Shown: in pieces, positions 1 to 64,000 of the stretch | Layout of the letters: each line of letters begins with the position of its first letter | How positions within the stretch are numbered: the first letter of the stretch is position 1 | Assembly (NCBI GenBank): GCA_000993025.1 | Contig: LBVJ01000001.1 | Coordinates: 29,699 to 93,698 of the forward strand | Reading direction: 5' to 3' | DNA length: 64,000 bases | Origin: Candidatus Woesebacteria bacterium GW2011_GWA1_38_8 | GTDB lineage: Bacteria; Patescibacteriota; Microgenomatia; UBA8517 | Notes under the pieces: model-generated | What the model saw: the letters and a program-made list of their open reading frames with translations, nothing else | Database searches by the model: none | Told to the model about the DNA's origin: nothing | Made by a program: the position numbers and the translations under genes

Positions 1-1
1 A

Positions 2-244
2 ATAGGGCTTATTACAGGAAGTATTGTAGCATTAATTGTTGTTGGTGGAATTTTTATAGTAGAGATAGCTTCCTCATTAATCCAGATAGCAGGTTGGAAA
101 ATATTGAAAAAACCGATCTTGCCGTTAGCTCCTCTTCATCACAGCTTTTTAACCTGGGGGTGGGAAGAACCAAAGATCGTATTCAGGGCATGGCTTGTAG
201 GAATAGTGCTTGCGATATTTGGTCTGTGGCTTTCGGTAATCTAG
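2..244 (+). CDS. mraY: Phospho-N-acetylmuramoyl-pentapeptide transferase MraY, C-terminal fragment (gene begins upstream of window)
   Basis: Open frame from the window edge ends ...PILPLAPLHHSFLTWGWEEPKIVFRAWLVGIVLAIFGLWLSVI*. This matches the conserved MraY C-terminus (APxHHHFE..GW.E..V..RFW). TAG stop at 242-244; ftsW and murG follow as in dcw clusters. Confidence 0.8.
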   Translation: MGLITGSIVALIVVGGIFIVEIASSLIQIAGWKILKKPILPLAPLHHSFLTWGWEEPKIVFRAWLVGIVLAIFGLWLSVI

Positions 245-274
245 TGATCTCTACCGTACGGTGTTTACTCTTGT

Positions 275-1372
275 ATGAAAATTAAACGCTTCACTAAAAG
301 TATATATTTTGATAAAAAATTAACTATCCCAATACTCATGCTGCTATTTGTCGGATTCATTGCAATTCTTGATGTTTCGGCTCCTAAAGCGATGGAAACA
401 TTTTCAGACAGATTCTATTTTGCGAAACAACAAGGATTGTGGATAGTTATTGGGTTAGTATTTTATATAATATTTTCTTATTTACCATATAAATTATGGG
501 AAAAATATGCTCTGCACTTGTTGATAGTATCATTTATACTCCTTGTACTTGTTTTGATACCGCATTTTGGCATTGAGACCCTTGGAGCAAGAAGGTGGAT
601 AGACCTCGGTTTTTCCAGCATACAACCTTCAGAATTTGCCAAACTTGCACTTTGTATTTATGTCGCAAGGATCGCTTCATCAGGAAAGGGTATCGCTGCC
701 TATCTTTTTCCTATCGTTGTTATGGTCCTACTTATTATGGCACAACCCGATTTGGGAACGGTGATCACACTGCTTTTTATATTTTTCATGCAATTATTTG
801 TTTCGGGAATAAGTGTCAAGAGCGTACTTTTATATGTTTTATTGGGAATCATATTGTCTTTGATTCTAATATTCTCTTCCGACTATAGGAGGGATAGAGT
901 AACGTCATTTATGGATCCATTCGCAAAATATTCAGATACAAACTATCATATCAAACAAGTGCTTTATTCACTTGCGAATGGCGGTGTTAGTGGTGTGGGT
1001 ATAGGCCAGTCAAGACAAAAATATTTATTTTTACCGGAAGCGACAACTGATTCGATCTTTGCAATAATTGCCGAAGAAACGGGATTTGTCGGAGTATTTT
1101 TAATACTTGTTCTGTATTTTACAATATCTGCAAGACTTCTTAAATTGGCATCAGGATTAAATGGTACCTATGAAAAAGTCCTATCAATAGGAATATTTTC
1201 GTGGTTTACAGGACAAACATTTATTAATTTGGGTTCAATATCCTCCACCATCCCTTTTACGGGTGTTCCTTTGCCTTTTATTTCCTACGGCGGATCATCT
1301 CTTCTTTCACTATTGATCGCATTCGGAATATTTAATTCATTGATTATATTTAATAAAGAAACATGGGCATAA
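275..1372 (+). CDS. ftsW: SEDS-family peptidoglycan glycosyltransferase FtsW (cell-division lipid II flippase/polymerase)
   Basis: 365 aa, about 10 predicted TM helices. SEDS motifs (RRWIDLGFSSIQPSEFAKLAL; PFISYGGSSLLS near the C-terminus). Position between mraY and murG. Confidence 0.8.
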   Translation: MKIKRFTKSIYFDKKLTIPILMLLFVGFIAILDVSAPKAMETFSDRFYFAKQQGLWIVIGLVFYIIFSYLPYKLWEKYALHLLIVSFILLVLVLIPHFGIETLGARRWIDLGFSSIQPSEFAKLALCIYVARIASSGKGIAAYLFPIVVMVLLIMAQPDLGTVITLLFIFFMQLFVSGISVKSVLLYVLLGIILSLILIFSSDYRRDRVTSFMDPFAKYSDTNYHIKQVLYSLANGGVSGVGIGQSRQKYLFLPEATTDSIFAIIAEETGFVGVFLILVLYFTISARLLKLASGLNGTYEKVLSIGIFSWFTGQTFINLGSISSTIPFTGVPLPFISYGGSSLLSLLIAFGIFNSLIIFNKETWA

Positions 1373-2520
1373 ATAATTTGTATTTTCGGAATGGACGCAA
1401 CGTTATTAAACCAATCGGAAACGAAATGGTCATTCTTTTAACAGGCGGACACGCCGGTTCGACCGCGTATTCATTGATCGAGAGAATAAAAAAATCCAAA
1501 CCTTTGTGGAGAGTTATTTTTGTAGGGGCAGGAAGTGCGTTTGAAGATAAGAAAGTTCCCACATTAGAGAGCGAATATTTTCCGAAGATCGGAGTTCAAT
1601 ACATACCGCTTACAAGCGGCAGGTTACAAAGAAAATATTCGATTTGGACGATTCCCTCGTTGATGAAAATACCTGTCGGTTTTTTTCAGGCATTTTATAT
1701 CTTGGTAAAAGTACACCCCAAGATCATTGTATCTTTTGGAGGTTTTACTGCTTTTCCTGTTGTAGTCATGGGAAAATTGTTAAATATACCTGTGATAATA
1801 CACGAACAGACTTGCGCTGCAGGAAGAGCTAATCATTTTTCTTCTTATTTTGCCAGTAAGATAGCACTAGCAAGAGAGGAGAGCAGGTCATATTTTAAAG
1901 GAAAAGATTGTGTAGTAATTGGAAATCCGATTTCGGAAGAGATAACTAAAACTAATAAAAAAAGTTCCGGAAAAAGACATTTCTCGATATTTATTACCGG
2001 AGGTTCGAGAGGATCTGTTGTAATTAATGAAAATATAAAACCTATATTAATTAAATTATTGCAAAAATATAGGATATATCATCAAACCGGAATGAGAAAC
2101 TATGAAGAGTTTCTAAATGTTAAGAAAAATATGGATGGAAAGTATAAAGACAAATACGAAGTATTCCCAACTACTGAGATGTGGAACTGGAGCCGTTATT
2201 TGGATCTTTCCGACATTATAGTATCCAGATCGGGTGCGAATATAGTATCAGAAATATTGTATCTTAATATTCCATCAATCTTGATACCGATCCCGTATTC
2301 CTTTCAAGATGAACAAAATAAAAATGCAAATTATGCAAAAAAGACGGGATTGGCGAAAGTTATAAAAGAAACCGAGCTCACACCCGATACGCTTTATAAA
2401 GAAATTCTTCTTGCTAGTAAGAATTGGAATACAATTGTTGAAAACGTAAAGCCTACTATGGTTGATGATGGGCGTGCTGCAGAAAAACTATTAAACCTGA
2501 TTCAAGAACAAATGAAATAG
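1363..2520 (+). CDS. murG: UDP-GlcNAc:lipid I N-acetylglucosaminyltransferase MurG
   Basis: N-terminal glycine-rich LLTGGHAGST motif; GT28/GT-B fold; conserved C-terminal region (IPSILIPIPY...NA). Follows ftsW. Likely true start is ATG 1426 (MVILLTGGH); the 1363 start overlaps the ftsW stop by 10 nt. Confidence 0.85.
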   Translation: MGINNLYFRNGRNVIKPIGNEMVILLTGGHAGSTAYSLIERIKKSKPLWRVIFVGAGSAFEDKKVPTLESEYFPKIGVQYIPLTSGRLQRKYSIWTIPSLMKIPVGFFQAFYILVKVHPKIIVSFGGFTAFPVVVMGKLLNIPVIIHEQTCAAGRANHFSSYFASKIALAREESRSYFKGKDCVVIGNPISEEITKTNKKSSGKRHFSIFITGGSRGSVVINENIKPILIKLLQKYRIYHQTGMRNYEEFLNVKKNMDGKYKDKYEVFPTTEMWNWSRYLDLSDIIVSRSGANIVSEILYLNIPSILIPIPYSFQDEQNKNANYAKKTGLAKVIKETELTPDTLYKEILLASKNWNTIVENVKPTMVDDGRAAEKLLNLIQEQMK

Positions 2521-2617
2521 GATTATGACCGTTAATCATATCAATGATCTCTCACATTTATTAATAAAAAATGAAGATATATAAATTACGGACAAGACTC
2601 AATGTAAATAATAAGGT

Positions 2618-3400
2618 ATGACCTTATCAAGAGAGAAGAAATATCGCATCCCGAGACGCTCGCGGGGAATTGGGCGGGTTTTACCCGGTCTTGGTTTTAA
2701 AATAAGCAGGTTGGGGATTTGGAAGATTTCGGGGATCTTTTTGGCGACTTTAATTATTTTTCTATTATTTAACTTAATTAAGATCAAAAGAGTAGGGTGT
2801 AAAAGTCAATTTACAAAGTGCAACTCAGCCATCATTAACGATCTGGCACATATTAATGATCAAAATATTATAAACACATATCGGGAAGTGAAAAATACCA
2901 TAGATGATAATATTTTGATAAATTCTTATTATATTCATTTTGATCTTAGGGGGGACCTAATTGTTTATGTAAATGAAAGGATTCCGGAACATTGTTTGAA
3001 CGGATCAAATGAAACTTATTACTTTGATGATGACTTTCTTGTATTAAAGATATCGGATGGGCAAGGTGAAAAATGTGTGAATAATCCAAATTCATCTTAT
3101 GAAGTGGGCGATCATCTGGAAAACAATGATAAATTTGCACACAGTTTATTTTCAAGAATTGCCAACATAACCCATATTGGGAGTTTCAAATACGAACACA
3201 ATTATCTGACGGTTGAATATTATGAAGGAATTAAGCTACTATTTCCTTTAGAAGGAAATTCTGAAGTATTGTCTGCAAGGGTCTATTATGTAGTGACACA
3301 GTTTGATAAAATAAAAAGAGGACTATTAGAAGATGGTATTTCTAAGGTTTCGGAAATTGATTTTAGGTATGATGGACCTGTTATGAGATATCAAGTCTGA
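2618..3400 (+). CDS. ftsQ: FtsQ/DivIB-like cell division protein (single N-terminal TM then POTRA-like extracytoplasmic domain)
   Basis: 260 aa; basic cytoplasmic N-terminus, one TM helix (ISGIFLATLIIFLLFNLIKI), then a beta-rich domain. Located between murG and ftsA, where ftsQ sits. Sequence itself is poorly conserved. Confidence 0.5.
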   Translation: MTLSREKKYRIPRRSRGIGRVLPGLGFKISRLGIWKISGIFLATLIIFLLFNLIKIKRVGCKSQFTKCNSAIINDLAHINDQNIINTYREVKNTIDDNILINSYYIHFDLRGDLIVYVNERIPEHCLNGSNETYYFDDDFLVLKISDGQGEKCVNNPNSSYEVGDHLENNDKFAHSLFSRIANITHIGSFKYEHNYLTVEYYEGIKLLFPLEGNSEVLSARVYYVVTQFDKIKRGLLEDGISKVSEIDFRYDGPVMRYQV

Positions 3401-3479
3401 GATATTCAAAATCTCATTATCTTCGGGATCTGGAATTGATAGCCGGTTTTAGAAGTTTTTTTGTAAAATATTTAGATAT

Positions 3480-4760
3480 ATGATGAAATCGAAAACAAGA
3501 ACAATTGCCGCTATAGATATAGGTTCGGAGAAAGTTACAACATTAATCGCAAATTTGCAAACAGAGCTTTCGGACATGTCGACAACAATTAATGTTACGG
3601 GTGTATCCGCAAGCGAATCCGGTGAGGGACGGGGTATAAAAAAGGGACAAATCGTAAATTTGGAGGAGGCAATCGAGGTTGTAATCGAATCTGTTGAATC
3701 TGCGGAAAGAATGGCGGGGTATAACATAACAAAAGCTTTTGTTTCGCTAGGTGGTGCTCATATTTCTTCTATAAATTCTCACGGTGTTGTTGCTATATCC
3801 AATCCGGAAGGGGAGATAACCCATGACGATGTCAATAGAGTTATAGAAGCAGCTTCGGCAGTAAATTTACCGGCAACGCGGGTTTTGGTGCATGTGCTTC
3901 CTCGTGAATATATTGTAGATGGTGAAAACGGCATTAAAGATCCGCTGCGGATGGAGGGGGTAAGACTGGAAGCCGAAGCGCATTTGATAACCGCATCTGC
4001 GTCGGCTGTAAAGAACATTGAAAAAGTACTGGATGAGGCCGGTATCAAAATTGAAGACTTTGTTTACTCCGGTATTGCCGCGTCCGATGCCGTACTTTCC
4101 AAAACTGAAAAAGAGTTGGGTTGCGTACTTTTAGATATCGGCGGAGGGACGACGTCGATCGCAGTTTATGAAGAAGGATCTATTAATTATTCCTATGTTT
4201 TACCAATTGGTTCCAGAAATGTAACAAAAGATCTGGCAACAGGTTTGAGAGTGTCTTTGGAATCGGCGGAAAAAATTAAATTATCCCTGCACACCAGCGA
4301 TAAAAGAGCAGGTATAGACAGTGATGATCAGATAGATCTTACAAAATACGGAATTGACGAAGATAAAAGAGTTTCACGAAAGACTGTCGTAGAGGGAATT
4401 ATCCGGCCGCGTCTGAATGAGATTTTTTCTATGGTAAAAGTCCAACTTGAAAAGGAAAAATTAATAAATAAAGTTCCTTCCGGTGTTATTATTACGGGCG
4501 GCGGAGCACAAGTTTTTGGCGTTGAGGAATCAGGAAAAAGGATGCTATCTTTACCTGTGCGCATCGGAAAACCAAGAGGTGTTCAGGGGTTGGTGGACGA
4601 GATAATGAATCCATCATTCTCGGTCCCGATTGGTCTTCTTATTAATGCTTCGAAAAAAGAATCTAAAGACCACTTGACAGGAACAACAAAAAGATTGAAA
4701 CTACCCACAATACGGTTTGGCGGTAAATTATCGAAGATATTTAAAGATCTTTTGCCGTAA
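3480..4760 (+). CDS. ftsA: Cell division protein FtsA (actin-like ATPase)
   Basis: 426 aa. N-terminal IAAIDIGSEKV phosphate-1 motif; DIGGGTT phosphate-2 motif; ITGGGAQ adenosine motif. Immediately upstream of ftsZ. Confidence 0.9.
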   Translation: MMKSKTRTIAAIDIGSEKVTTLIANLQTELSDMSTTINVTGVSASESGEGRGIKKGQIVNLEEAIEVVIESVESAERMAGYNITKAFVSLGGAHISSINSHGVVAISNPEGEITHDDVNRVIEAASAVNLPATRVLVHVLPREYIVDGENGIKDPLRMEGVRLEAEAHLITASASAVKNIEKVLDEAGIKIEDFVYSGIAASDAVLSKTEKELGCVLLDIGGGTTSIAVYEEGSINYSYVLPIGSRNVTKDLATGLRVSLESAEKIKLSLHTSDKRAGIDSDDQIDLTKYGIDEDKRVSRKTVVEGIIRPRLNEIFSMVKVQLEKEKLINKVPSGVIITGGGAQVFGVEESGKRMLSLPVRIGKPRGVQGLVDEIMNPSFSVPIGLLINASKKESKDHLTGTTKRLKLPTIRFGGKLSKIFKDLLP

Positions 4761-4874
4761 CAAGTTATAAAGTGATTAAGCGGTTTAGAGATTCAGTAAA
4801 TAAGTAATCATTAATATTGTCCTTCTGCCTTGTTTTTATCTTCTGCCTAATATACAATCTGCCTTGAGTAAAAT

Positions 4875-6023
4875 ATGGCATTGGTAAAACCCGATTCAGG
4901 TAGAATAGCGAAAATCAAAGTAATCGGCGTGGGCGGTGGGGGAGGAAATGCAGTTTCCTCGATGGTGGATGGTGGAAATATAAATGGGGTTGAATTTATC
5001 GTTGTAAATACGGATGCTCAAGTACTATTAGCTAATAAAGCTCCTACAAAACTTCAGATAGGTGAAAAGATAACGAAAGGTTTAGGTGTCGGTGGTGATC
5101 CGTCAATTGGAACACAAGCGGCGGAAGAATCTCAGGAAAAATTGAATGAGCTGATGTTAGATTCTGATATGGTATTTATCACGGCAGGTATGGGTGGAGG
5201 AACGGGAACGGGAGCCGCCCCTGTTATTGCCAAGATGTCAAAAGAAAGCGGGGCTTTAACCGTAGCTGTTGTGACAAGACCATTCCATTTTGAGGGTACA
5301 AGAAGGTCGGTTGTTGCCGATGACGGTATAGAAAAACTCAGAAAAGAAGTCGATACATTGATTGTAATTCCGAACCAGAGACTTATGGATGTCATTGATA
5401 GAAAAATGACATTGGTCGAGGCATTTAAGGTAGTTGATTCGGTTTTAGCTCAAGCTGTAGGTGGAATATCGGAAATAATTACGACCCCCGGACTTGTAAA
5501 TGTTGATTTTGCGGATGTAAAAACTATTATGAAAGACGCCGGATCGGCTCTTTTGGGGATCGGAACAGGTGTTGGTGAAAACAGGGCACAAATGGCCGCT
5601 CGGGCAGCGGTCGCATCACCGCTTCTTGACCTGTCTATAGAGGGTGCTACAGGAGTACTTTTTAACATAACGGGCGGGCCTGACCTTACAATGTTTGAGG
5701 TGGATGAAGCTGCCAGAATCATTTCATCTGCCGCTGAACCTGATGCAAATATAATATTTGGTTCCGTTATTAAAAATGATATGACAGATCAGGTAAGAAT
5801 TACTGTAGTTGCAACCGGTTTCGATGAAGCAAAGTCTAAACTTGCAAAGATGAGTCAAAAAGTCGAGCCGCAAATACAGGGGGTTGTTGGTGAGAAGAGC
5901 ATTGAGCAGGAACAAAAAGTGTATGAAAATGCTGAGAGCGAACAGGATTTTGAAGAAGAAGATGACGAATTCGGAAAAAAATTTGAAATACCGGCTTTCC
6001 TTCGTAAAATGAAACACCAGTAA
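4875..6023 (+). CDS. ftsZ: Cell division GTPase FtsZ
   Basis: Tubulin signature GVGGGGGNAV; NTDAQVL; GMGGGTGTGAAPVIA T7-loop region; acidic C-terminal tail. Confidence 0.95.
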   Translation: MALVKPDSGRIAKIKVIGVGGGGGNAVSSMVDGGNINGVEFIVVNTDAQVLLANKAPTKLQIGEKITKGLGVGGDPSIGTQAAEESQEKLNELMLDSDMVFITAGMGGGTGTGAAPVIAKMSKESGALTVAVVTRPFHFEGTRRSVVADDGIEKLRKEVDTLIVIPNQRLMDVIDRKMTLVEAFKVVDSVLAQAVGGISEIITTPGLVNVDFADVKTIMKDAGSALLGIGTGVGENRAQMAARAAVASPLLDLSIEGATGVLFNITGGPDLTMFEVDEAARIISSAAEPDANIIFGSVIKNDMTDQVRITVVATGFDEAKSKLAKMSQKVEPQIQGVVGEKSIEQEQKVYENAESEQDFEEEDDEFGKKFEIPAFLRKMKHQ

Positions 6024-6128
6024 GACATAAGTGATTAAGCGACTAAGCGAATAAGTAAGCAAGCAACAAATTAACCATTTAATCTCCCCTTCTTCAAATA
6101 CTTTAGGTAATATTGTAAAATTCTTAAC

Positions 6129-9065
6129 ATGGACAATAAAAAACCCTTTTATGACCCCGTTGATTCGAAAGTGAATTTTGTAGAACAGGAAAAACAACTT
6201 TTAAAGAACTGGTATGAAAAAGGGGTTGTAAAAAAGTATCTGGAAAAAAATAGTACTTCAGAAAAATACTTCTCATTTTTAGACGGGCCAATTACAGCAA
6301 ACAATCCGATGGGAGTTCACCATGCATGGGGAAGAACGTATAAAGACATCTGGCAGAGATATAAAAATATGAGGGGGTTTAAACAGAGATTTCAAAACGG
6401 TTTTGACTGTCAGGGATTATGGGTTGAAGTGGAGGTAGAAAAAGAACTTGGTTTTACGAATAAAAAAGATATCGATAAATATGGAGTTGCCGAATTTATT
6501 CAAAAATGCAAAGACCGTGTAAACAAGTATTCATCCATTCAAACCGATCAAAGTAAGAGGCTCGGGAACTTTATGGATTGGGATAACTCTTATTTCACGA
6601 TGAGTGATGAAAATAATTATATGATCTGGCATTTTTTAAAGGTCTGCTACGAAAAAAAGTTAATCTATAAAGGGAACGACGTTGTTCCTTGGTGTTACCG
6701 CTGTGAAACTGCGATATCTGAGCACGAAATTTTGACCGAAGATTATAAAGATGTTGAACATGCATCGATATATTTTTGTCTTCCTCTGAAAGACCGCGAT
6801 AATGAATATCTGCTTGTTTGGACAACTACTCCATGGACGATCCCTGCCAATATCGCTGTATCCGTTGATGGAAAAGGCGACTATTCACTAATTGAATTTG
6901 ACGGAAAGAAATATTGGATAATGGAAGCTTTAAAAACTGCAGTGTTTAAAGAGGGGGGAACTGTTATTAGAACGGTTAAAGGTAGCGAACTTGTCGGGCT
7001 TAAGTACACATCTGCTTTTGATGAACTTCCTTCAAATCAAGCATTTATGAATGATAAATTATTTCATACGGTTGTCTCCACAGATGCGATGATTATGCCG
7101 ATATCGGCAGAAGAAGGAACGGGGTTGGTGCACACTTCAACAGGAACCGGAGGAGAAGATCACAAACTCGGTAAGAAATTAGGACTTCCTGTTATGCCGG
7201 CAATCACTGACAGCGCGGATTACCTTGATGATTTTGGATCATTTGCAGGACAGAATGCAAAAAAGCATCCCGAATTGATAATTGATCACTTAAAAAGTCA
7301 TAACGGTGGAGATTTTCTATTTAAACTTCATCCGTACAAACACCGCTATCCCGCGTGCTGGAGATGTAAGAGCGAACTTGTCTGGAAACTTACCGATGAA
7401 TGGTATATCGCGATTGATCCTGTGAGAGAAGACATGAAAAATTTAGCAAAAAAAATAAAATGGATACCATCTTTTGGATTAAAAAGAGAGTTGGACTGGC
7501 TTTCGAATATGCATGATTGGCTTATCTCCAAAAAAAATCGGTATTGGGGTTTGGCTCTTCCTATTTGGGAATGCGATTGCGGACATTTTGAAGTAATAGG
7601 GGGATATGATGAATTGAAGAAAAAAGGGATCGAAGGATGGGAAATATTTGAAGGACATACTCCGCACAAACCTTATATAGATAAGGTTAAGATAAAATGC
7701 GAAAAATGTGGAGAATTGATGTCCAGGGTTTCTGATGTTGGAAACCCATGGCTCGATGCGGGGATAGTTCCATTTTCGACGGTTTCTAAAGATAACAGAT
7801 CAGATCCATTATACACCAGCAACAAAGAAGAATTTAAGAAATGGTTCCCTACCGATTTTATTACCGAAAGTTTTCCCGGACAATTTAAAAATTGGTTCTA
7901 CTCGGTACTTGCAATGAGTGCGATCCTTGAAAATGAGATTCCTTATAAAACAGTACTGGGATTCGGAACAGCCCTTGCTGAAGACGGAAGGCCTATGCAT
8001 AAGAGTTGGGGGAACTCAATAGAATTTAATGAAGCCTCAGAAAAAATTGGCGTTGATGTGATGAGGTGGATCTATTGCAAGCAAAATCCTGCTGATAATT
8101 TGCTTTTCGGATACAAAACTGCCGATGAAACCAGAAGGAGTTTTCATCTGATGCTTTGGAATATTTATAACTTTTTTGTGACTTACGCAAATCTTGACGC
8201 CTGGAAGTTCGATGATAAGAAAAGGGTGAATTTTGAAAATCTACTTGATGCTTGGATACTCGCGCGCTTAATTGAGGCTGTAGACGTTGTTACAAGCAGT
8301 CTTGAAAAATATGACGCAAAGACAGCGGTTGAAGGAATCGAATTTTTCGTTTCCGATATATCCTTATGGTATATCAGAAGATCCAGAGAGCGGGTAGGAG
8401 TCAGTGCTGAAAATGGCGCTGATAAAGACAATTTTTATGCTGTTTCACGGTTAATATTGGTAAATTTATGTAGAATTATGGCTCCGTTTACGCCGTTTTT
8501 GGCAGACGCTATATTTACAAATCTTACTAAATTACCGTCAGTTCATTTGACCGATTGGGTTGACGATGGTGAATTAAAAAGCTGGAAAGAAGATTTAGGC
8601 GGAGATGGGGCTATTGGAATATTGGTTAGGGAAATGGATCATATAAGACAGGTCGTTGAAATGGGGCATTCCTTAAGAAAAGATAAAAACATACCCGTAA
8701 GACAGCCACTTTCCGAAATCATAGTATATTCAGATCAAGATGTTAACTCAAGATTATACGATCTTATCTCCGCTGAGTTGAATGTTAAAAAAGTTTTATG
8801 GATCAAATCAAAGGAATTCAAAGTTGGGTTGAATACGATTATCTCTCCCGAACTTGAGGAAGAAGCGAGGACGAGAGAACTTATCAGAAAGATCCAAAAC
8901 GAAAGAAAGCAAAGCGGTGTTGATCTATCAGACATGATCAATGTAAAAAGCGAATGGCTGCCGGAAAATAAAGAACTTCTAAATCTTATAAAAAGAAAGA
9001 CACTTGCTGATAATATTCAAATATCCGGTTCGTTCGGAATAGAAAAAATTAAATTGAAAAAGTGA
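6129..9065 (+). CDS. ileS: Isoleucyl-tRNA synthetase (class I aaRS with CP1 editing domain)
   Basis: 978 aa. HIGH-region variant (PMGVHHAWGRT); editing-domain motif WTTTPWTIPAN; zinc knuckles (WCYRCETAI, CEKCGE); KMSKS-like HKSWGNS. Ile/Val/Leu family; the long N-terminal region and C-terminal layout favour IleRS. Confidence 0.8.
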   Translation: MDNKKPFYDPVDSKVNFVEQEKQLLKNWYEKGVVKKYLEKNSTSEKYFSFLDGPITANNPMGVHHAWGRTYKDIWQRYKNMRGFKQRFQNGFDCQGLWVEVEVEKELGFTNKKDIDKYGVAEFIQKCKDRVNKYSSIQTDQSKRLGNFMDWDNSYFTMSDENNYMIWHFLKVCYEKKLIYKGNDVVPWCYRCETAISEHEILTEDYKDVEHASIYFCLPLKDRDNEYLLVWTTTPWTIPANIAVSVDGKGDYSLIEFDGKKYWIMEALKTAVFKEGGTVIRTVKGSELVGLKYTSAFDELPSNQAFMNDKLFHTVVSTDAMIMPISAEEGTGLVHTSTGTGGEDHKLGKKLGLPVMPAITDSADYLDDFGSFAGQNAKKHPELIIDHLKSHNGGDFLFKLHPYKHRYPACWRCKSELVWKLTDEWYIAIDPVREDMKNLAKKIKWIPSFGLKRELDWLSNMHDWLISKKNRYWGLALPIWECDCGHFEVIGGYDELKKKGIEGWEIFEGHTPHKPYIDKVKIKCEKCGELMSRVSDVGNPWLDAGIVPFSTVSKDNRSDPLYTSNKEEFKKWFPTDFITESFPGQFKNWFYSVLAMSAILENEIPYKTVLGFGTALAEDGRPMHKSWGNSIEFNEASEKIGVDVMRWIYCKQNPADNLLFGYKTADETRRSFHLMLWNIYNFFVTYANLDAWKFDDKKRVNFENLLDAWILARLIEAVDVVTSSLEKYDAKTAVEGIEFFVSDISLWYIRRSRERVGVSAENGADKDNFYAVSRLILVNLCRIMAPFTPFLADAIFTNLTKLPSVHLTDWVDDGELKSWKEDLGGDGAIGILVREMDHIRQVVEMGHSLRKDKNIPVRQPLSEIIVYSDQDVNSRLYDLISAELNVKKVLWIKSKEFKVGLNTIISPELEEEARTRELIRKIQNERKQSGVDLSDMINVKSEWLPENKELLNLIKRKTLADNIQISGSFGIEKIKLKK

Positions 9066-10114
9066 AACTATTATTTGAACCTCTGGTTAAAGAACCTGTT
9101 ATAACTATTTGTACATTTTTGCTACTGCTTGTAAGTCTTTTTATACTAAATTCACTTTCACCGGATATATTTCCTCAATATTATCTATATGTAATTTTAT
9201 CGATTCTTTTCTTTTACATAATATATTATATAGGGTTTGATGTAGTTGTATTTTTCTCTCCCTATTTATATATAATTTCGTTGCTCCTGCTTATTTTGAC
9301 GTTGATATTAGGTGAAGTTACCCGTGGAACTATACGCTGGATACCTATTGGGGGATTGTCATTCCAGCCTTCTGAAGTAGTAAGGCCCTTTTTACTTCTA
9401 TTTTTTGCCAAAATGCTGATTGTATTTCGCGGTAAATTTAAAGATATAGGATTTATGATCATATTGGGATTAATACCTGTAATTTTAATAGCTATTCAAC
9501 CTTCGTTTGGTGTTTCACTAATAACTTTTTTAGGGTTTTTTGCGATGTTTTTTACAAAAGTATTTAAATTAAAATATTTGCTTCTTTTTGCAATGCTTTT
9601 TGGAATGATAATGCCTACAACCTGGTACTACCTCAAGCCATATCAGAAAGAAAGAATTATGAGCTTTGTCGAATATAATAATGATCCGAAGGGTTCAGGT
9701 TATAACACAATTCAATCGATCATATCTGTAGGTTCCGGCGGGATATTTGGAAGAGGCTTTAAGAAAGGTTTTCAAACCCAGCTGAAATATTTACCTGAAA
9801 AACATACGGATTTTATTTTTGCAGGTATATCGGAGGAGCTGGGGTTTTTGGGATCCGTTGCGGTTCTGGTATTCCTGTTTACTCTATTTTACCGAATAGC
9901 AACAATCGTTTCAGAAACACAAAATGAAATTTATTTGTACTTTGGTATAGGCACTATATCCATATTATTATTTGAGTCACTTATCAATATCGGAATGAAT
10001 TTGGGGTTGCTGCCGATCACCGGACTTCCCCTGCCGCTTGTATCTGCCGGAGGATCTTCTTTAATGTCTACATTTTTGAGTCTGGGGTTAATTGTAAGCG
10101 GCAGCAAAAAGTAA
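9062..10114 (+). CDS. rodA: Second SEDS-family protein (RodA/FtsW-like)
   Basis: 350 aa polytopic. Motifs RWIPIGGLSFQPSEVVRPF and AGGSSLMSTFLSLGLIVS parallel those of ftsW at 275. GTG start overlaps the ileS stop (GTGA). Confidence 0.75.
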   Translation: MKLLFEPLVKEPVITICTFLLLLVSLFILNSLSPDIFPQYYLYVILSILFFYIIYYIGFDVVVFFSPYLYIISLLLLILTLILGEVTRGTIRWIPIGGLSFQPSEVVRPFLLLFFAKMLIVFRGKFKDIGFMIILGLIPVILIAIQPSFGVSLITFLGFFAMFFTKVFKLKYLLLFAMLFGMIMPTTWYYLKPYQKERIMSFVEYNNDPKGSGYNTIQSIISVGSGGIFGRGFKKGFQTQLKYLPEKHTDFIFAGISEELGFLGSVAVLVFLFTLFYRIATIVSETQNEIYLYFGIGTISILLFESLINIGMNLGLLPITGLPLPLVSAGGSSLMSTFLSLGLIVSGSKK

Positions 10115-10156
10115 GCACTTGAGTTAATCACGGTTTACGGTTAAAATAGCAATGTT

Positions 10157-10459
10157 ATGGTCAAATACGCAGTTATAAAAATTAAAGGAAAGCAGTACAG
10201 AGTGTCCGAGGGAGACAAAATTGTTGTTGATAGAGCTAAGGATGAGCTCAATGAAAACACTTTACTATTAAGAGACGATGAGAAACTTATGATTGGTAAG
10301 CCTTATCTTGATAAGGTGAAGGTTGTTCTTAGTAAAATTAAAGATTTTCGAGGGAAGAAGATCGAAGTATTCAAATATAAAGCAAAATCAAGGTACCGCA
10401 AACATTCAGGTTTCAGAGCTGAACTTACCGAACTTTCTGTTGAAAAGATAACCTCCTAA
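10157..10459 (+). CDS. rplU: 50S ribosomal protein bL21
   Basis: MVKYAVIKIKGKQYRVSEGDKIVVDR matches the bL21 N-terminus (YAVI..GGKQY.V..G); 100 aa. Confidence 0.9.
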   Translation: MVKYAVIKIKGKQYRVSEGDKIVVDRAKDELNENTLLLRDDEKLMIGKPYLDKVKVVLSKIKDFRGKKIEVFKYKAKSRYRKHSGFRAELTELSVEKITS

Positions 10460-10524
10460 CTATATAAATATATATCAATATATAAACTCTTGACTTTCGT
10501 GAAAATATTAACTATAGTGAATTT

Positions 10525-10782
10525 ATGTCAAAAAAGAAGCAAGGTGGTAAATTAGTACAGCAAAAAAGAAAACTGCCTAAATATTTGGGTATTAAGGTTC
10601 ACGATGGAGAAAAAGTATTGGCTGGAAGCATCATCGTTCGTCAGCGCGGTACGAGATTTATGCCGGGATCTGGAGTAAGGGTAGGTAAAGATCACACATT
10701 ATATTCTACATTAAAAGGTACCGTGAAATTTAAAACAAAGCTTGGTCGAAAAACAGTGTGTGTAGAAAGTGATAAGAAATAA
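10525..10782 (+). CDS. rpmA: 50S ribosomal protein bL27
   Basis: KYLGIKVHDGEKVLAGSIIVRQRGTRFMPGSGVRVGKDHTLYS matches the bL27 core (RLG.K...G..V..G.IIVRQRGT...PG.NVG.G.D.TLFA). No prp gene between rplU and rpmA. Confidence 0.9.
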   Translation: MSKKKQGGKLVQQKRKLPKYLGIKVHDGEKVLAGSIIVRQRGTRFMPGSGVRVGKDHTLYSTLKGTVKFKTKLGRKTVCVESDKK

Positions 10783-10795
10783 GAAGTAAACAACA

Positions 10796-10830
10796 ATCAG
10801 CAGACAAAAATATTTTTACTTTCTGCTGAT
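10796..10830 (+). terminator. Hairpin downstream of rpmA (possible operon terminator/attenuator)
   Basis: ATCAGCAGA...TCTGCTGAT, an 8-9 bp inverted repeat around an A/T-rich loop, 14 nt after the rpmA stop. No clean downstream T-run, hence low confidence. Confidence 0.3.
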
Positions 10831-10844
10831 TCATATAACAAATT

Positions 10845-11702
10845 ATGGCAGAAGAAGTTATACAAATTCCGATAGATCAGCTTCAACCTAATCCTCTGCA
10901 ACCCAGAGGGTCAATTACGCCCGAAACACTTGTCGATCTTGTTGATTCAATTAAAGAACACGGAATACTTGAACCTTTAGTTGTTGCCAAGACACCTGCC
11001 GGTTATCAAATTATTGCCGGTGAAAGGCGTTGGAGAGCTGCAAGGTTGGCAGGTTTAACTCATGTTCCGGCATTGATCAGAGAAACTTCTCCAAAAGGAA
11101 TGCTGGAAATGGCGCTTGTAGAGAATGTTCAAAGAATAGATTTGAATGCGCTAGACAGAGCAAAAGGTTTTGAGAGGCTCATGACAGAATTTTCACTGTC
11201 TTCTTCCGAAATTTCAGTAAGAATAGGTAAATCAGTTGCTTATGTATCCAATTCGATAAGACTTTTGACGCTCCCCGACGCTCTTAAGGATGGCCTTCTC
11301 TCCGGGCTTATTACGGAAGGACATGCCAGAGCATTAGCGGCGATTGATGACCCTGACCTCATGGTAGAGGCATACAAGATCATTCTCAAAGAGTCCGGGT
11401 CAGTTAGACGGGCTGAGGAGCTTGCCAGAAGGATGAAAGCAAAAGCAAATCAGGATATGGACAGGTCAAGTGCAACAAAAGTAATTATGAGGATAGTCTC
11501 CGATGATATAGATAAAATGCAGGAAGATATGACAAATATATTCGCCAACTTCCAGAATGATGATAATAAAAAGAAAAAAACTTCCGTCGTAAAACTGATC
11601 CGTTCTCAAAGGGAAACTCGGATACAATTTATATTCAAAGGCAATTTGGAAGAGACTGAGGAAAGACTTCAAAAATTGTATAAAGCAGTTGCAGGTTCTT
11701 GA
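10845..11702 (+). CDS. parB: Chromosome partitioning protein ParB/Spo0J
   Basis: ParB N-terminal box IPIDQLQPNPLQPR; HTH region; GERRWRAARLAG motif. No parA adjacent. Confidence 0.85.
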   Translation: MAEEVIQIPIDQLQPNPLQPRGSITPETLVDLVDSIKEHGILEPLVVAKTPAGYQIIAGERRWRAARLAGLTHVPALIRETSPKGMLEMALVENVQRIDLNALDRAKGFERLMTEFSLSSSEISVRIGKSVAYVSNSIRLLTLPDALKDGLLSGLITEGHARALAAIDDPDLMVEAYKIILKESGSVRRAEELARRMKAKANQDMDRSSATKVIMRIVSDDIDKMQEDMTNIFANFQNDDNKKKKTSVVKLIRSQRETRIQFIFKGNLEETEERLQKLYKAVAGS

Positions 11703-11737
11703 AGAGATTATTCCCCTGCTTTAATAAAACCCAAATC

Positions 11738-12259
11738 TTACGGCGGCCAGTAAATTAGCCATGCTTTTCCGGTTATCTTATCTTTGGTTATAAAACCCCA
11801 ATATCTTGAATCGGAAGAATATTCACGATTATCTCCGGATACAAAATAAGATCCCTGAGGGACGATCTTTTCTGAATTGTTTGGTAAGAAAGATTTCCCT
11901 TTTGTATAAATGTTTGCGGGGATATAATCTTCTGACAAATTAACTCCATTAATAAAAAAATGCCCATCCTTGATTGAAATAGCATCCCCGGGAAGTCCGA
12001 TTATTCTTTTAATATATTCCTCTTCCTCATTGACTGGCGGTTCGAAAACCACAACATCACCCCTCTGTGGTTCCCGGAAGCGGTAAGATAGTTTATCAGT
12101 CAGCAGATATTGTCCGTCGTGGAAGTTGGGTTCCATGGAATTCCCGTTTATTTTATGGGGTTGAAGCACTAAAAGGTAGAAAAATAGAAATATTGCAAAG
12201 GATGTAACAAACACCTCTAAAATATCTAAAAAAAAATCGCCTAAACGCTGAAAAACCAT
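11738..12259 (-). CDS. lepB: Signal peptidase I
   Basis: Catalytic Ser box GNSMEPNF, Lys box YIKRIIGLPGD, box E GDNREYSSDSRYWGFI; N-terminal TM anchor. Confidence 0.85.
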   Translation of the reverse strand: MVFQRLGDFFLDILEVFVTSFAIFLFFYLLVLQPHKINGNSMEPNFHDGQYLLTDKLSYRFREPQRGDVVVFEPPVNEEEEYIKRIIGLPGDAISIKDGHFFINGVNLSEDYIPANIYTKGKSFLPNNSEKIVPQGSYFVSGDNREYSSDSRYWGFITKDKITGKAWLIYWPP

Positions 12260-12444
12260 ACAGATAATTATAGTAATACATTAAACATTTAACAATAAAC
12301 AGAAGTATTTAGGAAGCGATGTGTTGATAGTTTGGTAATAAATTTACATATACACTTTTTAAGTGGTCACCGTATATAAAACAAAAATATAGGATGGGAA
12401 TTACTATTTGACTATATACTTGATTTATCCAATAATTACTAATT

Positions 12445-13944
12445 GTGAAGACGTTATTAACAACCTTAAAAAATAAGGTCTCCTATTATAGCGGTGATTC
12501 GGCTTTAGCATTTTCGGATGTATATTTAGAACCTTCGTATTCGGATATAGTCTCGCGTTTCGGGAGTCAGATAGACACTTCAACTAAAGTTGCAAACAAT
12601 GCTCCGAAAATTAACATCCCCTTTATATCCGCGGGTATGGATACGGTAACAGAGAACGATATGGCATCAATTTTTGCTTTGAATGGAGGTATGGGAGAGA
12701 TACATAGAAATAATTCTCCGGACAAGCAGTCGGACATGATAAGAATAGTGAAAGAAAAGATGAGATTGATCGAAAAGAACCCACCGATCGTTTCCGAAAA
12801 TGCAACTATTAGTGATGCTCTATCTCTTCTTAAGATACATATGAGAGGTTATGTAATTGTGTATCGGGGAAATGATTACGATGGAAGATTCTGTGGAATT
12901 GCCACAAGCAGAGATTTTTTATCCGGAGACCCTGACACTCCTATTAAAAAAGTGATGACACCATATGAATCAAATGAAAATGAAAAACTGATCACAGCAT
13001 CAGTTGGTACAACTTTAGAAGATGCAGTTAAGATCATGAGAGAAAATAAGATAGAAAAACTGCCTATTGTTGAAAAAGATGGAATTCTCTTTGGTGTTTA
13101 CACATTAAAAGACTATGAGCATATCAAAAAATACCCGAAAGCAGCATTGGATTCTCAGGGAAGATTGGTGGTCGGAGCGGCTATTGGTGTACATAGTATA
13201 GATATTGAGCGCGCCCATAAAGTTGTAGACGCCGGGGCTGATATTTTGTTTTTGGATATAGCACATGGACACTCAATTTATTCATCAGAAATGATAAAGA
13301 AACTTAAAATTAATGAAAAGATCAAGACACCTATCGTAGTTGGGAATGTTGCTACAAAAGAAGGAGTTCTGTTTGCTTATGATATTGGTGCAGACGGTAT
13401 AAAAATTGGAATTGGTCCGGGATTTGTGTGTAAAACCAGAAATGTTACAGGTACTGGTATACCACAAATTACTGCTATACTTGAAGCGAAAGAAGTTTTA
13501 AGGGGAAGATCAAAAGCTCCGCCGATTATTGCAGACGGAGGAGTGCGTGAACCCGGAGATCCCCCTAAAGCAATTGCAGCAGGAGCAGATTGTGTGATGT
13601 GGGGAAGTCTATGGGCGGGAACGGATATGAGTCCGGGGACAATTGTAAGGACAAATGGTTTTTTGCAAAAACGTATTCGTGGAATGGCATCAAAAGCTGT
13701 TTTTGAAGACAGAAAAAAAATGGGGGATTCCACAACAGATTCAGATCTTTATGCACCGGAGGGGCGCGAGGTATTTACATCTTTTCAGGGTTCAACTAGT
13801 GCATTACTAAAGGAATATATAGGAGCTCTACGTTCTGCAATGAGCTATACCGGTTCACACAACATATTTGAACTTCAGAAAGCCAAACTGATCCACGTAA
13901 GTATGAATGGAGCAAACGAACAAGGAAGAAACCTCAATGCCTAA
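12445..13944 (+). CDS. guaB: Inosine-5'-monophosphate dehydrogenase (with CBS pair)
   Basis: GTG start; GMDTVTE, catalytic-loop region IGPGFVCKTRNVTGTGIPQITAI, and a CBS tandem insert; 499 aa. Confidence 0.85.
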   Translation: MKTLLTTLKNKVSYYSGDSALAFSDVYLEPSYSDIVSRFGSQIDTSTKVANNAPKINIPFISAGMDTVTENDMASIFALNGGMGEIHRNNSPDKQSDMIRIVKEKMRLIEKNPPIVSENATISDALSLLKIHMRGYVIVYRGNDYDGRFCGIATSRDFLSGDPDTPIKKVMTPYESNENEKLITASVGTTLEDAVKIMRENKIEKLPIVEKDGILFGVYTLKDYEHIKKYPKAALDSQGRLVVGAAIGVHSIDIERAHKVVDAGADILFLDIAHGHSIYSSEMIKKLKINEKIKTPIVVGNVATKEGVLFAYDIGADGIKIGIGPGFVCKTRNVTGTGIPQITAILEAKEVLRGRSKAPPIIADGGVREPGDPPKAIAAGADCVMWGSLWAGTDMSPGTIVRTNGFLQKRIRGMASKAVFEDRKKMGDSTTDSDLYAPEGREVFTSFQGSTSALLKEYIGALRSAMSYTGSHNIFELQKAKLIHVSMNGANEQGRNLNA

Positions 13945-13990
13945 TATTTTCCCCGGCATATTTTTTGAATAATGATAAAATATAAGTTAC

Positions 13991-14044
13991 GGACCCGTAG
14001 CTCAGCGGTATAGCGTTCGCTTTACATGCGTATACAGAAACGAT
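13991..14044 (+). pseudogene. 5' half of a tRNA-Val(UAC)-like gene (acceptor, D and anticodon arms only; no T arm)
   Basis: GGACCCG-TA-GCTCAGCGGTATAGC-G-TTCGC-TTTACAT-GCGTA folds as acceptor 5' strand + D arm + anticodon arm (anticodon TAC). It stops 11 nt later, directly abutting the intact tRNA-Val. A sequence complementary to its acceptor (CGGGTCCA) lies at 14221-14228. Confidence 0.4.
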
Positions 14045-14118
14045 GCTCGCTTAGCTCAGTTGGTTAGAGCGTACGATTCACATTCGTGAGGTCCCTGGTT
14101 CGAATCCAGGAGCGAGCA
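14045..14118 (+). tRNA. tRNA-Val (anticodon CAC)
   Basis: Cloverleaf: GCTCGCT/AGCGAGC acceptor, GCTC-AGTTGGTTA-GAGC D arm, TACGA-TTCACAT-TCGTG anticodon arm (CAC), CCTGG-TTCGAAT-CCAGG T arm, discriminator A. CCA not encoded. Confidence 0.85.
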
Positions 14119-14381
14119 CAAACCTTGTAATAATTAAACGTTTTCGTTTCAAATAACCACCCTTATTTAAACGAGAAGGTCGTTGGAAGTGGCACCAAGT
14201 TTCACTTGGACGAGACCAACCGGGTCCACAAATTATGGCTGGTGGGGCGTTCGCTTCATATCCGATACCCCCTAAGTCCACAGAATAGATTTTGCAACCA
14301 TAAAATATTTACAGTGTTATATTTTTAAGAAATACTATTGTGCTGATGCGTATTTATGATGTATAACTATATTAATTAATT

Positions 14382-15068
14382 ATGGACACGGACAGCTTAA
14401 GGTGGGATGAGATCCACAAAAAAATACCTCCGGATTTGGAGAGACATTCCCAATACGCAGAAAAAAGAGAAGTGTTATTTCCAAGAGAATCAAAGATATG
14501 TGATATGGCAGGCGGACTTGGGTATGACGCAATGTATTTTATAGGTAAAGGACACAACGTAATAATCCTTGATATTTCCGATTATGCCTTGAAAGGGGCT
14601 GTAAATTCAGCCAAAGCAAGTAAAATATCAAAAAAACTTGCCGTTAAGAAATGCGACTTCGGAACGGGAAAAATTCCTCTTAAGGATGGTTCAGTCGATG
14701 TTGTATTTTCTAGAATCGGATTTAACTATTTTCCATATAAAGAGACAAGGCTTCTATTAGCTGAGGCTTATAGGATTTTAAAGACTGACGGAAAAGCATT
14801 TATTGCTTTCAAATCTCCTGAGGATGTTGAAGATTACAAATTTTTAAAAACTAATGCGGTCGAACTTGAAAGGAATGTATTTGTGGAGGGAGAGCAGATA
14901 AGAAGCCGTTTCACAAAAGAGCAGCTTCAACAAATGATGGAGGAGATCGGTATTGTCGACTATTCCGTTGAGCAATTTTTGGAAGAAAGAGATACGATCA
15001 GGGATGAATTTATGAAAGCTAACAAGAATATACTGTACTTAAATGAAGTCCGCTTCAAAAAGATCTAA
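14382..15068 (+). CDS. Class I SAM-dependent methyltransferase
   Basis: 228 aa; motif I-like DMAGGLGYDA, motif II acidic residue (ILDISD), post-II VDVVFS; Methyltransf_11-like layout. Confidence 0.55.
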   Translation: MDTDSLRWDEIHKKIPPDLERHSQYAEKREVLFPRESKICDMAGGLGYDAMYFIGKGHNVIILDISDYALKGAVNSAKASKISKKLAVKKCDFGTGKIPLKDGSVDVVFSRIGFNYFPYKETRLLLAEAYRILKTDGKAFIAFKSPEDVEDYKFLKTNAVELERNVFVEGEQIRSRFTKEQLQQMMEEIGIVDYSVEQFLEERDTIRDEFMKANKNILYLNEVRFKKI

Positions 15069-15174
15069 CGCTTCTGTCTATTTAAATTATTGGGTACATT
15101 TTTTTCCAAATAGGTGCTGAAACACTAAGAGGTCAATATTCGGAAAAGTTCTTCAGGTAATATCAGATTAATAT

Positions 15175-16281
15175 TTACAATTCCAGAAAGAATTGTCCGA
15201 ACTCGGTTTGAGGTTTTGATATTCCGATATCTCTCATCCAGAGATAGGGAGAATCTGTGCTGCAACCACCTTCATTGCTGGGCAGTGCCCATCTATCGAT
15301 TGTGCTGTCGTTGCTCCAACCAGATGGGTCTTGAAAAGAAAGAATATTTCCATCGGAGGTTTTATATGTACAATAATGTTTTGGAGGATCGTCGTTTTTA
15401 ACAGATTGATTGGGTTCGGATTGGACGAGCAGTTCATCCCAGTCAAGAGTTGTTAAGGAGTTGAAGTCGGTATTTGGAGTTTTATCGATAAGCGTACCAA
15501 GATGCAAATGAACACCGCATTTTGGACCGCATCCGGTATTACCCATTTTACCGATAATGTCGGTGTATTTAACATTATCACCGGCTTTTGTGTAGATTTC
15601 AGAAAGATGGGCATAAAGAGTGTAAAGATTGTTTGCGGAGTGTTTGATGATCACAACACATCCGTAACTGTTCTTTGATATCATACATTTACCACTCTTG
15701 CTTGTGTCTGAAACATAAACAACTTCTCCGTCAGCCACGGGAAGTACATCATAATCACCTTGTATTTTATTTGCTGAAAAGTCGGTGCCGTTATGGGAAT
15801 CGTAGCAGGTAATTCCATAGACTCCGTTCGGGCAATCCTTCTTAATATATGTTTCGGTAGTAAAAGGTTGGAATCTGTTCCCCAATTTGTTGTGGTCAAA
15901 CGAAGCTGTCATTCTTTTCCAAAAGTTGTAGGCGAATTCTTCATGCGTCGGATTCTCCCGATTAGTGTATGGGAAGGGGAGATTGAATTTATTTGATTTA
16001 TATCTTCCTCTAACAATAAGATTGTCGTAAGATACGGAATTTTGATACCAGTTTCCATAAGAATCTTTTGATCCTGAAGTGTGAAGAAACATTCCAAATC
16101 CACCATTAGTAATGGGAGTGGGGTCAACGCACTCTAGTACTTTATTATTGTTAATGTAAAAAATAATATTGTTTTCTACTATCTCAACTTTTATCAAACT
16201 CGACTTCCCCAATTCAGTATTGTAGGTGTCAACAAGTCTGCATATTTCGTCTTCAACCCCTAATAATTCCACCTTTTTCAT
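15175..16281 (-). CDS. M23-family (LytM-like) metallopeptidase. Its N-terminal 150 aa look like the C-terminal half of a LamG/DUF1080-like jelly-roll (downstream part of a gene split by an in-frame TGA)
   Basis: M23 motifs HNGTDF, DGEVVYV and GNTGCGPKCGVHLHLG (HxxxD, HxH). The N-terminal region (FYINNNKVLECVDPTPITNGGFGMFLHTSG) resembles the end of a lectin/glucanase-like domain. No signal peptide of its own. Confidence 0.75.
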   Translation of the reverse strand: MKKVELLGVEDEICRLVDTYNTELGKSSLIKVEIVENNIIFYINNNKVLECVDPTPITNGGFGMFLHTSGSKDSYGNWYQNSVSYDNLIVRGRYKSNKFNLPFPYTNRENPTHEEFAYNFWKRMTASFDHNKLGNRFQPFTTETYIKKDCPNGVYGITCYDSHNGTDFSANKIQGDYDVLPVADGEVVYVSDTSKSGKCMISKNSYGCVVIIKHSANNLYTLYAHLSEIYTKAGDNVKYTDIIGKMGNTGCGPKCGVHLHLGTLIDKTPNTDFNSLTTLDWDELLVQSEPNQSVKNDDPPKHYCTYKTSDGNILSFQDPSGWSNDSTIDRWALPSNEGGCSTDSPYLWMRDIGISKPQTEFGQFFLEL

Positions 16282-16317
16282 ATAAAAACTCTCATACCAC
16301 TTGAATACATAACCTTG

Positions 16318-16665
16318 TCAACTGGGTTGTGAATAGTCATATCTAAATAAAAGAAATCTATCTGGTCCAGAAATTCCCAGAACTTCTACTTCTATCGAAT
16401 CAATAATCCAATTATTGTTGATGTAATAACTAAGAGAATTATAGGAGTGGAAAGGGTCTGCAGGCACTGTTATATTGTAACTTCCACTTAAAACAGAAAA
16501 AGCGGGAGGGTTCAGTACCTCTAACCAACCTAAAGGTTTTCCATTTTCACCAATGTTGTCAAAACTATCTTGAAATAACACGTCGGTTGATGAATAAACC
16601 ATTTTTGGTAAAGACAAAGAAAGAAATATAAGGAAAGCCGTTAAATGTAATGATATTTTCATCAA
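16318..16665 (-). CDS. Secreted N-terminal fragment (signal peptide + first half of a LamG/DUF1080-like domain); upstream part of the split peptidase gene
   Basis: Signal peptide MMKISLHLTAFLIFLSLSLPKMVYSS, then LFQDSFDN...GKPLGW..., typical of a concanavalin-like domain start. Ends at TGA 16318-16320, in frame with the M23 ORF 12 codons downstream. Confidence 0.5.
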   Translation of the reverse strand: MMKISLHLTAFLIFLSLSLPKMVYSSTDVLFQDSFDNIGENGKPLGWLEVLNPPAFSVLSGSYNITVPADPFHSYNSLSYYINNNWIIDSIEVEVLGISGPDRFLLFRYDYSQPS

Positions 16666-16729
16666 GGTATTAATGACTGCATCAACTTAATCATTTATAA
16701 TGTAAACATGTCAAGAATCGAAATGTATT

Positions 16730-17761
16730 ATGAAATCAAATAAAAAGATATTATTTCTGGCCAGACTTTTTATTCCGCACATCGGTGGTGTAGAGAAGCA
16801 GGTTTTTGAATTGAGCAAGCGACTTGTAAAGCGAGGATATAAAGTTAAGGTAATTACTGAAAAATATGACAGTTCTCTAAAAAATAAGGAAATAGTTGAT
16901 GGTGTTGAGATTGTCAGGTTTAATAAGCTCCCCGTAAAGTACTTCGGTTTATTATCAATATGGATATGGTTTTTATTCCACCTGAAATATTTGAGGAATG
17001 CAGATCTTGTACACGCTCATAGCGTTTATGTTTGGTATTGGCCTTTTAAATTTTTATTTCCAAGAAAGCCAAATTTTGTAACATTTCATGGTTGGGAAGG
17101 GATTTACCCAATTCCTTTTAAAAATAAAATAATTCGCAAGATTGACACCTTGCTTTCGAATAAGAACATTACTATCTCAGACTACGTTGAAAAACACTAC
17201 GGTATAAAAGCGGATGTTTTAATGTATACATCAGTGAATGTTAACACAAACACTGCTAATGGCTTGGTTAAAAGTAAAAACAGTTTACTGTATGTCGGGA
17301 GATTGGATGAAGACACGGGTTTGAGGAAAATCTTAAAATGCCTGTCGTTTTTAAAGAAAACAAAGATTCATGTCGAATTTTGTGGAGACGGTCCTTTAAA
17401 AAAAGATTGTATGAAATATGGGAAGGTGCGTGGTTTTGTAGATCCAACCGAATATTATAAAAAGTCGTTTATTTGTTTGTCTCCGGGTCATACCTCCATT
17501 CTTGAAGCATTTACCTACAAATGTTTGATTGTTACAACATATAACAATCCCGTAAAAAAAGACTATCTTTTAATGACACCGTTTAGGAGGTGGATTGTTG
17601 TTAGAAATTCACCCAAGAAATTGGCGGAGGAGATAAAGTATTTTTTGAAACACCCCGGAAAGGCAAAGGCGTTGACCGTTCCGGCATATGAGTGGGTGAA
17701 GACACAGAATTGGGACGAGGGGGTGAAAACATACATCAAACTTTGGGAAATAGAGAAATAG
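16730..17761 (+). CDS. GT4-family (GT-B) glycosyltransferase
   Basis: N-terminal LFLARLFIPHIGGVEKQVFELSKRL (GT4 N-domain); C-terminal EAF/sugar-donor binding region; 343 aa. Confidence 0.7.
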   Translation: MKSNKKILFLARLFIPHIGGVEKQVFELSKRLVKRGYKVKVITEKYDSSLKNKEIVDGVEIVRFNKLPVKYFGLLSIWIWFLFHLKYLRNADLVHAHSVYVWYWPFKFLFPRKPNFVTFHGWEGIYPIPFKNKIIRKIDTLLSNKNITISDYVEKHYGIKADVLMYTSVNVNTNTANGLVKSKNSLLYVGRLDEDTGLRKILKCLSFLKKTKIHVEFCGDGPLKKDCMKYGKVRGFVDPTEYYKKSFICLSPGHTSILEAFTYKCLIVTTYNNPVKKDYLLMTPFRRWIVVRNSPKKLAEEIKYFLKHPGKAKALTVPAYEWVKTQNWDEGVKTYIKLWEIEK

Positions 17762-17895
17762 TTACTTTGAAGGTTGTCATCACGCGAGGCAATAAAAAAC
17801 AGATTTTGAACCGGTCACAGTAATGTTAAGATAGCCGGATAAGCAATAAATGTAAGTGTCTTGCCTCAGCGTAAACAGTTTTATATACTTAAGTA

Positions 17896-18291
17896 ATGGA
17901 AGAGTTACGAAAAAAGGTAAATAAGACTTCAAGGATTGTCGATAACCTTATAAAAGTAGTTACTGTTATATCCTTTTTATTATTTTTGGTTTCATTTTAT
18001 ATATATAAATACAAAGCAGGCGAAATATTTAAAGATCAGGTGGTTCTTTGTGATGTTGTTTTAAGTCAGGGTTTAACGAAGCAAAATCCTTTGGAAAATC
18101 CTATACAATCAGCACTTTTGGGTGCAAAAAATAATTGTTTTAATAATGCTGGAAGAACAGCAGAAATGTGGGGAAAACTTGCTTTTATGGCTTTTGACAT
18201 TAGTTTTCTTTTACCTTTTGTTTACTTCGGAAGTAAGAAAGTAGTAAAGGATACGCACAGAAATATTGTAAAAGTACATGTATTTATTTGA
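17896..18291 (+). CDS. Hypothetical membrane-anchored protein
   Basis: 131 aa, one N-terminal TM (VVTVISFLLFLVSFYIY); no recognisable family. Confidence 0.35.
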   Translation: MEELRKKVNKTSRIVDNLIKVVTVISFLLFLVSFYIYKYKAGEIFKDQVVLCDVVLSQGLTKQNPLENPIQSALLGAKNNCFNNAGRTAEMWGKLAFMAFDISFLLPFVYFGSKKVVKDTHRNIVKVHVFI

Positions 18292-18330
18292 TATTGAATT
18301 AAGCCTAGCTACATTATAATATGAAAGCTA

Positions 18331-19317
18331 ATGTCCACACTTTCTTACATATTTAGCCACTATCTGCTGCCAGGTTATTCAAATAATCAAAAGGCAAAAT
18401 TACTGCATAATTCAACATTATTGTCTTTAATACTGTTTTTAGCTTTAGGAAGACTGATATTTCAAAATCTTCCCGGGTTGGGGATCGGAGTTCTGGGTTT
18501 TGCGTCACAACTTCCTGTAGAAGAGATAGTAAGATTGACCAATGAAAAGAGATCTCAAGTTGGTATGGGAAATCTTGTATATAACCCGACGCTTTCACAA
18601 GCGGCAAAAGCGAAGGGTGAAGATATGCTGGCAAAGGACTACTGGGCGCATGTTGCCCCTGATGGAACTCAACCGTGGAAATTTTTTACCGATGTTGGAT
18701 ATAAATACAAATATGCAGGAGAGAACTTGGCAAAGGACTTTTCTTCGCCATCATCAGCAATAGAAGCTTGGATGGCTTCATCTTCACATAAAGAGAATAT
18801 GCTGTCATCCAAATATGACGAGATCGGCATCGCTGTAGTAGAAGGAGATATGAATGGTGTGGATACAACCATTATTGTACAGCTTTTCGGAAAGAGATAT
18901 GAATCAAATATTGCAGCGGTAACATCCGAAATATCGGCAAAAACTGAAGTCGTGAAGAAAATAGAAGTAGAAATAACTCCAATTCCTTCTCCAACATTTA
19001 TTCCTCTTCCAACCGTTTCGGAAATAGTAAATAACAGAAATGACATAGAAGAAATAGGTGAATATACGTATAAGGAACCAACATACTTTCAAGTCTTAAT
19101 ATCACCCTTTTCCGTCAAAAAAGGGTTTTCTACAATTCTAACCCTGATCCTAATCATTGCTTTTATAATCGATGGTGCATTTCTGGTTAAAGGGAAAGCA
19201 TTGAGGGTCGGAGGCAGGACCTTTGCCCATATAATATTTTTGTGCTTAATATTTACTTTAATTATTTTATTTCAGTCGGGGGAACTAATGCCTCCCATAA
19301 CAGATTCGACAAAATAA
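18331..19317 (+). CDS. CAP/SCP/PR-1-like (YkwD-like) domain protein, membrane-anchored at both ends
   Basis: CAP core NPTLSQAAKAKGEDMLAKDYWAHVAPDG...YKYAGENLAKDFSSPSSAIEAWMASSSHKENMLSSKYDEIGIAVV (HxxP.G...GEN, SxxHxxN motifs). N-terminal signal/TM and C-terminal TM segments. Confidence 0.7.
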   Translation: MSTLSYIFSHYLLPGYSNNQKAKLLHNSTLLSLILFLALGRLIFQNLPGLGIGVLGFASQLPVEEIVRLTNEKRSQVGMGNLVYNPTLSQAAKAKGEDMLAKDYWAHVAPDGTQPWKFFTDVGYKYKYAGENLAKDFSSPSSAIEAWMASSSHKENMLSSKYDEIGIAVVEGDMNGVDTTIIVQLFGKRYESNIAAVTSEISAKTEVVKKIEVEITPIPSPTFIPLPTVSEIVNNRNDIEEIGEYTYKEPTYFQVLISPFSVKKGFSTILTLILIIAFIIDGAFLVKGKALRVGGRTFAHIIFLCLIFTLIILFQSGELMPPITDSTK

Positions 19318-19320
19318 TAT

Positions 19321-19572
19321 ATGAAGGACAAATATCGGATCACGCACTATTTACCCTTGATTTCTGTGTTGCTTGCTACATTATTGGGTTTGTTTTTATT
19401 TCCCTACGACAAATCTATGCGAGTCTCGCTCACTGTGGCCATGGGAATCTCTTATGTAACTTGGGGAATTGTTCACCACTATATTCACAGAGATCTGAAT
19501 ATGGAAGTGGCGCTGGAATATTTGTTGATCGCAATATTTGGTGTATCCGCCGCGATCTTTGTTTTGATGTAA
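19321..19572 (+). CDS. Small two-TM membrane protein (hypothetical)
   Basis: 83 aa, two hydrophobic helices. Starts one codon after the TAA of the CAP gene, in the same frame. Confidence 0.35.
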   Translation: MKDKYRITHYLPLISVLLATLLGLFLFPYDKSMRVSLTVAMGISYVTWGIVHHYIHRDLNMEVALEYLLIAIFGVSAAIFVLM

Positions 19573-19578
19573 GAGTGT

Positions 19579-20472
19579 TTAGGATTGATCGAGGTTTTTG
19601 AGGAATTCAGAAAAGTCTTTTCCGATATCTGATCTTTCAAGGGCAAACAAGACTTGGGTTTGCATATAACGAAGCGGATCACCTGTCGTCAGCCATTTTC
19701 CTTCAATAGGTTGAGCTATAACTTTTTTGCCGGATTGCGCAAGATTATTGAGAACATCAGTGATCCAAAGCTCATTATCCTTTCCGGTAGAAGTGTTTTT
19801 AACTTCTTTTATTACGTCATAACTGAAAACAAACCGTCCAAATTGAGCCATATTCGATGGGTTTTTCCCCAATGGCATTTTTTCAAGAATGGTAGAAATT
19901 TCATAGTTTTTTTCCTTGTTCTTATATTTTACGGTTCCATATCGTTCCACATCAATGTCGGGTACTTCCTGTACAGCCAGAACAGCAGATGGAGAATTAT
20001 TGTAAAAAACATCAATAAGCTGTCTGGTAACGGGCTTTTTAGAAATCGTCAGATCATCGCCGAACATATAAACAACCGATTCATAATTGTCGATAAGGGG
20101 AGCAGCAACCAGTAAAGGGGTACCGTTCCCGTAAGGCAGATTTTTTTTCTGCCGGACGTAGACAAAGTTGGCCATCTGCGGAATATCCCTGACTTTTTTT
20201 AAGAGATCATCTTTACCATTTTTATCGAGCATATATTCAAGTTCCAATGAACTATCGAAGTAATCCTCCATAATTCCTTGTCCGGATCTTGTGACAATGA
20301 TAATGTCTGTGATTCCAGATGAAACACATTCTTCAACCAAATGATGAATTATCGGTTTATCAATTATCGGAAGCATTTCTTTCGGTTGATTTTTTGTTGC
20401 AGGCAAGAAGCGTGTTCCATAACCTGCTGCAGCTATTATTGCTTTTTTTATCTTTCTTCTATTGGTTTTCAC
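19579..20472 (-). CDS. galU: UTP--glucose-1-phosphate uridylyltransferase GalU
   Basis: KKAIIAAAGYGTRFLPATKNQPKEMLPIIDKPIIHHLVEE is the canonical GalU N-terminus. I place the start at GTG (complement of 20470-20472), 9 nt downstream of a TATAAT. The ORF-track start at 20574 adds an unconserved 34-aa extension and would overlap the divergent ykuK-like gene. Confidence 0.75.
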   Translation of the reverse strand: MKTNRRKIKKAIIAAAGYGTRFLPATKNQPKEMLPIIDKPIIHHLVEECVSSGITDIIIVTRSGQGIMEDYFDSSLELEYMLDKNGKDDLLKKVRDIPQMANFVYVRQKKNLPYGNGTPLLVAAPLIDNYESVVYMFGDDLTISKKPVTRQLIDVFYNNSPSAVLAVQEVPDIDVERYGTVKYKNKEKNYEISTILEKMPLGKNPSNMAQFGRFVFSYDVIKEVKNTSTGKDNELWITDVLNNLAQSGKKVIAQPIEGKWLTTGDPLRYMQTQVLFALERSDIGKDFSEFLKNLDQS

Positions 20473-20533
20473 AGTATGTAAATTATACCACAATAATTTG
20501 CTGTAAATATGAAAAAAGACGTATAATTCCAGC

Positions 20534-21031
20534 ATGGAAAATGGAAATATATTTAATAGTCCGAACGGAAACATTTACAATACCGGCGAACTCTTAAGGG
20601 AAATAAAATACTTTGTAGATGAACAACCTGCAGAATTTTATTCACTGATCATAGGCACTGACTCACAAACAAAGAGAATAAATGGAGTTTCAGAAATTGA
20701 TTTTGTTACCGCAATAATAATCTACAGGAAGAAAAAGGGGGCTAGATATTTTTGGACTAAAAAACAAGAGATAAAAAAAGCCGTCTTAAGAGATAAGATC
20801 TATACAGAGACTCTATTGAGTCTTGAATATGCGGAAAGTATAGTGCCTGAAATCAGAGGAATCATACCGCCCTCGAAGTACGACCTTGAAATACATATCG
20901 ATGTTGGACCATTTGGTAAAACAAGAAACATGATCCGTGAGGTAGTTGGTATGGTGACCGGAAATGGTTATGTCGCGAAAACTAAACCTGAAAGTTGGGG
21001 AGCAAGTTCGGTTGCTGATAAGCATACTTGA
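20534..21031 (+). CDS. YkuK-family (DUF458) RNase H-like protein
   Basis: 165 aa; SLIIGTDSQTKRINGVSEIDFVTAIIIY matches the GTDSQ-containing YkuK signature as remembered. Confidence 0.45.
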   Translation: MENGNIFNSPNGNIYNTGELLREIKYFVDEQPAEFYSLIIGTDSQTKRINGVSEIDFVTAIIIYRKKKGARYFWTKKQEIKKAVLRDKIYTETLLSLEYAESIVPEIRGIIPPSKYDLEIHIDVGPFGKTRNMIREVVGMVTGNGYVAKTKPESWGASSVADKHT

Positions 21032-21106
21032 CCAAGCTGCGCTTGTTAATTTCTAATTTTTAATTACTAATTTCTAAATATTTATTTTTGGGGTAATATT
21101 ACACTC

Positions 21107-21829
21107 ATGAAAGGAATAATATTGGCCGGGGGAAAGGGAACAAGGCTGCGTCCCTTAACAATAATTACCTGTAAACAGCTTCTTCCTGTTTACGACAAAC
21201 CAATGATATATTATCCGATCAACACTCTGGTCACCTCAGGAATAAAGGACATCTTAATAATAATCGCTCCTGAATATTCAGGACATTTCTTAAATTTACT
21301 TGGATCGGGAAAAGAATTCGGAGCGCGCTTCAGTTACGCAATTCAAGATGAGCCCAGAGGTCTTGCAGACGCTTTTATAGTGGGAGAGGATTTTATCGAT
21401 AATGACAACGTCACTCTTATCTTGGGCGACAATATTTTTGAAAAGGATTTTTCAACGGAAATTGGTTCGTTTAAATCAGGTGGAATGGTTTTTGCGAAAA
21501 AAGTTTCTGACCCTGAAAGATTCGGTGTTGTAGAGTTTGATAAAAAAATGAAAGCAACAAAGATCGTTGAAAAACCTAAAGATCCAAAGAGTGATTATGC
21601 AGTTGTTGGGCTTTATGTTTATGACAAAAATGTGGTTAAAAATGCCAAGAATCTCAAACCCTCCGATCGTAGAGAGATCGAAATTACCGATCTTAATAAT
21701 CTATATTTAAAAGAGGATAATCTGAAAGTGAATATTTTTGACGGGATTTGGGAAGACGCAGGGGATTTTGACAGCTTGTTAAGGGTGAGTAATTATATGG
21801 CAGGAAAAGCAGCAAGAATTAAGGGATGA
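21107..21829 (+). CDS. rmlA: Glucose-1-phosphate thymidylyltransferase (short-form RmlA-like sugar nucleotidyltransferase)
   Basis: MKGIILAGGKGTRLRPLT (G-x-G-T-R-L) nucleotidyltransferase motif; 240 aa; heads a rmlABCD block. Confidence 0.75.
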   Translation: MKGIILAGGKGTRLRPLTIITCKQLLPVYDKPMIYYPINTLVTSGIKDILIIIAPEYSGHFLNLLGSGKEFGARFSYAIQDEPRGLADAFIVGEDFIDNDNVTLILGDNIFEKDFSTEIGSFKSGGMVFAKKVSDPERFGVVEFDKKMKATKIVEKPKDPKSDYAVVGLYVYDKNVVKNAKNLKPSDRREIEITDLNNLYLKEDNLKVNIFDGIWEDAGDFDSLLRVSNYMAGKAARIKG

Positions 21830-21878
21830 GTAATAAGTGAGAAGTACGGGGAAAAGAATGAATGTGGTCAAAAAGATT

Positions 21879-21905
21879 TTTCTAGTACTTAGTTTCTAGT
21901 ACCTA
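21879..21905. promoter_or_regulatory. Tandem near-palindromic 13-nt repeat (TTCTAGTACNTAG x2) just upstream of rmlB
   Basis: ttctagtacttag-t-ttctagtacctag; each unit centred on the palindromes CTAG/GTAC. 15 nt upstream of the rmlB ATG. Confidence 0.25.
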
Positions 21906-21920
21906 GTATATATCGAACTT

Positions 21921-22925
21921 ATGAATTTATTAGTTACAGGAGGGGCTGGCTTTATCGGAAATAATTTTATTCGATATTGGCTTAATAAATATCCGAAAGA
22001 TAAAATATTAAATTTTGACAAGCTCACATATGCAGGACATATCAGTTCCACAAGAGATTTTTCCCAAAATAATAATTACGAATTTATAAAGGGAGATGTA
22101 TGTGACGCAAAAGCAGTAGACGAAGCAGTAAAAAAAACTGACACCATAGTTCACTTTGCTGCAGAAAGCCACGTGGATCGTTCAATACTTGACCCTTTGG
22201 TGTTTGTTCACACAAATGTCATGGGAACACAGGTTTTACTCGAAGCTGCTGTTAAGTATAAGATCAACAGATTTCATCACGTTTCCACTGATGAAGTTTT
22301 TGGTGAGCTTAAATTGGGAACTAATAAAAAATTTAATGAAACCACTCAATATGACCCCAAAAGTCCATATTCTGCCAGTAAAGCGGCTTCAGACCATTTG
22401 GTGAGAGCTTATGGGAAAACATATTCCCTACCGATCACGATATCAAACTGCTCTAATAATTACGGACCCTTTCAGGATCCCGAAAAATTTATACCTCGTG
22501 CAGTAACGAATTTAATTGACGGTAAATCTGTTCCTATATATGGAGACGGTAAATATACACGTGATTGGCTGTATGTTGAAGACCATGTAAGAGCAATAGA
22601 GACCATATTAACAAAAGGAAAGGCTGGAGAGACTTATCTTATAGGAGGATTGACTGAGGATATTAATAATTTAGAGGTTGTTAGAATGATATTAAAAATA
22701 TTAAATATAAATGGGTCATACATAAAATATGTAAAGGACAGAGCAGCGCATGACAGAAGATATGCAGTCGATTGGAGGAAAATTCATAGTAAATTGAAAT
22801 GGAAACCTATGTATGGTTTTGATACGTGGCTTGAAAAAACAGTTGAATGGTATAAAAATAACGAATGGTGGTGGAGGCCGTTAAAGAAAAAGGCTGAAGT
22901 ATTTTATAGAAATACCGAAAAATGA
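21921..22925 (+). CDS. rmlB: dTDP-glucose 4,6-dehydratase
   Basis: TGGAGFIGNNF Rossmann motif; catalytic YSASKAASD (YxxxK); SDR extended family; 334 aa. Confidence 0.9.
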   Translation: MNLLVTGGAGFIGNNFIRYWLNKYPKDKILNFDKLTYAGHISSTRDFSQNNNYEFIKGDVCDAKAVDEAVKKTDTIVHFAAESHVDRSILDPLVFVHTNVMGTQVLLEAAVKYKINRFHHVSTDEVFGELKLGTNKKFNETTQYDPKSPYSASKAASDHLVRAYGKTYSLPITISNCSNNYGPFQDPEKFIPRAVTNLIDGKSVPIYGDGKYTRDWLYVEDHVRAIETILTKGKAGETYLIGGLTEDINNLEVVRMILKILNINGSYIKYVKDRAAHDRRYAVDWRKIHSKLKWKPMYGFDTWLEKTVEWYKNNEWWWRPLKKKAEVFYRNTEK

Positions 22926-22929
22926 TTAT

Positions 22930-23547
22930 ATGAAGTGTAAAAACTTGGACGTAAATAAATTAAAAGTAAGTTGTGAACCATACATAATCGACACTCCTAT
23001 AGAAGGAGTTTTTGCCGTTAAACGTCCAAGATACGGTGATTCCCGTGGCAGTTTTCAAGAACTTTTGAGAATTCCGGATATTTCCAAACGATTTCAAGAA
23101 ACACAGATAGATCAATCTCAAATATCTGTATCGAAAGTTAATGTCTTACGGGGGATCCATGCAGAACCCAGAGACAAGATCATTACACCAATTTTAGGTA
23201 GGATGGCGGCGGTGGTTGTTGATTTAAGGGTTGAATCACCGACTTTTAAAATGTGGGTTCGTTTTGATTTTGATAATACAAATCCTGAAAATGAATTTAC
23301 CACTCTTTTTGTTCCTTCAGGATGCGGAAATTCTCTTTGTGTGTACAAAAAATCCGATGATGCAGGGGATGGTACTGTAATTTACCATTATACCTACAGT
23401 AGTATTTATGATCCTAAGTGGTCGGGATCGGGAGTCAGATATAATGATCCCCAACTTGATATTATTTGGCCGATTAAAAATCCCGTTTTATCCAATAGAG
23501 ACAAGGAACTTCCACTGCTTGACGAATTTATTGTAAAATACCGATGA
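22930..23547 (+). CDS. rmlC: dTDP-4-dehydrorhamnose 3,5-epimerase-like cupin (RmlC)
   Basis: 205 aa cupin with DSRGSFQE and GIHAEPRDK region resembling RmlC active-site segments; positioned between rmlB and rmlD. Confidence 0.65.
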   Translation: MKCKNLDVNKLKVSCEPYIIDTPIEGVFAVKRPRYGDSRGSFQELLRIPDISKRFQETQIDQSQISVSKVNVLRGIHAEPRDKIITPILGRMAAVVVDLRVESPTFKMWVRFDFDNTNPENEFTTLFVPSGCGNSLCVYKKSDDAGDGTVIYHYTYSSIYDPKWSGSGVRYNDPQLDIIWPIKNPVLSNRDKELPLLDEFIVKYR

Positions 23548-24449
23548 ATGATAAGGTGCTAATTACAGGTTCCGACGGAATGGTCGGCTCAAGGTTTGTT
23601 GAACTATATCCAAATAAAAACGAACTGCTTGCTCCAACAATCGCCGAATTTGACCTGTTGAATCCTCATTCGATGGAAAGATATCTGAAAAATAACCCGG
23701 TTTCGTCTGTAATTAATTTTGCAGCCTATACGGATGTGAGAGAAGCAGAGAAAGATAGAGGAAATGAAAATGGACTGTGCTGGAATATAAACATTAAGGG
23801 AATAAAAAATCTGGTTAGTCTATTCGGATCGAAAGTTCATCTTGTACATATTTCAACCGATATGGTATTTAGCGGAAGTAAAGATGATAAGGGACCTTAT
23901 AAAGAGGTACGATGTCCCGAGCGGGATCCGAGCAAGGTTACATGGTATGGTTATACCAAAGGGGAAGGTGAGAATATTATAAGAGAGGCGGATATTAGTT
24001 CAACAATAATAAGAATAATATATCCGGTCAGGGCAAAATATGATAATAAATCAGATTATCTGAGAAAACATTTGAAGCTATATAATGATGATGCATTGTA
24101 TCCGATGTTTAGTGATCAGAAAATATCTGTCACCTTTATTGATGAATTATGTACGACTATCGGTAAAATATTATCCGATAAAATACGTGGTGTCTATCAT
24201 TGTTCCTCAAGTGATACTACCACACCTTATGAACTGATCAGTTATTTAATTGAGGCTAAATATGGAGTGAAAAATACCGTGAAAAGTGCATCTATACATG
24301 AATTTTTGAGAACTTCGGATAATCCACTGAGATATCCCATATTCGGAGGATTAAAATGCGGCATTTCACAAAAAGCACTTGGTATCAGGTATTCCACTTG
24401 TAAGCAGATCGTGAACAAATTGATCGGGCAAAATATTTCTCCTAGATAA
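23544..24449 (+). CDS. rmlD: dTDP-4-dehydrorhamnose reductase (RmlD-like SDR)
   Basis: N-terminal VLITGSDGMVGSRF NAD(P)-binding motif, YGYTKGEGE (YxxxK); 301 aa; last gene of the rml block. Confidence 0.7.
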   Translation: MNDKVLITGSDGMVGSRFVELYPNKNELLAPTIAEFDLLNPHSMERYLKNNPVSSVINFAAYTDVREAEKDRGNENGLCWNINIKGIKNLVSLFGSKVHLVHISTDMVFSGSKDDKGPYKEVRCPERDPSKVTWYGYTKGEGENIIREADISSTIIRIIYPVRAKYDNKSDYLRKHLKLYNDDALYPMFSDQKISVTFIDELCTTIGKILSDKIRGVYHCSSSDTTTPYELISYLIEAKYGVKNTVKSASIHEFLRTSDNPLRYPIFGGLKCGISQKALGIRYSTCKQIVNKLIGQNISPR

Positions 24450-24593
24450 TTTCATAACAGACCTTCATTCTTTTTTTACCACATTAATACTACTCTTCCA
24501 TAGTGCATAATAAATTGTATTATAGGATTATTTGTTATATAATATACCTCACTTTACAGGCTCGTACGGTATTTCTTAAACGAATTATAAGAT

Positions 24594-27572
24594 ATGGATA
24601 AATACATAATAAATATATATACAAGCAGCGATATTTCATGGAGAACTAAAGTCTATTTGAAGAAGATCGGACGATTATTTACTGGTAATAAAAATGTTTC
24701 AGTGCCGATGGGTGCTGTCTTTAACAAAAGGAACAGATACGAAAAAAATAATATTGTTTATGAAACATATAATGGACTTGAAAAAGAATTCTCGGCTTTT
24801 GAAACCCTGACTGATGGTCAGAAATTATATTGGTCGATAGTTATAATTTCTCTTTTGATCCTGGGACTAATTAATATTCACTTCATGCTTGTTCTTATAG
24901 TCGGCTCTTTGACGTTTATCTACTTTGCCGATTTTTTGTTTACGCTTCTTATTATTGCGCGGTCATTTGCAAATAAATCGGAAATTAAATTCACAAATGA
25001 TGAGCTCGTCGAATTGGATGATTTCACTCTTCCAAGATACACGATACTGTGCCCGCTTTATAAGGAATGGGAGGTAATTGAACAATTTGTAAGATCAATA
25101 GAGATCATCGATTGGCCGAAGGACAAACTTGAAGTAATACTCCTTCTCGAGGAAGACGATACAAAAACAATTAATAAGGCATATGATCTTAATTTACCTT
25201 CCTATTTTCGAATCGAGGTAGTACCAAACTCGCTTCCGAAAACAAAACCAAAGGCATGTAATTATGGCTTGTCTAAAACTACGGGAGAATTTGTTGTCGT
25301 ATATGATGCTGAGGATAAGCCGGATCCCCTTCAGCTTAAAAAAGCCTACCTTGCATTTTCAAGGCTTCCGGAGAACGTTTCGTGCCTGCAATCGAAACTG
25401 AATTACTATAACCAGAACCAGAATATTTTAACAAGGCTATTTACGGCAGAATATTCTTATTGGTTTAATATTGCCCTAACCGGTCTTCAGACATTGAATA
25501 CAATTATTCCTCTTGGAGGGACAAGCAACCATTTTAGGACACCTTTTCTTAAAGATCTGCAGGGGTGGGATCCTTTCAATGTGACCGAGGATTGCGATCT
25601 CGGTACGAGGCTTTTTAAAAAGGGATATAGGACATCCGTTATTGATTCCGAAACGCTCGAAGAGGCAAATTCCAATATTAAAAGTTGGCTCAAACAGAGA
25701 TCGCGATGGATTAAGGGCTACATGCAGACATATCTTGTTCACATGAGAAATCCTATGGAATTTTTAATCAGATATAAACACCACGCTTTACTTTTTCAAT
25801 TGATCATCGGAATGAGAATGGTCTTTATTATTATAAATCCGATCCTATGGCTGATGACTATAGCGTATTTTTCAATGTATCCGGTATTTGGACCTTTTAT
25901 CGAATCGTTATATCCATGGTACATCTTCTATCCGGCTGTATTTTGTCTGATTTTTGCGAATTTTACGTATTTGTATTCATTCATGATCGCATCGGCTAAA
26001 AAAGACAAATGGGAACTTATCCAATACATATTTCTGATGCCTTTTTACTGGCTACTGACAAGTATCTCAGCCGGAATCGCATTTCATCAACTTATAACTA
26101 ACCCATACTATTGGGAAAAGACTAAACATGGGCTTCATTTGGGTAAAAATGAATCGGTTGATAAGGTGTCGGGTATACTGGATATCACAACTACTCCCGT
26201 CTTTCAATTTCCTTACTTTAAATATTTACAAGGCTTTCCGGGTAAATTTATTGTGTCGATTAGGTTGGTGATAAATTTCAAACCTATGGGGATAAAAATA
26301 TCGACCATATCCTTAAGGGAATTAATTTATACGGCAAAAGCATCGCTATACATTAATATTATATCTTTCATCAAACTATTCGGAAATGTAAATATCTCAC
26401 GTCCGCATAATAATAAACAAAACATATTGATCCTGAACTGGAGAGATGTCGGACATGTATGGAAAGGCGGAGCGGAAGTATATGTTCAGGAAATCGCAGA
26501 AAGATGGGTAAAGGGTGGATATGGAGTTACGATCCTCAGCGGAAATGACGGTAATTCCATGTACGATGAAAAAATACACGGTGTAAATATTATGAGAAGG
26601 GGTGGGTTTTTTACCCTGTATCTGTGGGTTTTGATATATTATGTATTCCGACTCCGAAAACATTTTGACCTTATTGTTGATTGTGAAAACGGGATACCCT
26701 TCTTTTCACCCCTGTACAGTACGCTTCCGAAAATTCTTCTCATCCATCATGTCCATCAACAGATCTTCAGGGAAAATTTACCGCTTCCATTCTCCTGGCT
26801 GGCAATGTTTCTGGAGTCGCGTGTCATGAAATATGTCTATAGATCAACAAAAATTGTGACGGTTTCCGAATCAAGTAAAGCCGACATCGCCGGACTTGGG
26901 CTTTCAAAGATCGAGGATATTGAAATAGTAACCCCGGGTATAAACCTCAGGAATTTCAGGAAACTTAAAAAATACACATTTCCCACCTATTCATATCTGG
27001 GTAGATTGATGCCCTATAAAAATATTGATATTTTAATAAAGGCATTTAAAGAAGTGTTACAAAGTGTTCCGGATGCAAAACTTATCATTGCTGGAAGGGG
27101 TCAGTACGAAGAACATCTCAATAGACTTGTTCATAAACTTGATATAGAAAGATTTGTTGAATTTAAGGGTTATGTCAGCGAAAATGAAAAGAGAGAGATC
27201 TTGGGTAGAAGCTGGTTTCTGGTCCAGCCTTCGTCATTTGAAGGTTGGGGAATGACAGTAACAGAGTCAAACGCTGCGGGTACGCCTGTGATCGCGTCAA
27301 ACACCGCAGGATTGAGGGATTCCGTACTAGACGGGCAAACCGGAATACTGGTTAAAACGAAAAGCGTTAAAGAATTGGCAAGATCGATGATAGCGCTGAC
27401 AGAAATGGATGGATTCAGAGAAAGGATTTCAAGAAATGCATATGATTGGTCACGCAAATATTCTTGGAATGTTTCTGCAAGGTTATTTATAAATATACTA
27501 AACAGAGAATCCGTCTCTCCTGCACTAGTTGAGGAGGGTTCAGCAAGCTCAGTGGCGTATTTGGAGGAATAA
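24594..27572 (+). CDS. Bifunctional membrane glycosyltransferase: processive-type GT2 synthase domain (DxD, QxxRW) fused to a C-terminal GT4 domain
   Basis: 992 aa. N-terminal TMs; GT2 core with YDAEDKPD (DxD) and QRSRWIKG (QxxRW), followed by 4-5 TM helices as in cellulose/hyaluronan/NodC-type synthases. Residues ~600-990 form a GT4 domain (EGWGMTVTESNAAGTPVIASNTAGLRDSV). Confidence 0.7.
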   Translation: MDKYIINIYTSSDISWRTKVYLKKIGRLFTGNKNVSVPMGAVFNKRNRYEKNNIVYETYNGLEKEFSAFETLTDGQKLYWSIVIISLLILGLINIHFMLVLIVGSLTFIYFADFLFTLLIIARSFANKSEIKFTNDELVELDDFTLPRYTILCPLYKEWEVIEQFVRSIEIIDWPKDKLEVILLLEEDDTKTINKAYDLNLPSYFRIEVVPNSLPKTKPKACNYGLSKTTGEFVVVYDAEDKPDPLQLKKAYLAFSRLPENVSCLQSKLNYYNQNQNILTRLFTAEYSYWFNIALTGLQTLNTIIPLGGTSNHFRTPFLKDLQGWDPFNVTEDCDLGTRLFKKGYRTSVIDSETLEEANSNIKSWLKQRSRWIKGYMQTYLVHMRNPMEFLIRYKHHALLFQLIIGMRMVFIIINPILWLMTIAYFSMYPVFGPFIESLYPWYIFYPAVFCLIFANFTYLYSFMIASAKKDKWELIQYIFLMPFYWLLTSISAGIAFHQLITNPYYWEKTKHGLHLGKNESVDKVSGILDITTTPVFQFPYFKYLQGFPGKFIVSIRLVINFKPMGIKISTISLRELIYTAKASLYINIISFIKLFGNVNISRPHNNKQNILILNWRDVGHVWKGGAEVYVQEIAERWVKGGYGVTILSGNDGNSMYDEKIHGVNIMRRGGFFTLYLWVLIYYVFRLRKHFDLIVDCENGIPFFSPLYSTLPKILLIHHVHQQIFRENLPLPFSWLAMFLESRVMKYVYRSTKIVTVSESSKADIAGLGLSKIEDIEIVTPGINLRNFRKLKKYTFPTYSYLGRLMPYKNIDILIKAFKEVLQSVPDAKLIIAGRGQYEEHLNRLVHKLDIERFVEFKGYVSENEKREILGRSWFLVQPSSFEGWGMTVTESNAAGTPVIASNTAGLRDSVLDGQTGILVKTKSVKELARSMIALTEMDGFRERISRNAYDWSRKYSWNVSARLFINILNRESVSPALVEEGSASSVAYLEE

Positions 27573-27574
27573 AT

Positions 27575-28681
27575 ATGAATAATAAGAAAAAAATAGTTAT
27601 ATCAAATTATGATGATATTAAAAACCCCGATTATGCCGGGGGTGCTTCTGTCTCGATATTTAAATTGGCAAAACATTTGTCTCAAGAATATGATGTTTTA
27701 TTAATTACCGGTAAATACCCCGGTTCAAAGGACGAAATAGTGGACGGGGTGAATTACAAAAGAATCGGTTCATACATTATGGGTGGTAAAATCGGACATT
27801 TGTTTTATCTGCTTGCCTTACCCTTCGCATCGATAAGAAATGAATGCGACTTGTGGATCGAAAGTTTTACACCCCCATTCTCAGTTTCATTGGTACCATT
27901 GTTTCTGGGTAAAAATAAAGTTGTAGGTTTGGTACACATGTTGTCAGGAGTTGATATGAAGAGAAAATATAAACTACCCTTCAATAAAATTGAACATTTA
28001 GGTCTGAAGTTATATGAAAAATATATTGTATTAACTGAAGCATCAAGAAAAGAAATATTAAAATCAAATCCAAATGCACAAGTGTCGTTGATACCTAATG
28101 GAATTAATATCCCGTCAGAAAACAGTTTGAAAGTTAAAAAGAAATCGCAAATACTTTTTATTGGTCGTATTGAAGTAAATCAAAAAGGACTTGACCTGCT
28201 TATCAAAAGTTATAAGAAAGCTATTGATAAGATAGATGCAGAACTTGTGATTGCAGGAACAGGGATGAAAGACGAACTTCATAAGCTTGATTGTTTAATT
28301 ACCAAGTATAATTTAATAAATAAGATTAGGCTGGTGGGTCGTGTTGGCGGAAAGGCCAAAGATAAGCTTATACGTGAATCTCATATGATAATTGTACCAT
28401 CGAGATTTGAGACTTTTGGAATTACGGCGCTCGAAGCATTATCAAATAAAATTACTTTAATTTGTTTTGATATAACAGGTTTTAAATGGTTGCCTAAAAA
28501 CGTTGCATTCAAAATAATTCCATTTTCAGTTAAAGATCTTTCACAAACGATTATCGATCTTTTTAATAACCCCAGATTAAGAAATAATAAAATAGAAAAT
28601 GGTTATAGATTTTCAGCTCGTTTCGCATGGAAGGATGTCTTTTTGAAGTATGATGAAGTTATAAAAATATATATCAAATAA
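27575..28681 (+). CDS. GT4-family glycosyltransferase
   Basis: 368 aa; C-terminal IVPSRFETFGITALEALS (E-x7-E) donor-binding motif. Confidence 0.7.
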   Translation: MNNKKKIVISNYDDIKNPDYAGGASVSIFKLAKHLSQEYDVLLITGKYPGSKDEIVDGVNYKRIGSYIMGGKIGHLFYLLALPFASIRNECDLWIESFTPPFSVSLVPLFLGKNKVVGLVHMLSGVDMKRKYKLPFNKIEHLGLKLYEKYIVLTEASRKEILKSNPNAQVSLIPNGINIPSENSLKVKKKSQILFIGRIEVNQKGLDLLIKSYKKAIDKIDAELVIAGTGMKDELHKLDCLITKYNLINKIRLVGRVGGKAKDKLIRESHMIIVPSRFETFGITALEALSNKITLICFDITGFKWLPKNVAFKIIPFSVKDLSQTIIDLFNNPRLRNNKIENGYRFSARFAWKDVFLKYDEVIKIYIK

Positions 28682-28685
28682 ACAT

Positions 28686-30533
28686 ATGGATGAGATAGTA
28701 AATTATATAGTTATAAATAAAATAAAATGTTATTTTATATCCCCTCATCAGGACGATGCAATATTTTCGGCAGGGGGACTTATATCGTATCTTTCAAATA
28801 AGACGGAGGTAAAGGTCATAAACGTATTTAACGGTATCGGAAAACCACCCTATACTTTGTCCGGAAATGTATTTGTTAAAAGAAGCGGATGTAAGAGTGT
28901 CAAAGACCTGTGTGATAAAAGACACCTTGAAGATGCTTCGGTGTTTAAAGAGATGGGAGTAGATATGATTAATCTAAATTTTGATGATGCGTTGTGGAGA
29001 AAAAAACCAATTATTAAAACACACGAAAGGATTATCGGGAAAGTATTACCTGAGATATTGCACATATATCCAATTTACCGTACATCAATTGCGCATGGAC
29101 AGATTAAAAAATCGGATGAGAGTAACTTGGGAAAAATAGAAAAGGCCTTACGTAAAAACATTAAAGGCAAAAATGTGTTCGTTTTTTGTTCAGCGTCGAT
29201 TGGAGGACACGTTGATCATAAGATTGTAAGAAATATATGTGAGAGTAGCTTCAAAAACTTATATTTGTGGTCGGATTATCCTTACAACATCAGACTCGGT
29301 AATTATAAGAATTACAAAAGTATTTCGGAAAATGATTATTTTGAATTCAAATACGGTCAACCTAAAAGATTTGAAATGATCAAAAAATATATAACTCAAA
29401 AAAATGTCTTTAAAAATAACCAAATTAGAGTTACAAAGGAAATTTATTATTTCAAAGGAAAGTATGAAAATCTTATTAAAGAATCACGGGAGGGAATAAT
29501 TAACATAGAAACTAAACAGACATTAGATGAAAAACTTAAAAGTGATTGGATAGCGCTTTGGAATAGAAGCGACAACGCAAACATATCAAACTCACCTGAC
29601 TGGTTTGAAATATGCAATAAAACATATAAGTATAAGAATATCAATTTTGTATGTGCATACTGCGGTAAAGATTTGGTTGGTATCTTGCCGCTTCGGAAAG
29701 AGAAGTTTCTGTTTTTTGAACATTACACAACTATGGGTGGCAGGTATACCGACAAACTTGAGTTATTGACAGCAAGAAATTCCACAAATCTCTTGAATAA
29801 AATTATTCTGTACGCAAAAAAGCAATTTGACAACATTTCGCTTCCTGAATCTGATTTCGAAACTGCAATGTATTTGGCAAATGTATGGAATGCAAAATAC
29901 TCATGTTCTTCCGTGACTCCATATATTCCGGCAACAGACAACTATTTAGAGTTTTTATCCCGAAAACATAAAAAGGCAATGGACCATATTTTGAAAAGCC
30001 ACGGAGATAAACTGAAATTTAAAATTATTGGGGAGAAGCACCTGGATTATCTGGATCAAATTGTCCGTTTAGAAAGAAAAAGCACTAAATCAACCAAAAG
30101 AATCGGAACTATTAAATGTGCAAATGATATAAGATTTTTACGAAATATCATTTCAAAGTTTAACAAGAATATTTGTCTGGTTTTACTTTTTTACAATGGC
30201 AGGTTGGCTGCTTTTCGTATTGGGGCGGGTGTAAAGGGGGTTTATTATACATTTATGACTGCATACCGGGAATTCGCCAGGGAAGTTATTCCGGGAAGGT
30301 TGCTTCTTTATTATGTTTTAAGAAATAGACTTCGTGAAGGTATTTCGAAAGTTGACATGCTACGTGGTGATAATCAAATAAAAAGAGATTACACACCTTT
30401 CATGGAATACAGGTTTAACGTGTATCTGGGATACCGTCTATTTTCGTACAGTAATATATTATTTTGCAAATTAAAATATTTTATAGATCAGCATAGTTTT
30501 TTGTACAAAATATGTTTGTTGGTTAAACATTAA
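28686..30533 (+). CDS. Fusion of PIG-L/LmbE-like N-acetylglucosaminyl deacetylase (N-terminal) and FemAB/CelD-like (Acetyltransf_6/GNAT-fold) acyltransferase domain (C-terminal)
   Basis: 615 aa. N-terminal YFISPHQDDAIFSAGG (LmbE SPHPDDE-type zinc-binding motif) and later His-rich segment (GGHVDHKIV). The C-terminal ~330 aa resemble BioF2-like/CelD/FemAB acyltransferase domains (large GNAT-like, ends ...DMLRGDNQIKRDYTPFMEYRFNVYLG). Confidence 0.55.
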   Translation: MDEIVNYIVINKIKCYFISPHQDDAIFSAGGLISYLSNKTEVKVINVFNGIGKPPYTLSGNVFVKRSGCKSVKDLCDKRHLEDASVFKEMGVDMINLNFDDALWRKKPIIKTHERIIGKVLPEILHIYPIYRTSIAHGQIKKSDESNLGKIEKALRKNIKGKNVFVFCSASIGGHVDHKIVRNICESSFKNLYLWSDYPYNIRLGNYKNYKSISENDYFEFKYGQPKRFEMIKKYITQKNVFKNNQIRVTKEIYYFKGKYENLIKESREGIINIETKQTLDEKLKSDWIALWNRSDNANISNSPDWFEICNKTYKYKNINFVCAYCGKDLVGILPLRKEKFLFFEHYTTMGGRYTDKLELLTARNSTNLLNKIILYAKKQFDNISLPESDFETAMYLANVWNAKYSCSSVTPYIPATDNYLEFLSRKHKKAMDHILKSHGDKLKFKIIGEKHLDYLDQIVRLERKSTKSTKRIGTIKCANDIRFLRNIISKFNKNICLVLLFYNGRLAAFRIGAGVKGVYYTFMTAYREFAREVIPGRLLLYYVLRNRLREGISKVDMLRGDNQIKRDYTPFMEYRFNVYLGYRLFSYSNILFCKLKYFIDQHSFLYKICLLVKH

Positions 30534-30584
30534 AAGTATGAGAATAGGAGACTAATATAAATATCGTCATAATCATTATATGAA

Positions 30585-32120
30585 TTGGGTGTTTTCCAAA
30601 TATTTATGAAATTTTTAAGTACATTATATATATTCATAATTACCTTACTATTAATTTCACTATTAACGAAGGGTGTGCGTTCTAACATAATGCCGTCAGA
30701 TGTTTATTCTTTAAAGGATTACTCCCAACCCTTTGAACTTTCACCTGAGAGAGGAAGGTATGCTTTGACTCAATCAATTGTTGAGAATCATAGTTTGTTT
30801 CTCCCATTGGAAATTGCTGGATATGTCACACCCGATCTTGGTTATATTAATGGAAACTTTGTTTCTCTATTTGCGCCAGGAGTATCTTTTGTGGTTATAC
30901 CATTTTATTATATCGGTAAATATTTTAATGCAAACCAGCTTTTCACTTTTTGGTCTGTAGGATTGGCTGCTGTAATCAATGCGTATATCATTTCTGACAT
31001 TGTTAACCGTATTACTAAATCAGGATTTGGCTACATCGCGGGATTGTCTTTTATTTTTGCTACTTCCGCATTAGCTTACGCGACTACATTATATCAACAC
31101 CATTTTACGACACTGATTATTTTGCTAGCACTTCATATAACCATATTTTCAAATAATACAAACAATTCATTGTTAATGGGTGTCCTGTTTGGGGTAATGT
31201 TATTGATAGAATATCCGGCAGTCATATTTTTACTCCCAATTATATTGGTTTATATGTTTAGACATTATTGTTCACTTCAAAACAAAGAATCATTTAAAAT
31301 TTCGATAGATTCCAGAATAATGCTATTTATCTTATACGTATTCATAGGAATAATTCCAACTTTGATTTACAACAGTTATGTAAATACAAACCCCTTTAAA
31401 CTTTCCGGAACTGTAGAATCTGTCGAGAACATAAATATAAATAACAATGGTTCAGGTTATGAAATCATAAAAGGAGAAACTGATGAGTTTAAAAAAAGCG
31501 TTGGAGGATTTTTCAAATATGAAAACATTGCAAATAGTTGGTATATATTGCTTTTAAGTAGTGAAAGAGGAATTCTGTTTTACTCTCCACTGTATTTACT
31601 TACCATATTAATATTTAATTTGAAAAACAAAATATCAGATATCGAAAAATACCCATTTTATCTTTTAGTATCAATTAATTTTGCAGTATTATTGTTATAC
31701 GGTATGTGGGGAGATCCGTGGGGCGGTTGGGCATTCGGACCAAGATATTTAATTCCATTCTTTGCTTTTTCCTCAATATTATTGGGAATAGTGTTTAAGT
31801 ATTATGCATACAGTCATTGGTTTAAATTATCTTATTTTACACTTCTAGTTTACTCAATCTTAATAAATGTTGCTGGTGCTCTGACTACAAATGCAATTGT
31901 TCCAAGTAAAGAAGCAGAATCTGCATTGATGCCAACAATAAAATACCTATATAATTTTGAGTTGATTGGATTCGGAAAGTCGTCTTCATTTATTTACAAC
32001 ACATATTTTAGTAAGTACATTCCGCTAACCGTATTTTATATTCTTATAATTGCAATTATCGTTTTCTTGTTATTCCTCGCAAATAAGATGTCATCAGATA
32101 AAATATCTCATGAAAATTAA
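30585..32120 (+). CDS. Polytopic membrane protein, GT-C-fold glycosyltransferase-like (ArnT/PMT-like)
   Basis: 511 aa, >=11 TM helices. Conserved acidic/Arg motif in the first extracytoplasmic loop (SPERGRYALTQS), as in lipid-linked-sugar-dependent GT-C enzymes. Confidence 0.45.
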   Translation: MGVFQIFMKFLSTLYIFIITLLLISLLTKGVRSNIMPSDVYSLKDYSQPFELSPERGRYALTQSIVENHSLFLPLEIAGYVTPDLGYINGNFVSLFAPGVSFVVIPFYYIGKYFNANQLFTFWSVGLAAVINAYIISDIVNRITKSGFGYIAGLSFIFATSALAYATTLYQHHFTTLIILLALHITIFSNNTNNSLLMGVLFGVMLLIEYPAVIFLLPIILVYMFRHYCSLQNKESFKISIDSRIMLFILYVFIGIIPTLIYNSYVNTNPFKLSGTVESVENININNNGSGYEIIKGETDEFKKSVGGFFKYENIANSWYILLLSSERGILFYSPLYLLTILIFNLKNKISDIEKYPFYLLVSINFAVLLLYGMWGDPWGGWAFGPRYLIPFFAFSSILLGIVFKYYAYSHWFKLSYFTLLVYSILINVAGALTTNAIVPSKEAESALMPTIKYLYNFELIGFGKSSSFIYNTYFSKYIPLTVFYILIIAIIVFLLFLANKMSSDKISHEN

Positions 32121-34815
32121 CTTTATAAATCGCAAAGTGGTGATTTCTTTTAATGATAAATCAATAAAGAAATCATTGAATTTTTATAATAAACATGGTG
32201 TATTGGTTGTGACCATATTCACTTCAATTTTGAGTTTTATATCGATATTGGTTTCATATAAATACGATATTATCCTTGCATATAACGATTCTCGTGCCCA
32301 TATGAATATGGCAAGACTTGTGTTTGATAATTTGAAACCCGGGTTTGCCCAGTTGGGGGGGGTGTGGCTTCCCTTTCCTCATATTATGATACTTACACTT
32401 GTATGGAATGATTGGTTGTGGCAGAGCGGGATTGCTGGATCAATTTATTCAATGTCTTTTTATGTTCTTTCATCAATATATATTTTTAAGCTTCTTAGAT
32501 TTTTAATTAAAGATAAGGTAACTGTATTTATCTGCACTCTAAACTATGTTATTAACGTCAATTTATTGTACATGCAATCAACTCCAATGACTGAATTAAC
32601 GTTGATATTCTTTTTTATAACCTCTGTCTATTATTTACTTCAATGGGTAAATACTAAAAAAGTATTACATATGATTTTACTTGCATTATCGGTTTTTTTG
32701 GCAACTCTTACAAGATATGATGGATGGATGCAATTTCTAACAACATTGACTGTTTTAATTATTGTTGAATTTATGGAATTTAAGACTAATTTCAGAAAAA
32801 ATAATTTTGGTTCTATTATTAAAAGCATTTTATTGAACGCGAAGATGCGTTCAACTATCTTATTTTTTAGTGTTATGGCAGGTCTTGGAATATTGTTATG
32901 GATCCTGTGGAATTATTTGATATTTGATGACCCTATATATTTTGCAGTTGGTCCATATTCCGCAAGGGCTCAGCAATTTGCCATAGAAAGTGCTGGAAAA
33001 CTTTTTACAAAACACAATATTGCACTTTCATTATCTGCATATTGGTGGGCTGTATCCGATAACGTTGGAATAATCGTTTTGCTCACGGGTATTATAGGTT
33101 TTATATGTTTTGTAATGGAAAATCCAAATAAATACACTAAAATTGTGCTTTTAACACTTTTTTCTCCGGCTATATTTCATATTGCTTCGTTATATTTAGG
33201 AAGTTCAGTGTTGGTGTTGCCAGAAATGAATATTAATGTTGCAGAGGGATTGAAGGGAACACTTTTTAACGCAAGGTATGGATTGATAATGCTTCCCGCA
33301 GTAAGTGTTTTTATGGCATATTTTGCAAGGAGAAGCGTCTTCGCAAAGTCTATTGTATTTTTTGTTGTCATATTTACACCTCTTATGATGTTAAAGGATA
33401 ACTATATTATCACTTTGACAGATGGAAAAATGGGGTCAAGTTCACTTAGAGTGAAAGATGTTAGTGAATGGCTGAAACAGAACGCCGATGACAGTAATGA
33501 ATTAATATTGACAGCACTATCATACAATAGCGCACTTTCTTTCAGCACAGGATTTCCATTAAGCAGATTTATCCATGAAGGAACTGGAAAATATTGGGAA
33601 TCCTCTGTAGTTGATCCTGATCAATATGCGGATTGGATTGTAATGGCAAATGGAGATGTCGGGGATCCCTTGTATGACTCATTAATAAAGAAACATGATT
33701 CACAATTCTTAAGGAATTATGAATTGAAAAAACGATTTGAATTTATTGATGTCTATGTAAAAAAATATGTACCAGATGATTTTGTATATGTTAGAGATAG
33801 TGGTTTTTGGATGAATGGTGATAGATACAAGTTTCTTGGAGTAAATTCCTATGACCTAATTTTCCGCTCTCCAAATGAAGTTGCCTCGACACTGTCATCG
33901 GCAAAAAACAATGGAATTGATGTGGTCAGAGTATGGGTTTTTGGTGAAGGTAGTGAAAATTTAATACAACCTGAACCCGGAAAGTATAATTCAATACTTA
34001 TGAACAATGTGGATTATGTTTTGGCAACAGCATACAAGTTGGATATGAAAGTGATACTCGTCATGTCAAATTATTGGGAAGCATATGGGGGAATAAGACA
34101 GTATTTGCGATGGGTAGATTTACCTGACCAATCAGCTTCAGATTTAGATGCATTCTTTACCGATAGTCGAACAAAAGATATCTACAAAGACTTTATAAGG
34201 GAGATAGTTCTAAGAAAAAACAGTCTAACGGGAGAATTATACAAAAACGACCCCGCAATATTTTCTTGGGAGCTTATGAACGAACCTAGAAGTTCTTCGA
34301 CCGGAACAGCCGGAAAGGTTACTGAATGGATAGATGAAATGTCTAGTTTTATCAGAACATTGGATAAATATCACATGATTACGTCAGGCCACGAAGGACA
34401 CTTTAGTGACTTCTCAATAAACCCATATGCAACAGGTCCATTTATCGATCAGTTTGGTCATAAATCCGATTTTGATGCGTTGTCTGGACATTATTATATT
34501 GATCAATACATATCAGAAAAACCACTTTATGAATTTGAAATAATTGACAAGTGGAGCGACCATGCAAAGGAAATTGATAGGGCGTTTTTTATTGAGGAAA
34601 TCGGTTTTTCAAAAAGATCTGGGGAAAACTCTGGTTATGATAGATTGTTTCTTTATGAAAAACTTTTTGAATCGGCAAAGAAAAACGATGTACAGGGTGT
34701 TATTGTTTGGAATTGGGCTTTAAAAATTGATGATGATTTTGGTATTTCGCCACTCGATCCAAACGACGAAAAACTTATAAAGTTATTAAACTTATATTCA
34801 AAAAGTCTAAAATAA
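32110..34815 (+). CDS. Fusion: N-terminal polytopic GT-C-like membrane domain + C-terminal GH5-family (beta-mannanase/cellulase-like) glycoside hydrolase domain
   Basis: Start taken as ATG 32110 (MKINFINRK); the ORF-track start at 32050 overlaps the previous gene by 70 nt. Residues 1-480: ~12 TM with AYNDSRAHMNMARLV loop motif. Residues ~560-900: GH5 (beta/alpha)8 signatures, including the acid/base WELMNEPR (NEP) and nucleophile FFIEEIGFS motifs. Confidence 0.6.
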   Translation: MKINFINRKVVISFNDKSIKKSLNFYNKHGVLVVTIFTSILSFISILVSYKYDIILAYNDSRAHMNMARLVFDNLKPGFAQLGGVWLPFPHIMILTLVWNDWLWQSGIAGSIYSMSFYVLSSIYIFKLLRFLIKDKVTVFICTLNYVINVNLLYMQSTPMTELTLIFFFITSVYYLLQWVNTKKVLHMILLALSVFLATLTRYDGWMQFLTTLTVLIIVEFMEFKTNFRKNNFGSIIKSILLNAKMRSTILFFSVMAGLGILLWILWNYLIFDDPIYFAVGPYSARAQQFAIESAGKLFTKHNIALSLSAYWWAVSDNVGIIVLLTGIIGFICFVMENPNKYTKIVLLTLFSPAIFHIASLYLGSSVLVLPEMNINVAEGLKGTLFNARYGLIMLPAVSVFMAYFARRSVFAKSIVFFVVIFTPLMMLKDNYIITLTDGKMGSSSLRVKDVSEWLKQNADDSNELILTALSYNSALSFSTGFPLSRFIHEGTGKYWESSVVDPDQYADWIVMANGDVGDPLYDSLIKKHDSQFLRNYELKKRFEFIDVYVKKYVPDDFVYVRDSGFWMNGDRYKFLGVNSYDLIFRSPNEVASTLSSAKNNGIDVVRVWVFGEGSENLIQPEPGKYNSILMNNVDYVLATAYKLDMKVILVMSNYWEAYGGIRQYLRWVDLPDQSASDLDAFFTDSRTKDIYKDFIREIVLRKNSLTGELYKNDPAIFSWELMNEPRSSSTGTAGKVTEWIDEMSSFIRTLDKYHMITSGHEGHFSDFSINPYATGPFIDQFGHKSDFDALSGHYYIDQYISEKPLYEFEIIDKWSDHAKEIDRAFFIEEIGFSKRSGENSGYDRLFLYEKLFESAKKNDVQGVIVWNWALKIDDDFGISPLDPNDEKLIKLLNLYSKSLK

Positions 34816-34897
34816 TAGACGGGTTATTGATACGTCTGGAAGACATTGTTTACGCCTCTTCATATGGACACAGTTACGATATATAATATAGTTCCAA

Positions 34898-35845
34898 ATG
34901 AAAGTGTCACTTGTTGTTACCGTACTAAATGAAGAACCGTCGATTGCAGCACTTCTCGAGTCTATTATTTCTCAGTTAAAGAAACCTGATGAGATTGTTA
35001 TTGTCGATGGTGGTTCAACCGACAAGACTGTAAACATAATAAAAAGTTATCAAAAAATTATTAAGAATATAAAATTATATGAATTTAAGACTACAAGATC
35101 CGAAGCGAGAAATATTGGAATAGATGCATCTTCAGGCAATATTATTGTTACAACAGACGCAGGTTGCGTTGCCGAAAAACATTGGATAGAAAAGATTACA
35201 AAACCGTTTTATGAACCAAAAGTTGATATGGTTGCAGGATTTTATGAAATGATCGGCGGTAATTCTTCATTAAGGCTTGCAATGTCCGTATTTATTGGTA
35301 TAACACCTGACAAATTTGATGATAGATTTTTGGCGTCGGCTAGATCTTTGGCATTCCGAAAAGATCTTTGGGAGAAAGTAGGAGGGTTTCCTGAAGGTTT
35401 GAAAGATACCGCAGAAGATACACTTTTCAATTACAAAATTATTACAACAGGGGCGAAGATAGTACGTGTAAAAGATGCGGTTGTGTACTGGCAATTGCCG
35501 TTGACTTTGACGGAAGGGATCAAAAAAATGTATCTTTATGCCAAAGGTGATGCTTTATCCGGTATATGGTGGCATCCGGTAAAGAAATTATCGACCCACA
35601 ACATTAAGATCATCTCCGTATATTTAAGGTATGTAATTGGTATCTATATACTCCTTATGGCCACAAAATATGAATTGTTTAATTTACTGTTCGTATTGGG
35701 AATATTTTTTTATATGTTTTGGGCATTTAAGAAAGTATACTGTCGGACGAACAGTTTTAAAGCCGGTTTGTGGGGGGTAATTATACAGTTTGCTTCGGAC
35801 ATTGCCGTAATGCTCGGCTTCCTTATGGGATTGGTGTCAATATAA
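34898..35845 (+). CDS. GT2-family glycosyltransferase with C-terminal membrane helices
   Basis: SLVVTVLNEE...IVIVDGGSTDKT GT2 N-terminus; TTDAG DxD-like motif; C-terminal 3 TM. Confidence 0.7.
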   Translation: MKVSLVVTVLNEEPSIAALLESIISQLKKPDEIVIVDGGSTDKTVNIIKSYQKIIKNIKLYEFKTTRSEARNIGIDASSGNIIVTTDAGCVAEKHWIEKITKPFYEPKVDMVAGFYEMIGGNSSLRLAMSVFIGITPDKFDDRFLASARSLAFRKDLWEKVGGFPEGLKDTAEDTLFNYKIITTGAKIVRVKDAVVYWQLPLTLTEGIKKMYLYAKGDALSGIWWHPVKKLSTHNIKIISVYLRYVIGIYILLMATKYELFNLLFVLGIFFYMFWAFKKVYCRTNSFKAGLWGVIIQFASDIAVMLGFLMGLVSI

Positions 35846-35894
35846 CCTTCAGAAACATTTAAGGCATTAAGAATGATAAAATCAGATCATTGAT

Positions 35895-37112
35895 ATGGGT
35901 TACTTTGACACAAGCATGTCGGGTGTAAAATGGATTGGATCGTTTAAGATATTGAGTAGAATATTGTCACTGGTAAGAATCGCAATTCTAGCCAGAATTC
36001 TATCCCCCATTCAATTCGGAGTATTTGGAATTGCCTCTTTAGCATTATCAGTTGTTGAGACTTTGACTGAACCGGGGATTTACGTATATTTGATGCAGGA
36101 GAAAAAAAGTATCCACAAATATATTGATACGGCTTGGGTTATATCAATTCTCAGAGGTGTTTTATTGTTTACCACCCTGATTTTTTCTTCAGGCATTATA
36201 TCCGGCTTTTTTAACACACCGGAAGTGAAACATATTATAAACTTAATTGCACTGGTTGTTTTAATAAGAGGGTTCATGAATCCCTTGAGGGTCAATTTCC
36301 TGAAACAATTGGATTATAGAAAAGAATTTTCAATCAATAGTTTAGTCTTATCTGTTGATATTGTTGTCACTGTCTTATCGGTGGCACTTTTTAAAGACCC
36401 TCTTGGATTAGTTTTAGGATTGATCGCGGGTGCCATTGTGGAAGTGATTCTTTCTTTTGCTCTTATAAAATATCACCCAAAAATTAAATTTGATATTCGG
36501 TTGGCAAAAAAAATAACGTCTGCGGGAAAATGGGTTACCGGTAGCACAATTTTCAACTTTCTATTTAGCGAAGGTGATGACACCCTTGTGGGGAAGTTAT
36601 TAGGCAAATACGATCTGGGGATATATCAGATCTCATATAAAATTGCGACACTACCTCTTACAGAAATTACCAATGTGGCAAATACAGTAACATTTCCGAT
36701 ATTCGTACAGATCTCGAATGAAAAGAAACGCATTGCAAAGGTATTCATAAAAACAGCTTTGATTATTGGCTTATTGTCGTTTGTATTAAGTACTTTTATA
36801 TTTTTATTTGCTGACACAATCGTTGCGATACTACTCGGAAGTGCATGGAGTGACTCGGTAGATTTAATTAAACTACTGGTGATATTCGGATTCATTAGAG
36901 CAATCGCAATATCCTGCAACCCTCTTTTTAATGCATTAAAAAAGCAAAAATATGTTACGTTATATACCACAATCTCATTTGTACTTATGGCAATGACAAT
37001 TTTTCCATTAATGCAGAAATTTGGCCTGAGAGGTGTAATCTATTCAGTCATTATATCCTCGTCAATCTCGTTTTTAGTGAATGTAATAAATGTAATAAAA
37101 GTACTCAAATGA
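35895..37112 (+). CDS. wzx: Polysaccharide/O-unit flippase (Wzx, MOP superfamily)
   Basis: 405 aa, ~12 TM. N-terminal KWIGSFKILSRILSLVRIAILARILSPIQFGVF is typical of the Polysacc_synt family. Confidence 0.65.
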   Translation: MGYFDTSMSGVKWIGSFKILSRILSLVRIAILARILSPIQFGVFGIASLALSVVETLTEPGIYVYLMQEKKSIHKYIDTAWVISILRGVLLFTTLIFSSGIISGFFNTPEVKHIINLIALVVLIRGFMNPLRVNFLKQLDYRKEFSINSLVLSVDIVVTVLSVALFKDPLGLVLGLIAGAIVEVILSFALIKYHPKIKFDIRLAKKITSAGKWVTGSTIFNFLFSEGDDTLVGKLLGKYDLGIYQISYKIATLPLTEITNVANTVTFPIFVQISNEKKRIAKVFIKTALIIGLLSFVLSTFIFLFADTIVAILLGSAWSDSVDLIKLLVIFGFIRAIAISCNPLFNALKKQKYVTLYTTISFVLMAMTIFPLMQKFGLRGVIYSVIISSSISFLVNVINVIKVLK

Positions 37113-37954
37113 AAAGAGTTGACCCGAAATTATATACAAAAGAATATTATCTAAAAGATTGCGGTGGATATGAAGAATATCTTAACCATCGCGGAAATGA
37201 ACTTGATTCAAGATTACAAAGTGTTTTTAAAAGATTTTCGGATGTAAAAGGAAAGACTATTTTGGACATTGGTTGTGGACGTGGTGAATTGTGCGTTAAA
37301 TTCGCACGCGAAGGAGCGGTCAATGTCGTCGGTGTAGATTACTCAGCCGATGCGATAAAACTGGCTAACGAAATTAAATCTATTCAACCTGCAAAAACCA
37401 GAAATAAGATTAGATTTTACAATTATGACGCAAAAGATATCCTTCATCTTAAGAAAACATTTGATATTGTCATTATGACTGAAGTATACGAACACCTATA
37501 TCAGGAAGAGCTTGATTTTATCCTTGAAAATATTAAAAGAATTTTAAGCAAAGACGGTGTTTTATTTATTCATACATCACCCAATAAACTATTTTATGAC
37601 ATATTTTATAAGTTTTGGTGCTATCCCGTTTCTGAGATACTAATTAACATTTGGAATATATTTTCAGGAAAAAGTTATGGAAGATTAATAAAATATGAAG
37701 AACTTAGGAACCCGTATCATAATGTTATGCATGTAAATGAACCAACATACTTTGGTTTGTTAAATATTGTCCGAAAACACGGATACAAAGGTAAAATCAG
37801 AACGACCAATATTACAGCAATAAAACCGGTTTATTCCGCAAAAGATACAATATATAATTTTTTAGTATATTTTTACCCATTTAGTAAATTGTTTCCATTT
37901 AACATTATTATGGGGTGTGATTTTAATATAGTATTAAAATCAGATGAAAATTAA
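37109..37954 (+). CDS. SAM-dependent methyltransferase (Methyltransf_11/23-like)
   Basis: ILDIGCGRGEL motif I; VGVDYS motif II; 281 aa. Confidence 0.65.
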   Translation: MKRVDPKLYTKEYYLKDCGGYEEYLNHRGNELDSRLQSVFKRFSDVKGKTILDIGCGRGELCVKFAREGAVNVVGVDYSADAIKLANEIKSIQPAKTRNKIRFYNYDAKDILHLKKTFDIVIMTEVYEHLYQEELDFILENIKRILSKDGVLFIHTSPNKLFYDIFYKFWCYPVSEILINIWNIFSGKSYGRLIKYEELRNPYHNVMHVNEPTYFGLLNIVRKHGYKGKIRTTNITAIKPVYSAKDTIYNFLVYFYPFSKLFPFNIIMGCDFNIVLKSDEN

Positions 37955-38738
37955 ACTTAATAAACACGATTTATATCGACTAATAGAGAATTTTTGGTTT
38001 GCTCCCAATGATGCTCTTCTTCGATCAGTGGAGGTTTCTATATGGAAAAATATCAAATTCAAAAAACCTGTTATGGAGATTGGAGTGGGCGATGGAATAA
38101 TGGACAAGTTTTTATTTAAAAATAAAATAATCGACGTTGGAATTGATATTGATGCTAAAGGAATAATAAACGCAAAGAATAATTCATTGTATAAAAAGGT
38201 TGTCTTTATGTCTGCGGCAAATATGAATATTCATAACAGCACATTCAATACGATTATTGCAAACAGCACTTTTGAGCATATTAAATATGATCTAAAAGCG
38301 ATTTCTGAAGTATCAAGAGTACTTAAAAAAAATGGTAAATTTATCTTTTGTGTTCCAACAGATAGGTTTGCGGGTCTTCTTAGCCAAAATTCAAAAGATG
38401 AATCGGAAATATTAAGTTACAACAAAAGAGTATCACAATTTCATTACAGATCTTTGAGAGAATGGACAAAAATACTTAAAACCAACGGATTAAAGATCGT
38501 TGATTACAAATATTACTTTCCTGAAAATGTTTTTAAGATGTGGTATAAACTTCACAAATTGGTCGTGTTAAAACCTTACAAAAGGGAACTTTGGTCTTAT
38601 TTAAAAGACTCTCCATTAAGAAAATTTATTCCTGAAACTGTTGTAATCAAATTATTAAAAATATTACTATTACCATATTACTATTCGATAGTGTCGGATG
38701 ATGGTGTTTGGATATTTATAATTTCTCAAAAAACATGA
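37944..38738 (+). CDS. SAM-dependent methyltransferase
   Basis: [11 protein letters not shown] motif I, IDVGIDID motif [12 protein letters not shown] post-III; 264 aa. Confidence 0.6.
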
Positions 38739-39859
38739 ATATTGCCGTCTATCACAACGTTCCTCCGGGGGGTGCAAGGAGAACCGTTCTGGAGGAGGTT
38801 AAATATCTCTCGAAAAAGCATGTTGTAGATTTTTATCTAACCTCTCCAAGATATCCCGACATCATGGATGTAAAGCCGTATGTACGCAATTGTTTCAATT
38901 GGGATTTCAGCGTAAAAAACAGATTACCTTCTTTTTTAAATCGTTTAAAAATGGATTTAGATGTATTCATAAAATTGAAGCAGCTTCATAAAAATATTGC
39001 AGATGAAATTAACAGAAGGAATTACGATATTGTATTAGCCCACTCCGATGAATATCTCGAAGCACCGTATCTTCTTCGATACCTTAAGACTAACTCAATT
39101 TATTTTTGTCACGAACCATTAAGAATGGTGTATGAAGATGAACTAAAATTCAATAAGAAAGTGATATTTTACAAATATCTTTATGAGAAAACGGTTCGGA
39201 TTATGAAAAAGTATGACGAAAGATCGAACGTTTATTCTGCTGATTTAATAGTTACCTCATCGAGATTTACAAAGGACAATATATTGAAATATTATAACGT
39301 GGGATCTGTAGTGTGCTATCTGGGTGCGGACAGTATGATTTTTAAGCCCGGTAAGAATAAAACCAAACGACTTCTTTTTATAGGTAATAAAAACAGCATG
39401 GAAGGTTATGATCTTGCATGCAAAATAATCAAACTATTAAAACTCAATTATTTTACATTGAAGGTTCTTGATTTTAAAAACAAGAAGATGAAGATTACAA
39501 ACGATTTTGTTTTATCTAAAGAATATTCAAAGAGTTTTGCTACATTATGTCTTGATCAAAACGAACCCTTTGGTTTGAAAGCTATCGAATCGATGGCTTG
39601 CGGAACTCCTGTCCTGGCTGTAAATGAAGGGGGATACAGGGAGTCTGTAATAGATGGCGTAACGGGTTATCTTCTGCCCAGGAATGCAAAAGCTTTTGCC
39701 TATAAAATAATTGAACTAAATAATCACCCTTCACTTTACAAGAAAATGTCGAACGACTGTGTAAAAGTAGTAGGAAAAAAATGGTCGTGGGAAGATCATG
39801 GGAAAAGGCTGGAAAAGTCGCTGGAAAAGCTTGTAAATTTCAAACGAGCACTTAGGTAA
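38708..39859 (+). CDS. GT4-family glycosyltransferase
   Basis: C-terminal [29 protein letters not shown] motif; 383 aa. Confidence 0.7.
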
Positions 39860-39866
39860 TCAAAAT

Positions 39867-42128
39867 ATGATACAAGTAAAGTTATCCATAATAATTCTCA
39901 ACTATAATAGCGATAATAATACAATCTGCTGCATTGAAAGTATTAAAAGATCACGCTTTGATACCCGCTACGAAATAATTGTTGTTGATAATAGCGACAA
40001 GAAGTCCTTAGATCGTAAACTTCGCACAAGTCACAAAGGTGTTGTATACATTAAAAGCAAAAATAGAGGTTATGGTGCAGGAAATAACCTGGGAATAAAA
40101 TATGCAAAAGGGGAATACATATTTATAATTAATCCCGACAGTATAGTATTTCCCAAAACACTCCAAACCCTATCCGGATATTTAGATAAAAATCCCGATA
40201 CGGCAATTGTTGCACCGAATTTGTATGACAAAAATGAAAAGCTCTTTATTCAGATGGGGTCAAGAGAGTTGACACCTATAAGAGCCATCTTTTCATTATC
40301 TCTACTTAACAAGGTATTTCCAAAAAATCCGGTATCTAAACGATACTACCTTTTTGATAAACCATTGGACTGCTTACGGGAAGCCGATGCCGTTCCCGGA
40401 TCTGCATTTATGATGAGAAAAGCTATTTTTGTAAAAGCAGGAAAATTTGACGAAAATATGTTTTTGTATTTTGAAGAATCGGATCTTGGTAAAAGAATTC
40501 GTAAAATGGAGTATAAGATTGTGATCAACCCAAAGGCAAAAGTAATTCACAAATGGGAAGCTGTGAAAGAAAATGAGAACTTGGGTAAGCATTTTCAGGA
40601 TAGCCGGCTTTACTATTTACGAAAACACTTTGGCATTGTTCCGGCATTGATATCCGAGGCTGTGTGCAGACTATCGTTTTATGATATTGCATTCATAATG
40701 ATATTTATTATCGGAGCATTTTTTAGATTTTATAAGATCGATTCGCAATTTTATTTTGATTCGGAAACGGCTGACAACCTACTTGTTATGAAAAACCAGA
40801 TAGAAAATCGCACGATTCCGCTCGTTGGACCTCCGACCTCTCACCCATGGCTATATTTTGCGCCGTTATTCTATTGGCTATATATTCCGATAATGATTAT
40901 CACAAAGTACGAACCTCTCTATCATTTTATATTCGGGAATATTATTAACCTGTTGTCGGTGATTCTTTATTATATCGTTGTAAAAATTTATTGGGGTAAA
41001 AAAACGGCAATTCTGACATCTATATTTATGTCGTTTTCCCCCTATCTGATCACATTTTCATGGTCAGCAAGATTTTATACCTATGTACTTCCGCTTTCCG
41101 CGGTATATCTGCATTTTCTTTTTAAGTCATTTCTGGATAGCAAGTATATATTTTGGTTATTTCTTATACTTGGTGTATTTTGCAGTTTTCACTATACGCC
41201 AATCATCTTACTGCCGATAACGATGTTAATATTTTTGTTAAAACGGATGAAAATAGACCGTTATGTATTATTAAGCGGAATTGCAGGGTTTGTGATACCA
41301 GTGATTCCTTTAATAATCGATGGCATAAAGAATAATTTTTCTATGCTTGTAAAATTTCTGATTTGGATTCCGTACAGATTATTTGGATTTACCGGAGTGA
41401 CTTCAGAAAAAGAGATCTTTTCCACAAAAACAAGTGTTCTTTCGATAATGACATATTTCAATTGTTTATTCGGAATTAGTAGTAATTACATCTTTATTTC
41501 TTTTGTTATAGCATCCATTTTCATAATCGTGATTGCGCGAAGTTTTGCAGCAAGTCATATGCGAAATATTTTTATTAGTCCTCATAATCAAAATACGGTA
41601 GTGACGTTATACATCGTTTTATTATCGCTAATATTTTTATTTCTGCACGGAGAGGCACCTATGCATTATTATTTATTCATTACCCCAATGTTATTTATCT
41701 TGATTGCGAAAGCATTGCTGTTGATGGTCGGTCACTACAAACACATTGTACTTGTGACATTCTTTGCGATAATTATTATTATGATATTTAGCGACCTTTC
41801 ACTTATAAATTGCCGAGATAAAAGTGATTCATATAATATTTTGGAAAAAGCGACGGAAATTATTGCCGAGGATTGTAATGGCTGTCATTATAAATTGAAA
41901 AGAATTGGAGAGAATGATGATTTCACAAGAGATTTTGCACAAAATTATCAATATCTTTTAGAGATGAAGGGAATTAATCCAACTGCTGTTGGAGATATAA
42001 TAATATCAAGTGAAATTCCTGAAATTGAATATACGATAGTAGAAAATATAAAGATGAAAGAATATCTGGAGGAAGAAGAGATTCTGTTCGATGAGAACGG
42101 CATTGTTATTTTAAAAAGACTTATATGA
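39867..42128 (+). CDS. GT2 glycosyltransferase (rhamnosyltransferase-like) fused to a large C-terminal polytopic membrane domain
   Basis: 753 aa. Residues 1-260: GT2 (LSIIILNYNS, IVVDNSD, INPDS DxD-like). Residues 270-700: ~12 TM helices of GT-C/ArnT-like character. Confidence 0.6.
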   Translation: MIQVKLSIIILNYNSDNNTICCIESIKRSRFDTRYEIIVVDNSDKKSLDRKLRTSHKGVVYIKSKNRGYGAGNNLGIKYAKGEYIFIINPDSIVFPKTLQTLSGYLDKNPDTAIVAPNLYDKNEKLFIQMGSRELTPIRAIFSLSLLNKVFPKNPVSKRYYLFDKPLDCLREADAVPGSAFMMRKAIFVKAGKFDENMFLYFEESDLGKRIRKMEYKIVINPKAKVIHKWEAVKENENLGKHFQDSRLYYLRKHFGIVPALISEAVCRLSFYDIAFIMIFIIGAFFRFYKIDSQFYFDSETADNLLVMKNQIENRTIPLVGPPTSHPWLYFAPLFYWLYIPIMIITKYEPLYHFIFGNIINLLSVILYYIVVKIYWGKKTAILTSIFMSFSPYLITFSWSARFYTYVLPLSAVYLHFLFKSFLDSKYIFWLFLILGVFCSFHYTPIILLPITMLIFLLKRMKIDRYVLLSGIAGFVIPVIPLIIDGIKNNFSMLVKFLIWIPYRLFGFTGVTSEKEIFSTKTSVLSIMTYFNCLFGISSNYIFISFVIASIFIIVIARSFAASHMRNIFISPHNQNTVVTLYIVLLSLIFLFLHGEAPMHYYLFITPMLFILIAKALLLMVGHYKHIVLVTFFAIIIIMIFSDLSLINCRDKSDSYNILEKATEIIAEDCNGCHYKLKRIGENDDFTRDFAQNYQYLLEMKGINPTAVGDIIISSEIPEIEYTIVENIKMKEYLEEEEILFDENGIVILKRLI

Positions 42129-42865
42129 AAATATCGGCTGTAGTTTTGACAAAAAACAGTGCTGACAAAATAAAATCCCTATATACCTCGCTTAAAGGAT
42201 TTGATGAAATTATTTTTATTGACGACGGTTCAACAGATAAAACAAAAGCTCTATGCTCTAAATTCGGTATCACGTATATAAAAAGAGCACTTAAGGCTGA
42301 TTTTTCATCGCAAAGAAATTATGCTCTTGATACAGCAAATAATGATTGGGTCTTCTTTCTTGACAGCGATGAAAAAGTTAACTCCATCTTTACTAATGAG
42401 GTGCGGGAAAATATAAAAATAGGAGGATATAACGGTTACTATATAAAGCGGATAAATATATTTTTTGATCATAAAGTAATGGGAACCGAAATGGGTGAGC
42501 AGCATATAATCCGGTTGGCTAATAAATCATACGGAAGATGGAAAAGAAAAGTACATGAATATTGGGATGTTAAAAAGCCTTTGGGAGAAATATCTGAATC
42601 AGTTGTGCATACAACTGCTAATTCGATCACTGAATTTATAAATAAGATCATTATGTATTATGTAATTCACGCTGAAGAAAATATGGGGTCGGGAAAAAAA
42701 TCAAATTTTTACAAAGTAATATTATTTCCACTTCTTAAGTGTATTAAAAATTTTATTTTTCTGAATGGGTATAAAGACGGTGTTTATGGATTTGTGATAT
42801 CGGTTCTTATGTCCTTTCACTCGTATTTGTCCTGGTCGCAGATGTGGTTAAAAAGTAGACGCTGA
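42125..42865 (+). CDS. GT2-family glycosyltransferase
   Basis: ISAVVLTKNSADKI...IIFIDDGSTDKT, FLDSDE (DxD); 246 aa. Confidence 0.7.
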   Translation: MKISAVVLTKNSADKIKSLYTSLKGFDEIIFIDDGSTDKTKALCSKFGITYIKRALKADFSSQRNYALDTANNDWVFFLDSDEKVNSIFTNEVRENIKIGGYNGYYIKRINIFFDHKVMGTEMGEQHIIRLANKSYGRWKRKVHEYWDVKKPLGEISESVVHTTANSITEFINKIIMYYVIHAEENMGSGKKSNFYKVILFPLLKCIKNFIFLNGYKDGVYGFVISVLMSFHSYLSWSQMWLKSRR

Positions 42866-42915
42866 ATCATGTGGTTTGAATATTGAAATATGAACATAGA
42901 ATATTGGGATAATAT

Positions 42916-44091
42916 ATGAAGATTTTAAGAGTGTATGCTTGCATTCTATTCCTCTCCTTTTGCTTTCTTCTGCCCTTCGGACAATTGTTGAGGTATGAAA
43001 CCTATTTATTTAGTAAATATATTGTTATTCACCCCGTTGATGTTGTTGTCCTTCTATCGTTGCCGTATTTATTGCTATCAAAGAAGAACTCCTATTTTAT
43101 TCACTCAAACAAACTTATTCTGGTGTTAATATTTTCCATGATTTTTTCTCTAAATATTTTTATGGTTAAGGATCTTATGGTAGGCTTTTTGTATTTGATT
43201 CGGTTAATATCATATTTCTCTTTTGCGCATTCTATTTATTATTTGTCTACCGGGGACAAAGTGAAAGAAAAAATAATTACATTTCTATATTTATCTATCA
43301 CATCATTTTTAATTATTGGTTTTGTACAATATATATATTATTTCGACCTTCGTGATCTATATAATATAGGGTGGGATGATCATTATTTCCGATTTGTTTC
43401 AACATTGTTTGACCCTGCCTATACGGCATTGGTTTTAATCATAGGTTTAATAATATTGCTGGAATTTAACTTGCCGATATCGAAATATTTGAAATATATT
43501 TTCACTGTTCTTTTTATCATCTCTATATTATTAACCTTTTCGAGAGCGGGTTATTTAACATTGATAGGATACTTTTTGATTAAATATAAAAAATACGTCT
43601 TGAAGATTTTATTAATTTCAGTCGCAATAATTTTATTTATACTGATCCTTCCAAAGCCAAAAAGTTCCGGGGTCGAAATATATCGTACTTTTAGTATTTA
43701 TTCCAGGTTAGATAATTATTATGAAACTTTTAATATATTCAAGATTCATCCTTTATTTGGAATTGGCTTTAATAACATATGCCTTTATAGGGTTGGATAT
43801 CTAAATGTCGACAACATAAAGTCACATTCTTGTTCGGGAAGTGATTCGTCTATTCTTTTACTCTTGGCGTCGAGTGGAATATTGGGATTAGTAACTTTTA
43901 TTAATGTTATTTTCAATTTTATTAAAAATCCTATCACAAACTCTTACAACAGGATGTTATTTTATCTGATATTTATAACATTAATTAATTCGCTTTTTAA
44001 TAATAGCCTTTTTTACAATTATTTAATGGGGGTATATGCAATTATATTAGGTCTGGCGGGACCAGCTTTCATTCCTCAAAGAAAAGAGTGA
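42916..44091 (+). CDS. O-antigen ligase/polymerase-like (Wzy_C family) membrane protein
   Basis: 391 aa, ~10 TM. Periplasmic loop FSRAGYLTLIGYF with the conserved Arg, typical of the Wzy_C/O-antigen ligase domain. Confidence 0.5.
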   Translation: MKILRVYACILFLSFCFLLPFGQLLRYETYLFSKYIVIHPVDVVVLLSLPYLLLSKKNSYFIHSNKLILVLIFSMIFSLNIFMVKDLMVGFLYLIRLISYFSFAHSIYYLSTGDKVKEKIITFLYLSITSFLIIGFVQYIYYFDLRDLYNIGWDDHYFRFVSTLFDPAYTALVLIIGLIILLEFNLPISKYLKYIFTVLFIISILLTFSRAGYLTLIGYFLIKYKKYVLKILLISVAIILFILILPKPKSSGVEIYRTFSIYSRLDNYYETFNIFKIHPLFGIGFNNICLYRVGYLNVDNIKSHSCSGSDSSILLLLASSGILGLVTFINVIFNFIKNPITNSYNRMLFYLIFITLINSLFNNSLFYNYLMGVYAIILGLAGPAFIPQRKE

Positions 44092-44779
44092 TCTTCTTTT
44101 CAGAAATGTTACCGGCAGGGTCTGTTGATTTGATCGTAAGTATATTCTCACCGGTGTTTAATCTGTATTTAAAGATAAAACTACCGTCATCGGCTAGCCC
44201 AACATACCGGTCGTTAATCGTGACCGTAGAAGTACTATCGCTTACCCCCTTTATTTCAACCGTCATATTCTCAGTTCCATAAAATATCGTATTATCTTGC
44301 GGTAAGGATATTTCTATATCAGGCGGTGTTTTATCGAGAATAACATTATATTCAATGGTCTTCGAGCTTGAATTGCCGGAACTATCCGTTGAATAAAAAT
44401 AGAATTTGTTATCACCTTCCGTAAGATCTACCTTAAACAAAAAACTACCGGTGCTTCCAGCAACCACATCCGTTTTGCCGTGATTCGTTTGCAGTGTTAC
44501 TATAGAACCGCTTTCGGTTTCCCCTTTTATATCTATGGCTGAAGATGATGTATGGAGAGGAAGAGAGTAAATATATGGTATTCTCGGAGGAATATTATCA
44601 TAAGAAGGGTTACTTTGATCTGATATTTTTATATCAGTAATAAGATTAATAATGTTAACCAATATTTTTATTCCTAAGATCGAAAAAAGTAATACCGTAA
44701 TGATTGTCATAAAGAGAAATAATACAGACCGTTTGCGGTAATTCCTCTGTTTGTTTTTATTTCTGAGGGAATAATACAT
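44069..44779 (-). CDS. Membrane-anchored surface protein with Ig-like (Big-type) beta-sandwich repeats
   Basis: 236 aa; N-terminal TM anchor, then two ~80-aa repeats rich in T/S/G/D (TPPRIPYIYS..., TPPDIEISLP...) resembling bacterial Ig-like domains. Confidence 0.4.
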   Translation of the reverse strand: MYYSLRNKNKQRNYRKRSVLFLFMTIITVLLFSILGIKILVNIINLITDIKISDQSNPSYDNIPPRIPYIYSLPLHTSSSAIDIKGETESGSIVTLQTNHGKTDVVAGSTGSFLFKVDLTEGDNKFYFYSTDSSGNSSSKTIEYNVILDKTPPDIEISLPQDNTIFYGTENMTVEIKGVSDSTSTVTINDRYVGLADDGSFIFKYRLNTGENILTIKSTDPAGNISEKKITLFFEE

Positions 44780-44897
44780 ACATCTATAGATCGATAACTC
44801 GTACCATATTCCAAACTGAGCCGATGAGAGGAGTTGACAATTTTATAATAATTGGCTACTTTCCCCTAACCAAATTGCTCTACATGATTAATACTTG

Positions 44898-44970
44898 AGC
44901 CTACGGTCGGATTTGAACCGACGACCCACGGTTTACGATACCGTTGCTCTACCAACTGAGCTACGTAGGC
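44898..44970 (-). tRNA. tRNA-Thr (anticodon CGU)
   Basis: Reverse complement GCCTACG-TA-GCTC-AGTTGGTA-GAGC-A-ACGGT-ATCGTAA-ACCGT-GGGTC-GTCGG-TTCAAAT-CCGAC-CGTAGGC-T; anticodon CGT; all stems Watson-Crick. Confidence 0.85.
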
Positions 44971-45051
44971 ATTAGATTATTATTCAATATACAAAGAGAT
45001 ACCTGAAACAACCAAAAGAAACTTATGAAATTATAACAAATATTGAGGAAA

Positions 45052-45366
45052 TTATTCGTAGTAACCCGATTCTGATAGGCAATCGACGAGAGCTTCATCA
45101 AATGTTTTTTCTGTGTCTATTTTATAAATATCCTTTTTTTGAATAAGATTGGTGGTCTTTTCAGCAATGTCAGCACAGGATGCATAAACTATCTGGGGAC
45201 GGTAATTATTCCAAATTCCAACACCCAAAAATAAAGCTGAGGATACAAAGACAATTAAATACAATTTGCCTTTATATTTTTCCATACATACATTATGAAT
45301 ATTAATCAAAGGTTTTGTCAATAGATCCTCAACAAAAGAATTACAGAGCGGAATCTTGAGAAGCAA
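45052..45366 (-). CDS. Small hypothetical exported/membrane protein
   Basis: 104-aa ORF. More likely starts at the internal MEKYKGKLYLIVFVSSALFLGVGIW (hydrophobic N-terminus), giving ~77 aa; no family recognised. Confidence 0.3.
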   Translation of the reverse strand: MLLKIPLCNSFVEDLLTKPLINIHNVCMEKYKGKLYLIVFVSSALFLGVGIWNNYRPQIVYASCADIAEKTTNLIQKKDIYKIDTEKTFDEALVDCLSESGYYE

Positions 45367-45416
45367 TTTTGGTATGATCCCGTTCTTCAGGAAACCAATG
45401 CTTCCTTATCTGGATG

Positions 45417-45487
45417 AGCGGGTAAGGGGAGTTGAACCCCTTTCTGTTCCTTGGGAAGGAACCGTTAGGCCGATTAACTATACCCGC
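45417..45487 (-). tRNA. tRNA-Gly (anticodon CCC)
   Basis: Reverse complement GCGGGTA-TA-GTTA-ATCGGCC-TAAC-G-GTTCC-TTCCCAA-GGAAC-AGAA-AGGGG-TTCAACT-CCCCT-TACCCGC; anticodon CCC; short variable loop typical of tRNA-Gly. Confidence 0.8.
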
Positions 45488-45515
45488 AGAGTACACAGGT
45501 ATTATTTTAATTGCT

Positions 45516-46145
45516 TTATCGGGGTATTACAAATACGTTTCCGGAGTGAATAAGATTGGGGTTTTTGAGTCCATTAGCGTTTGCAATCTCGGTCCACTTA
45601 TACCCATCACCGTATAATTTTACCGATATGTTCCAAAGGCTATCACCCTTCGCTACAGTATAAGTTTCTTGAGATCCCCCGTTTTCATCACCGTCAGACA
45701 CTTCTTCGTTTTGAGAGGGCGTTGCAGATAAAGTCGGCAATACCTGTTCGGGTGTTGAAGAAATGTCATCACTTTCGGTTTCAGTTTCTGGGATAGATTC
45801 CTTTTCAGGTATAACCAACTCCTGACCTTCTTCAAGAATATATGGTTCCTGAATGTCATTAGCTTCAGAAATTAAAGTCCAATCATATCCGGATCCATAG
45901 TAATTTTCCGATATGTTCCACAGATCATCTCCTTTTTGAACGGTATATTTGTCAGAAATTGAGTCTTCTTCTGTTCCTATAGACGGAACTACTTCTCCCT
46001 CTTCTGTTGGGGAATAGTTTTTAATGCTAAATAAACCAACAATAACAATAACGATCGCGCCGATTATCATGCTTATTCCCGACTCGTTATTTTTAATAGT
46101 TTTTTCGATGCTATTGTTGCTGTTTTTGCTTTTGGTCTTAACCAT
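45516..46145 (-). CDS. Membrane-anchored protein with two LysM peptidoglycan-binding domains
   Basis: Two LysM repeats (YTVQKGDDLWNISENYYGSGYDWTLISEAN...ELVIP and YTVAKGDSLWNISVKLYGDGYKWTEIANAN...VFVIP) separated by an acidic S/T/E-rich linker; N-terminal TM. Confidence 0.75.
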   Translation of the reverse strand: MVKTKSKNSNNSIEKTIKNNESGISMIIGAIVIVIVGLFSIKNYSPTEEGEVVPSIGTEEDSISDKYTVQKGDDLWNISENYYGSGYDWTLISEANDIQEPYILEEGQELVIPEKESIPETETESDDISSTPEQVLPTLSATPSQNEEVSDGDENGGSQETYTVAKGDSLWNISVKLYGDGYKWTEIANANGLKNPNLIHSGNVFVIPR

Positions 46146-46357
46146 AATATTATGACTTATATTTTATTTATATAAAATGCAGCTTTAGTACTATTTATGA
46201 GTGGAATTTATACTATAAGTTTTATTTTGTCAATAGTAATGTTTAAATAATAATTTAGATTGCACATTCATATTCAATCATATATTACAAAATATCTTAT
46301 ACAAACAGGGGGATTACGGCATATAATTATGTAATTTTCTATAATATAATCTTAAAT

Positions 46358-47023
46358 ATGGACAAAGTAAAAATTATTTCTAACGAAGAAATTGCGAACA
46401 ATGTGAGATCGTTTAAAGTTGAGAAGCCAAAAGGCTACCGTTTCGTTCCCGGTCAAGCAGTAAAAATATTTATTGAGAAAAAAGAGTTTAGGGACGATGG
46501 TCATCCTTTTACTTTGACATCATTAAATAGTGATAATTTCCTGGAATTTTTTATAAAGCAATATCCGGAAAGTGACGGATTTACAAAAACCCTGCATCTT
46601 TTCAATCCGGGAGACAGCATTTTAATTGATGAGCTGTTTGGAAGCATCATCTACAAAGGAACCGGCTTGTTTTTAGCTGCAGGTTCAGGCATAACTCCAT
46701 TCATTTCAATTTTTAGAGATCTTATTAACAGGGGTGGTGTTTCCGATAACGGCTTATTATTCAGTAATAAAACATTTGAGGATATTATATTGTATAACGA
46801 GATAAAAAAAATGTTTTCACATAATGATAGATTAGTTTTCACTCTCTCTCAGGAAGAAAGAACCGGTTTTGCGTATGGACGTATTAACAGATGGATGTTG
46901 AGAAGATATATGCAATCCGGAGATAAGTTATATATTTGCGGACCCAAGTCATTTGTGAAAAATTTATCTTTGATCGCTTATGAATTCGGTAAATCAGAAA
47001 ATGATGTTATCTTTGAGAGATAG
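46358..47023 (+). CDS. Ferredoxin-NADP reductase-like (FAD-binding FR-type) oxidoreductase
   Basis: RFVPGQAVKI...HPFTLTS FAD-binding motif (RxYS-like) and NAD(P)-binding GSGITPFISI glycine motif; 221 aa. Confidence 0.6.
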   Translation: MDKVKIISNEEIANNVRSFKVEKPKGYRFVPGQAVKIFIEKKEFRDDGHPFTLTSLNSDNFLEFFIKQYPESDGFTKTLHLFNPGDSILIDELFGSIIYKGTGLFLAAGSGITPFISIFRDLINRGGVSDNGLLFSNKTFEDIILYNEIKKMFSHNDRLVFTLSQEERTGFAYGRINRWMLRRYMQSGDKLYICGPKSFVKNLSLIAYEFGKSENDVIFER

Positions 47024-47603
47024 TTGATCTTGTAAACACATAGGACATATTCGTAATGGTTGTAATATGATAATTATATTTACTCAATATACGAGTAATA
47101 TATTTATTCATATTTAATTTCTCTCCCATATCCTCTCTCTCAAGGCAGATTACTTCAGGGCTGATTTCTTCTTTGAGAAATGCTTTTACGATCGAATAGC
47201 TTAAACCTTCAGCATCAATATTCAAAAAATCAACCTTTATATTTTTAATAAATTTCTGATTTATATATTTAATACTTTTAACAGTACACACTTCGGAACG
47301 TATAAATTTTGATTGTCCTGACGTAATGACCGCTTTATAATTACTATAATTGAAAGTATTTAGCGCTTCATCTTCGAATATGTAGTATTTTTTAGAGTCA
47401 TTTTTAATACCTAATGCGAAATTCAGGTTAATGTCGCGTTTTCTTGCGATCTTAAATAACTTAATATTATTTTCATTAGGCTCAATGTTAATTCCGCTCC
47501 AGCCTTTCTGGTATAGCTTCTGAGTGTTTGAAAATTTATAAGGATGAAACGCACCAATATCTACATAAAATCCGTCCTTTTTATCCCTAAATATTCTCTC
47601 CAA
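47007..47603 (-). CDS. FkbM-family methyltransferase
   Basis: FYVDIGAFHPYKFSNTQKLYQKGWSGINIEPNENNIKLFK matches the FkbM-domain N-terminal motif (DIGAN.G..T....GW.G...EP). Confidence 0.6.
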   Translation of the reverse strand: MERIFRDKKDGFYVDIGAFHPYKFSNTQKLYQKGWSGINIEPNENNIKLFKIARKRDINLNFALGIKNDSKKYYIFEDEALNTFNYSNYKAVITSGQSKFIRSEVCTVKSIKYINQKFIKNIKVDFLNIDAEGLSYSIVKAFLKEEISPEVICLEREDMGEKLNMNKYITRILSKYNYHITTITNMSYVFTRSTISQR

Positions 47604-47790
47604 GATAAGATAAATACCGGTCTATGATCAAATCTTCCCCATCTTGGGAATAACTGGTATTCCAGTATAAAAAAGGTAGGTTTAGATGGCAGGATATATA
47701 CGATTTTATTATTCTTGAAGTAATATTTGTCATTAAAGATGTTGTTCAACAAAGAATTAAATAGTATAATTCCGTATATTTTATAATTTA

Positions 47791-47934
47791 TGGGGTCATA
47801 ACACAACGTTATGCCTCCACTACGTGGGGTCATAACAACCTCCGCTTTGCGGAGAACGTTGTGCCCCTAAAACAACTTTTGGGGTCATAAGAACATCTGC
47901 ATTGCAGATAACCTTGAGACCCCAAACAAACTTT
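47791..47934 (+). repeat. Three decayed tandem units, each beginning with the tRNA-Asp 5' acceptor sequence (T)GGGGTCATAA and carrying its own hairpin, directly abutting tRNA-Asp
   Basis: Units at 47791, 47825 and 47881 all start GGGGTCATAA(C/G)A, like the tRNA 5' end at 47935. Internal perfect hairpins differ but are compensatory (CTCCGC-ttt-GCGGAG vs ATCTGC-att-GCAGAT). Units 2 and 3 end in GTGCCCC / GAGACCCC, quasi-complementary to the 5' GGGGTCA. Confidence 0.5.
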
Positions 47935-48008
47935 GGGGTCATAGCTCAACTGGTTAGAGCGCTTCCCTGTCACGGAAGAGGTTGCGGGTTCGAGTCCCGT
48001 TGACCCCG
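47935..48008 (+). tRNA. tRNA-Asp (anticodon GUC)
   Basis: GGGGTCA-TA-GCTC-AACTGGTTA-GAGC-G-CTTCC-CTGTCAC-GGAAG-AGGTT-GCGGG-TTCGAGT-CCCGT-TGACCCC-G; anticodon GTC. Confidence 0.9.
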
Positions 48009-48021
48009 CAAATAAAAATAT

Positions 48022-48047
48022 CCTCACTAAAGTGTGAGGTATTTTTA
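48022..48047 (+). terminator. Rho-independent terminator after tRNA-Asp
   Basis: CCTCAC-taaagt-GTGAGG stem-loop followed by TATTTTTATT. Confidence 0.5.
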
Positions 48048-48091
48048 TTCGTAAAACGGGACGAGAAGTTTATGGTGAGCCAGCCGAACCA

Positions 48092-48114
48092 AGTCCCGTT
48101 GACCCCGCAAATAA
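48092..48114 (+). repeat. Direct repeat of the tRNA-Asp 3' end (att-like)
   Basis: AGTCCCGTTGACCCCGCAAATAA at 48092-48114 is identical to 47993-48015 (last 16 nt of the tRNA plus 7 nt). 23/23 identity, 76 nt apart. Confidence 0.6.
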
Positions 48115-48160
48115 TAATTTCTCCTTATTTTAGGTAATTTTTATATATTATAATTAAGCC

Positions 48161-48517
48161 ATGAAAACAAATGACTTTGGTTTTTGGGTTTCTTTAGAAG
48201 AAATAATAAAAAGTTCATCAATATTAATTGACCGACCCAAAGGTACAGCCCATCCAAGATATTCAAGTTTTATTTATCCAGTAGACTACGGTTATCTAGA
48301 AGGAACTACTTCCATGGATGGGGGTGGAATTGATGTTTGGAGAGGGACTGGAAATAATGGCTTTGATTCAATACTTTGTGTGGTTGATGGAATTAAAAAA
48401 GATTCAGAGATAAAAATTTTAATTAATTGCTCCGAAAAAGAAAAACAAGAAATATTAAAATGTCAGAATTTTGGAAAAATGAAGGCAATATTGATATATA
48501 AATTTAATGAAGATTGA
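48161..48517 (+). CDS. Hypothetical small protein with family-I inorganic-pyrophosphatase-like core motifs (truncated/divergent)
   Basis: 118 aa. DRPKGTAHPRY...YPVDYGYLEGTTSMDGGGIDVW parallels PPase EIPKGS.NKYE...YP.NYGFIP.T...DGDP.DVLV, but the protein is ~60 aa shorter than a PPase and lacks several catalytic Asp/Lys positions. Confidence 0.3.
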   Translation: MKTNDFGFWVSLEEIIKSSSILIDRPKGTAHPRYSSFIYPVDYGYLEGTTSMDGGGIDVWRGTGNNGFDSILCVVDGIKKDSEIKILINCSEKEKQEILKCQNFGKMKAILIYKFNED

Positions 48518-48683
48518 TAAAACAGGTTCTAACTGCGTCAATGGTTCGCCACCTTCGTCTCGCTGAAGCTCAACTTCGGCTATGTGAAACCCGCTTACAT
48601 TAAAATTTCAGCAAGGTAAAACCCTTTTATAGATAGCGAGAAATGCAGATTAAAGTTGCTCTAGGTTTGATATAATCAATTTA

Positions 48684-50564
48684 ATGCTTCAGAGCAAGGA
48701 AATGGATAATGTTGAGATCGCAAATTTACTTCGAAACGTTGCGGCAGCTCTTCAGATCCAAGACAAGGATGACAATAAATTCAAGATAATTGCCTATGAA
48801 CGTGCAGCTGATGCGATTGAGCATCTATCAAGCGAGGCAAAAGATATTTATGATGAGGGAAAACTTGAAGATATTCCAGGTGTCGGAAAATCGATCGCTA
48901 AACATTTAAGCGACATCTTTGAAAAGGGAATTTCAAAGGAACTTGATACCCTTCTTTCCCAAATACCGTCTTCTGTATTTGAACTATTGCCTCTTGATGG
49001 AATAGGACCAAAGCTTGCCTATAAACTTGTCACAGAACTAAAAATTGAATCACCTAACGCTATTTCAAAACTAAAGGTTTTTGCAGAAAGGGGAAAGATT
49101 GAAAACCTTGAAGGATTTGGAATAGAATCTCAAGCGGGTATTTTAAAAGCAATATCCGATTATAAAGGGAATGTAAAAAGACATTTACTCAATTATGCTG
49201 AAGGTATTTCAGGAATGCTGATTGGCTGGATGAAGAAAGATGAAAATACGGTTAGTGCAGATACCTTAGGAAGCTTGAGAAGAAGAGCTTCAACCGTGGG
49301 AGACATTGATATTGCAGTTGCTTCAAATAATCCCGATCGATCTATCGAGCATTTTATTAATTATCCCGATTCCAAAAGAACTCTCGAAAAAGGAGATAGA
49401 AAGGCATCAATATTAATACCCGGTAATATTCAGGTTGACCTTCGCGCGCAAGAACCCGATTCATATGGAGCATTACTTCAGCATTTTACAGGAAGTAAGC
49501 ACCACAATATTGCCCTTCGCGAATATGCATTAAGTCTAAGTCCAAGTTTAAGTCTAAGTGAGTATGGAATCAGAAAAATTAGTAAACAAGAAACAGTAAA
49601 CAGTAAACAGAAAACAGGATTCAACAAGCGGATTACAAAAATATTCAGAAAAGAAGAGGAATTTTATAACTATTTGGGACTGGAGTGGATACCGCCGGAA
49701 CTTCGAGAAGGTGGAAGCGAAATACAATTTTCACTAGAGAAAAAACTTCCAAAAATAGTCGACTGTACGGATATTAAAGGAGACTTGCAGATTCATTCAA
49801 ATTTTGATATTGAAACAAGTCATGATCTCGGCCTTTCTTCATACGAAGAGATAGTGGGTAAAGCAAATGCTTTGGGTTATGAATATGTAGCATTTACAGA
49901 GCACAATCCAAGTCGTTCGAAACATACAGATGCTCAAATTATAGATTTACTGAAAAGAAAGAGGGAAACAGTAGAGAAACTAAATGAAGCAATAAGCAAT
50001 AAGCCGTTAGAGATAAGCAGTAATCGGAAAACAGAAAACAGTAAACAAAAAACCGTTATCGGGATAAAAAGGGTGTTCAATTCACTTGAGATCGATATAC
50101 TATCCGACGGTAATCTGCCAGTACCTGAAAATGCACTTGAAACGCTGGATTTTGCGCTGGTATCAATACATTCAAATTTTAGATTAAATAAAGTAGAAAT
50201 GACTAAAAGAATTATTTCAGCTCTTTCTCATCCGGTAGTATTAGTATTGGCTCATCCGACAGGAAGGAAGTTGAATGAGAGGGAATCTATTGAGGCGGAT
50301 TGGGAAAGAATATTCGAATATTGCATTAATAATAAAAAATTGATCGAGATAAACGGCGACCCTATGAGACTTGATCTCCCCGATCATTTAGTGAAAACAG
50401 CTGTTAAAATGGGTGTGGTCTTCTCGTTGGGTACAGATTCACACCACATTGATCATATGGATAATATGCGTTACGCAGTAGATGTTGCAAGACGCGGATG
50501 GGCAGAGAAGAAGAATATTGTAAATACACTAACATTAACGGAGATTGAAGAAGTGATTAAGTGA
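48684..50564 (+). CDS. polX: DNA polymerase X family (Pol beta-like nucleotidyltransferase + HhH, C-terminal PHP phosphoesterase domain)
   Basis: HhH IPGVGKSIAKHL and DGIGPKLAYKL; catalytic GSLRRRASTVGDIDIAV; HFTGSKHHNIALRE; PHP domain (HSNFDIETSH..., AFTEHNP, HPTGR, GTDSHH); 626 aa. Confidence 0.85.
   Translation: MLQSKEMDNVEIANLLRNVAAALQIQDKDDNKFKIIAYERAADAIEHLSSEAKDIYDEGKLEDIPGVGKSIAKHLSDIFEKGISKELDTLLSQIPSSVFELLPLDGIGPKLAYKLVTELKIESPNAISKLKVFAERGKIENLEGFGIESQAGILKAISDYKGNVKRHLLNYAEGISGMLIGWMKKDENTVSADTLGSLRRRASTVGDIDIAVASNNPDRSIEHFINYPDSKRTLEKGDRKASILIPGNIQVDLRAQEPDSYGALLQHFTGSKHHNIALREYALSLSPSLSLSEYGIRKISKQETVNSKQKTGFNKRITKIFRKEEEFYNYLGLEWIPPELREGGSEIQFSLEKKLPKIVDCTDIKGDLQIHSNFDIETSHDLGLSSYEEIVGKANALGYEYVAFTEHNPSRSKHTDAQIIDLLKRKRETVEKLNEAISNKPLEISSNRKTENSKQKTVIGIKRVFNSLEIDILSDGNLPVPENALETLDFALVSIHSNFRLNKVEMTKRIISALSHPVVLVLAHPTGRKLNERESIEADWERIFEYCINNKKLIEINGDPMRLDLPDHLVKTAVKMGVVFSLGTDSHHIDHMDNMRYAVDVARRGWAEKKNIVNTLTLTEIEEVIK
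49531..49560 (+). repeat. Hexamer microsatellite (AAGTNN)x5 inside polX, encoding LSLSPSLSLS
   Basis: taagtctaagtccaagtttaagtctaagtg, in frame, in the linker between the polymerase and PHP domains. Confidence 0.5.
49583..49617 (+). repeat. Heptamer tandem repeat (xAAACAG)x3-4 inside polX; a related second copy lies at 50026-50054
   Basis: aaacaagaaacagtaaacagtaaacagaaaacag and ggaaaacagaaaacagtaaacaaaaaacc both encode the peptide NSKQKT; three units = 21 nt keep the frame. Confidence 0.5.
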
Positions 50565-50686
50565 GTTAATGTTTATTAGCGATTGAAATTGGATGGAGGT
50601 TGTTGGAAAATAGAAAGCGGTAATATATAAAAGAAATTTGTAGGTAGTATTACTTGCCAATTTCTCTGTTATATAAATGAAAGGCG

Positions 50687-51277
50687 GTGATAATGATATA
50701 TATGATTTGGATAATAATAATACCTTTAGTACTTATGGTGTTTTACGTTATAAGTATTTATAACTTTTTTGTTTCAAGCAAAGCAAGGATAAAAGCATCT
50801 ATTCAGGAGATCGGTAATCAATTAAAAAGACAAGCGGAACTTATTCCTAATTTGGTAACTTCGGCAAAAGGTTATCTAAAACACGAAAAAGGGATATTTG
50901 ATAAGTTGACAGAAGCACGAAAATCCATTGATAGAGCTATTGAATCCGGTGATGTTCAGAAGATGTCGGATGCCGGAGGGAAATTAGCAGAAATTCTACC
51001 CGGACTAAAAGTTGTTGTTGAAAGCAATCCTGAAATTAAAGGTGCTGAGGTGGTTACAAAATTGATGGAGGATCTCAGAGATACATCGGATAAGGTAATG
51101 TATGCAAGACGACTTTTGATAGATCTATCTGCTGACTACAATGTAAAAAGAGTAAGTTTTCCTTCAAATATTATAGCCAGTATGTTTAAATTCGAAGAAG
51201 TTGAGGGACTAAAGACCCCTGAAGGAAAAATGGAGGTAAAAGAAAGCGAGATGCAGACACCGAAAGCTGAATTATAA
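50687..51277 (+). CDS. lemA: LemA-family protein
   Basis: N-terminal TM then NFFVSSKARIKASIQEIGNQLKRQAELIPNLV...YARRLLIDLSADYN, matching the LemA signature (..QL.RR.DLIPNLV...Y.). Confidence 0.8.
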   Translation: MIMIYMIWIIIIPLVLMVFYVISIYNFFVSSKARIKASIQEIGNQLKRQAELIPNLVTSAKGYLKHEKGIFDKLTEARKSIDRAIESGDVQKMSDAGGKLAEILPGLKVVVESNPEIKGAEVVTKLMEDLRDTSDKVMYARRLLIDLSADYNVKRVSFPSNIIASMFKFEEVEGLKTPEGKMEVKESEMQTPKAEL

Positions 51278-51376
51278 TACTAATCAACTAATTGGGACTA
51301 ATGCAACCAATACCTACCAATATTAGAAATTGGTGGTTTGTTTTGGATGTGGAGAAATGAATTAGTAATTATTTGT

Positions 51377-52254
51377 ATGAAAAATTTTTACGAGGTTAAA
51401 CAAAATAATATTTTCAATTCCTATTTAATAGTAATTTTATTTTTTATATTTTCTTTTATTGTTATTTATGTTCTGACAAAGGCGTATGGAATGTATATGG
51501 GGTACGAAATTGGTGGATCAGGCTTTATAGGTATTGCTTTAATATTTTCTGGTGTATCTACATTCATTAGTTATTACTTTAGCGACAGGATCGTTCTATC
51601 CCTGTCCAGAGCAAAGCCGGCAAATAAAAAAGAGCACTATTATTTTTATACTTCTGTTGAAAATCTGAGTCTCTCGCAAGGAATGCCAATTCCAAAGCTT
51701 TATGTTATTGAAGATACGGCCCCCAACGCATTTGCTACAGGAAGAAATTACGACCATTCGGTGATATGCGCAACAACAGGACTTTTGTCAAAACTCAACC
51801 GAACTGAGCTCGAGGGAGTACTTGCTCACGAACTGACACATATTAAAAACTACGATATGCTTTTAATGTCTGTCGTATCTGTAATGGTGGGTATTATCGC
51901 ACTCCTTGGTGATTGGTTGCTGCGCTCGGCTTGGTTTGGGGGTAGAAGAAATAGCAACGACGATAATAAAGGACAACTGGGAGCTGTAATAATGCTATTG
52001 GGAATTATTTTTGCAATTTGGCTGATGCGGGTTCTGTTGAAATTACAAGACAACCAAGTGGACTTATTTCTGCTCTTCAAAAATTGTATCACGATAGAGA
52101 ACCTTTGGAGGCTGCGAATAAAGCAACCGCGCATTTGTATATAGTTAATCCATTTAAGGATAATATTAAAGGTGCTGTGGGATGGTTTTCAAATCTTTTT
52201 AATACGCATCCACCGATAGAGAAAAGGATCTCGGCACTCCAAGAAATGCTCTAA
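51377..52254 (+). CDS. htpX: HtpX-like M48 zinc metalloprotease with an apparent frameshift near 52013-52030 (pseudogene or assembly indel)
   Basis: Start ATG 51377 (MKNFYEVKQNN...). HExxH motif LAHELTHIKNYD and membrane helices in frame A up to ...GIIFAIWL. The conserved C-terminus (L)ADAGSVEITRQPSGLISALQKL...FNTHPPIEKRISALQEML continues only in another frame (ORF 52018-52254). Frame A after 52022 gives unconserved sequence. Confidence 0.7.
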
Positions 52255-52297
52255 ACTACTTGTTGACACTATACGTAATAAGTTGTTAACTTCAAAC

Positions 52298-52393
52298 ATG
52301 ACTGGACAAGTCGGTATTATAGTCTTGGTAGTTTTGGCGATTTCTGCGGTTGTCATCCTCATACTTGCAAATAAATTTACACATAGAAGATAA
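52298..52393 (+). CDS. Possible small hydrophobic peptide (31 aa), unannotated in ORF track
   Basis: ATG...TAA ORF MTGQVGIIVLVVLAISAVVILILANKFTHRR (single TM, basic C-terminus) in the 205-nt gap upstream of gatC; no clear SD. Confidence 0.25.
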   Translation: MTGQVGIIVLVVLAISAVVILILANKFTHRR

Positions 52394-52459
52394 AGCTTCA
52401 TTCTCCTTACATACATTAGTCTTTCGCATCTAAGTAAAAAGAGTTATCATTTACGGGAT

Positions 52460-52762
52460 ATGATTAAAATTAAGCACTCTGAAATAGTACATCTGGCAGA
52501 TCTGGCTCAAATAAAAATAAATAAGAAAGAAATCCAGAAACTTTCTCTTCAGCTTTCCAAAATCGTCGATTATGTGTCCGAACTAAATGACGTAGATACC
52601 AAAAATGCTGTTCCCACAAATCAGACTACTGGTCTAACCAATGTCACAAACGATGATTTGACTTCTATTTCTCTTAAGCAAGAAGATGCCGTCGGGCAAA
52701 GTAAAAATATTTATCAAGGTTTTTTTAAAGTCCCTATTACTATAAAAAACAAAATAATTTAA
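52460..52762 (+). CDS. gatC: Asp/Glu-tRNA amidotransferase subunit C
   Basis: 100 aa; EIVHLADLAQIKINKKEIQKLSLQLSKIVDYVSELNDVDTKNAVP matches the GatC pattern (V.H.A.LARL.L...E......L..IL.YV..L...DT..V.P). Directly precedes gatA and gatB. Confidence 0.8.
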   Translation: MIKIKHSEIVHLADLAQIKINKKEIQKLSLQLSKIVDYVSELNDVDTKNAVPTNQTTGLTNVTNDDLTSISLKQEDAVGQSKNIYQGFFKVPITIKNKII

Positions 52763-52765
52763 TTC

Positions 52766-54181
52766 ATGACTACGCAATCAACAATTGAAAAAAACCAAAA
52801 ATTGCTTCTTGAAAAAAAGGCCAGTATGCGCGAATTGGTCGATGCGTATTTAAAAACAATCCAAAAATACGATGGTGTTTTAAACAGTTTTATCACGGTA
52901 AATAATGAAATTTCTTTAAAAAAAGCAGATCTTGTTGATAAGTTGTTGTCAAAGAACGATAAAGTTTCTATTTTATCGAAGTTGCCTCTTTTAGGAACCG
53001 TTGTTTCATACAAGGACCTGTTTTTAACAAAGGGTATCCGAACAACGGCAGCCTCAAAAGTTTTGGAAAGTTTTGTACCACAATACTCGGCAACTGTTGT
53101 TGATAAACTAGAAAATGCCGGTTGTATAAATATTGGAAAAACAAACTGTGATGCTTGGGCTCACGGAAGTTCTGGTGAAAACTCCGATTATGGGGTAACT
53201 AAAAATCCTTGGGGTGTTGAATATGTACCGGGAGGATCTTCAAGCGGTTCTGCTGTATCGGTATCTGCAAATATGTGTACGGTCTCTTTGGGAACGGACA
53301 CATGCGGATCCATCAGATTACCTGCAAATTATACATATACTTACGGACTGAAACCTACTTACGGCGCCGTATCAAGATACGGTGTGATAGCAATGGCATC
53401 ATCACTGGATTGTATTGGACACTTTTCAAAAACAGCAGCAGATATTAAAAAAGTCTTTGAAATAACCAAGGGAAGAGATCTTAAAGACGCAACTCTTGAC
53501 GAGAAATCCTACAATAAAAAATTGACGAACATGGTGATTGGCGTACCTGATGAATTTTTCCAAAACGGATTATCCGATGAAGTTTCATTAAATATCAAAA
53601 AGGCAATCTCTCTATTTGAAAAGAACGGTGTTAAATTTAATAAAATTAATTTGCCGCACACTAAATACGGAATATCTGTCTATTACATCATCCAACCTGC
53701 AGAGGTTTCATCAAATTTATCAAGATATGACGGTATCAGATACGGGAAAGGAAGGGATGCTTTTAGCGAAGAAGCAAAAAGAAGAATCATGCTAGGCACA
53801 TATGTTCTATCTTCGGGTTATTATGATGCATATTATTTAAAAGCTATGAAGGTTAGAAGCGTTATCATTAGGGAAATTGACCAAGCTTTTAAAAGCTGTG
53901 ATGCGATAATCGCTCCGGTTTCCACAACACCTCCTTTTAAATTGGGTGAGAAAATATCTGATCCACTAAAAATGTATTTAACAGATATTTATGCGGCAAC
54001 AGCAAACCTCGCTGGAATTCCAAGCCTTGCCATTCCTTTTGGATTCACCAACGACGGTATGCCGCTTGGTTTCCAGATAATGGGACCAAGATATTCTGAA
54101 AATCTACTATTCCATCTGGCAGAAAATTTCGAAGCGTATTCTAATTATACGATCAAAAACCCTGACATATATAACCTTTAG
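52766..54181 (+). CDS. gatA: Glutamyl-tRNA(Gln)/Asp-tRNA(Asn) amidotransferase subunit A (amidase signature family)
   Basis: Amidase signature GGSSSGSAVSVSANMCTVSLGTDTCGSIRLPA; catalytic Ser-cisSer-Lys layout; 471 aa. Confidence 0.9.
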   Translation: MTTQSTIEKNQKLLLEKKASMRELVDAYLKTIQKYDGVLNSFITVNNEISLKKADLVDKLLSKNDKVSILSKLPLLGTVVSYKDLFLTKGIRTTAASKVLESFVPQYSATVVDKLENAGCINIGKTNCDAWAHGSSGENSDYGVTKNPWGVEYVPGGSSSGSAVSVSANMCTVSLGTDTCGSIRLPANYTYTYGLKPTYGAVSRYGVIAMASSLDCIGHFSKTAADIKKVFEITKGRDLKDATLDEKSYNKKLTNMVIGVPDEFFQNGLSDEVSLNIKKAISLFEKNGVKFNKINLPHTKYGISVYYIIQPAEVSSNLSRYDGIRYGKGRDAFSEEAKRRIMLGTYVLSSGYYDAYYLKAMKVRSVIIREIDQAFKSCDAIIAPVSTTPPFKLGEKISDPLKMYLTDIYAATANLAGIPSLAIPFGFTNDGMPLGFQIMGPRYSENLLFHLAENFEAYSNYTIKNPDIYNL

Positions 54182-54184
54182 CCT

Positions 54185-55537
54185 ATGAAAAAATACAATT
54201 ATGTTCCCGTTATCGGTCTTGAAGTACATATTGAGTTAAGTACTAAAAGGAAAATGTTTTGCGATTGTTCATCTGAGCATTTTCAGATCAAACCGAACAC
54301 AAATGTATGTCCAATCTGTCTCGGACTCCCCGGAGCTTTGCCATATCCAAATAAGGAAGCTGTCAAAAAATGTATCAAGTTCGGGATTTCTTTTAATTGC
54401 ATGATCAATAAATTTTCAAAATTTGACAGAAAACACTATTTTTACCCCGATCTTTCCAAGGGTTACCAAATTAGCCAGTACGACATTCCTTTTTGTGAAG
54501 GTGGTCATTGGAAATCGTCGGTCAATAGTGTATTTAGGATAAAAAGGATACATCTTGAAGAAGATACAGGAAAGATCCAGCATCGAAAGATTGGTAGTGA
54601 ATATTTTTCCCTTATTGATTTTAACAGAAGCGGAGTTCCTCTTATGGAATTGGTAACGGAACCTGATTTTTCTAATATAAATGATGTATTGGATTTCGTT
54701 AAAGATGTCCAGCTCGCGTCAAGATATTTAGAAGTATCAAATGCGGATATGGAAAAGGGGTCCATGAGATTGGAGGCTAACATTTCACTCCGGAAAGAGG
54801 AAACAGGAAAAAGAGATCAAATGAAGCGTCTCCCGGATTACAAAGTGGAGTTAAAAAACATAAATTCATTCCGGTTTTTACGGTCTGCCCTTGAAGCGGA
54901 AATTAAAAGACAGACGGATATATTGAAAATGGGTGATAAAGTAATTCAGGAAACCCGCGGATATAACGAAAAAACTCACCAGACTTATTCTCAAAGATCG
55001 AAAGAGGAAGCAAAAGATTACAGATACTTTCCGGAACCGGATATTCCTCCCATATTACACCAGAGCAAAGAGATTGATATCATTAAAACCGATATCCCTG
55101 AAATGCCTTGGATGAAACGACAAAGATATAAAAAAGATATTGGTTTAAAAGATGAATATACAGAGATATTTCTTAAAGACCGGAAACGTTCAGCATATTT
55201 TGAACAAATCCTCTTATTGAATAAAAACAGCGGTTTGGATCTATCATATATTGCCGATCAAATAGTAAATAAGAATTTAGACCTTAAATACCAAAGTCCT
55301 CAGAAACTATTAAATGCATTGAGTGTAGAAAAAAATAAAACATACGCAAGCAGTAAAGAAATAAAAAATGCTGCCGATTCCGTATTGAAAGAAAATACTA
55401 AAGCAATTGAAGATCTTAAAAATGGCAAGATACAAATACTGGGGTATCTGATCGGTAGCATACAAAAAAAGTTGAACGGCAAAGGGAATATAAACGAAAT
55501 CAGAAGATATATTGAGAACGCGTTGATGGAAAATTAA
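54185..55537 (+). CDS. gatB: Asp/Glu-tRNA amidotransferase subunit B
   Basis: N-terminal YVPVIGLEVHIELSTKRKMFCDCS; conserved HLEEDTGK motif; C-terminal YqeY/GatB tail; 450 aa. Confidence 0.9.
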   Translation: MKKYNYVPVIGLEVHIELSTKRKMFCDCSSEHFQIKPNTNVCPICLGLPGALPYPNKEAVKKCIKFGISFNCMINKFSKFDRKHYFYPDLSKGYQISQYDIPFCEGGHWKSSVNSVFRIKRIHLEEDTGKIQHRKIGSEYFSLIDFNRSGVPLMELVTEPDFSNINDVLDFVKDVQLASRYLEVSNADMEKGSMRLEANISLRKEETGKRDQMKRLPDYKVELKNINSFRFLRSALEAEIKRQTDILKMGDKVIQETRGYNEKTHQTYSQRSKEEAKDYRYFPEPDIPPILHQSKEIDIIKTDIPEMPWMKRQRYKKDIGLKDEYTEIFLKDRKRSAYFEQILLLNKNSGLDLSYIADQIVNKNLDLKYQSPQKLLNALSVEKNKTYASSKEIKNAADSVLKENTKAIEDLKNGKIQILGYLIGSIQKKLNGKGNINEIRRYIENALMEN

Positions 55538-55543
55538 ATATTA

Positions 55544-58500
55544 ATGGTGAAATTTGTTCATCTTCATACACATACAGAATATTCGCTTCTTGACGGAATT
55601 TGCAAGATAGACGAATTAATTTCCCATGCTAAACAACTTGGCATGGATGCATTATCTATAACAGATCACGGAGTAATGTACGGAGCAATTGAATTCTATA
55701 AAAAATGTAAAGCCCAATCCGTAAAACCTATTATAGGTATGGAAGGATATATAACAAAAGACCACAAAAAAAAGGATAGAACTTCCAGAACTAATCACGT
55801 CCTGCTTCTGGCAAAAAATGAAGAAGGATATAAAAATTTAATGAAACTGACATCGATATCACACCTTGAAGGCTTTTACTACAAACCGAGAATTGACCAT
55901 CAACTATTAAGAAGATATTCATCAGGTCTTATTTGCGCCACTGCCTGCGGATCCGGAGAAATTCCTCAAACGTTATATGAAGAATCTTACGAAAAAGTTA
56001 AAGATATTGCTGGAATATATACTGATATATTTGGAGACGACTTTTATATTGAAATTCAGGAAAGAGATTATTCTGACGCTATCAGTTCCGCAAAAAACGA
56101 TGAGATAAAAAACATCCTTCTCGAATTGAATAAATTCAAGGAGAAGGTTAATCCGCTCCTTATAAAATTAAGCAGGGATATGGGTATACCGATCATTGCA
56201 ACAAACGATGTTCACTATATCAAGAAAGATGACGCATTTGCTCAGGATGCCGCTGTATGTGTATCAACAGGAAAATTGGTAAGTGATATAAAAAGATTAA
56301 GATATATAGATTTTCCTGACTACTATTTAAAATCTCCGGAAGAAATGCTTGAACTTCACAACCATATACCGGATTCATTAGAAAATACTATTAAAGTTGC
56401 CGATAAGATAGACCTGAATTTATCAACTTTAGGCAAATGGTATTTCCCAAAATTCAACATCCCAAAGAAGATGGATGTTGATATCTACCTGAAAGAAGTA
56501 GTTTATGACAACTTAACAAAAATATTTCCCGATAGCACATCTGAAATGAAAGAGAGGGTTGAATATGAACTTGAGATAATTATTAAAAAGGGTTACTCGA
56601 CATATTTTTTAATAGTTATGGATTTTGTTAAATGGTGCGATGAGAAAGGAATTATAACAAATACGAGAGGGTCCGCCGCCGGATCATTTATCTCTTTTTT
56701 ACTAGGTATAACTAAAGTAAATCCTCTGATATATTATCTTCCATTCGAAAGATTTTTGAACCCATACCGTCCATCACCTCCCGATATCGATCTGGATATT
56801 GCAGATGATAAAAGGGAAGAGCTCATTAAATATATCTCCGAGAAATATGGTTATGATAAAGTAGCTCAGCTTTGTACGTTCGGAAGAATGCTCTCCAGGC
56901 AGTCTGTGAGAGACGTGGCAAGAGTTTTGGGATATCAGTATATAGTAGGTGACAATATCGCAAAATCAATTCCACCCCCTAAACAGGGGTTTCCTATCAC
57001 AATTCCTAAAGCCCTCGGAACAGTAGAAGAGTTTAAAAAGCTTTATGATTCCGATAAAGATTCAAAACTAATTATCGATTTAGCCAAACAGATCGAAGGC
57101 AATGCAAGACATATTTCTGTTCATGCTGCGGGTATAGTAATTTCACCTTCGGTGATCACAGATTTTACTCCGATCCAAAAAGAACCATCCGGAGAAAAAA
57201 TTATTACTCAATACGAAATGCACGCGGCTGAAGATGTAGGTCTTATCAAATTTGATATTTTGGGAATAAGAAATCTATCAATCTTGGGTGAAGCAATTAA
57301 TATTGTTGAAGCAACAAGAAATATCAGAATTGATATCCGAAACATCCCTCTGGATGATAGTAAAACGTTTGAAATGCTTGGCCAGGGCAATACAATGGGA
57401 GTATTCCAATTAAGCAGTGGCGGAATGACTAAATATTTGATCGATCTGAAACCTCAGAGGGTTGAAGACCTGATGGCGATGGTAGCCTTATACAGACCTG
57501 GACCGATTGCAGTTATTCCTGAGTATATAAAGCGTAAACAGAATTCCCATTTAATTAAATACCCCGACCCAAGAATGGAAAAATTTCTAAAAGCCTCATA
57601 CGGATTGATCGTTTATCAAGACGATCTTCTTTTTTCAGCTATAGACCTTGCGGGTTATACATGGGAAGAAGCTGATAAATTCCGAAAGGCAGTAGGAAAA
57701 AAGATACCTGAGGAAATGGCTGCCCAGAAAGAAAAATTTATTAAAGGAATAGTTGATAACGGGCAGACAAAAGATTTTGCAGACAAGCTTTGGAAATTAT
57801 TCGAACCGTTTCAATCATACGGTTTTAACAAATCTCACGCCGCTTCATATGGTATGGTGGCTTATCAAACTGCATATATGAAAGCCAATTACCCTGTGGA
57901 ATTTATGTGCGCGCTGCTTTCAGCCGAAAGCAAGGATAAAATTAAGGTGTCACAAGCTGTCCATGAATGTAAAAGGCTGGGAATAGTAGTATTACCTCCG
58001 GATATAAATGAAAGCGGCACCGGTTTTTCGATCGTTAAAGTTAACAACTCGATCGATAACATGGCTATCCGGTTCGGTCTTGATGCAATAAAAAATGTCG
58101 GAGCTGCTGCAATCGATAACATTGTTTCAGAGAGAAACGAAAATCATTTTAAGAACTTTTATGATTTTTTAACAAGGATCGATAATAGAAAAGTAAACAA
58201 AAAAGTGCTGGAAAGTCTTATAAAAGTTGGGGCTCTTTCTTCTTTTGGAAAAAGATCACTACTTTTGAAAAACCTTGATGATATTAGAAATAAATTAAAT
58301 ATACATAGGGCACAAAAAAATCAGCCTGCTTTGTTTGCACAAGACCCTAAGGATATGAACAGCATCGATTTTGACCTGAACGACAGTCCGGAGTTTACCG
58401 AAGAAGAAATTCAAGTGTATGAAAAAGAACTTTTAGGTTTTTCAATGTCCGGTAAATCAATATCAGAGTTAATATCGGGTTGCGGATATTTTATAACACA

Positions 58501-58987
58501 CAAGATAGTTGATCTTAATAGTGAAACCGACACATCGGTTGAAATAAACTTGGCTGGTGTTATTAACGAGCTTCGTGTAATCATTACAAAAAAATCCGGT
58601 AGAGAAATGGCTTTTTTGAAACTTGAGGATGATACCGGGACTTTGGATGTTGTAATCTTTCCAAATGTTTATGATAAATATAAATCACATTTAACTGAAA
58701 ATAAACCTATAATGATAAATGGAAAAGTCGACGAAAGATCAGAAAATGTGTCTTTTATCGCAAACGACATTTCAATCAACGACCCAGGCGTTATAACAAT
58801 CCGCATATCCAAAAATACAAAGGTAGAAAAACTGAAAAAACTTAAGGAATATCTTATTAATATACCGGGAGATCACCCGCTGTGTCTTTATTTTGAAAAT
58901 ACTCAAATGAAAAAGACAATCCCACTAAAAATTAGTTGGGATGATGATATATCCAAAAATATTTATAATATCCTTGATCAAAATTGA
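55544..58987 (+). CDS. dnaE: DNA polymerase III alpha subunit
   Basis: N-terminal PHP domain FVHLHTHTEYSLLDG; palm/fingers motifs (GRMLSRQSVRDVARVLG, FDILGIRNLSIL, YGFNKSHAASYGMVAYQTAYMKANYP); C-terminal OB fold; 1147 aa. Confidence 0.95.
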   Translation: MVKFVHLHTHTEYSLLDGICKIDELISHAKQLGMDALSITDHGVMYGAIEFYKKCKAQSVKPIIGMEGYITKDHKKKDRTSRTNHVLLLAKNEEGYKNLMKLTSISHLEGFYYKPRIDHQLLRRYSSGLICATACGSGEIPQTLYEESYEKVKDIAGIYTDIFGDDFYIEIQERDYSDAISSAKNDEIKNILLELNKFKEKVNPLLIKLSRDMGIPIIATNDVHYIKKDDAFAQDAAVCVSTGKLVSDIKRLRYIDFPDYYLKSPEEMLELHNHIPDSLENTIKVADKIDLNLSTLGKWYFPKFNIPKKMDVDIYLKEVVYDNLTKIFPDSTSEMKERVEYELEIIIKKGYSTYFLIVMDFVKWCDEKGIITNTRGSAAGSFISFLLGITKVNPLIYYLPFERFLNPYRPSPPDIDLDIADDKREELIKYISEKYGYDKVAQLCTFGRMLSRQSVRDVARVLGYQYIVGDNIAKSIPPPKQGFPITIPKALGTVEEFKKLYDSDKDSKLIIDLAKQIEGNARHISVHAAGIVISPSVITDFTPIQKEPSGEKIITQYEMHAAEDVGLIKFDILGIRNLSILGEAINIVEATRNIRIDIRNIPLDDSKTFEMLGQGNTMGVFQLSSGGMTKYLIDLKPQRVEDLMAMVALYRPGPIAVIPEYIKRKQNSHLIKYPDPRMEKFLKASYGLIVYQDDLLFSAIDLAGYTWEEADKFRKAVGKKIPEEMAAQKEKFIKGIVDNGQTKDFADKLWKLFEPFQSYGFNKSHAASYGMVAYQTAYMKANYPVEFMCALLSAESKDKIKVSQAVHECKRLGIVVLPPDINESGTGFSIVKVNNSIDNMAIRFGLDAIKNVGAAAIDNIVSERNENHFKNFYDFLTRIDNRKVNKKVLESLIKVGALSSFGKRSLLLKNLDDIRNKLNIHRAQKNQPALFAQDPKDMNSIDFDLNDSPEFTEEEIQVYEKELLGFSMSGKSISELISGCGYFITHKIVDLNSETDTSVEINLAGVINELRVIITKKSGREMAFLKLEDDTGTLDVVIFPNVYDKYKSHLTENKPIMINGKVDERSENVSFIANDISINDPGVITIRISKNTKVEKLKKLKEYLINIPGDHPLCLYFENTQMKKTIPLKISWDDDISKNIYNILDQN

Positions 58988-59029
58988 TGTCCTTGATAAA
59001 GTGAGGCTATATAAATTATAATACGAACC

Positions 59030-59404
59030 ATGACAAATACATTTTCATTTAATGACGTATCCATTGGGGTCGGCGACAAGGTTAAGATCACCACTAAAAC
59101 AGTAGAAAGCGGAAAAGCCAGGAAGCAAATATTTATTGGAACAATAATTAAGATAAAAGGAGACAGGGAAAGTAAAAGTATTACGGTCAGAAGAATTGGC
59201 GCAAATCTGATCGGTATTGAAAGGATGTTTCCCGTAAATCACAATATAATTGAGGATATAAGTGTTACAAAAGAAGGTCTTCGGGGATCCAAAAAAGCCA
59301 AACTTTATTATATTAGAGATAAGTCTAAAAAAGATATTGAGAGAATATATTCGAGAAATATCCGGAAAGACAGTAAAATAAAGACATCGGGAACCAAAAA
59401 ATAG
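59030..59404 (+). CDS. rplS: 50S ribosomal protein bL19
   Basis: GDKVKITTKTVESGKARKQIFIGTIIKIKGDRESKSITVRRIGANLIGIERMFPVNHNIIEDISV aligns with the bL19 consensus (GD.V.V..KV.EG.RER.Q.FEG.VI.....G...TFTVR.I..G.GVER.FP..SP.I..I.V). Confidence 0.85.
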   Translation: MTNTFSFNDVSIGVGDKVKITTKTVESGKARKQIFIGTIIKIKGDRESKSITVRRIGANLIGIERMFPVNHNIIEDISVTKEGLRGSKKAKLYYIRDKSKKDIERIYSRNIRKDSKIKTSGTKK

Positions 59405-59425
59405 TATTACTTAAAAGTACCCAAA

Positions 59426-59782
59426 ATGATCTCATCCGGAACATCAAAGGGTAGGGTAGGTGAACAACTTGCTTCAAAATATTTGATGTGTGCCGGTTTT
59501 AAAATCATTGAGAAGAATTTCCGTTCTTCTTTTGGAGAGCTTGATATTATTGCTATAAAATGCGGGATAATATATTTTTGTGAAGTAAAAACCCGATGGG
59601 GACTGCGGTATGGCTATCCCGAGGAATCTGTAAATGTAAAAAAGCTGAACAAGATAAGGAAGACGATCGATTATTATTTTTATAAAAATAAGATCACCGA
59701 TCAGAAAATAAAAATTATAGTGATTTCTCAGTTAATACAAAATAAAAAACTTATTTATCAAAAAATGATCGGGCTTAATTAA
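59426..59782 (+). CDS. yraN: YraN-family (UPF0102) endonuclease-like protein
   Basis: GEQLASKYLMCAGFKIIEKNFRSSFGELDIIAIKCGIIYFCEVKTR matches the UPF0102 signature (G...A..YL...G..IL..N.R...GEIDLI......L.FVEVK.R). Confidence 0.7.
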   Translation: MISSGTSKGRVGEQLASKYLMCAGFKIIEKNFRSSFGELDIIAIKCGIIYFCEVKTRWGLRYGYPEESVNVKKLNKIRKTIDYYFYKNKITDQKIKIIVISQLIQNKKLIYQKMIGLN

Positions 59783-60566
59783 TATCATTAAAACATAAGA
59801 ACGCACCCGGGGGGATCAATTCATTTATTTCAAAACTGCTATCAATATATGATGAGGCAGTTCCTCCATCAAAATTTATTGCACTTTTTATTTTTATTCC
59901 CTTATTACCTTCCAGATAACTTAGTATGGACAATATTGTTGAAAAATCCGGACCGCTAAAATAATCACTACTGTCATAAACCATTAAAATATAGGGGAAA
60001 TCATTTTCGTCAAGAATAAACACAGTTCTTCTCCCAACCGAGTTGTTTGAACTAAGATCCTGATTTTCAAATTGATAAACCAATAATGGTCCTGTTTGAA
60101 AAATGAATTTACAAAGAGGTTGTTCTTTGTCGCTCATATTGATCGACCAATTATCTGCTCCGCGGTAACAAACAAATGCATTAAATATCTCATTACTCTC
60201 ATAAAATGAACGTGTTTTCCCGTCAATAGCAATAAGTCCAATAGGGCTTCTGTCAGTATTAAAAAAACCGGCGTTGGTTATTGCGTCGCAACTATTTCCT
60301 TTTTTTGCCGCAAGAGTCGATAATTTCTCCTCAAAATTCGTGATCATTTTTGCATCATATCCGTCAAAGTTTTTTAGCCTTATATGGTATTTATCGTATA
60401 AAATAATTCCATCCTCATCCCGATTATCGTCATTTTTGTCTTCATCGCGCAATTTATCTACCGGTGCATTGTAAATCGACGGATTATTTTTATAAAAGCT
60501 TCCGATATTAAACAATACAGAAATGGCAATGATAAATATAGTCGATTTTAATATACCTTTTTTCAT
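59775..60566 (-). CDS. Phosphodiester glycosidase family (DUF2233/NAGPA-like) secreted protein
   Basis: Signal anchor, then NAGFFNTDRSPIGLIAIDGK and INFDGGTASSY motifs characteristic of the phosphodiester glycosidase domain; 263 aa. Confidence 0.55.
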   Translation of the reverse strand: MKKGILKSTIFIIAISVLFNIGSFYKNNPSIYNAPVDKLRDEDKNDDNRDEDGIILYDKYHIRLKNFDGYDAKMITNFEEKLSTLAAKKGNSCDAITNAGFFNTDRSPIGLIAIDGKTRSFYESNEIFNAFVCYRGADNWSINMSDKEQPLCKFIFQTGPLLVYQFENQDLSSNNSVGRRTVFILDENDFPYILMVYDSSDYFSGPDFSTILSILSYLEGNKGIKIKSAINFDGGTASSYIDSSFEINELIPPGAFLCFNDIN

Positions 60567-60623
60567 AACATTGCTAAATGTTTGATACTTGAATTTAGAT
60601 ATTTATAATAATACCATTTAAAA

Positions 60624-60860
60624 ATGGATGAAGAAGTAAATGTGGTAGAAAAGATGTCGGGTGGCAAAATATTTTTGCTTATTTGGTTTCTTTCTATTGC
60701 AGTCATGTATTTTCTCGCCTCACGTCCGGGGAATCCTCTAGTTCTTCCCGGTGATATTTATACCAGAAAGGGAATGAATAAAATATATCTTCCTGTCGGC
60801 AGTTCTTTATATCTGGCAATCATCCTCTATATTTTATTTAAATTTTTCTTTAAAATATAA
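60624..60860 (+). CDS. Small two-TM membrane protein (hypothetical)
   Basis: 78 aa, two hydrophobic helices, no family recognised. Confidence 0.3.
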   Translation: MDEEVNVVEKMSGGKIFLLIWFLSIAVMYFLASRPGNPLVLPGDIYTRKGMNKIYLPVGSSLYLAIILYILFKFFFKI

Positions 60861-60863
60861 TCT

Positions 60864-61532
60864 ATGCCAGAAAAAAAATCCTCAACGGTCAAAAGCAAAA
60901 GTAAGGGTGTTGTAGGGAATAACGCAAAATTGATCACATCCAGCGATCATAAGAATAAAAAGTTTATATATATTCTCTCTCTCAGTTTGATCCTTATCTC
61001 TCTCGTTCTATTTTTAAACAGTGCCTATAAAAGGATATATATCGCAAAAGTAAATGGCCGACCCATTTCAAGGCTTGAGTATATTAAAGAACTTGAAAAA
61101 AATGATAAGGGTGTGGTTCTTGACAATATGATCACCAAGTCTATTATTTTTCAGGAAGCAGATAAGAACGGTATAAAAATAAGCGATGCAGATATTCAGA
61201 CCGAACTTAGTAATATCCGCCTTTCTGTTGAATCTCAGGGGACTACGCTCGAAGAGATCCTTCTTTATCAGGGGATAACTTATGAACAATTGCTGGAAAA
61301 TATTGAAATACAAAAGATACTTGAGATAATTTTAAAAGACAATATTACTGTTACCGATGAAGAGGTCAAGGATAGTTACGAAGAGAATAAAGATATTTAT
61401 GGCAGCGAAAAAACATTTGAAGAATTAGAGGAAAGCATACGTTATCAACTTATACAATCAAAGATCACTGATTCATATAAAACTTGGCTTGATGGAAAAA
61501 AGAGCTCAAGCAACATACAAAAATATCTATAA
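60864..61532 (+). CDS. SurA N-terminal-domain-like periplasmic chaperone (no parvulin PPIase domain recognised)
   Basis: N-terminal TM anchor, then helical domain with the SurA_N-like pattern (ITKSIIFQEADKNGIKISDADIQTEL...). 222 aa, acidic. Confidence 0.4.
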   Translation: MPEKKSSTVKSKSKGVVGNNAKLITSSDHKNKKFIYILSLSLILISLVLFLNSAYKRIYIAKVNGRPISRLEYIKELEKNDKGVVLDNMITKSIIFQEADKNGIKISDADIQTELSNIRLSVESQGTTLEEILLYQGITYEQLLENIEIQKILEIILKDNITVTDEEVKDSYEENKDIYGSEKTFEELEESIRYQLIQSKITDSYKTWLDGKKSSSNIQKYL

Positions 61533-61538
61533 CAAAAA

Positions 61539-61811
61539 ATGACCCCCGACCTCGATAATATTTTTACAATAATTAGAAGCAACCCCATATTTTTGTTGCT
61601 TTATATGGCGTATAACGCTGTCCTAAAAGGACTATCGCTTTGGAGAGCTGCCAAAAATTCTCATAAATATTGGTTCATCGGCCTTCTTGTGGTAAATCTT
61701 TTTGGAATTCCAGAAATATTATATCTCTTATATTTTTCCAAAAAGGGTGGTGTGCAAAGAGAAGTACTCCAAAAAAATATTGTTAAGTCTAAAGTTAAAA
61801 AAGCAAAATGA
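61539..61811 (+). CDS. Small two-TM membrane protein (hypothetical)
   Basis: 90 aa; two TM helices then a basic C-terminal tail. Confidence 0.3.
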   Translation: MTPDLDNIFTIIRSNPIFLLLYMAYNAVLKGLSLWRAAKNSHKYWFIGLLVVNLFGIPEILYLLYFSKKGGVQREVLQKNIVKSKVKKAK

Positions 61812-62308
61812 TAATTTTAGGACTTGATCCGGGTACGGCAACGACTGGGTATGGCTTCATTAAGGTTGAGAAAAACTCTTTTTCAGTTATTAACTATGGC
61901 CTTATAGAAACCAATAAGGATCAAAATCCTGGAAAGAGACTGGTAGAAATATATAAAAAGCTTTCCCTTATTATCAAAAATTACAATCCCGATATTATAT
62001 CGATCGAAAAGATTTTTTTTGCAACGAATGCAAAAACGGCAATCTCTGTCGGTCAGGCTATTGGAATAATGATATATTGTGCTGAAAAACATAAGTTGAA
62101 TATATTTGAATACGCACCCGGAACAGTTAAAAAGCAAATATCCGGCAGTGGAAAATCGGATAAAAAAATGATGCAAACAGCTGTAAGAAAAATATTGGGT
62201 CCCAAGATCAAAAAAAAGAAAGGAAATAAAACACATTTTGATAATTCCGCCGATGCTCTTGCAATTGCCCTTTGCCACGCCGTAGTTACAGGAGTGATTA
62301 AGCTATAA
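61808..62308 (+). CDS. ruvC: Crossover junction endodeoxyribonuclease RuvC
   Basis: IILGLDPGTATTGYGFI (catalytic Asp in DPG), IISIEKIFF (Glu), HFDNSADALAIALCHA (His/Asp) motifs; 166 aa. Confidence 0.9.
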   Translation: MIILGLDPGTATTGYGFIKVEKNSFSVINYGLIETNKDQNPGKRLVEIYKKLSLIIKNYNPDIISIEKIFFATNAKTAISVGQAIGIMIYCAEKHKLNIFEYAPGTVKKQISGSGKSDKKMMQTAVRKILGPKIKKKKGNKTHFDNSADALAIALCHAVVTGVIKL

Positions 62309-62507
62309 TAATAAAACGAATTAATTTATATTATTAATGTTAGATATCTAACAACCGAAAATGGCTTGTTGAAATTAGAAAGTAGTAATAGAAAAATAGA
62401 TATTGGAAAATAGTAGAACAAATCTCAATTTTCTATTTTCAATAACCAATCACGATTTTTTATCAACAAATTTCTGTTTATTATTTATCGATTGGGGGTG
62501 ATAACAT

Positions 62508-62762
62508 ATGACTGATGTAAAGATCGGTAAAGTTACTCACTATTACGAAAAAATACAGGTTGCAATAATTGAACTATCGGCTGACCTTAATGTCGGAGAT
62601 TCAATTAAATTCCAAAGGGGCGGAGAGGATCTTTTTGAGCAGAAAACCGGATCAATGGAGGTTGAACACAGCAGTGTCGATAACGCAAAGGCCGGAGATG
62701 TGGTAGGATTAAAAGTTGATAATGAGGTTAAAGAAGGCGCTGAAGTATATAAGATTAACTAA
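62508..62762 (+). CDS. Small beta-barrel protein resembling translation-factor domain 2 (EF-Tu D2-like), function unknown
   Basis: 84 aa; KIGKVTHYYEKIQVAIIELSADLNVGDSIKF...GDVVGLKVDNEVKEGAEVYK resembles stand-alone GTP_EFTU_D2-like barrels. Confidence 0.4.
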   Translation: MTDVKIGKVTHYYEKIQVAIIELSADLNVGDSIKFQRGGEDLFEQKTGSMEVEHSSVDNAKAGDVVGLKVDNEVKEGAEVYKIN

Positions 62763-63189
62763 AGAAAAAAAGAAAAGAAGAAAGAAAAAAACTTCAAGTG
62801 CTGTTTTGTGGGAAAAAGCTTCAGATGTTGAAAAAGATCTAAAACGACTTATAAATCTCTCAAAACTCCCGTACGACATCAAAAATATTACGAGCTTGCG
62901 GTCATATAATTCTCGTGCACGGGCTTATGCAAGAATTTGGGGTCTTTCAAGAGTCTGGCAGATGTCGTTAAATGTACCCCCTCACTATATAATCGAGATC
63001 CTATCGGAAAAATTCGATGAATTATCAAAAGAAAGAAAAGACGAAGTGCTTCTTCATGAACTGGCTCATATTCCAAGTAACTTTTCAGGAAGTTTGTTAC
63101 CTCATATCAGACGCGGAAAGAGGAATTTTAAGAGTAAGGTGGATAGACTAATAAGAGAGGTTAGGATGAATGACGGGAAACGATATTAG
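62716..63189 (+). CDS. Putative HExxH zinc metallopeptidase (SprT/DUF45/WLM-like)
   Basis: HELAHIP motif preceded by the ARIWGLSRVW segment, typical of SprT/DUF45-like minimal metallopeptidases. Start uncertain: the ATG at 62716 overlaps the previous gene by 47 nt across a polypurine tract. Confidence 0.4.
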   Translation: MIMRLKKALKYIRLTKEKKKRRKKKTSSAVLWEKASDVEKDLKRLINLSKLPYDIKNITSLRSYNSRARAYARIWGLSRVWQMSLNVPPHYIIEILSEKFDELSKERKDEVLLHELAHIPSNFSGSLLPHIRRGKRNFKSKVDRLIREVRMNDGKRY

Positions 63190-63276
63190 GATATTGATAT
63201 ATTAGGAAATTGGGAAATTTATGTATCTTTAATCAAGTTTCTCTATGACAATTTATCAATTTAATTATTTATTAGT

Positions 63277-63954
63277 TTGATAAGTATGAACATTTATTTA
63301 ATTCACGGTGACAACAACCTAGCCTCGTATGACCGTTTGCAGGAATATGTGAATAAAGGGAAAGGAAGAGGTTGGGAAGTGACAGAGATTGAAGATAAAG
63401 AATTAAATACCATTGATATATTACGATCCAATAGTCTTTTCGGAAACAAACGTTTGGTGGTAATAATAAATTATCTATTATTAAATTCTCAAATTATCAA
63501 ATATATTAATACTTCCGATGATGATGTGGAGGTAATTATTTATAACAAAACTCCTATTCCAATTTCATTTATCAAACAACTCACCCGTGTCAAAAATAAT
63601 GAAGTATTTCCCCTCTCAAAATACTTGTGGAAATTCATTGATAGTTTTTATCCCGGAAATGTAAAGAATTGCCTGATATATTTTCACAAATCACTTGAAA
63701 ATGATCCTGTAGAATTAGTTTTTACGATACTTATCGGACAATTAAGGGATATCTTTTTGGCTCTTTATTCGGATGAAATTCTTCCATATCCTCCCTGGCG
63801 CCTGGGAAATATTAAAAGACAAGCCGGTTTTTTTGGAAAAGAAAAGATTAAAATGACTATCGATGAACTGGCAAAAATTGACATAAAAGTAAAAACATCG
63901 AGCGCAGATCTTAAAGATGAGCTTGATTTGTTCATTATGAGGAAGTTAGAATAA
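63277..63954 (+). CDS. holA: DNA polymerase III delta subunit (HolA-like, short)
   Basis: MNIYLIHGDNNL...LRSNSLFGNKRLVVI matches the HolA N-terminal pattern (Y.L.G.D......SLF...KLVVI); 225 aa. Confidence 0.5.
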   Translation: MISMNIYLIHGDNNLASYDRLQEYVNKGKGRGWEVTEIEDKELNTIDILRSNSLFGNKRLVVIINYLLLNSQIIKYINTSDDDVEVIIYNKTPIPISFIKQLTRVKNNEVFPLSKYLWKFIDSFYPGNVKNCLIYFHKSLENDPVELVFTILIGQLRDIFLALYSDEILPYPPWRLGNIKRQAGFFGKEKIKMTIDELAKIDIKVKTSSADLKDELDLFIMRKLE

Positions 63955-64000
63955 ATGACGCAAATGAAAATCGATTCATCAATCTTCAAAGCATATGACA

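Follow-up and report, generated by a model that had tools for sequence, protein, structure and literature searches.

A recent CGA-to-TGA nonsense mutation interrupts a putative secreted lectin-M23 peptidase gene in Candidatus Woesebacteria

Two open reading frames (ORFs) lie one after the other on the minus strand of a 64,000-nucleotide stretch of DNA from Candidatus Woesebacteria bacterium GW2011_GWA1_38_8. We refer to this whole stretch as the window. The arrangement raises the question of whether the ORFs are two genes or a single gene with a stop codon in its middle and, if the latter, what the stop codon means for the product. The original prediction described the ORFs as sharing one frame and as being parted by a single TGA and 12 sense codons, and it offered three explanations: a recent nonsense mutation, a base-call error, or readthrough of the stop. 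We recomputed the layout and obtained the same arrangement, with only the TGA at 16318-16320 and the 12 sense codons in the gap. The translation across the junction is ...RYDYSQPS-TGA-QGYVFKWYESFY-MKKVELLG..., in which QGYVFKWYESFY represents the 12 sense codons. The parts of the split frame are these:

16318..16662, minus strand: 5' fragment, 114 codons plus the premature TGA, with its ATG at 16662; it would contain a signal peptide and the first half of a lectin-like beta-sandwich
16591..16662, minus strand: predicted Sec-type signal peptide, residues 1-24, MKISLHLTAFLIFLSLSLPKMVYS, called from the sequence pattern
16318..16320, minus strand: premature stop, TGA followed by C, codon 115 of the joined protein
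15175..16317, minus strand: rest of the ancestral frame, 12 sense codons followed by a 368-codon ORF

The ATG at 16662 is the start chosen by the public annotation for the 5' fragment (114 amino acids [aa]). A TTG at 16665, one codon upstream, is an alternative start from which the fragment would have 115 codons. Read from the ATG, the joined frame encodes 495 aa, in agreement with the roughly 495 aa anticipated. The upstream piece had been expected to carry a signal peptide, and its first residues, MKISLHLTAFLIFLSLSLPKMVYS, do resemble a Sec-type signal; in the AlphaFold2 model described below, this region forms a helix at residues 2-16 followed by a low-confidence linker at residues 19-24. 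The 368-codon ORF (15175-16281) begins with an ATG at 16281, ends with a TAA at 15175-15177, and has no signal peptide of its own.

The second half of the joined protein contains two features.

15487..15798, minus strand: M23 (LytM-type) metallopeptidase domain, residues 289-392, Pfam PF01551
15223..15450, minus strand: Cys/Trp-rich C-terminal extension, residues about 405-480, found in all full-length homologues

We found that the joined protein matches Pfam Peptidase_M23 over residues 290-393 with 66-67 bits (cut-off, 28.7 bits; E of about 2e-18), which bears out the assignment of an M23 peptidase to a downstream piece that lacks an export signal. Both zinc-binding motifs are present, HxxxD (H290 and D294, in CYDSHNGTD) and HxH (H385 and H387, in GVHLHLG), and residues H290, D294, H352, H385, and H387 are invariant over 21-23 homologues. 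Foldseek searches with the C-terminal part of the model returned ShyA (6u2a and 6ue4), Csd3 (4rnz), and 2gu1 with E values of about 1e-7. By profile, motifs, and predicted fold, the intact protein is clearly assigned to the M23 family. The C-terminal extension matched no Pfam family, and it contains six residues that are invariant (W408, C431, W449, W458, C467, and W475). Taken as a whole, the intact product is a putative secreted zinc peptidoglycan endopeptidase with a putatively carbohydrate-binding beta-sandwich and a Cys/Trp-rich tail.

The beta-sandwich is the part of the protein in which the stop codon falls.

16000..16584, minus strand: concanavalin-A-like beta-sandwich (DUF1080/PF06439-related), residues about 27-221 of the joined protein

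This domain had been called LamG/DUF1080-like and had been proposed to extend across the junction. In a Pfam search at E<=1, neither the joined protein nor its two pieces gave a DUF1080/PF06439 or LamG match, and the intact allele P0094 likewise had no PF06439 match. Two homologues did match PF06439, the DUF1080 or 3-keto-disaccharide hydrolase family, above its cut-off of 26.8 bits, P0025 with 36.6 bits and P0012 with 31.5 bits. Their matches span profile positions 2-186 of 187 and map to query residues 31-218. In an AlphaFold2 model of P0094 (mean pLDDT of 78.5, with values of 77-93 over the N-terminal domain), residues 27-221 form one continuous all-beta domain. Foldseek searches with this domain returned CBM66 modules (TM scores of 0.63-0.68), GH16 laminarinases, and the galectin-like structure 1oq1. 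The lectin-like assignment therefore rests on the homologues and the structure model and not on a Pfam match of the protein itself. The beta-sandwich fold stood, backed by the PF06439 matches of the homologues, and the window protein fell below every Pfam threshold for this domain. Its N-terminal domain is best placed in the concanavalin-A-like superfamily as a relative of DUF1080.

The position of the stop within this fold can be read from the same model. Residue 115 is placed in a loop between the strands at residues 101-108 and 118-124, and in the homologue alignment the stop falls in a loop insertion of about 9 residues that is exclusive to the window's clade. The homologue PF06439 matches and the modeled domain boundaries both indicate that one beta-sandwich spans the stop, as had been proposed, and that neither fragment holds a complete domain; a complete domain within one ORF was not found. 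Since each fragment has about half of the strands, neither would be able to form the domain alone.

These results bear on whether the ORFs could be two separate genes, one for a small secreted protein and one for a cytoplasmic M23 peptidase. Gene callers and GenBank do annotate them apart (KKQ84779.1 and KKQ84778.1), and the ATG that begins the 368-codon ORF, 36 nucleotides (nt) past the stop, is accompanied by a weak GAGAG motif. However, a boundary between two genes would cut the beta-sandwich in mid-domain and leave neither piece complete. A comparison of the locus with its orthologues had been proposed as a test of a single ancestral gene.

A search with the joined sequence gave about 25 full-length homologues of 469-506 aa, covering 91-98% of the query. 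Two intact proteins of 495 aa, P0093 and P0094, are in the same 90%-identity cluster as the window protein, and their loci are syntenic with the window (GT4 / M23 / methyltransferase / IMPDH / signal peptidase / ParB / L27 / L21 / FtsW). Over 8.8 kb, the sister locus L003 shares 99.0% identity with the window; L002 shares 95%. At the site of the window TGA, L003, L002, and L016 all have CGA (Arg115). L016 is a JGI contig with the intact CGA allele and was the only contig returned by an exact-pattern scan of JGI metagenomes for both alleles, in a collection that is evidently short of most Rifle contigs. Orthologues from other species at 55-60% identity, P0003 (L023/L024) and P0002 (L017/L025), also have Arg at the aligned position; each is a single ORF that has its own signal peptide and the gene order of the window. 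The intact sister alleles, P0002/L017, and P0003 are all single ORFs of 494-495 aa with conserved synteny. A scan of GTDB genomes returned orthologues from other species only (L017-L019) and none from the window's species. Some of the L017-L019 records are titled "uncultured Gammaproteobacteria," which is at odds with their synteny.

Throughout this comparison, the orthologues were single uninterrupted genes (469-503 aa) at a syntenic locus, and no two-gene orthologues were found. Together with the single lectin-like domain across the junction, this supports the conclusion that the two pieces were once one gene. Because the outgroup orthologues have Arg at the site, the alignment shows the window TGA to be the derived state; a single coding-strand C-to-T transition changed the CGA. 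Between the window and L003, the N-terminal 230 codons differ by the stop and two synonymous changes, with no nonsynonymous change. Every orthologue being a single gene, and the N-terminal half of the sister strain differing by only the nonsense base and two synonymous changes, both argue against two separate genes, a reading to which we give hardly any credence.

A single ancestral gene could still appear split if the TGA were a sequencing or assembly error and the true genome read CGA, with the gene intact. Only a single base is involved, and the intact allele is known in related assemblies. However, the identical TGA is found in 11 contigs (L001 and L004-L013) from at least seven samples or runs and several assemblers. 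The contigs come from GenBank metagenome-assembled genomes (MAGs; GCA_000992425.1 and GCA_000992825.1), three SRR-based ENA assemblies, three ANAN16 assemblies, one JGI metagenome, and ERZ27254731, and their names (k127 and k141 contigs, ANAN16 scaffolds, GenBank MAGs, and a JGI assembly) indicate differing assembly pipelines. In addition, the index of the sequence collection lists the 114-aa fragment in 43 blocks. Many of the TGA samples represent one aquifer population at different times, which makes the base call reproducible and does not amount to independent mutation events. Of the 14 contigs of this allele type that were retrieved, 11 carry TGA, most of them from Rifle aquifer samples, a share that was obtained from a search keyed, for most contigs, on the truncated fragment. 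The recurrence of the TGA across so many independent assemblies excludes a base-call error, and we regard an intact gene hidden by any sequencing or assembly fault as very improbable. Thus, the CGA-to-TGA nonsense mutation is genuine, and the TGA allele predominates in the public assemblies retrieved, which are mostly from Rifle. The approach is of use beyond this locus: even when no reads are at hand, independent assemblies and the alleles of sister strains can settle the nature of a single in-frame stop in a MAG.

A genuine TGA could still be translated if it were decoded as an amino acid, either as selenocysteine or through a code 4 or code 25 reassignment. TGA is reassigned in some lineages of the candidate phyla radiation (Gracilibacteria and Absconditabacteria), and such relatives among the Patescibacteria give the idea some plausibility. 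Against it, the 50 main ORFs of the window end with TAA (27), TGA (16), or TAG (7), and coding is dense under the standard bacterial code. After a TGA stop, the next gene begins within a few bases or shares bases with the stop, and several such overlaps read ATGA or GTGA (among them those at 9062-9065, 23544-23547, 37109-37112, and 42125-42128), and so the statement that TGA is a normal stop elsewhere in the window was upheld. The homologous residue is Arg (CGA) and not Cys, Gly, or Trp. The window has four tRNAs, which include neither a suppressor nor tRNA-Sec, and it gave no further Rfam family. A 96-nt segment that spans the TGA and continues past it showed no stable stimulatory or SECIS-like structure (minimum free energy of -11.5 kcal/mol; z-score of +0.70 relative to shuffled sequences), and an Rfam scan of 15900-16750 by E value gave only a chance nos_TCE match (E=0.15). 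The in-frame TGA is kept in none of the orthologues or sister strains examined. Within the 64-kb window, the M23 gene is the only one split by a single in-frame TGA. A second candidate for a TGA-split gene, a 131-aa ORF followed by a CAP-domain ORF (17896-19317), was rejected: its gap is interrupted by three in-frame TGAs, and in another species the two ORFs do not share a frame. Programmed readthrough or recoding thus has no support, and decoding of this TGA as a sense codon is so improbable that we set it aside.

We then considered the age of the mutation. The omega value between the intact strains L002 and L003 is 0.20, so that the intact lineages are normally under purifying selection. Because only two synonymous changes accompany the stop in the N-terminal domain relative to L003, the nonsense mutation is very recent. 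The C-terminal part has 26 differences from L003, most of them within a 47-nt block at codons 357-369; this block agrees with another allele type and resembles a segment imported by recombination. The C-terminal parts that accompany the TGA allele are of at least three haplotypes (that of the window, P0088, and P0090), which could reflect persistence of the allele through recombination after the mutation or else chimeric consensus assemblies. Most TGA alleles have no second disabling mutation, and their M23 catalytic residues are intact. Two low-coverage TGA contigs have each lost invariant residues through an in-frame deletion (TLDWDEL in L013/P0086; TDIIG in P0091), which may be a weak hint of relaxed constraint. 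With a mutation this recent, the intact downstream frame is uninformative about whether function has been retained.

Another possibility is that the allele is a functional hypomorph, in which a near-cognate tRNA, such as tRNA-Trp, would now and then read through TGA-C, so that the secreted enzyme would be made at full length at a level of a few percent. Such an allele would be tolerated, or even favored, because it keeps the dose of a potentially dangerous lytic enzyme low. In E. coli, the leakiest stop context is TGA with a C after it. Readthrough of UGA in wild-type E. coli is about 2-4%, with Trp-tRNA competing with RF2 (PMC10570021). The stop lies, according to the model, in a variable loop specific to the clade, a position that may accept any residue; the remaining frame is intact with its catalytic residues conserved, and the TGA is present on several downstream haplotypes. 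However, there is neither a stimulatory RNA structure nor an Rfam match near the stop, the TGA is conserved in no orthologue or sister strain, the mutation is too young for the intact downstream frame to show selection, and the in-frame deletions in two TGA contigs hint at relaxed constraint. We consider a functional low-dose allele unlikely.

What we favor instead is that one ancestral gene for a secreted lectin-M23 enzyme underwent a change of Arg115 from CGA to TGA and that the window carries a recent nonsense allele, null or strongly hypomorphic, that is a young pseudogene. We hold this to be the probable explanation, with good though not complete confidence. Translation would normally end at the TGA and would give an exported fragment of 114 residues with about half of the beta-sandwich, which could not fold and would probably be degraded. 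Re-initiation at the ATG at 16281, 36 nt downstream, would give a product without the export signal or the first half of the lectin-like domain, and this product would be unable to reach the peptidoglycan because it has no export signal. Since neither fragment product would be expected to work, the allele would be null or a strong hypomorph, and passive leakiness of the TGA might yield at most a few percent of full-length protein. Weighing against this explanation are the absence of a second disabling mutation from most TGA alleles, the several C-terminal haplotypes that carry the TGA, and the leaky TGA-C context in a variable surface loop, through which some functional full-length protein may be made. 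Of the three explanations first offered, then, a real and recent nonsense mutation is shown by the CGA in the sister strains, the base-call error fell to the recurrence of the TGA, and programmed readthrough went unsupported.

The strains also differ in the region around the stop, next to which lies a divergently oriented gene.

16730..17761, plus strand: GT4 glycosyltransferase gene, divergent from the M23 gene

The GT4 gene and the lectin half of the peptidase gene make up a variable cassette (about 15994-17877 in the window). In L014 and L015, about 0.8 kb takes the place of this cassette; it lacks a GT4 gene and encodes a lectin allele of the P0004 type, which is quite unlike that of the window. 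The M23 half is still 85-99% identical. In L002, the GT4 protein is 65% identical to that of the window, despite 95% identity of the surrounding DNA. A GT4 neighbor is present at all four loci with window-type lectin alleles, and the type of lectin allele covaries with the presence of the adjacent glycosyltransferase. The alternative lectin allele of L014 has a 34-bp frameshifting deletion at codons 107-118, an independent disruption near the homologous position. These observations, which come from single contigs, suggest a hypervariable surface-glycan/lectin cassette with recurring loss-of-function alleles.

It is conceivable, then, that the TGA is one of several recurrent and possibly adaptive knock-downs of the lectin module within a strain-variable GT4-lectin cassette. 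Pointing in this direction are the disruption of two lectin alleles at nearly the same place and the presence of the TGA on several downstream haplotypes. If this were true, it would fit a pair consisting of a surface glycan and a glycan-targeted autolysin on which diversifying or frequency-dependent selection acts, as might be exerted by phage or by host interaction in an episymbiotic bacterium, and leaky TGA-C readthrough would set a low dose of the enzyme. We regard this as quite unlikely and offer it tentatively. The young nonsense allele that we favor amounts to routine strain-level gene loss, in which the interruption is an ordinary nonsense allele: one strain population would be left with little or none of a secreted lectin-M23 cell-wall hydrolase, whereas purifying selection maintains the enzyme in its relatives.

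The main practical value of the finding lies in the correction of public annotation. The 114-aa fragment is identical to KKQ84779.1, KKQ50779.1, KKQ56234.1, and KKQ74961.1, all recorded as "hypothetical protein" of Candidatus Woesebacteria, and KKQ84778.1 and related records, annotated as "Peptidase M23," match the 368-aa ORF exactly or almost exactly. The source MAGs are four from the Rifle aquifer (GW2011_GWA1_38_8, GWB1_38_5, GWC1_38_13, and GWD1_38_10). GenBank and UniProt thus list the halves as separate proteins in four Candidatus Woesebacteria MAGs, and these records should be flagged as one disrupted gene. A search of the literature library found no paper that joins Woesebacteria with M23 and peptidoglycan.

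Compared with known M23/LytM-type peptidases such as Vibrio cholerae ShyA, Helicobacter pylori Csd3, and E. coli MepM, the intact protein is alike in its PF01551 domain, zinc motifs, fold, and predicted secretion. It differs from ShyA, MepM, and NlpD in its accessory module, which is predicted to be concanavalin-A-like and not a LysM or a coiled-coil/"domain 1" module, and in having an additional conserved Cys/Trp-rich tail outside any Pfam family. In the window strain, unlike in these peptidases, the gene is interrupted by a premature stop. The beta-sandwich fold of the P0094 model is shared with PF06439, CBM66, GH16, and galectin-like YesU proteins. In contrast to PF06439 members, the window protein has no match to the profile at E<=1, and its clade has the insertion of about 9 residues in the loop where the stop falls.

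Compared with ordinary bacterial nonsense pseudogenes, the window allele is distinct in being known only from metagenome assemblies of an uncultivated bacterium, in being carried by most of the contigs retrieved (11 of 14, in a fragment-keyed search), and in being too young to show secondary decay. In other respects it resembles them: it is due to a single transition, it has intact sister alleles, its reading frame is cut inside a domain, and it shows no recoding signal.

Across strains, the part of the window that holds the GT4 glycosyltransferase gene and the lectin half of the divergently transcribed peptidase gene behaves as a strain-variable cassette. The segment and the glycosyltransferase gene lie as follows:

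15994-17877, variable segment containing the GT4 gene and, on the minus strand, peptidase codons 1-223
16730-17761, plus strand, GT4 glycosyltransferase gene

In two strains with another lectin allele, approximately 0.8 kb (L014:93-876 and L015:3239-4056) stands in place of window 15994-17877. This replacement codes for a very different lectin-domain allele, the P0004 type, and contains no GT4 glycosyltransferase. The breakpoint of the cassette is the boundary between the lectin and M23 domains. We found a GT4 neighbor at every locus with the window-type lectin: the window itself, the sister-strain loci L002 and L003, and L023/L024 and L025 from other species.

Among strains with the window-type lectin, the GT4 protein of L002 (L002:396-1418) is only 65% identical to that of the window, while the surrounding DNA is otherwise approximately 95% identical. 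When we compared the peptidase gene between L002 and L003, dS was 0.41 in the lectin half versus 0.03 in the M23 half. That divergence rises so steeply at GT4 and the lectin half suggests allelic exchange or diversifying selection.

A short block of divergence separates the window from L003, which carries the intact sister allele:

15556-15594, divergent block between the window and L003 within the peptidase gene (codons 357-369)

Here, 14 nucleotide differences are clustered in 47 nt. The window sequence at these codons, YTKAGDNVKYTDII, is common to the window and the P0004-type alleles, and this shared sequence points to a short recombination tract.

We also observed that the alternative lectin allele in L014 (L014:245-1695; ENA ERZ28563735, scaffold_3124) is itself broken, by a frameshifting deletion of 34 bp. 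As a result, the invariant D-R motif (codons ~107 to 118) is lost and the gene is left as two open reading frames of 115 and 364 aa (proteins P0101 and P0096). The split site nearly coincides with the position of the premature TGA in the window. The deletion was seen in a single contig and may be an assembly artifact.

Past the M23 domain, the peptidase carries a conserved extension:

15223-15450, minus strand, C-terminal extension, residues ~405 to 480 of the joined protein

The extension is found in all full-length homologues, with invariant Cys and Trp residues at W408, C431, W449, W458, C467, and W475. No Pfam family matches these residues (~405 to 480), and the structure model of the extension is of only moderate confidence.

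We considered whether a neighboring pair of open reading frames was a second split gene:

17896-19317, plus strand, membrane-protein ORF (131 aa) and CAP-domain ORF (328 aa)

The two share one frame across a 39-nt gap free of TAA and TAG. However, the gap holds three in-frame TGAs, and the counterparts in L023, from another species, are not in one frame. Thus, a split gene is ruled out, and these are merely adjacent genes.

Lastly, the GTDB genome_contigs MAG records behind L017, L018, and L019 (CAZAUT01, CAZSNC01, and CAZTGB01) are titled "uncultured Gammaproteobacteria bacterium," labels that look wrong. L018 and L019 encode close peptidase homologues, and the gene order of L017/L025 (L21, L27, ParB, methyltransferase, M23, GT4, and CAP) matches that of the Woesebacteria locus in the window.

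Follow-up and report, generated by a model that had tools for sequence, protein, structure and literature searches.

Gene content of the locus

The window, a 64,000-nucleotide stretch of contig LBVJ01000001.1, contains a 27-kb block that is a genuine sugar-polymer gene cluster of Candidatus Woesebacteria GW2011_GWA1_38_8. The block runs from a first GT4 glycosyltransferase gene at 16730 to a Wzy_C-domain gene ending at 44091. Domains were called by Pfam and NCBIfam profile searches. Loci of relatives are designated by L numbers. The features are as follows:

14045..14119, +: tRNA-Val(cac), left landmark (ARAGORN; same position in relative L017)
14382..15068, +: MT1, SAM methyltransferase, conserved backbone (Pfam Methyltransf_25/11)
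15175..16665, -: M23 peptidase and 115-aa protein, lineage-specific indel (Pfam Peptidase_M23)
16730..17761, +: GT4a glycosyltransferase (Pfam Glyco_transf_4 and Glycos_transf_1)
17896..19317, +: 131-aa membrane protein and CAP-domain protein with C-terminal TM segments, conserved neighbours (Pfam CAP, TM scan)
19579..20574, -: GalU-like UTP–glucose-1-phosphate uridylyltransferase (Pfam NTP_transferase; gene callers use a later start, giving 304 aa)
20534..21031, +: PF04308 RNaseH-like protein (Pfam, E 1.1e-44)
21107..24449, +: rmlA, rmlB, rmlC, rmlD, starting at 21107, 21921, 22930 and 23544 (Pfam NTP_transferase, GDP_Man_Dehyd/Epimerase, dTDP_sugar_isom, RmlD_sub_bind)
24594..27572, +: 992-aa GT2–GT4 fusion (Pfam Glyco_trans_2_3 and Glycos_transf_1)
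27575..28681, +: GT4b glycosyltransferase (Pfam)
28686..30533, +: 615-aa cytoplasmic fusion of a PIG-L-type de-N-acetylase and Acetyltransf_6 (FemAB-like GNAT), variable cassette (Pfam)
30585..32120, +: 511-aa GT-C-fold glycosyltransferase without Pfam family (poly511 family)
32110..34815, +: 901-aa fusion of a PMT_2-type GT-C (~1-550) and a GH5 subfamily-7-like beta-mannanase (~556-901); alternative start 32050, giving 921 aa
34898..35845, +: 315-aa membrane GT2 with C-terminal TM segments (Pfam Glycos_transf_2, Glyco_transf_21, Glyco_trans_2_3; TM scan)
35895..37112, +: Wzx-type (MOP) flippase (Polysacc_synt_3, E 6.6e-61)
37109..38738, +: SAM methyltransferases MT2 and MT3, starting at 37109 and 37944, partly variable cassette (Pfam)
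38735..39859, +: GT4c glycosyltransferase; alternative start 38708 (Pfam)
39867..42128, +: 753-aa fusion of a WbbL-like GT2 (residues 1-237) and a PMT_2-type GT-C with ~8-10 TM segments (Pfam GT2 and Glyco_tranf_2_2)
42125..42865, +: 246-aa GT2 (Pfam)
42916..44091, +: Wzy_C-domain polytopic protein, polymerase or ligase (Pfam Wzy_C, E 2.9e-12)
44069..44779, -: Ig-like/Glucodextran_B protein, membrane-anchored, conserved right neighbour (Pfam)
44897..48009,.: right landmark, comprising tRNA-Thr(cgt), h104, tRNA-Gly(ccc), LysM protein, FNR-like protein and FkbM methyltransferase (these two variable), and tRNA-Asp(gtc) (ARAGORN)
44897-44970, -: tRNA-Thr(cgt) (ARAGORN)
45416-45487, -: tRNA-Gly(ccc) (ARAGORN)
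47935-48009,.: tRNA-Asp(gtc) (ARAGORN)

Most of the inventory given in a preliminary description of this DNA was recovered by the profile searches: rmlABCD, the galU-like gene, four GT4 and four GT2 domains, Wzx, the Wzy_C protein, two SAM methyltransferases and the PIG-L/Acetyltransf_6 fusion; tRNA-Val and tRNA-Thr/Gly/Asp also lie where it had placed them. It had counted two GT-C-like polytopic proteins, but three GT-C modules are present. The third is assigned to the C-terminal half of the 753-aa protein, because PMT_2 is found in most homologues (331 clusters at E <= 1e-10 in Woese-, Levy- and related Microgenomates; among the 120 matches listed, nearly all are full-length and most carry PF13231). 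Its GT2 half matches the rhamnosyltransferase profile TIGR01556 weakly. The third GT-C module, the BcsA/PgaC-like synthase in the 992-aa protein and the GH5 domain in the 901-aa protein had been missed at first reading.

The strings of glycosyltransferases and the assembly genes lie on one strand, in a co-directional run of about 23 kb, and encode two kinds of assembly machinery. Module A (24.6-35.8 kb) consists of the synthase GT2–GT4 fusion, a further GT4, the de-N-acetylase/N-acyltransferase fusion, two GT-C enzymes, the second with GH5, and the small membrane GT2. Module B (35.9-44.1 kb) consists of Wzx, two methyltransferases, a GT4, the WbbL-like GT2–GT-C fusion, a GT2 and the Wzy_C protein. 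The two modules may make two unrelated products. For precursors, RmlABCD are predicted to supply dTDP-L-rhamnose, and the GalU-like enzyme probably supplies UDP-glucose; it scores 251 bits against TIGR01099, below the 327-bit cutoff.

An initiating phosphoglycosyltransferase, Wzz/Wzc and an ABC transporter, which had not been seen in the block at first reading, were also not found in the window as a whole or 10 kb beyond each end. The scan of ORFs there (minimum 100 aa, excluding those nested in a longer ORF of a different frame or strand) recovered neither Bac_transf, a second Glycos_transf_4, Wzz/Wzc nor an ABC transporter, and MraY, in the cell-division cluster, was the only PF00953 protein in this span. 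Seven ORFs of 100-166 aa left out of the scan (at 10157, 45052, 52460, 59030, 59426, 61808 and 62716) are all too short for a phosphoglycosyltransferase or an ABC permease. Since the initiating enzyme, a GtrA-type flippase (PF04138) and a chain-length regulator were not found in these ~84 kb, the lipid-linked branch is incomplete as read.

Composition, gene order and population variation

The tRNA genes flanking the block on both sides would suit a horizontally acquired, strain-variable island, inserted at tRNA genes and bringing in a foreign surface-glycan pathway, as the preliminary description had suspected. The A/T-richness it had reported for 28.7-34.8 kb is real (GC 0.30-0.34, compared to 0.35-0.43 in the flanks), with GC dips at 28-34, 37-39 and 43-44 kb. 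However, pooled GC3 is 0.314 in the block and 0.318 in the flanks (gene-level Mann-Whitney, p = 0.62), and the deficit is located in GC1 (0.394 compared to 0.445) and GC2; because GC3 is equal inside and outside, we attribute the low GC to amino-acid composition. GC3 does fall 0.05 to 0.07 below expectation in MT2, MT3, poly511 and the GT-C–GH5 gene, which favours an insertion, but it deviates in both directions, the 992-aa gene being 0.05 above. Tetranucleotide distances in 5-kb windows were 0.009-0.016 inside the block, within the range outside (0.010-0.018). No integrase or transposase was found in the Pfam profile scan of ORFs, nor did a search for tRNA-derived direct repeats bracketing the block find any.

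Gene order was compared with L016-L019, L008, L011-L013 and ten further loci sharing at least CAP-GalU-RNaseH-like, nine of which also had RmlB and/or a synthase-like GT2. Gene order, both flanks and all four tRNA genes are retained in relatives whose proteins are 40-80% identical. On the left, L017 reads IleRS-RodA-L21-ParB-LepB-tRNA-Val(cac)-MT-GT4-h131-CAP-GalU-RNaseH-like-RmlA-RmlB. On the right, L013 reads GT-C–GH5, GT2, Wzx, MT, GT4, GT2–GT-C, GT2, Wzy, Ig(-), tRNA-Thr(cgt), then h104, tRNA-Gly(ccc), LysM(-), tRNA-Asp(gtc) and PolX, the tRNAs being in identical order and orientation.

MT1 is 73-75% identical and kept in position in L017 and L019, where no M23 peptidase or 115-aa protein lies between MT1 and GT4a. 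Identities are 60-62% for GT4a (L016, L017, L019), 44-60% for the CAP protein (at least 15 loci) and 58-73% for the RNaseH-like protein, whose gene always adjoins galU. They are 52-79% for the synthase domain (residues 60-520 of the 992-aa protein), 76-78% for the 315-aa GT2 (L008, L012, L013), 43-46% for GT4c (L008 and L011-L013), 47-50% for the 246-aa GT2 and 48-53% for the Wzy_C protein (both L011-L013), and 43-52% for the Ig-like protein, which keeps its position in L011 and L013. The synthase-GT2 half (64-79%) and the 315-aa GT2 are conserved on par with housekeeping genes (IleRS, RodA and PolX, 57-61%).

Differences between species in internal cassettes are a further point for an insertion. 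MT3 is 42-43% identical in L012 and L013, and MT2 38% in L011; of the two domains of the PIG-L/Acetyltransf_6 fusion, L018 has PIG-L alone and L008 neither. No close copy of this fusion turned up when one genome per GTDB species was scanned; among 1.84 billion representatives it forms about 18-20 full-length clusters. Against strain variability, six contigs from the same aquifer population were 99.9% identical over most of the block, with unchanged gene order and no presence/absence variation; a single 98.1% patch covers RmlC/RmlD in L002.

The horizontal reading thus fails, because composition is uniform, synteny and boundaries are conserved, integrase and repeats were not found, and the population contigs are near-identical. 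Uniform composition and conserved synteny are the observations that the preliminary description had itself named as speaking against an island; these tests already contradict it, and we hold it to be highly improbable. We conclude that the block is a vertically inherited, position-conserved part of the Woesebacteria genome, in which only internal cassettes vary between species.

The synthase, GT-C and GH5 module

The TM scan places two TM segments before and about three after the GT2 domain of the 992-aa protein; a cytoplasmic GT4 (625-952) follows. Its GT2 carries the motifs DAED (238), TED (331) and QRSRW (368), residues 108-502 match PgaC_IcaA (NCBIfam), and BcsA (7lby) is matched at E 5.5e-9; it is a cellulose-synthase-like (BcsA/PgaC-like) membrane synthase. 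Downstream lies poly511, to which ALG12 and ArnT are equally close, followed by the GT-C–GH5 fusion, a membrane sugar-adding and mannan-cutting enzyme and the most unusual member of the locus. Its GH5 beta-mannanase domain (residues ~556-857; PDB 9m20, E 2.5e-46) is 26-30% identical to characterised mannanases over structural alignments. The acid/base NEP motif and the nucleophile Glu are conserved in at least 90% of 34 homologues, and with both catalytic glutamates kept the domain appears catalytically intact. The positive-inside rule and the analogy with PMT would place it outside the membrane.

Such a protein could be a beta-mannanase, anchored in the membrane, that takes up a scavenging role on polysaccharide from the environment or a host, its N-terminus a mere anchor and its biosynthetic neighbours coincidental. 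Those GH5_7 enzymes that have been characterised are mannanases that degrade or remodel, a further, stand-alone GH5 lies close to the fusion in L096, and the catabolic potential of Patescibacteria MAGs is routinely taken to include their GH5 genes (PMC9868632). The N-terminal domain argues otherwise, as it keeps hallmark residues of GT-C enzymes: H64, R69 and D73 of the first outer loop and RYD 202-204 are invariant among the 34 homologues, D60 of that loop is nearly so, and PMT_2 is matched in 23 of them, which indicates that this domain is under selection as an enzyme. Moreover, the fusion gene lies on the strand of the adjacent glycosyltransferase genes in every context examined, directly after a poly511-family GT-C in most, and no sugar transporter or mannose-catabolic operon adjoins it. 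We regard a catabolic role as distinctly unlikely.

The synthase-like GT2, the Pfam-less GT-C and the GT-C–GH5 fusion form a module recurring across Microgenomates, of which no description was found in the literature searched. The window and loci L008, L009, L094, L095 and L096 have an orthologue of the synthase GT2 (52-79% identity) no more than 10 kb from the fusion; none was seen within that distance in L010. In the window and in L008, L009, L010, L094 and L095 (twice), the gene directly upstream of the fusion encodes a poly511-family GT-C. In L018 the synthase GT2 is upstream of poly511, and the contig ends before the expected fusion position. L009 also has a parallel PMT–GH8 fusion adjoining a synthase-like GT2. 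Hints of mannose supply come from genes for PGM/PMM and a PGI/PMI-family member lying just beyond the right end of the window, from a GMPPB-type nucleotidyltransferase encoded in L095, and from PMM and PGI/PMI in L096; no GDP-mannose pyrophosphorylase was identified within the window.

Known systems and a proposed pathway

Gram-positive loci for rhamnose-rich wall polysaccharides (streptococcal GAC/SCC/Rgp, lactococcal cwps) are likewise rmlABCD-linked clusters of GT2 and GT4 rhamnosyltransferases; they have a conserved and a variable part, and their initiating WecA-type enzyme is encoded outside the cluster. They export by an ABC transporter, whereas here Wzx and Wzy_C are found, together with an extra BcsA-like synthase fused to GT4 and three GT-C modules, one fused to GH5 and one to GT2. 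Streptococcal GacI and GacL, a membrane GT2 and a GT-C enzyme, add a side chain extracytoplasmically, as described in bioRxiv 10.1101/180810. By analogy, this pair may have a counterpart in the locus, but no GtrA/GacJ-type small partner was found here.

Synthase-dependent exopolysaccharide systems that have their own hydrolase (Bcs, BcsA with BcsZ; PNAG, PgaC with PgaB; Psl, PslG; Pel, PelA) share several features with the locus: a membrane GT2 that is flanked by TM helices and carries the D, DxD, TED and QxxRW motifs, a glycoside hydrolase in the same operon, and a deacetylase (PIG-L here, CE4 in L009, L010 and L094). In contrast to these systems, no BcsB/PgaD co-polymerase or PilZ/c-di-GMP domain was detected here, the hydrolase, a GH5 (a GH8 in one relative), forms a single chain with a GT-C transferase, and the synthase is fused to GT4 (in relatives also to a MOP-like segment or a second GT2).

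In three-component polyprenyl-phosphate-sugar systems, described as GtrA/GtrB/GtrV, ArnC/ArnT and CsbB/YfhO (PMC11127046), a polytopic GT-C gene adjoins a small membrane-anchored GT2 gene, as here, and the first outer loop has the conserved acidic residues in both. However, GtrA (PF04138) is absent here, and the 315-aa GT2 resembles Glyco_transf_21/minimal cellulose-synthase-like enzymes as much as GtrB; its PDB matches include PcManGT (6yv7) and GtrB (5ekp), both weak. It is a candidate polyprenyl-phosphate hexosyltransferase, not clearly of GtrB/Dpm1 type by sequence. The mycobacterial GT-C arabinosyltransferases EmbC and AftD carry C-terminal carbohydrate-binding domains (PMC3044687), so a GT-C membrane domain precedes a soluble extracytoplasmic carbohydrate-recognising domain in both cases, and that envelope pathway also uses a WbbL-type rhamnosyltransferase; the appended domain here, however, is a glycoside hydrolase rather than a lectin-like module.

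The solved proteins nearest to the PIG-L domain are Dbv21 and Orf2*, both GlcNAc deacetylases acting on glycopeptides. In glycopeptide antibiotic tailoring the acetyl group is removed and the free amine re-acylated by an N-acyltransferase, which matches the fusion partner here, although this is an Acetyltransf_6/FemAB-like GNAT in one chain with the deacetylase. The substrate is presumably lipid- or nucleotide-linked GlcNAc of the glycan.

The PMT and PMT_2 matches could also denote protein O-glycosyltransferases, resembling the actinobacterial Pmt/Ppm1 system; the locus (at minimum module A together with the GT-C fusions) would then glycosylate secreted or surface proteins, for instance pilins, the adjacent Ig-like/CAP/LysM proteins or sortase substrates, instead of building a wall polysaccharide. 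The small membrane GT2 could serve as polyprenyl-P-sugar synthase, conserved neighbours are exported (CAP, Ig-like/Glucodextran_B, LysM), and sortase genes adjoin the fusion in L009, L094 and L095. Yet PMT_2 also spans ArnT-like lipid and glycan transferases, and the Pfam name therefore leaves the acceptor unfixed; poly511 is as near to ALG12 as to ArnT, and the processive-type synthase, Wzx, Wzy_C and polysaccharide-cleaving GH5 all indicate polymers. We consider protein O-glycosylation unlikely.

We favour, with a probability of about 0.72, a main, vertically inherited cell-envelope glycopolymer locus at a fixed position between the cell-division/ParB/LepB and PolX–GatCAB regions. The synthase GT2 would polymerise and export a beta-linked hexosan. 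For this hexosan a beta-mannan or glucomannan type is proposed on one basis, the resemblance of the partner hydrolase to subfamily GH5_7. Outside the membrane, the GT-C enzymes would attach side sugars from polyprenyl-phosphate-sugars made by the 315-aa GT2, and the tethered GH5 would trim, release or transglycosylate the chain, a role that BcsZ, PslG and PgaB have in other synthase systems. In parallel, cytoplasmic GT4 and GT2 enzymes would assemble a rhamnose-containing, O-methylated unit on a lipid carrier, which may bear N-acyl-glucosamine; Wzx would flip it and the Wzy_C protein polymerise or ligate it. The initiating phosphoglycosyltransferase would be encoded elsewhere in the genome; streptococcal rhamnose polysaccharides and mycobacterial arabinogalactan are examples of such an arrangement.

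The polymer would thus combine a beta-mannan-type backbone with rhamnose units. The block had been put forward as a seat of lineage-specific surface biology; this fits the internal cassettes, which vary between species on a scaffold that is conserved across relatives.

Layout and gene content of the locus

The window, from a small genome of an organism sampled in the Rifle aquifer, has a GC content of about 35%. Its glycan genes (16730-44091, hereafter the block) have FtsW-MurG-FtsQ-FtsA-FtsZ, IleRS, RodA, L21/L27, ParB, LepB and IMPDH on the left and PolX, LemA, M48, GatCAB and DnaE on the right; an 85-aa ORF left of tRNA-Val proved to be ribosomal protein L27. Pfam and NCBIfam scans of ORFs of at least 100 aa upheld the gene list of the preliminary description.

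Main features of the locus (window positions, single numbers being starts; tRNA genes by ARAGORN)
14045-14119, tRNA-Val(cac)
16730, GT4
19579-20574 (-), GalU-like nucleotidyltransferase, under the NCBIfam equivalog cutoff
21107-24449, rmlABCD (Pfam)
24594-27572, 992-aa protein, synthase-like GT2 with GT4 as C-terminal half
27575-28681, GT4
28686, PIG-L plus Acetyltransf_6 fusion
30585-32120, 511-aa GT-C protein lacking a Pfam match (poly511)
32110-34815, 901-aa GT-C–GH5 fusion
34898-35845, 315-aa membrane GT2
35895, Wzx, MOP-family flippase (Polysacc_synt_3, E 6.6e-61)
37109 and 37944, two SAM methyltransferases
38735, GT4
39867-42128, 753-aa GT2–GT-C fusion
42125, GT2
42916-44091, Wzy_C protein (E 2.9e-12)
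44897-44970 (-), tRNA-Thr(cgt)
45416-45487 (-), tRNA-Gly(ccc)
47935-48009, tRNA-Asp(gtc)

There are thus four GT4 and four GT2 domains, and both a MOP-family flippase and a Wzy-type polymerase (Pfam). All four RmlABCD enzyme families were found by Pfam (NTP_transferase, 1.8e-63; GDP_Man_Dehyd/Epimerase, 4e-80; dTDP_sugar_isom, 1.7e-32; RmlD_sub_bind, 1.4e-34), which predicts a dTDP-L-rhamnose pathway. From 21.1 to 44.1 kb every gene is on the plus strand, and intergenic gaps are at most 145 nt or are replaced by overlaps. In every relative sharing this region, the PF04308 'RNaseH-like' gene (20534-21031) is present at 58 to 73% identity, with the galU-like gene on one side of it and rmlA on the other.

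The reported absence of Wzz/Wzc, an initiating phosphoglycosyltransferase and an ABC exporter held for the window and 10 kb on each side. Over this range, PF02397 (Bac_transf) had no match and PF00953 (WecA type) matched only MraY, just upstream of FtsW; no WbaP/WecA-type enzyme was seen in the relatives' loci examined either. In the window, no Pfam match was obtained for Wzz or related chain-length regulators, nor for the co-polymerase and c-di-GMP receptor families BcsB, PgaD and PilZ. Five small ORFs without an assignment, from the interval of 16.3 to 48.5 kb, were scanned for the GtrA flippase (PF04138) and gave no match, even at E <= 1.

Composition and conservation of the block

The block had been proposed to be a horizontally acquired, tRNA-associated island, partly on account of its A/T-richness. 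The low GC at 28-34, 37-39 and 43-44 kb is real, but the deficit sits in codon positions 1 and 2: GC1 is 0.394 in the block and 0.445 in the flanks, while pooled GC3 is 0.314 compared to 0.318 (gene-level Mann-Whitney p = 0.62). Observed GC follows the GC predicted from the composition of each protein and core codon usage, and the residual GC3 deviations of genes are small and in both directions. Tetranucleotide distances in 5-kb windows (0.009-0.016 in the block, 0.010-0.018 in the flanks) are also within the flank range. With GC3 and tetranucleotides thus matched, the supposed compositional difference between block and core was not found.

Traces of mobility were no more apparent. No integrase or transposase was matched by Pfam between 14 and 48 kb, and no tRNA-derived direct repeats bracket the block, the sole such repeats being located 54 to 99 nt from tRNA-Asp. 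Partial copies of both ends of this tRNA gene lie close by, to the right of the block: a 30-nt direct repeat comprising its 3' end and 13 nt downstream (47993-48022 and 48092-48121, 93% identical), and a 20-nt repeat over its 5' start (47870-47889 and 47924-47943). They look like a small att-like scar.

Gene order was then compared among relatives. Searched with the GalU-like protein, metagenomes yielded 80 loci, which were mapped to the window proteins by local BLASTP and ARAGORN. On the left side, L017, a relative whose GalU is 81% identical, has the order IleRS-RodA-L21-ParB-LepB-tRNA-Val(cac)-methyltransferase-GT4-h131-CAP-GalU-RNaseH-like-RmlA-RmlB, where h131 encodes a 131-aa membrane protein. 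In L018, another relative, RmlABCD is followed by a full-length 992-type fusion (64%), the counterpart of the GT4 at 27575-28681 (57%), a PIG-L that stands alone, and poly511. At least CAP-GalU-RNaseH-like is shared by ten more lineages, and 9 of these 10 add RmlB and/or the synthase-like GT2, with the order kept. On the right side, L013, a genome like Woesebacteria GW2011_GWA1_39_21 (753-aa protein 40% identical), has GT-C–GH5, 315-aa GT2, Wzx, methyltransferase, GT4, GT2–GT-C, GT2, Wzy and Ig(-), followed by tRNA-Thr(cgt,-), the small gene h104, tRNA-Gly(ccc,-), LysM(-), tRNA-Asp(gtc,+) and PolX; L008, L011 and L012 agree with this order. Identity among relatives is 64 to 79% for the synthase half and 76 to 78% for the 315-aa GT2, compared to 57 to 61% for IleRS, RodA and PolX.

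Presence/absence polymorphism with conserved flanks was not seen: L008, L011-L013 and L016-L019 retain the block, its flanks and the tRNAs. One candidate empty site, L056, where GalU adjoins tRNA-Thr, was dropped; its contig stops 43 nt past the Ig-like gene and therefore cannot show that the block is absent. Across most of the block, six contigs of the same population are 99.9% identical, and their gene order does not differ. In one co-occurring contig (L002, ENA ERZ28564079 scaffold_1634), aligned to window positions 23256-28409, a patch over rmlC/rmlD is only 98.1% identical compared to 99.9% elsewhere, and the GT4 that follows the 992-aa protein has 385 aa instead of 368; this suggests local recombination in a co-occurring strain variant. 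In the sibling genome L097 (GCA_000992425.1), ftsA differs from window positions 3739-3851 by an indel of some 110 nt; two genes (103 and 288 aa) are called there, where the window has a single one of 426 aa.

Uniform composition and conserved synteny had been named beforehand as the observations that would speak against an island. Both were found, together with conserved flanks and tRNAs, and the island is therefore refuted on its own terms. We conclude that the block is not a horizontally acquired island.

Variation between species is confined to cassettes: M23 plus the 115-aa gene (h115), PIG-L/Acetyltransf_6, the methyltransferases, extra PMT_2 genes before Wzy, and FNR plus FkbM. The M23 peptidase and 115-aa pair (15175-16665) has no counterpart at this place in L017 or L019, and the FNR-like and FkbM methyltransferase pair (46358-47603) is missing in L013, where tRNA-Thr and tRNA-Gly instead have an Exo_endo_phos gene between them; these are small lineage-specific indels at the locus edges. 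The PIG-L/Acetyltransf_6 cassette occurs as a fusion, as PIG-L alone, or not at all, depending on the species. The fusion is rare but not unique, with some 18 to 20 full-length representative clusters among 1.84 billion, compared to hundreds of stand-alone PIG-L proteins; with one genome per GTDB species, the sole match was distant and to the PIG-L domain alone (L007, 35%). Because the PIG-L domain is nearest to the glycopeptide GlcNAc deacetylases Dbv21 and Orf2*, the protein would fit a deacetylate-then-reacylate step.

A recurrent synthase and GT-C–GH5 module

The GT2 domain of the 992-aa protein, correctly recognized in the preliminary description, is more than the generic GT2 it was taken for. 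Two transmembrane (TM) segments lie at its N-terminal side and about three at its C-terminal side (75-126 and 396-497); the D, DxD, TED and Q(R/Q)xRW motifs of membrane synthases lie between the TM helices (DAED at 238-241, TED at 331-333, QRSRW at 368-372). The PgaC/IcaA model (PgaC_IcaA) aligns with it end to end (residues 108-502), and in the PDB it matches E. coli BcsA (E 5.5e-9). The protein is therefore predicted to be a cellulose-synthase-like membrane synthase joined to a cytoplasmic GT4 in one chain. Longer orthologues of 1,403 to 1,549 aa (L008:2281-6492; L016:1618-6141 (-); L009:292-4941) have about 450 to 500 added residues between GT2 and GT4. The segment inserted in L008 has a weak MOP-flippase match (Polysacc_synt, 598-863, E 1.3e-5), and the L009 protein has an additional N-terminal GT2.

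Two GT-C-like proteins had been counted; a third, the C-terminal half of the 753-aa protein, had been missed. The GT-C proteins of the locus have the polytopic GT-C fold. The 753-aa protein has 331 homologues at E <= 1e-10, with PF13231 in most of the 120 listed, and its GT2–GT-C architecture is common in Microgenomates.

The 901-aa protein has a C-terminal GH5 domain, which had been overlooked. Its N-terminal 550 residues or so are a GT-C transferase: PMT_2 is found in 23 of 34 family members, and Foldseek matches it to DPY19 and STT3. D73 is invariant in the first extracytoplasmic loop of this family, where D60 is conserved to at least 90%; E51, E55 and D84 are invariant in the poly511 family. 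The fold and the adjacent membrane GT2 suggest that the GT-C enzymes use a polyprenyl-phosphate-linked sugar donor. This GT2, of 315 aa, has C-terminal TM segments at about 236-315, an architecture that would fit a GtrB/Dpm1-type enzyme with two C-terminal TM helices. Its match to GtrB (5ekp, E 1.6e-4) covers residues 2-96 only, Glyco_transf_21 and Glyco_trans_2_3 match too, and the sequence lends no support to a GtrB identity.

The GH5 domain, a (beta/alpha)8 barrel at about residues 556-901, is nearest to mannan-specific GH5 enzymes and subfamily 7-like, and its sequence matches are beta-mannanases only (9m20, E 2.5e-46; 8gf3; tomato LeMAN4a, 1rh9). The catalytic motifs of these three line up with WELMNEPR and FFIEEIG. 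Among 34 homologues, N724, E725 and P726 (the acid/base NEP) and E830 (the nucleophile) show conservation of at least 90%. The domain is thus a predicted beta-mannanase with both catalytic glutamates intact. The positive-inside rule and analogy with PMT would place it outside the membrane.

Full-length homologues of the fusion form about 45 clusters (30 to 58% identity) in Woese-, Gottesman- and related Microgenomates. At E <= 1e-10 the 901-aa protein has 1,864 homologues, and nearly all those listed besides the fusions are stand-alone GT-C proteins of about 540 aa.

A module was apparent in the genomic contexts that could be read. In the window and in L008, L009, L094, L095 and L096, the fusion has a synthase-GT2 orthologue (52 to 79% identity) no more than 10 kb away; in L010 it has none at that distance. 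In L018 the orthologue lies upstream of poly511, and the contig ends short of the fusion's position. A poly511-family GT-C gene directly precedes the fusion in the window, in L008, L009, L010 and L094, and twice in L095; L094 has a compact three-gene form, made up of a 495-aa GT2, a 475-aa GT-C and an 868-aa GT-C–GH5 protein. In the Gottesmanbacteria locus L010, several GT-C–GH5 paralogues occur within 22 kb, including 17460-19974 (-) and 20920-22689 (-). The former was considered as an unfused GT-C and GH5 pair, which would have given Rosetta-stone support, and was rejected: its two ORFs share 70 nt in different reading frames, and the record annotates neither of them as a gene. It is therefore probably a frameshifted copy of a fusion rather than a true pair.

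A sister system has GH8 in place of GH5. In the related Microgenomates genome L009 (13857-17886 (-)), an 881-aa PMT/PMT_2–GH8 protein (GH8, E 2.9e-46) adjoins a 463-aa synthase-like GT2; it is a second kind of GT-C–glycoside hydrolase fusion. The literature searched held no relevant description of such fusions or of a Woesebacteria glycan locus. The pathway types are all known; their combination, chiefly the GT-C–GH fusions with a Pfam-less GT-C partner, has no counterpart there.

A possible pathway and its implications

We infer a composite envelope pathway with two routes. A synthase-type route would make and export a beta-linked hexosan, which GT-C enzymes would decorate outside the membrane with lipid-phosphate sugars from the 315-aa GT2, and which the tethered GH5 would trim or transglycosylate. 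A Wzx/Wzy_C route would handle a rhamnose-containing, methylated unit, perhaps bearing N-acyl-GlcN. The gene for the initiating transferase would lie elsewhere in the genome, an arrangement known from the rhamnose polysaccharides of streptococci and from mycobacterial arabinogalactan.

That the polymer is a beta-mannan is a guess, prompted by the GH5 subfamily and nearby PMM/PGI-PMI or GMPPB-type genes. About 2 to 4 kb right of the window end (L098:12064-14664) are a PGM_PMM gene (452 aa) and a bact-PGI_C gene (356 aa, bifunctional PGI/PMI family), which together might supply mannose-1-phosphate; a GDP-mannose pyrophosphorylase was not identified beside them. A bolder reading, to which we give a probability of roughly one in three, is that the cellulose-synthase-like GT2, poly511 and GT-C–GH5_7 constitute an undescribed synthase-dependent pathway for a beta-mannan-type envelope polymer in Microgenomates, with the hydrolase built in as a trimming or transglycosylating activity and anchored to the transferase by which that chain is decorated.

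Ultrasmall Patescibacteria live on other cells or depend on them, and to our knowledge almost nothing is known about their surface covering. In Woesebacteria the locus is conserved to the same degree as housekeeping genes, which makes it the strongest candidate for the main glycopolymer of their wall or surface. Experimental handles are available too: the synthase-like GT2, more than 1,100 unannotated GT-C enzymes in one family, and a GT-C–mannanase fusion that might be expressed and assayed. Patescibacterial GH5 'cellulase' genes are now interpreted as catabolic potential (PMC9868632). The GH5 domain described here lies inside a biosynthetic operon, fused to a glycosyltransferase, which calls for caution with metagenomic GH5 calls. 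If the proposed module is real, part of the GH5 (and GH8) genes of Patescibacteria counted as cellulose or hemicellulose degradation would be envelope-biogenesis enzymes.

Follow-up and report, generated by a model that had tools for sequence, protein, structure and literature searches.

A synthase-type GT2–GT4 fusion protein of Candidatus Woesebacteria in a widespread uncharacterised cell-surface glycan system

Described synthases and two-site glycosyltransferases

Membrane-embedded synthases keep the growing end of the glycan in the pocket of the GT2 domain, and alternating polymers can be made from one site; class I hyaluronan synthases (HAS), for example, carry out both transfers with a single GT2 domain. 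Two glycosyltransferase active sites per polypeptide are found in PmHAS (class II), E. coli K4 KfoC and PmHS1/2, all of which are soluble or peripheral proteins that combine two GT-A-type domains (GT2+GT2 or GT2+GT45) and lack a transmembrane channel. Another membrane GT2, PcManGT from Pyrobaculum (PDB 6yv7), is regarded as a mannosyltransferase that acts on lipid-linked acceptors during N-glycan assembly. Cellulose synthase BcsA is accompanied by BcsB and the hydrolase BcsZ, and to our knowledge no GT-C-like partners or fused GT4 occur in Bcs systems.

The QxxRW motif is generally known as typical of processive beta-GT2 enzymes (PMC8669469). E. coli NfrB is a GT2 exopolysaccharide synthase controlled by c-di-GMP and MshEN (PMC8669469), and the clostridial cellulose synthase locus ccsZABHI uses the GH5 enzyme CcsZ, instead of a GH8, as its cognate hydrolase (PMC7710045).

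Architecture of the fusion protein

The locus lies in a window of 64,000 nucleotides from Candidatus Woesebacteria bacterium GW2011_GWA1_38_8 (contig LBVJ01000001.1), and its features are collected in Table 1. The 992-aa ORF, found exactly where an earlier note had placed it, is a genuine two-enzyme fusion. The search for homologues with the same fusion, which that note had proposed, returned the GT2–GT4 architecture in more than 100 independent protein clusters, so that an assembly artefact is ruled out. Three Pfam domains match the GT2 half above curated cut-offs, namely Glyco_tranf_2_3 (aa 147-375, 9.5e-19), Glyco_trans_2_3 (aa 234-428, 3.5e-23) and Glycos_transf_2 (aa 151-291), while the GT4 half matches Glyco_transf_4 (aa 625-785, 2.2e-14, 54.3 bits against a cut-off of 28.5) and Glycos_transf_1 (aa 793-952, 1.6e-40, 138.9 bits against 26.4). 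Both halves were confidently modelled by AF2 (mean pLDDT 85.6). Although the first 73 residues are mostly of low confidence, a pre-TM element at aa ~45-73 is conserved throughout the family, and their site is occupied in relatives by a DPMS-like GT2 (CPR long forms) or by MshEN (other phyla).

Table 1. Features of the fusion gene and its neighbours (positions within the window)
Feature	Position	Strand	Remarks
GalU-like UTP-glucose-1-phosphate uridylyltransferase	19579..20574	-	Below NCBIfam curated cut-off
rmlA, rmlB, rmlC, rmlD (dTDP-L-rhamnose synthesis)	21107..24449	+	Immediately upstream of fusion ORF
GT2(synthase-type)–GT4 fusion ORF	24594..27572	+	992 aa, ATG start
N-terminal cytoplasmic region, aa 1-73	24594..24812	+	Mostly low-confidence in model
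TM1-TM2 helical hairpin, aa 74-126	24813..24971	+
GT-A catalytic domain of GT2, aa 147-383	25032..25742	+	Closes with interface helix IF2
D238-A-E-D241	25305..25316	+	DxD-type metal/nucleotide motif; aligned with BcsA DCDH
T331-E-D333	25584..25592	+	TED catalytic base motif; aligned with BcsA VTED
Q368-R-S-R-W372	25695..25709	+	QxxRW acceptor-binding motif on IF2; aligned with BcsA QRIRW
Post-catalytic membrane region, aa 396-502	25779..26099	+	TM pair 396-427/442-469, hydrophobic helix 473-502
Tail motif W507-E-K-T-K-H512	26112..26129	+	Consensus YWEKTxHG
Disordered inter-domain linker, aa ~516-573	26139..26312	+	~55 aa
Helix aa 574-594	26313..26375	+	pLDDT 81-93 with GT4, 51-61 without
GT4 domain, GT-B fold, retaining-type, aa ~605-975	26406..27518	+
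EX7E motif of GT4, E883...E891	27240..27266	+
Stand-alone GT4	27575..28681	+	368 aa; paired with next gene in ~12 CPR loci
PIG-L deacetylase fused to Acetyltransf_6 (FemAB-like)	28686..30533	+	No TM segment
Partner 1, polytopic GT-C-like (PMT_2-like) membrane protein	30585..32120	+	511 aa
Partner 2 (GT-C-like membrane domain) fused to partner 3 (GH5 hydrolase)	32110..34815	+
GT2 with C-terminal TM segments (GtrB-like architecture), then MOP/Wzx flippase	34898..37112	+

As the earlier note had recognised, the N-terminal half is a synthase-type GT2 embedded in the membrane; it is an inverting enzyme of the BcsA/HAS/PgaC kind. Its Pfam domains, its catalytic motifs and the hydrophobic helices before (aa 74-93 and 95-126) and after the GT2 domain (aa 396-427, 442-469 and 473-502) agree with this, and its best PDB match by sequence profile is BcsA (E 2.8e-21, 79 bits), the alignment spanning KAxN, DxD, 'GGTS' (equivalent to FFCGS), VTED, QRxRW, IF2 and the next TM helix. 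BcsA and hyaluronan synthases are the closest matches in both sequence and fold, and the likeness to solved synthases includes the flanking TM and interface helices; KfoC and PmHS2 are weaker fold matches to the GT-A core. A DxD motif and QRSRW had both been read in this half; both are present, but the 'DCD' at residues 333-335 overlaps TED, the DxD-type motif proper being DAED at 238-241. D189 is also present in the GT-A domain and, like these motifs, aligns with its BcsA counterpart. D189, DAED, TED and QRSRW, together with EX7E of the GT4, are invariant in a 67-sequence alignment and were found in 119-120 of 120 homologues, so neither half lacks its catalytic motifs. A polyprenyl-phosphate sugar synthase (DPMS/GtrB/ArnC), which has a DPM1-like GT-A domain and no QxxRW, was considered for the GT2 half and rejected: the DPMS match reached only E 0.007 in the profile search against PDB, and this central GT2 is BcsA-like, not GtrB-like.

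Helix 473-502 appears to be the positional equivalent of IF3 and not to cross the membrane; as the helix is hydrophobic rather than amphipathic, this assignment rests on topology logic. The tail motif that follows it does not vary within CPR and reaches at least 90% conservation when other phyla are included; it may correspond to the BcsA gating loop or to the HAS WGTR motif.

The C-terminal half is, judged from its motifs, a complete retaining-type GT4 with an intact catalytic apparatus, as had been proposed; besides EX7E, residues R804, K809 and G625-G626 are invariant. Its best sequence and fold matches are MshA, BshA and PimA/PimB', which share EX7E, the phosphate-binding Arg/Lys residues and the Gly-rich loop (MshA and BshA at E 1e-22 to 1e-20); a two-Rossmann fold is indicated by Foldseek TM-scores, normalised by target length, of 0.78-0.81 against MshA, BshA and SPS. 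NCBIfam scores are nevertheless far under the cut-offs (MshA 92.9 against 462.5), and none of these enzymes is fused to a GT2. Helix 574-594 was assigned to the GT4 module, of which it is probably a structural part in the models, because it is confident only when the GT4 is modelled. Packing of the two halves was not confidently predicted (pTM 0.57 for the full protein against 0.78 for GT2 alone).

In the most parsimonious topology both catalytic domains are best placed on the cytoplasmic side, in agreement with the positive-inside pattern, and the arrangement on opposite faces that would have contradicted the earlier note was not found. The linker is the insertion site of a ~360-450-aa, ~12-TM MOP/Wzx-like domain in long-form relatives: between tail motif and GT4, the modal number of TM segments is 12 in long forms (56 of 78), and 20 of 41 short forms have none.

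Comparison with described enzymes

Orthology to BcsA or to PgaC/IcaA is not indicated. Against BcsA, no PilZ domain was matched by Pfam, membrane helices number 2+2(+1) instead of eight, the NCBIfam CelA model (TIGR03030) gives 47.5 bits where its cut-off requires 699.1, and the hydrolase is GH5 where Bcs has GH8. PgaC/IcaA is similar in size and helix layout, with the NCBIfam PgaC_IcaA model aligning nearly full length to aa 108-502, and deacetylases are likewise encoded nearby; TIGR03937, however, gives 59.8 bits, far under its cut-off of 422.3, so the protein is not an orthologue. The deacetylases PgaB and IcaB are secreted, whereas those of the present clusters, of PIG-L or CE4 type, lack a signal peptide and hence are cytoplasmic, and no equivalent of PgaD or IcaD was identified.

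The ccsZABHI locus is likewise a Gram-positive-type synthase locus with a GH5 hydrolase, but CcsA has PilZ and its partners are the CBM-like CcsB and an MBOAT/DHHW acetylation pair in place of GT-C-like proteins or a GT4. NfrB shares with the non-CPR homologues of this family a processive-type GT2 with DxD/TED/QxxRW and an MshEN receptor (PMC8669469); MshEN follows two TM helices at the C-terminus of NfrB, is N-terminal in this family and is absent from the 992-aa protein.

The likenesses to bifunctional polymerases drawn in the earlier note held up less well. The comparison with class I HAS, which are further characterised by 4-6 TM helices and a WGTR-type motif, is imprecise despite the fold similarity, as there is an extra GT4, the sequence match to HAS is a weak one limited to the C-terminal part (E 5.9e-7) and the tail reads WEKTxH, not WGTR. 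Teichoic-acid-type polymerases (TagF/TarF), which carry a CDP-glycerol or CDP-ribitol glycerophosphotransferase domain (Glyphos_transf), are not supported, as the Pfam and NCBIfam matches include no such domain. The protein also departs from PmHAS, KfoC and PmHS, and thus from two-site glycosaminoglycan (chondroitin-type) polymerases, in that its first domain is integral to the membrane and its second is a GT-B-fold GT4.

Gene neighbourhood and relatives

The GalU-like gene keeps its upstream position in the closest relatives, and linkage to rml is confined to them; these genes suggest UDP-glucose and dTDP-rhamnose as candidate donors in this organism. Downstream, the stand-alone GT4 and PIG-L pair mirrors MshA/MshB and BshA/BshB, and the PIG-L/Acetyltransf_6 protein is presumably cytoplasmic as it has no TM segment; all deacetylases in the clusters likewise lack signal peptides or TM segments. 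Partners 1 and 2 are PMT_2-like paralogues of each other. The NEP and EE motifs of the GH5, which is conserved in CPR loci, are intact, and in one relative the enzyme is membrane-anchored or secreted. When partners were assessed by tblastn across 86 loci, the conserved core of the system proved to be the GT2, the two paralogous GT-C-like membrane proteins and the extracytoplasmic GH5 hydrolase. The GtrB-like GT2 and the flippase encoded downstream are candidate free-standing equivalents of the modules that long-form relatives carry in fused form.

No PF00953 or PF02397 phosphoglycosyl transferase was detected among the scanned ORFs of the window. The earlier note had explained this absence by a synthase; the absence stands for these ORFs, but by itself it is no argument for a synthase route, because Wzx-like and Wzy_C-like genes, along with many other GTs, occur in the same cluster. 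Neither a c-di-GMP module nor BcsB is encoded in the window; a synthase-type operon context (hydrolase, BcsB-like partner, c-di-GMP control) was recovered partly through non-CPR loci.

The GT2–GT4 fusion is common in Patescibacteria (CPR) and takes four modular forms, the longest of which also include, within one polypeptide, a GT2 of DPMS/GtrB-like type and a flippase-like domain with 12 TM segments. Homologues of the GT2 half with 42-48% identity occur in Firmicutes, Actinobacteria, Chloroflexi and other phyla with no fused or adjacent GT4. They carry an N-terminal MshEN (up to 5.9e-30) and are neighboured by a BcsB-like gene (7e-45), a DPMS-like GT2, ManC, PMM and a MOP flippase; in Chloroflexi the GT2 is fused to a GT-C-like domain. 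The long-form DPMS-like GT2 is homologous to separate genes of Desulforamulus and Paenibacillus (hhalign 99.7% and 99.4%), and the long-form MOP domain to a separate gene in the same set (74.5%). In long forms and non-CPR loci a DPMS/GtrB-like GT2 occurs together with a flippase-like module and GT-C-like membrane proteins, as in three-component glycosylation systems (GtrB/GtrA/GtrC, CsbB/GtcA/YfhO, ArnC/ArnT), although the 992-aa protein itself has neither the DPMS-like GT2 nor the flippase module. Some CPR genomes contain apparently unfused paralogues, each adjoining its own GT-C pair, with no GT4 detected by tblastn in the fetched flank. The 992-aa protein is the CPR (Microgenomates-type) version of a phyla-spanning system, and no characterised member of its GT2 family was found in the literature.

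Proposed function and alternatives

The preferred explanation, to which we give a probability of roughly 0.5 as a whole, is that a synthase-type GT2 of this phyla-spanning system is joined to a CPR-specific accessory GT4. At the cytoplasmic face the GT2 half would polymerise nucleotide sugar into a beta-linked glycan backbone and pass the growing chain across the membrane by a synthase-dependent route; its processivity, product and translocation are what we infer from the features above. Outside, the GH5 would trim the glycan, and at the outer face the GT-C-like proteins might add lipid-phosphate-linked sugars or transfer the polymer. The part of the GT4 is the least certain. Being an add-on specific to CPR on a conserved core, it is probably a priming or decorating enzyme. 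On the cytoplasmic side of the membrane it might act on the same product, either by supplying the chain with an alpha-linked primer or anchor, built on a lipid or a sugar, or by adding alpha-linked branches; it would not serve an alternating copolymerase as an obligatory second site. The strict conservation of the GT4 and of the fusion throughout CPR could just as well indicate that chain growth cannot proceed without it.

Some features count against a synthase. After the GT2 domain there are one TM pair and one hydrophobic helix, fewer than in BcsA or HAS channels; the deacetylases without signal peptide or TM segment point to cytoplasmic, possibly lipid-linked intermediates; and we know of no described synthase system that is universally paired with GT-C-like proteins. 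All three would suit a lipoglycan-type lipid-carrier pathway with the logic of mycobacterial PIM/LM/LAM or GPI-anchor assembly, an unlikely alternative, in which the GT2 has a minimal cellulose-synthase-like fold, exports no polymer and works at the cytoplasmic face on a membrane lipid or lipid-linked oligosaccharide, to which it transfers sugar in a non- or short-processive manner. The fused GT4, the stand-alone GT4, PIG-L and the acyltransferase would build the same intermediate, the MOP flippase would flip it, and the GT-C-like proteins, beside or fused with the GT2 universally, would lengthen it on the outside with polyprenyl-phosphate-linked sugars that the DPMS-like GT2 supplies. The GT4 and PIG-L pairing and the DPMS/GtrB-like GT2 and MOP flippase, fused or adjacent, fit such a scheme. 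It is opposed by the motifs, which track BcsA through TED and QRxRW (79 bits) while similarity to PcManGT is confined to the N-terminal nucleotide-binding part (51 bits, profile positions 84-190), by the invariant QxxRW expected of processive enzymes, and by the exported-polymer hallmarks of MshEN c-di-GMP control and a BcsB-like neighbour in relatives and of an extracytoplasmic GH5.

The earlier note had favoured a bifunctional polymerase, in which the GT2 and GT4 sites strictly alternate two sugars into a disaccharide repeat with no lipid-phosphate initiator. Both motif sets are retained in 119-120 of 120 homologues, the fusion is fixed in many CPR lineages, both domains are placed on the cytoplasmic side, genes for two nucleotide-sugar supply routes are found directly upstream, no phosphoglycosyl transferase was seen in the scanned ORFs, and two-domain polymerases exist elsewhere, KfoC and PmHS2 being among the weaker fold matches. 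This reading is nonetheless improbable, since GT2 homologues in other phyla keep the same invariant acceptor and catalytic residues without any GT4, the conserved partners are GT-C-like proteins and a GH5, and the unfused CPR paralogues sit beside GT-C pairs of their own. A disordered linker of about 55 aa without a confident inter-domain interface, into which long forms have a 12-TM domain inserted between the sites, also speaks against it, as does the precedent that membrane-embedded synthases hold the chain in one pocket and known two-site polymerases form no channel. Given the extra modules in CPR relatives (DPMS-like GT2, flippase-like), the protein looks like a pathway fusion instead of a two-site copolymerase. 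The flexible linker, the Wzx, Wzy_C and other GT genes of the cluster and the lack of the GT4 from the non-CPR system would also be compatible with two separate pathways, the fusion serving only co-expression or membrane recruitment of a GT4 that is, for example, a rhamnosyl- or GlcNAc-transferase of a neighbouring Wzx/Wzy-type pathway. Such independence is very improbable, as the fusion persists in divergent CPR classes and in each of the four architectures, including loci with no rml or Wzx/Wzy genes nearby, which argues for functional coupling of GT2 and GT4.

In a more speculative and rather unlikely reading, the protein might lie at the centre of a so far undescribed hybrid pathway, spanning phyla, that couples a BcsA-like synthase obligatorily to GT-C-type outer-face transferases. 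In CPR it would be condensed into 'assembly lines' of up to four modules (polyprenyl-phosphate-sugar synthase, synthase, flippase and GT4), where a lipid-linked primer or anchor made by the GT4 might be extended by the synthase into a membrane-anchored surface glycan, a stand-in for lipoteichoic acid or lipoglycan in minimal genomes.

Implications

Rather than encoding a proven two-sugar copolymerase, the gene is part of a glycan system of the cell surface that is widespread and as yet uncharacterised. Most CPR/Patescibacteria are epibionts of very small genome size that have not been cultured, and next to nothing is known of the chemistry of their envelopes. Because members of the family are kept in many CPR classes and often lie in the genome's largest glycan cluster, they are strong candidates for making a major surface polymer, which could mediate host attachment. 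The natural gene fusions serve as Rosetta stones for which proteins cooperate. Beyond CPR, the comparison of relatives delimits an uncharacterised synthase family in cultivable Paenibacillus, Nocardioides and Desulforamulus, where it has a c-di-GMP receptor domain and is genetically testable.

Domain organization and catalytic motifs

The GT2–GT4 open reading frame starts with ATG and encodes 992 aa, in agreement with the position, strand and length given in the earlier note. Its assignment there to a processive-type GT2 joined to a complete GT4 was borne out by Pfam matches above curated thresholds, namely Glyco_tranf_2_3 (aa 147–375) and Glyco_trans_2_3 (aa 234–428) in the N-terminal half, and Glyco_transf_4 (aa 625–785) and Glycos_transf_1 (aa 793–952) in the C-terminal half. 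The GT2 domain, bordered by hydrophobic helices on both sides, carries the motifs of processive beta-glycan synthases (D238-A-E-D241, T331-E-D333 and Q368-R-S-R-W372), and the GT4 carries the EX7E pair E883/E891. Neither half lacks its catalytic motifs, which are invariant across a 67-sequence alignment and present in 119–120 of the best 120 homologues.

PgaC, CelA, MshA, BshA, PelF and similar enzymes were rejected as the identity of the protein. Its NCBIfam matches were all sub-threshold (PgaC_IcaA 59.8 bits with a cut-off of 422, CelA 47.5 with 699, MshA 92.9 with 462), and it therefore fits no named orthologous group. Some homologues bear the JGI label 'XagB'. An assembly or frameshift artefact was ruled out as the origin of the fusion, because more than 100 independent protein clusters share it.

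Predicted structure and membrane topology

The AlphaFold2 model built with the family alignment has a mean pLDDT of 85.6, most of each catalytic half exceeds 90, and the inter-domain segment at about aa 516–573 is disordered. The pTM was 0.57 for the full protein versus 0.78 for residues 1–600 alone; given the disordered linker and the low full-length value, no fixed two-domain arrangement is predicted. Among the Foldseek matches of the GT4 half, MshA and BshA, both retaining enzymes, come closest (E 1e-22 to 1e-20). The top Foldseek matches of the GT2 half alone are exclusively membrane-embedded synthases: BcsA and the Xenopus and Chlorella virus hyaluronan synthases, followed by chitin synthases. 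BcsA is also its best solved relative by cross-phylum sequence profile (E 2.8e-21), in an alignment running through KAxN, DxD, GGTS (the FFCGS equivalent), VTED and QRxRW on into the next TM helix.

TM helices are predicted before the GT-A domain at aa 74–93 and 95–126. The interface helix IF2 with QRSRW spans aa 362–383 and is followed by helices at aa 396–427 and 442–469, and by a third hydrophobic helix at aa 473–502, which would take the position of IF3 in BcsA. Being hydrophobic rather than amphipathic in a hydrophobic-moment test, this last helix is ambiguous by hydropathy alone; for the topology, the positive-inside rule and TM parity were used instead. The loop at aa 428–441 has no Lys or Arg, the turn at aa 470–472 reads KDK, and the tail after the membrane helices is rich in Lys and His, with a motif (W507-E-K-T-x-H512) that is invariant in CPR (Patescibacteria) and shows at least 90% conservation across phyla. 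Between tail and GT4, the modal number of 12 TM-like peaks was found in 56 of 78 long forms (relatives with a polytopic insert), and none in 20 of 41 short forms; the parity of both forms puts tail and GT4 on the same membrane side. Since a nucleotide-sugar-dependent GT4 has to be cytoplasmic, the best placement of the two catalytic domains is on this same side rather than on opposite membrane faces, with residue ~435 predicted outside and residues ~510 and ~600 inside.

Family architectures in CPR

By their source names (Woesebacteria, Roizmanbacteria, Microgenomates), the best 120 homologues belong to Patescibacteria, among which the same fusion is widespread. The core form of the window accounts for 16 of them; 20 add an N-terminal soluble GT2 (~200 aa), seven a polytopic insert of ~360–450 aa between tail and GT4, 70 have both additions (about 1,540–1,630 aa) and seven are intermediate. 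The commonest architecture (P0013–P0117, about 70 proteins, exemplified by P0016) consists of four modules: a DPMS/GtrB-like GT2, the synthase-type GT2, a ~12-TM MOP-like domain and the GT4. The added N-terminal GT2 is homologous to DPMS/GtrB-type genes that other phyla encode separately (hhalign 99.7% and 99.4%). The insert is labelled MOP-like because of its relation to the MOP/Wzx-type flippase of Desulforamulus (hhalign 74.5%, E 2.7e-5, 272 columns) and its recurrent sub-threshold PF01943 matches; its match to the window's own Wzx is weak (E 0.07). An insert HMM found no match among all window ORFs, and the window thus has no detectable separate copy of this module. The insert was recently gained or lost, since it is present in P0003, P0005 and P0008, proteins with 65–73% identity to the window protein, which is without it.

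A second synthase-type GT2 paralogue, without the fusion, appears to exist in some CPR genomes (loci L006 and L027), beside its own GT-C-like gene pair and a GH5-like gene. Further loci (L007, L011, L013, L015, L017, L020, L022 and others) carry the GTDB titles 'uncultured Gammaproteobacteria/Bdellovibrionales/Pseudomonadales bacterium'. They encode the CPR-type fusion (about 50–60% identity) and have downstream cluster genes in common with the window, and its upstream CAP, RNaseH-like and rml genes also occur in L007 and L015; the titles are probably unreliable.

The GT2 half beyond CPR

When one genome per GTDB species was scanned, the GT2–GT4 fusion turned up in Patescibacteria-type MAGs only. 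By itself, the GT2 half (aa ~50–520) recurs at 42–48% identity in Paenibacillus, Cohnella, Desulforamulus, Nocardioides, Paraconexibacter, Chloroflexi, Planctomycetota and others, in proteins of 711–788 aa that start with a c-di-GMP receptor domain of the MshEN family (up to E 5.9e-30) and end just past the WEKTxHG tail. Tblastn found no GT4 homologue adjoining these genes; the sole GT4-like matches were weak (25–27% identity) and lay ~5–6 kb upstream in two Paenibacillus loci. A precedent for an MshEN-controlled GT2 synthase is NfrB (PMC8669469). Literature searches returned nothing specific on the CPR fusion or on a characterised GT2 with N-terminal MshEN.

Conserved partners and neighbouring genes

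Tblastn of the window cluster proteins against 86 fetched loci showed that homologues of the 511-aa membrane protein, of the membrane N-half of the 921-aa protein and of its GH5 C-half travel with the GT2–GT4 gene, and that rmlABCD, the stand-alone GT4, PIG-L and Acetyltransf_6 occur in subsets of these loci only. The 511-aa protein and the membrane half of the 921-aa protein are paralogues (hhalign 93%, E 2.6e-7) and distantly PMT_2/GT-C-like, with PMT_2 matches in 10 of 23 and 2 of 17 members of the two families (best E 7.4e-8). The homologue of the second membrane protein adjoins the stand-alone GT2 in Chloroflexi, Desulforamulus and Paenibacillus, and at four Chloroflexi loci (L048, L049, L050 and L052) the GT2 is fused directly to this GT-C-like membrane domain in a single protein (958–993 aa), a Rosetta-stone link between the synthase-type GT2 and its GT-C-like partner.

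The GT-C-like and GH5 parts are two genes in most relatives and are fused in L057 as in the window, where the ATG at 32110 is a more likely start than the TTG at 32050, which overlaps the previous gene. Both catalytic motifs of the GH5, NEP and EE, are intact, and where it is a separate protein it has an N-terminal membrane anchor. A precedent for a GH5 hydrolase attached to a Gram-positive synthase locus is CcsZ (PMC7710045).

The pair of stand-alone GT4 and PIG-L, found in about 12 CPR loci with the Acetyltransf_6 part in about half, mirrors the MshA/MshB, BshA/BshB and PIG-A/PIG-L arrangement, which suggests cytoplasmic addition, deacetylation and re-acylation of a GlcNAc. The deacetylases of these clusters are all without signal peptides or TM segments. 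Further downstream, the 753-aa GT2–membrane fusion is followed by a further GT2 and the Wzy_C-type protein.

Directly upstream, in the window and its nearest relatives, lie a GalU-like gene (TIGR01099, E 1e-74, below cut-off) and rmlABCD; the trio before rmlA is also kept in the closest relatives, and Firmicutes loci have ManC and PMM instead of GalU-like and rml genes. The rml linkage was discarded as a donor-sugar clue because, limited to the closest relatives, it is not a family property.

Features of the window and of related loci
Feature	Record	Position	Strand
FtsW, MurG, FtsA, FtsZ, then IleRS and a second FtsW/RodA-family gene	window	275–10114	
CAP-domain protein, divergent GalU-like gene and RNaseH_like (PF04308) gene, upstream of rmlA	window	18331–21031	
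GT2–GT4 fusion	window	24594–27572	+
Stand-alone GT4, directly before the PIG-L fusion	window	27575–28681	+
PIG-L de-N-acetylase fused to Acetyltransf_6 (FemAB-like), no TM segment	window	28686–30533	+
511-aa membrane protein	window	30585–32120	
GT-C-like polytopic domain fused to intact GH5 (GH5 domain at 33520–34815)	window	32110–34815	+
MOP flippase	window	35895–37112	
753-aa protein: N-terminal GT2 and membrane domain of about 10 TM segments	window	39867–42128	+
Wzy_C protein	window	42916–44091	
Four-module protein P0016	L004	10001–14635	
Apparent unfused synthase-type GT2 paralogue	L006	22102–23390	
Apparent unfused synthase-type GT2 paralogue	L027	10001–11407	
GT2 fused to GT-C-like membrane domain (Chloroflexi)	L050	9812–12793	
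Two GT-C-like proteins, MshEN-GT2, BcsB-like (PF03170, 7e-45), GT2+GtrA_DPMS_TM, ManC, phosphomannomutase, MOP flippase (Desulforamulus aeronauticus DSM 10349)	L051	5555–19307	

Initiation and chromosomal context

Of the window ORFs that were scanned, none matched PF00953 or PF02397. The missing PGT of the earlier note thus stands as an observation but not by itself as an argument for a synthase route, as the cluster has a MOP flippase and a Wzy_C protein. The start of the window falls within the dcw cluster, beyond the usual site of mraY, and mraY is not among its genes. It is entirely possible that an initiating enzyme is encoded elsewhere in the genome. The cell-division and wall genes at the window start confirm a chromosomal context and no mobile element.

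Function of the two glycosyltransferase halves

The deep conservation of GT2, GT-C-like protein and GH5, together with the c-di-GMP module, the BcsB-like neighbour and the BcsA-type motifs, points to the GT2 half as the synthase of an exported beta-linked glycan, and the upstream genes, ManC/PMM and GH5 would fit a possible backbone of beta-glucan or beta-mannan type. The strongest alternative is a lipid-carrier pathway resembling that of lipoglycans, with the GT2 acting on a lipid-linked acceptor; it draws support from the fold match to PcManGT, the GT-C partners, the fused DPMS-like GT2 and flippase-like domains and the cytoplasmic deacetylases. The GT2-half profile, however, aligns with PcManGT in the N-terminal nucleotide-binding part only, and marginally with DPMS, whereas it matches BcsA motif for motif.

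The domain assignment and topology of the earlier note stand, but its alternating-disaccharide copolymerase is not supported. The GT4 is absent outside CPR and sits on a long flexible linker, and in most relatives a 12-TM domain lies between it and the GT2. For these reasons we infer, with modest confidence, that the GT4 is an accessory enzyme rather than a second polymerase site; it would act at the cytoplasmic membrane face on the same product as the GT2, in priming/anchoring or alpha-branching. It may still be essential in chain growth, given that its catalytic residues are strictly conserved.

The window protein is a CPR-specific fusion variant of an uncharacterised synthase-type GT2 family with unusual GT-C-like partners. 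Desulforamulus aeronauticus DSM 10349, a cultured organism with the complete unfused system, would serve as a tractable model for this family.
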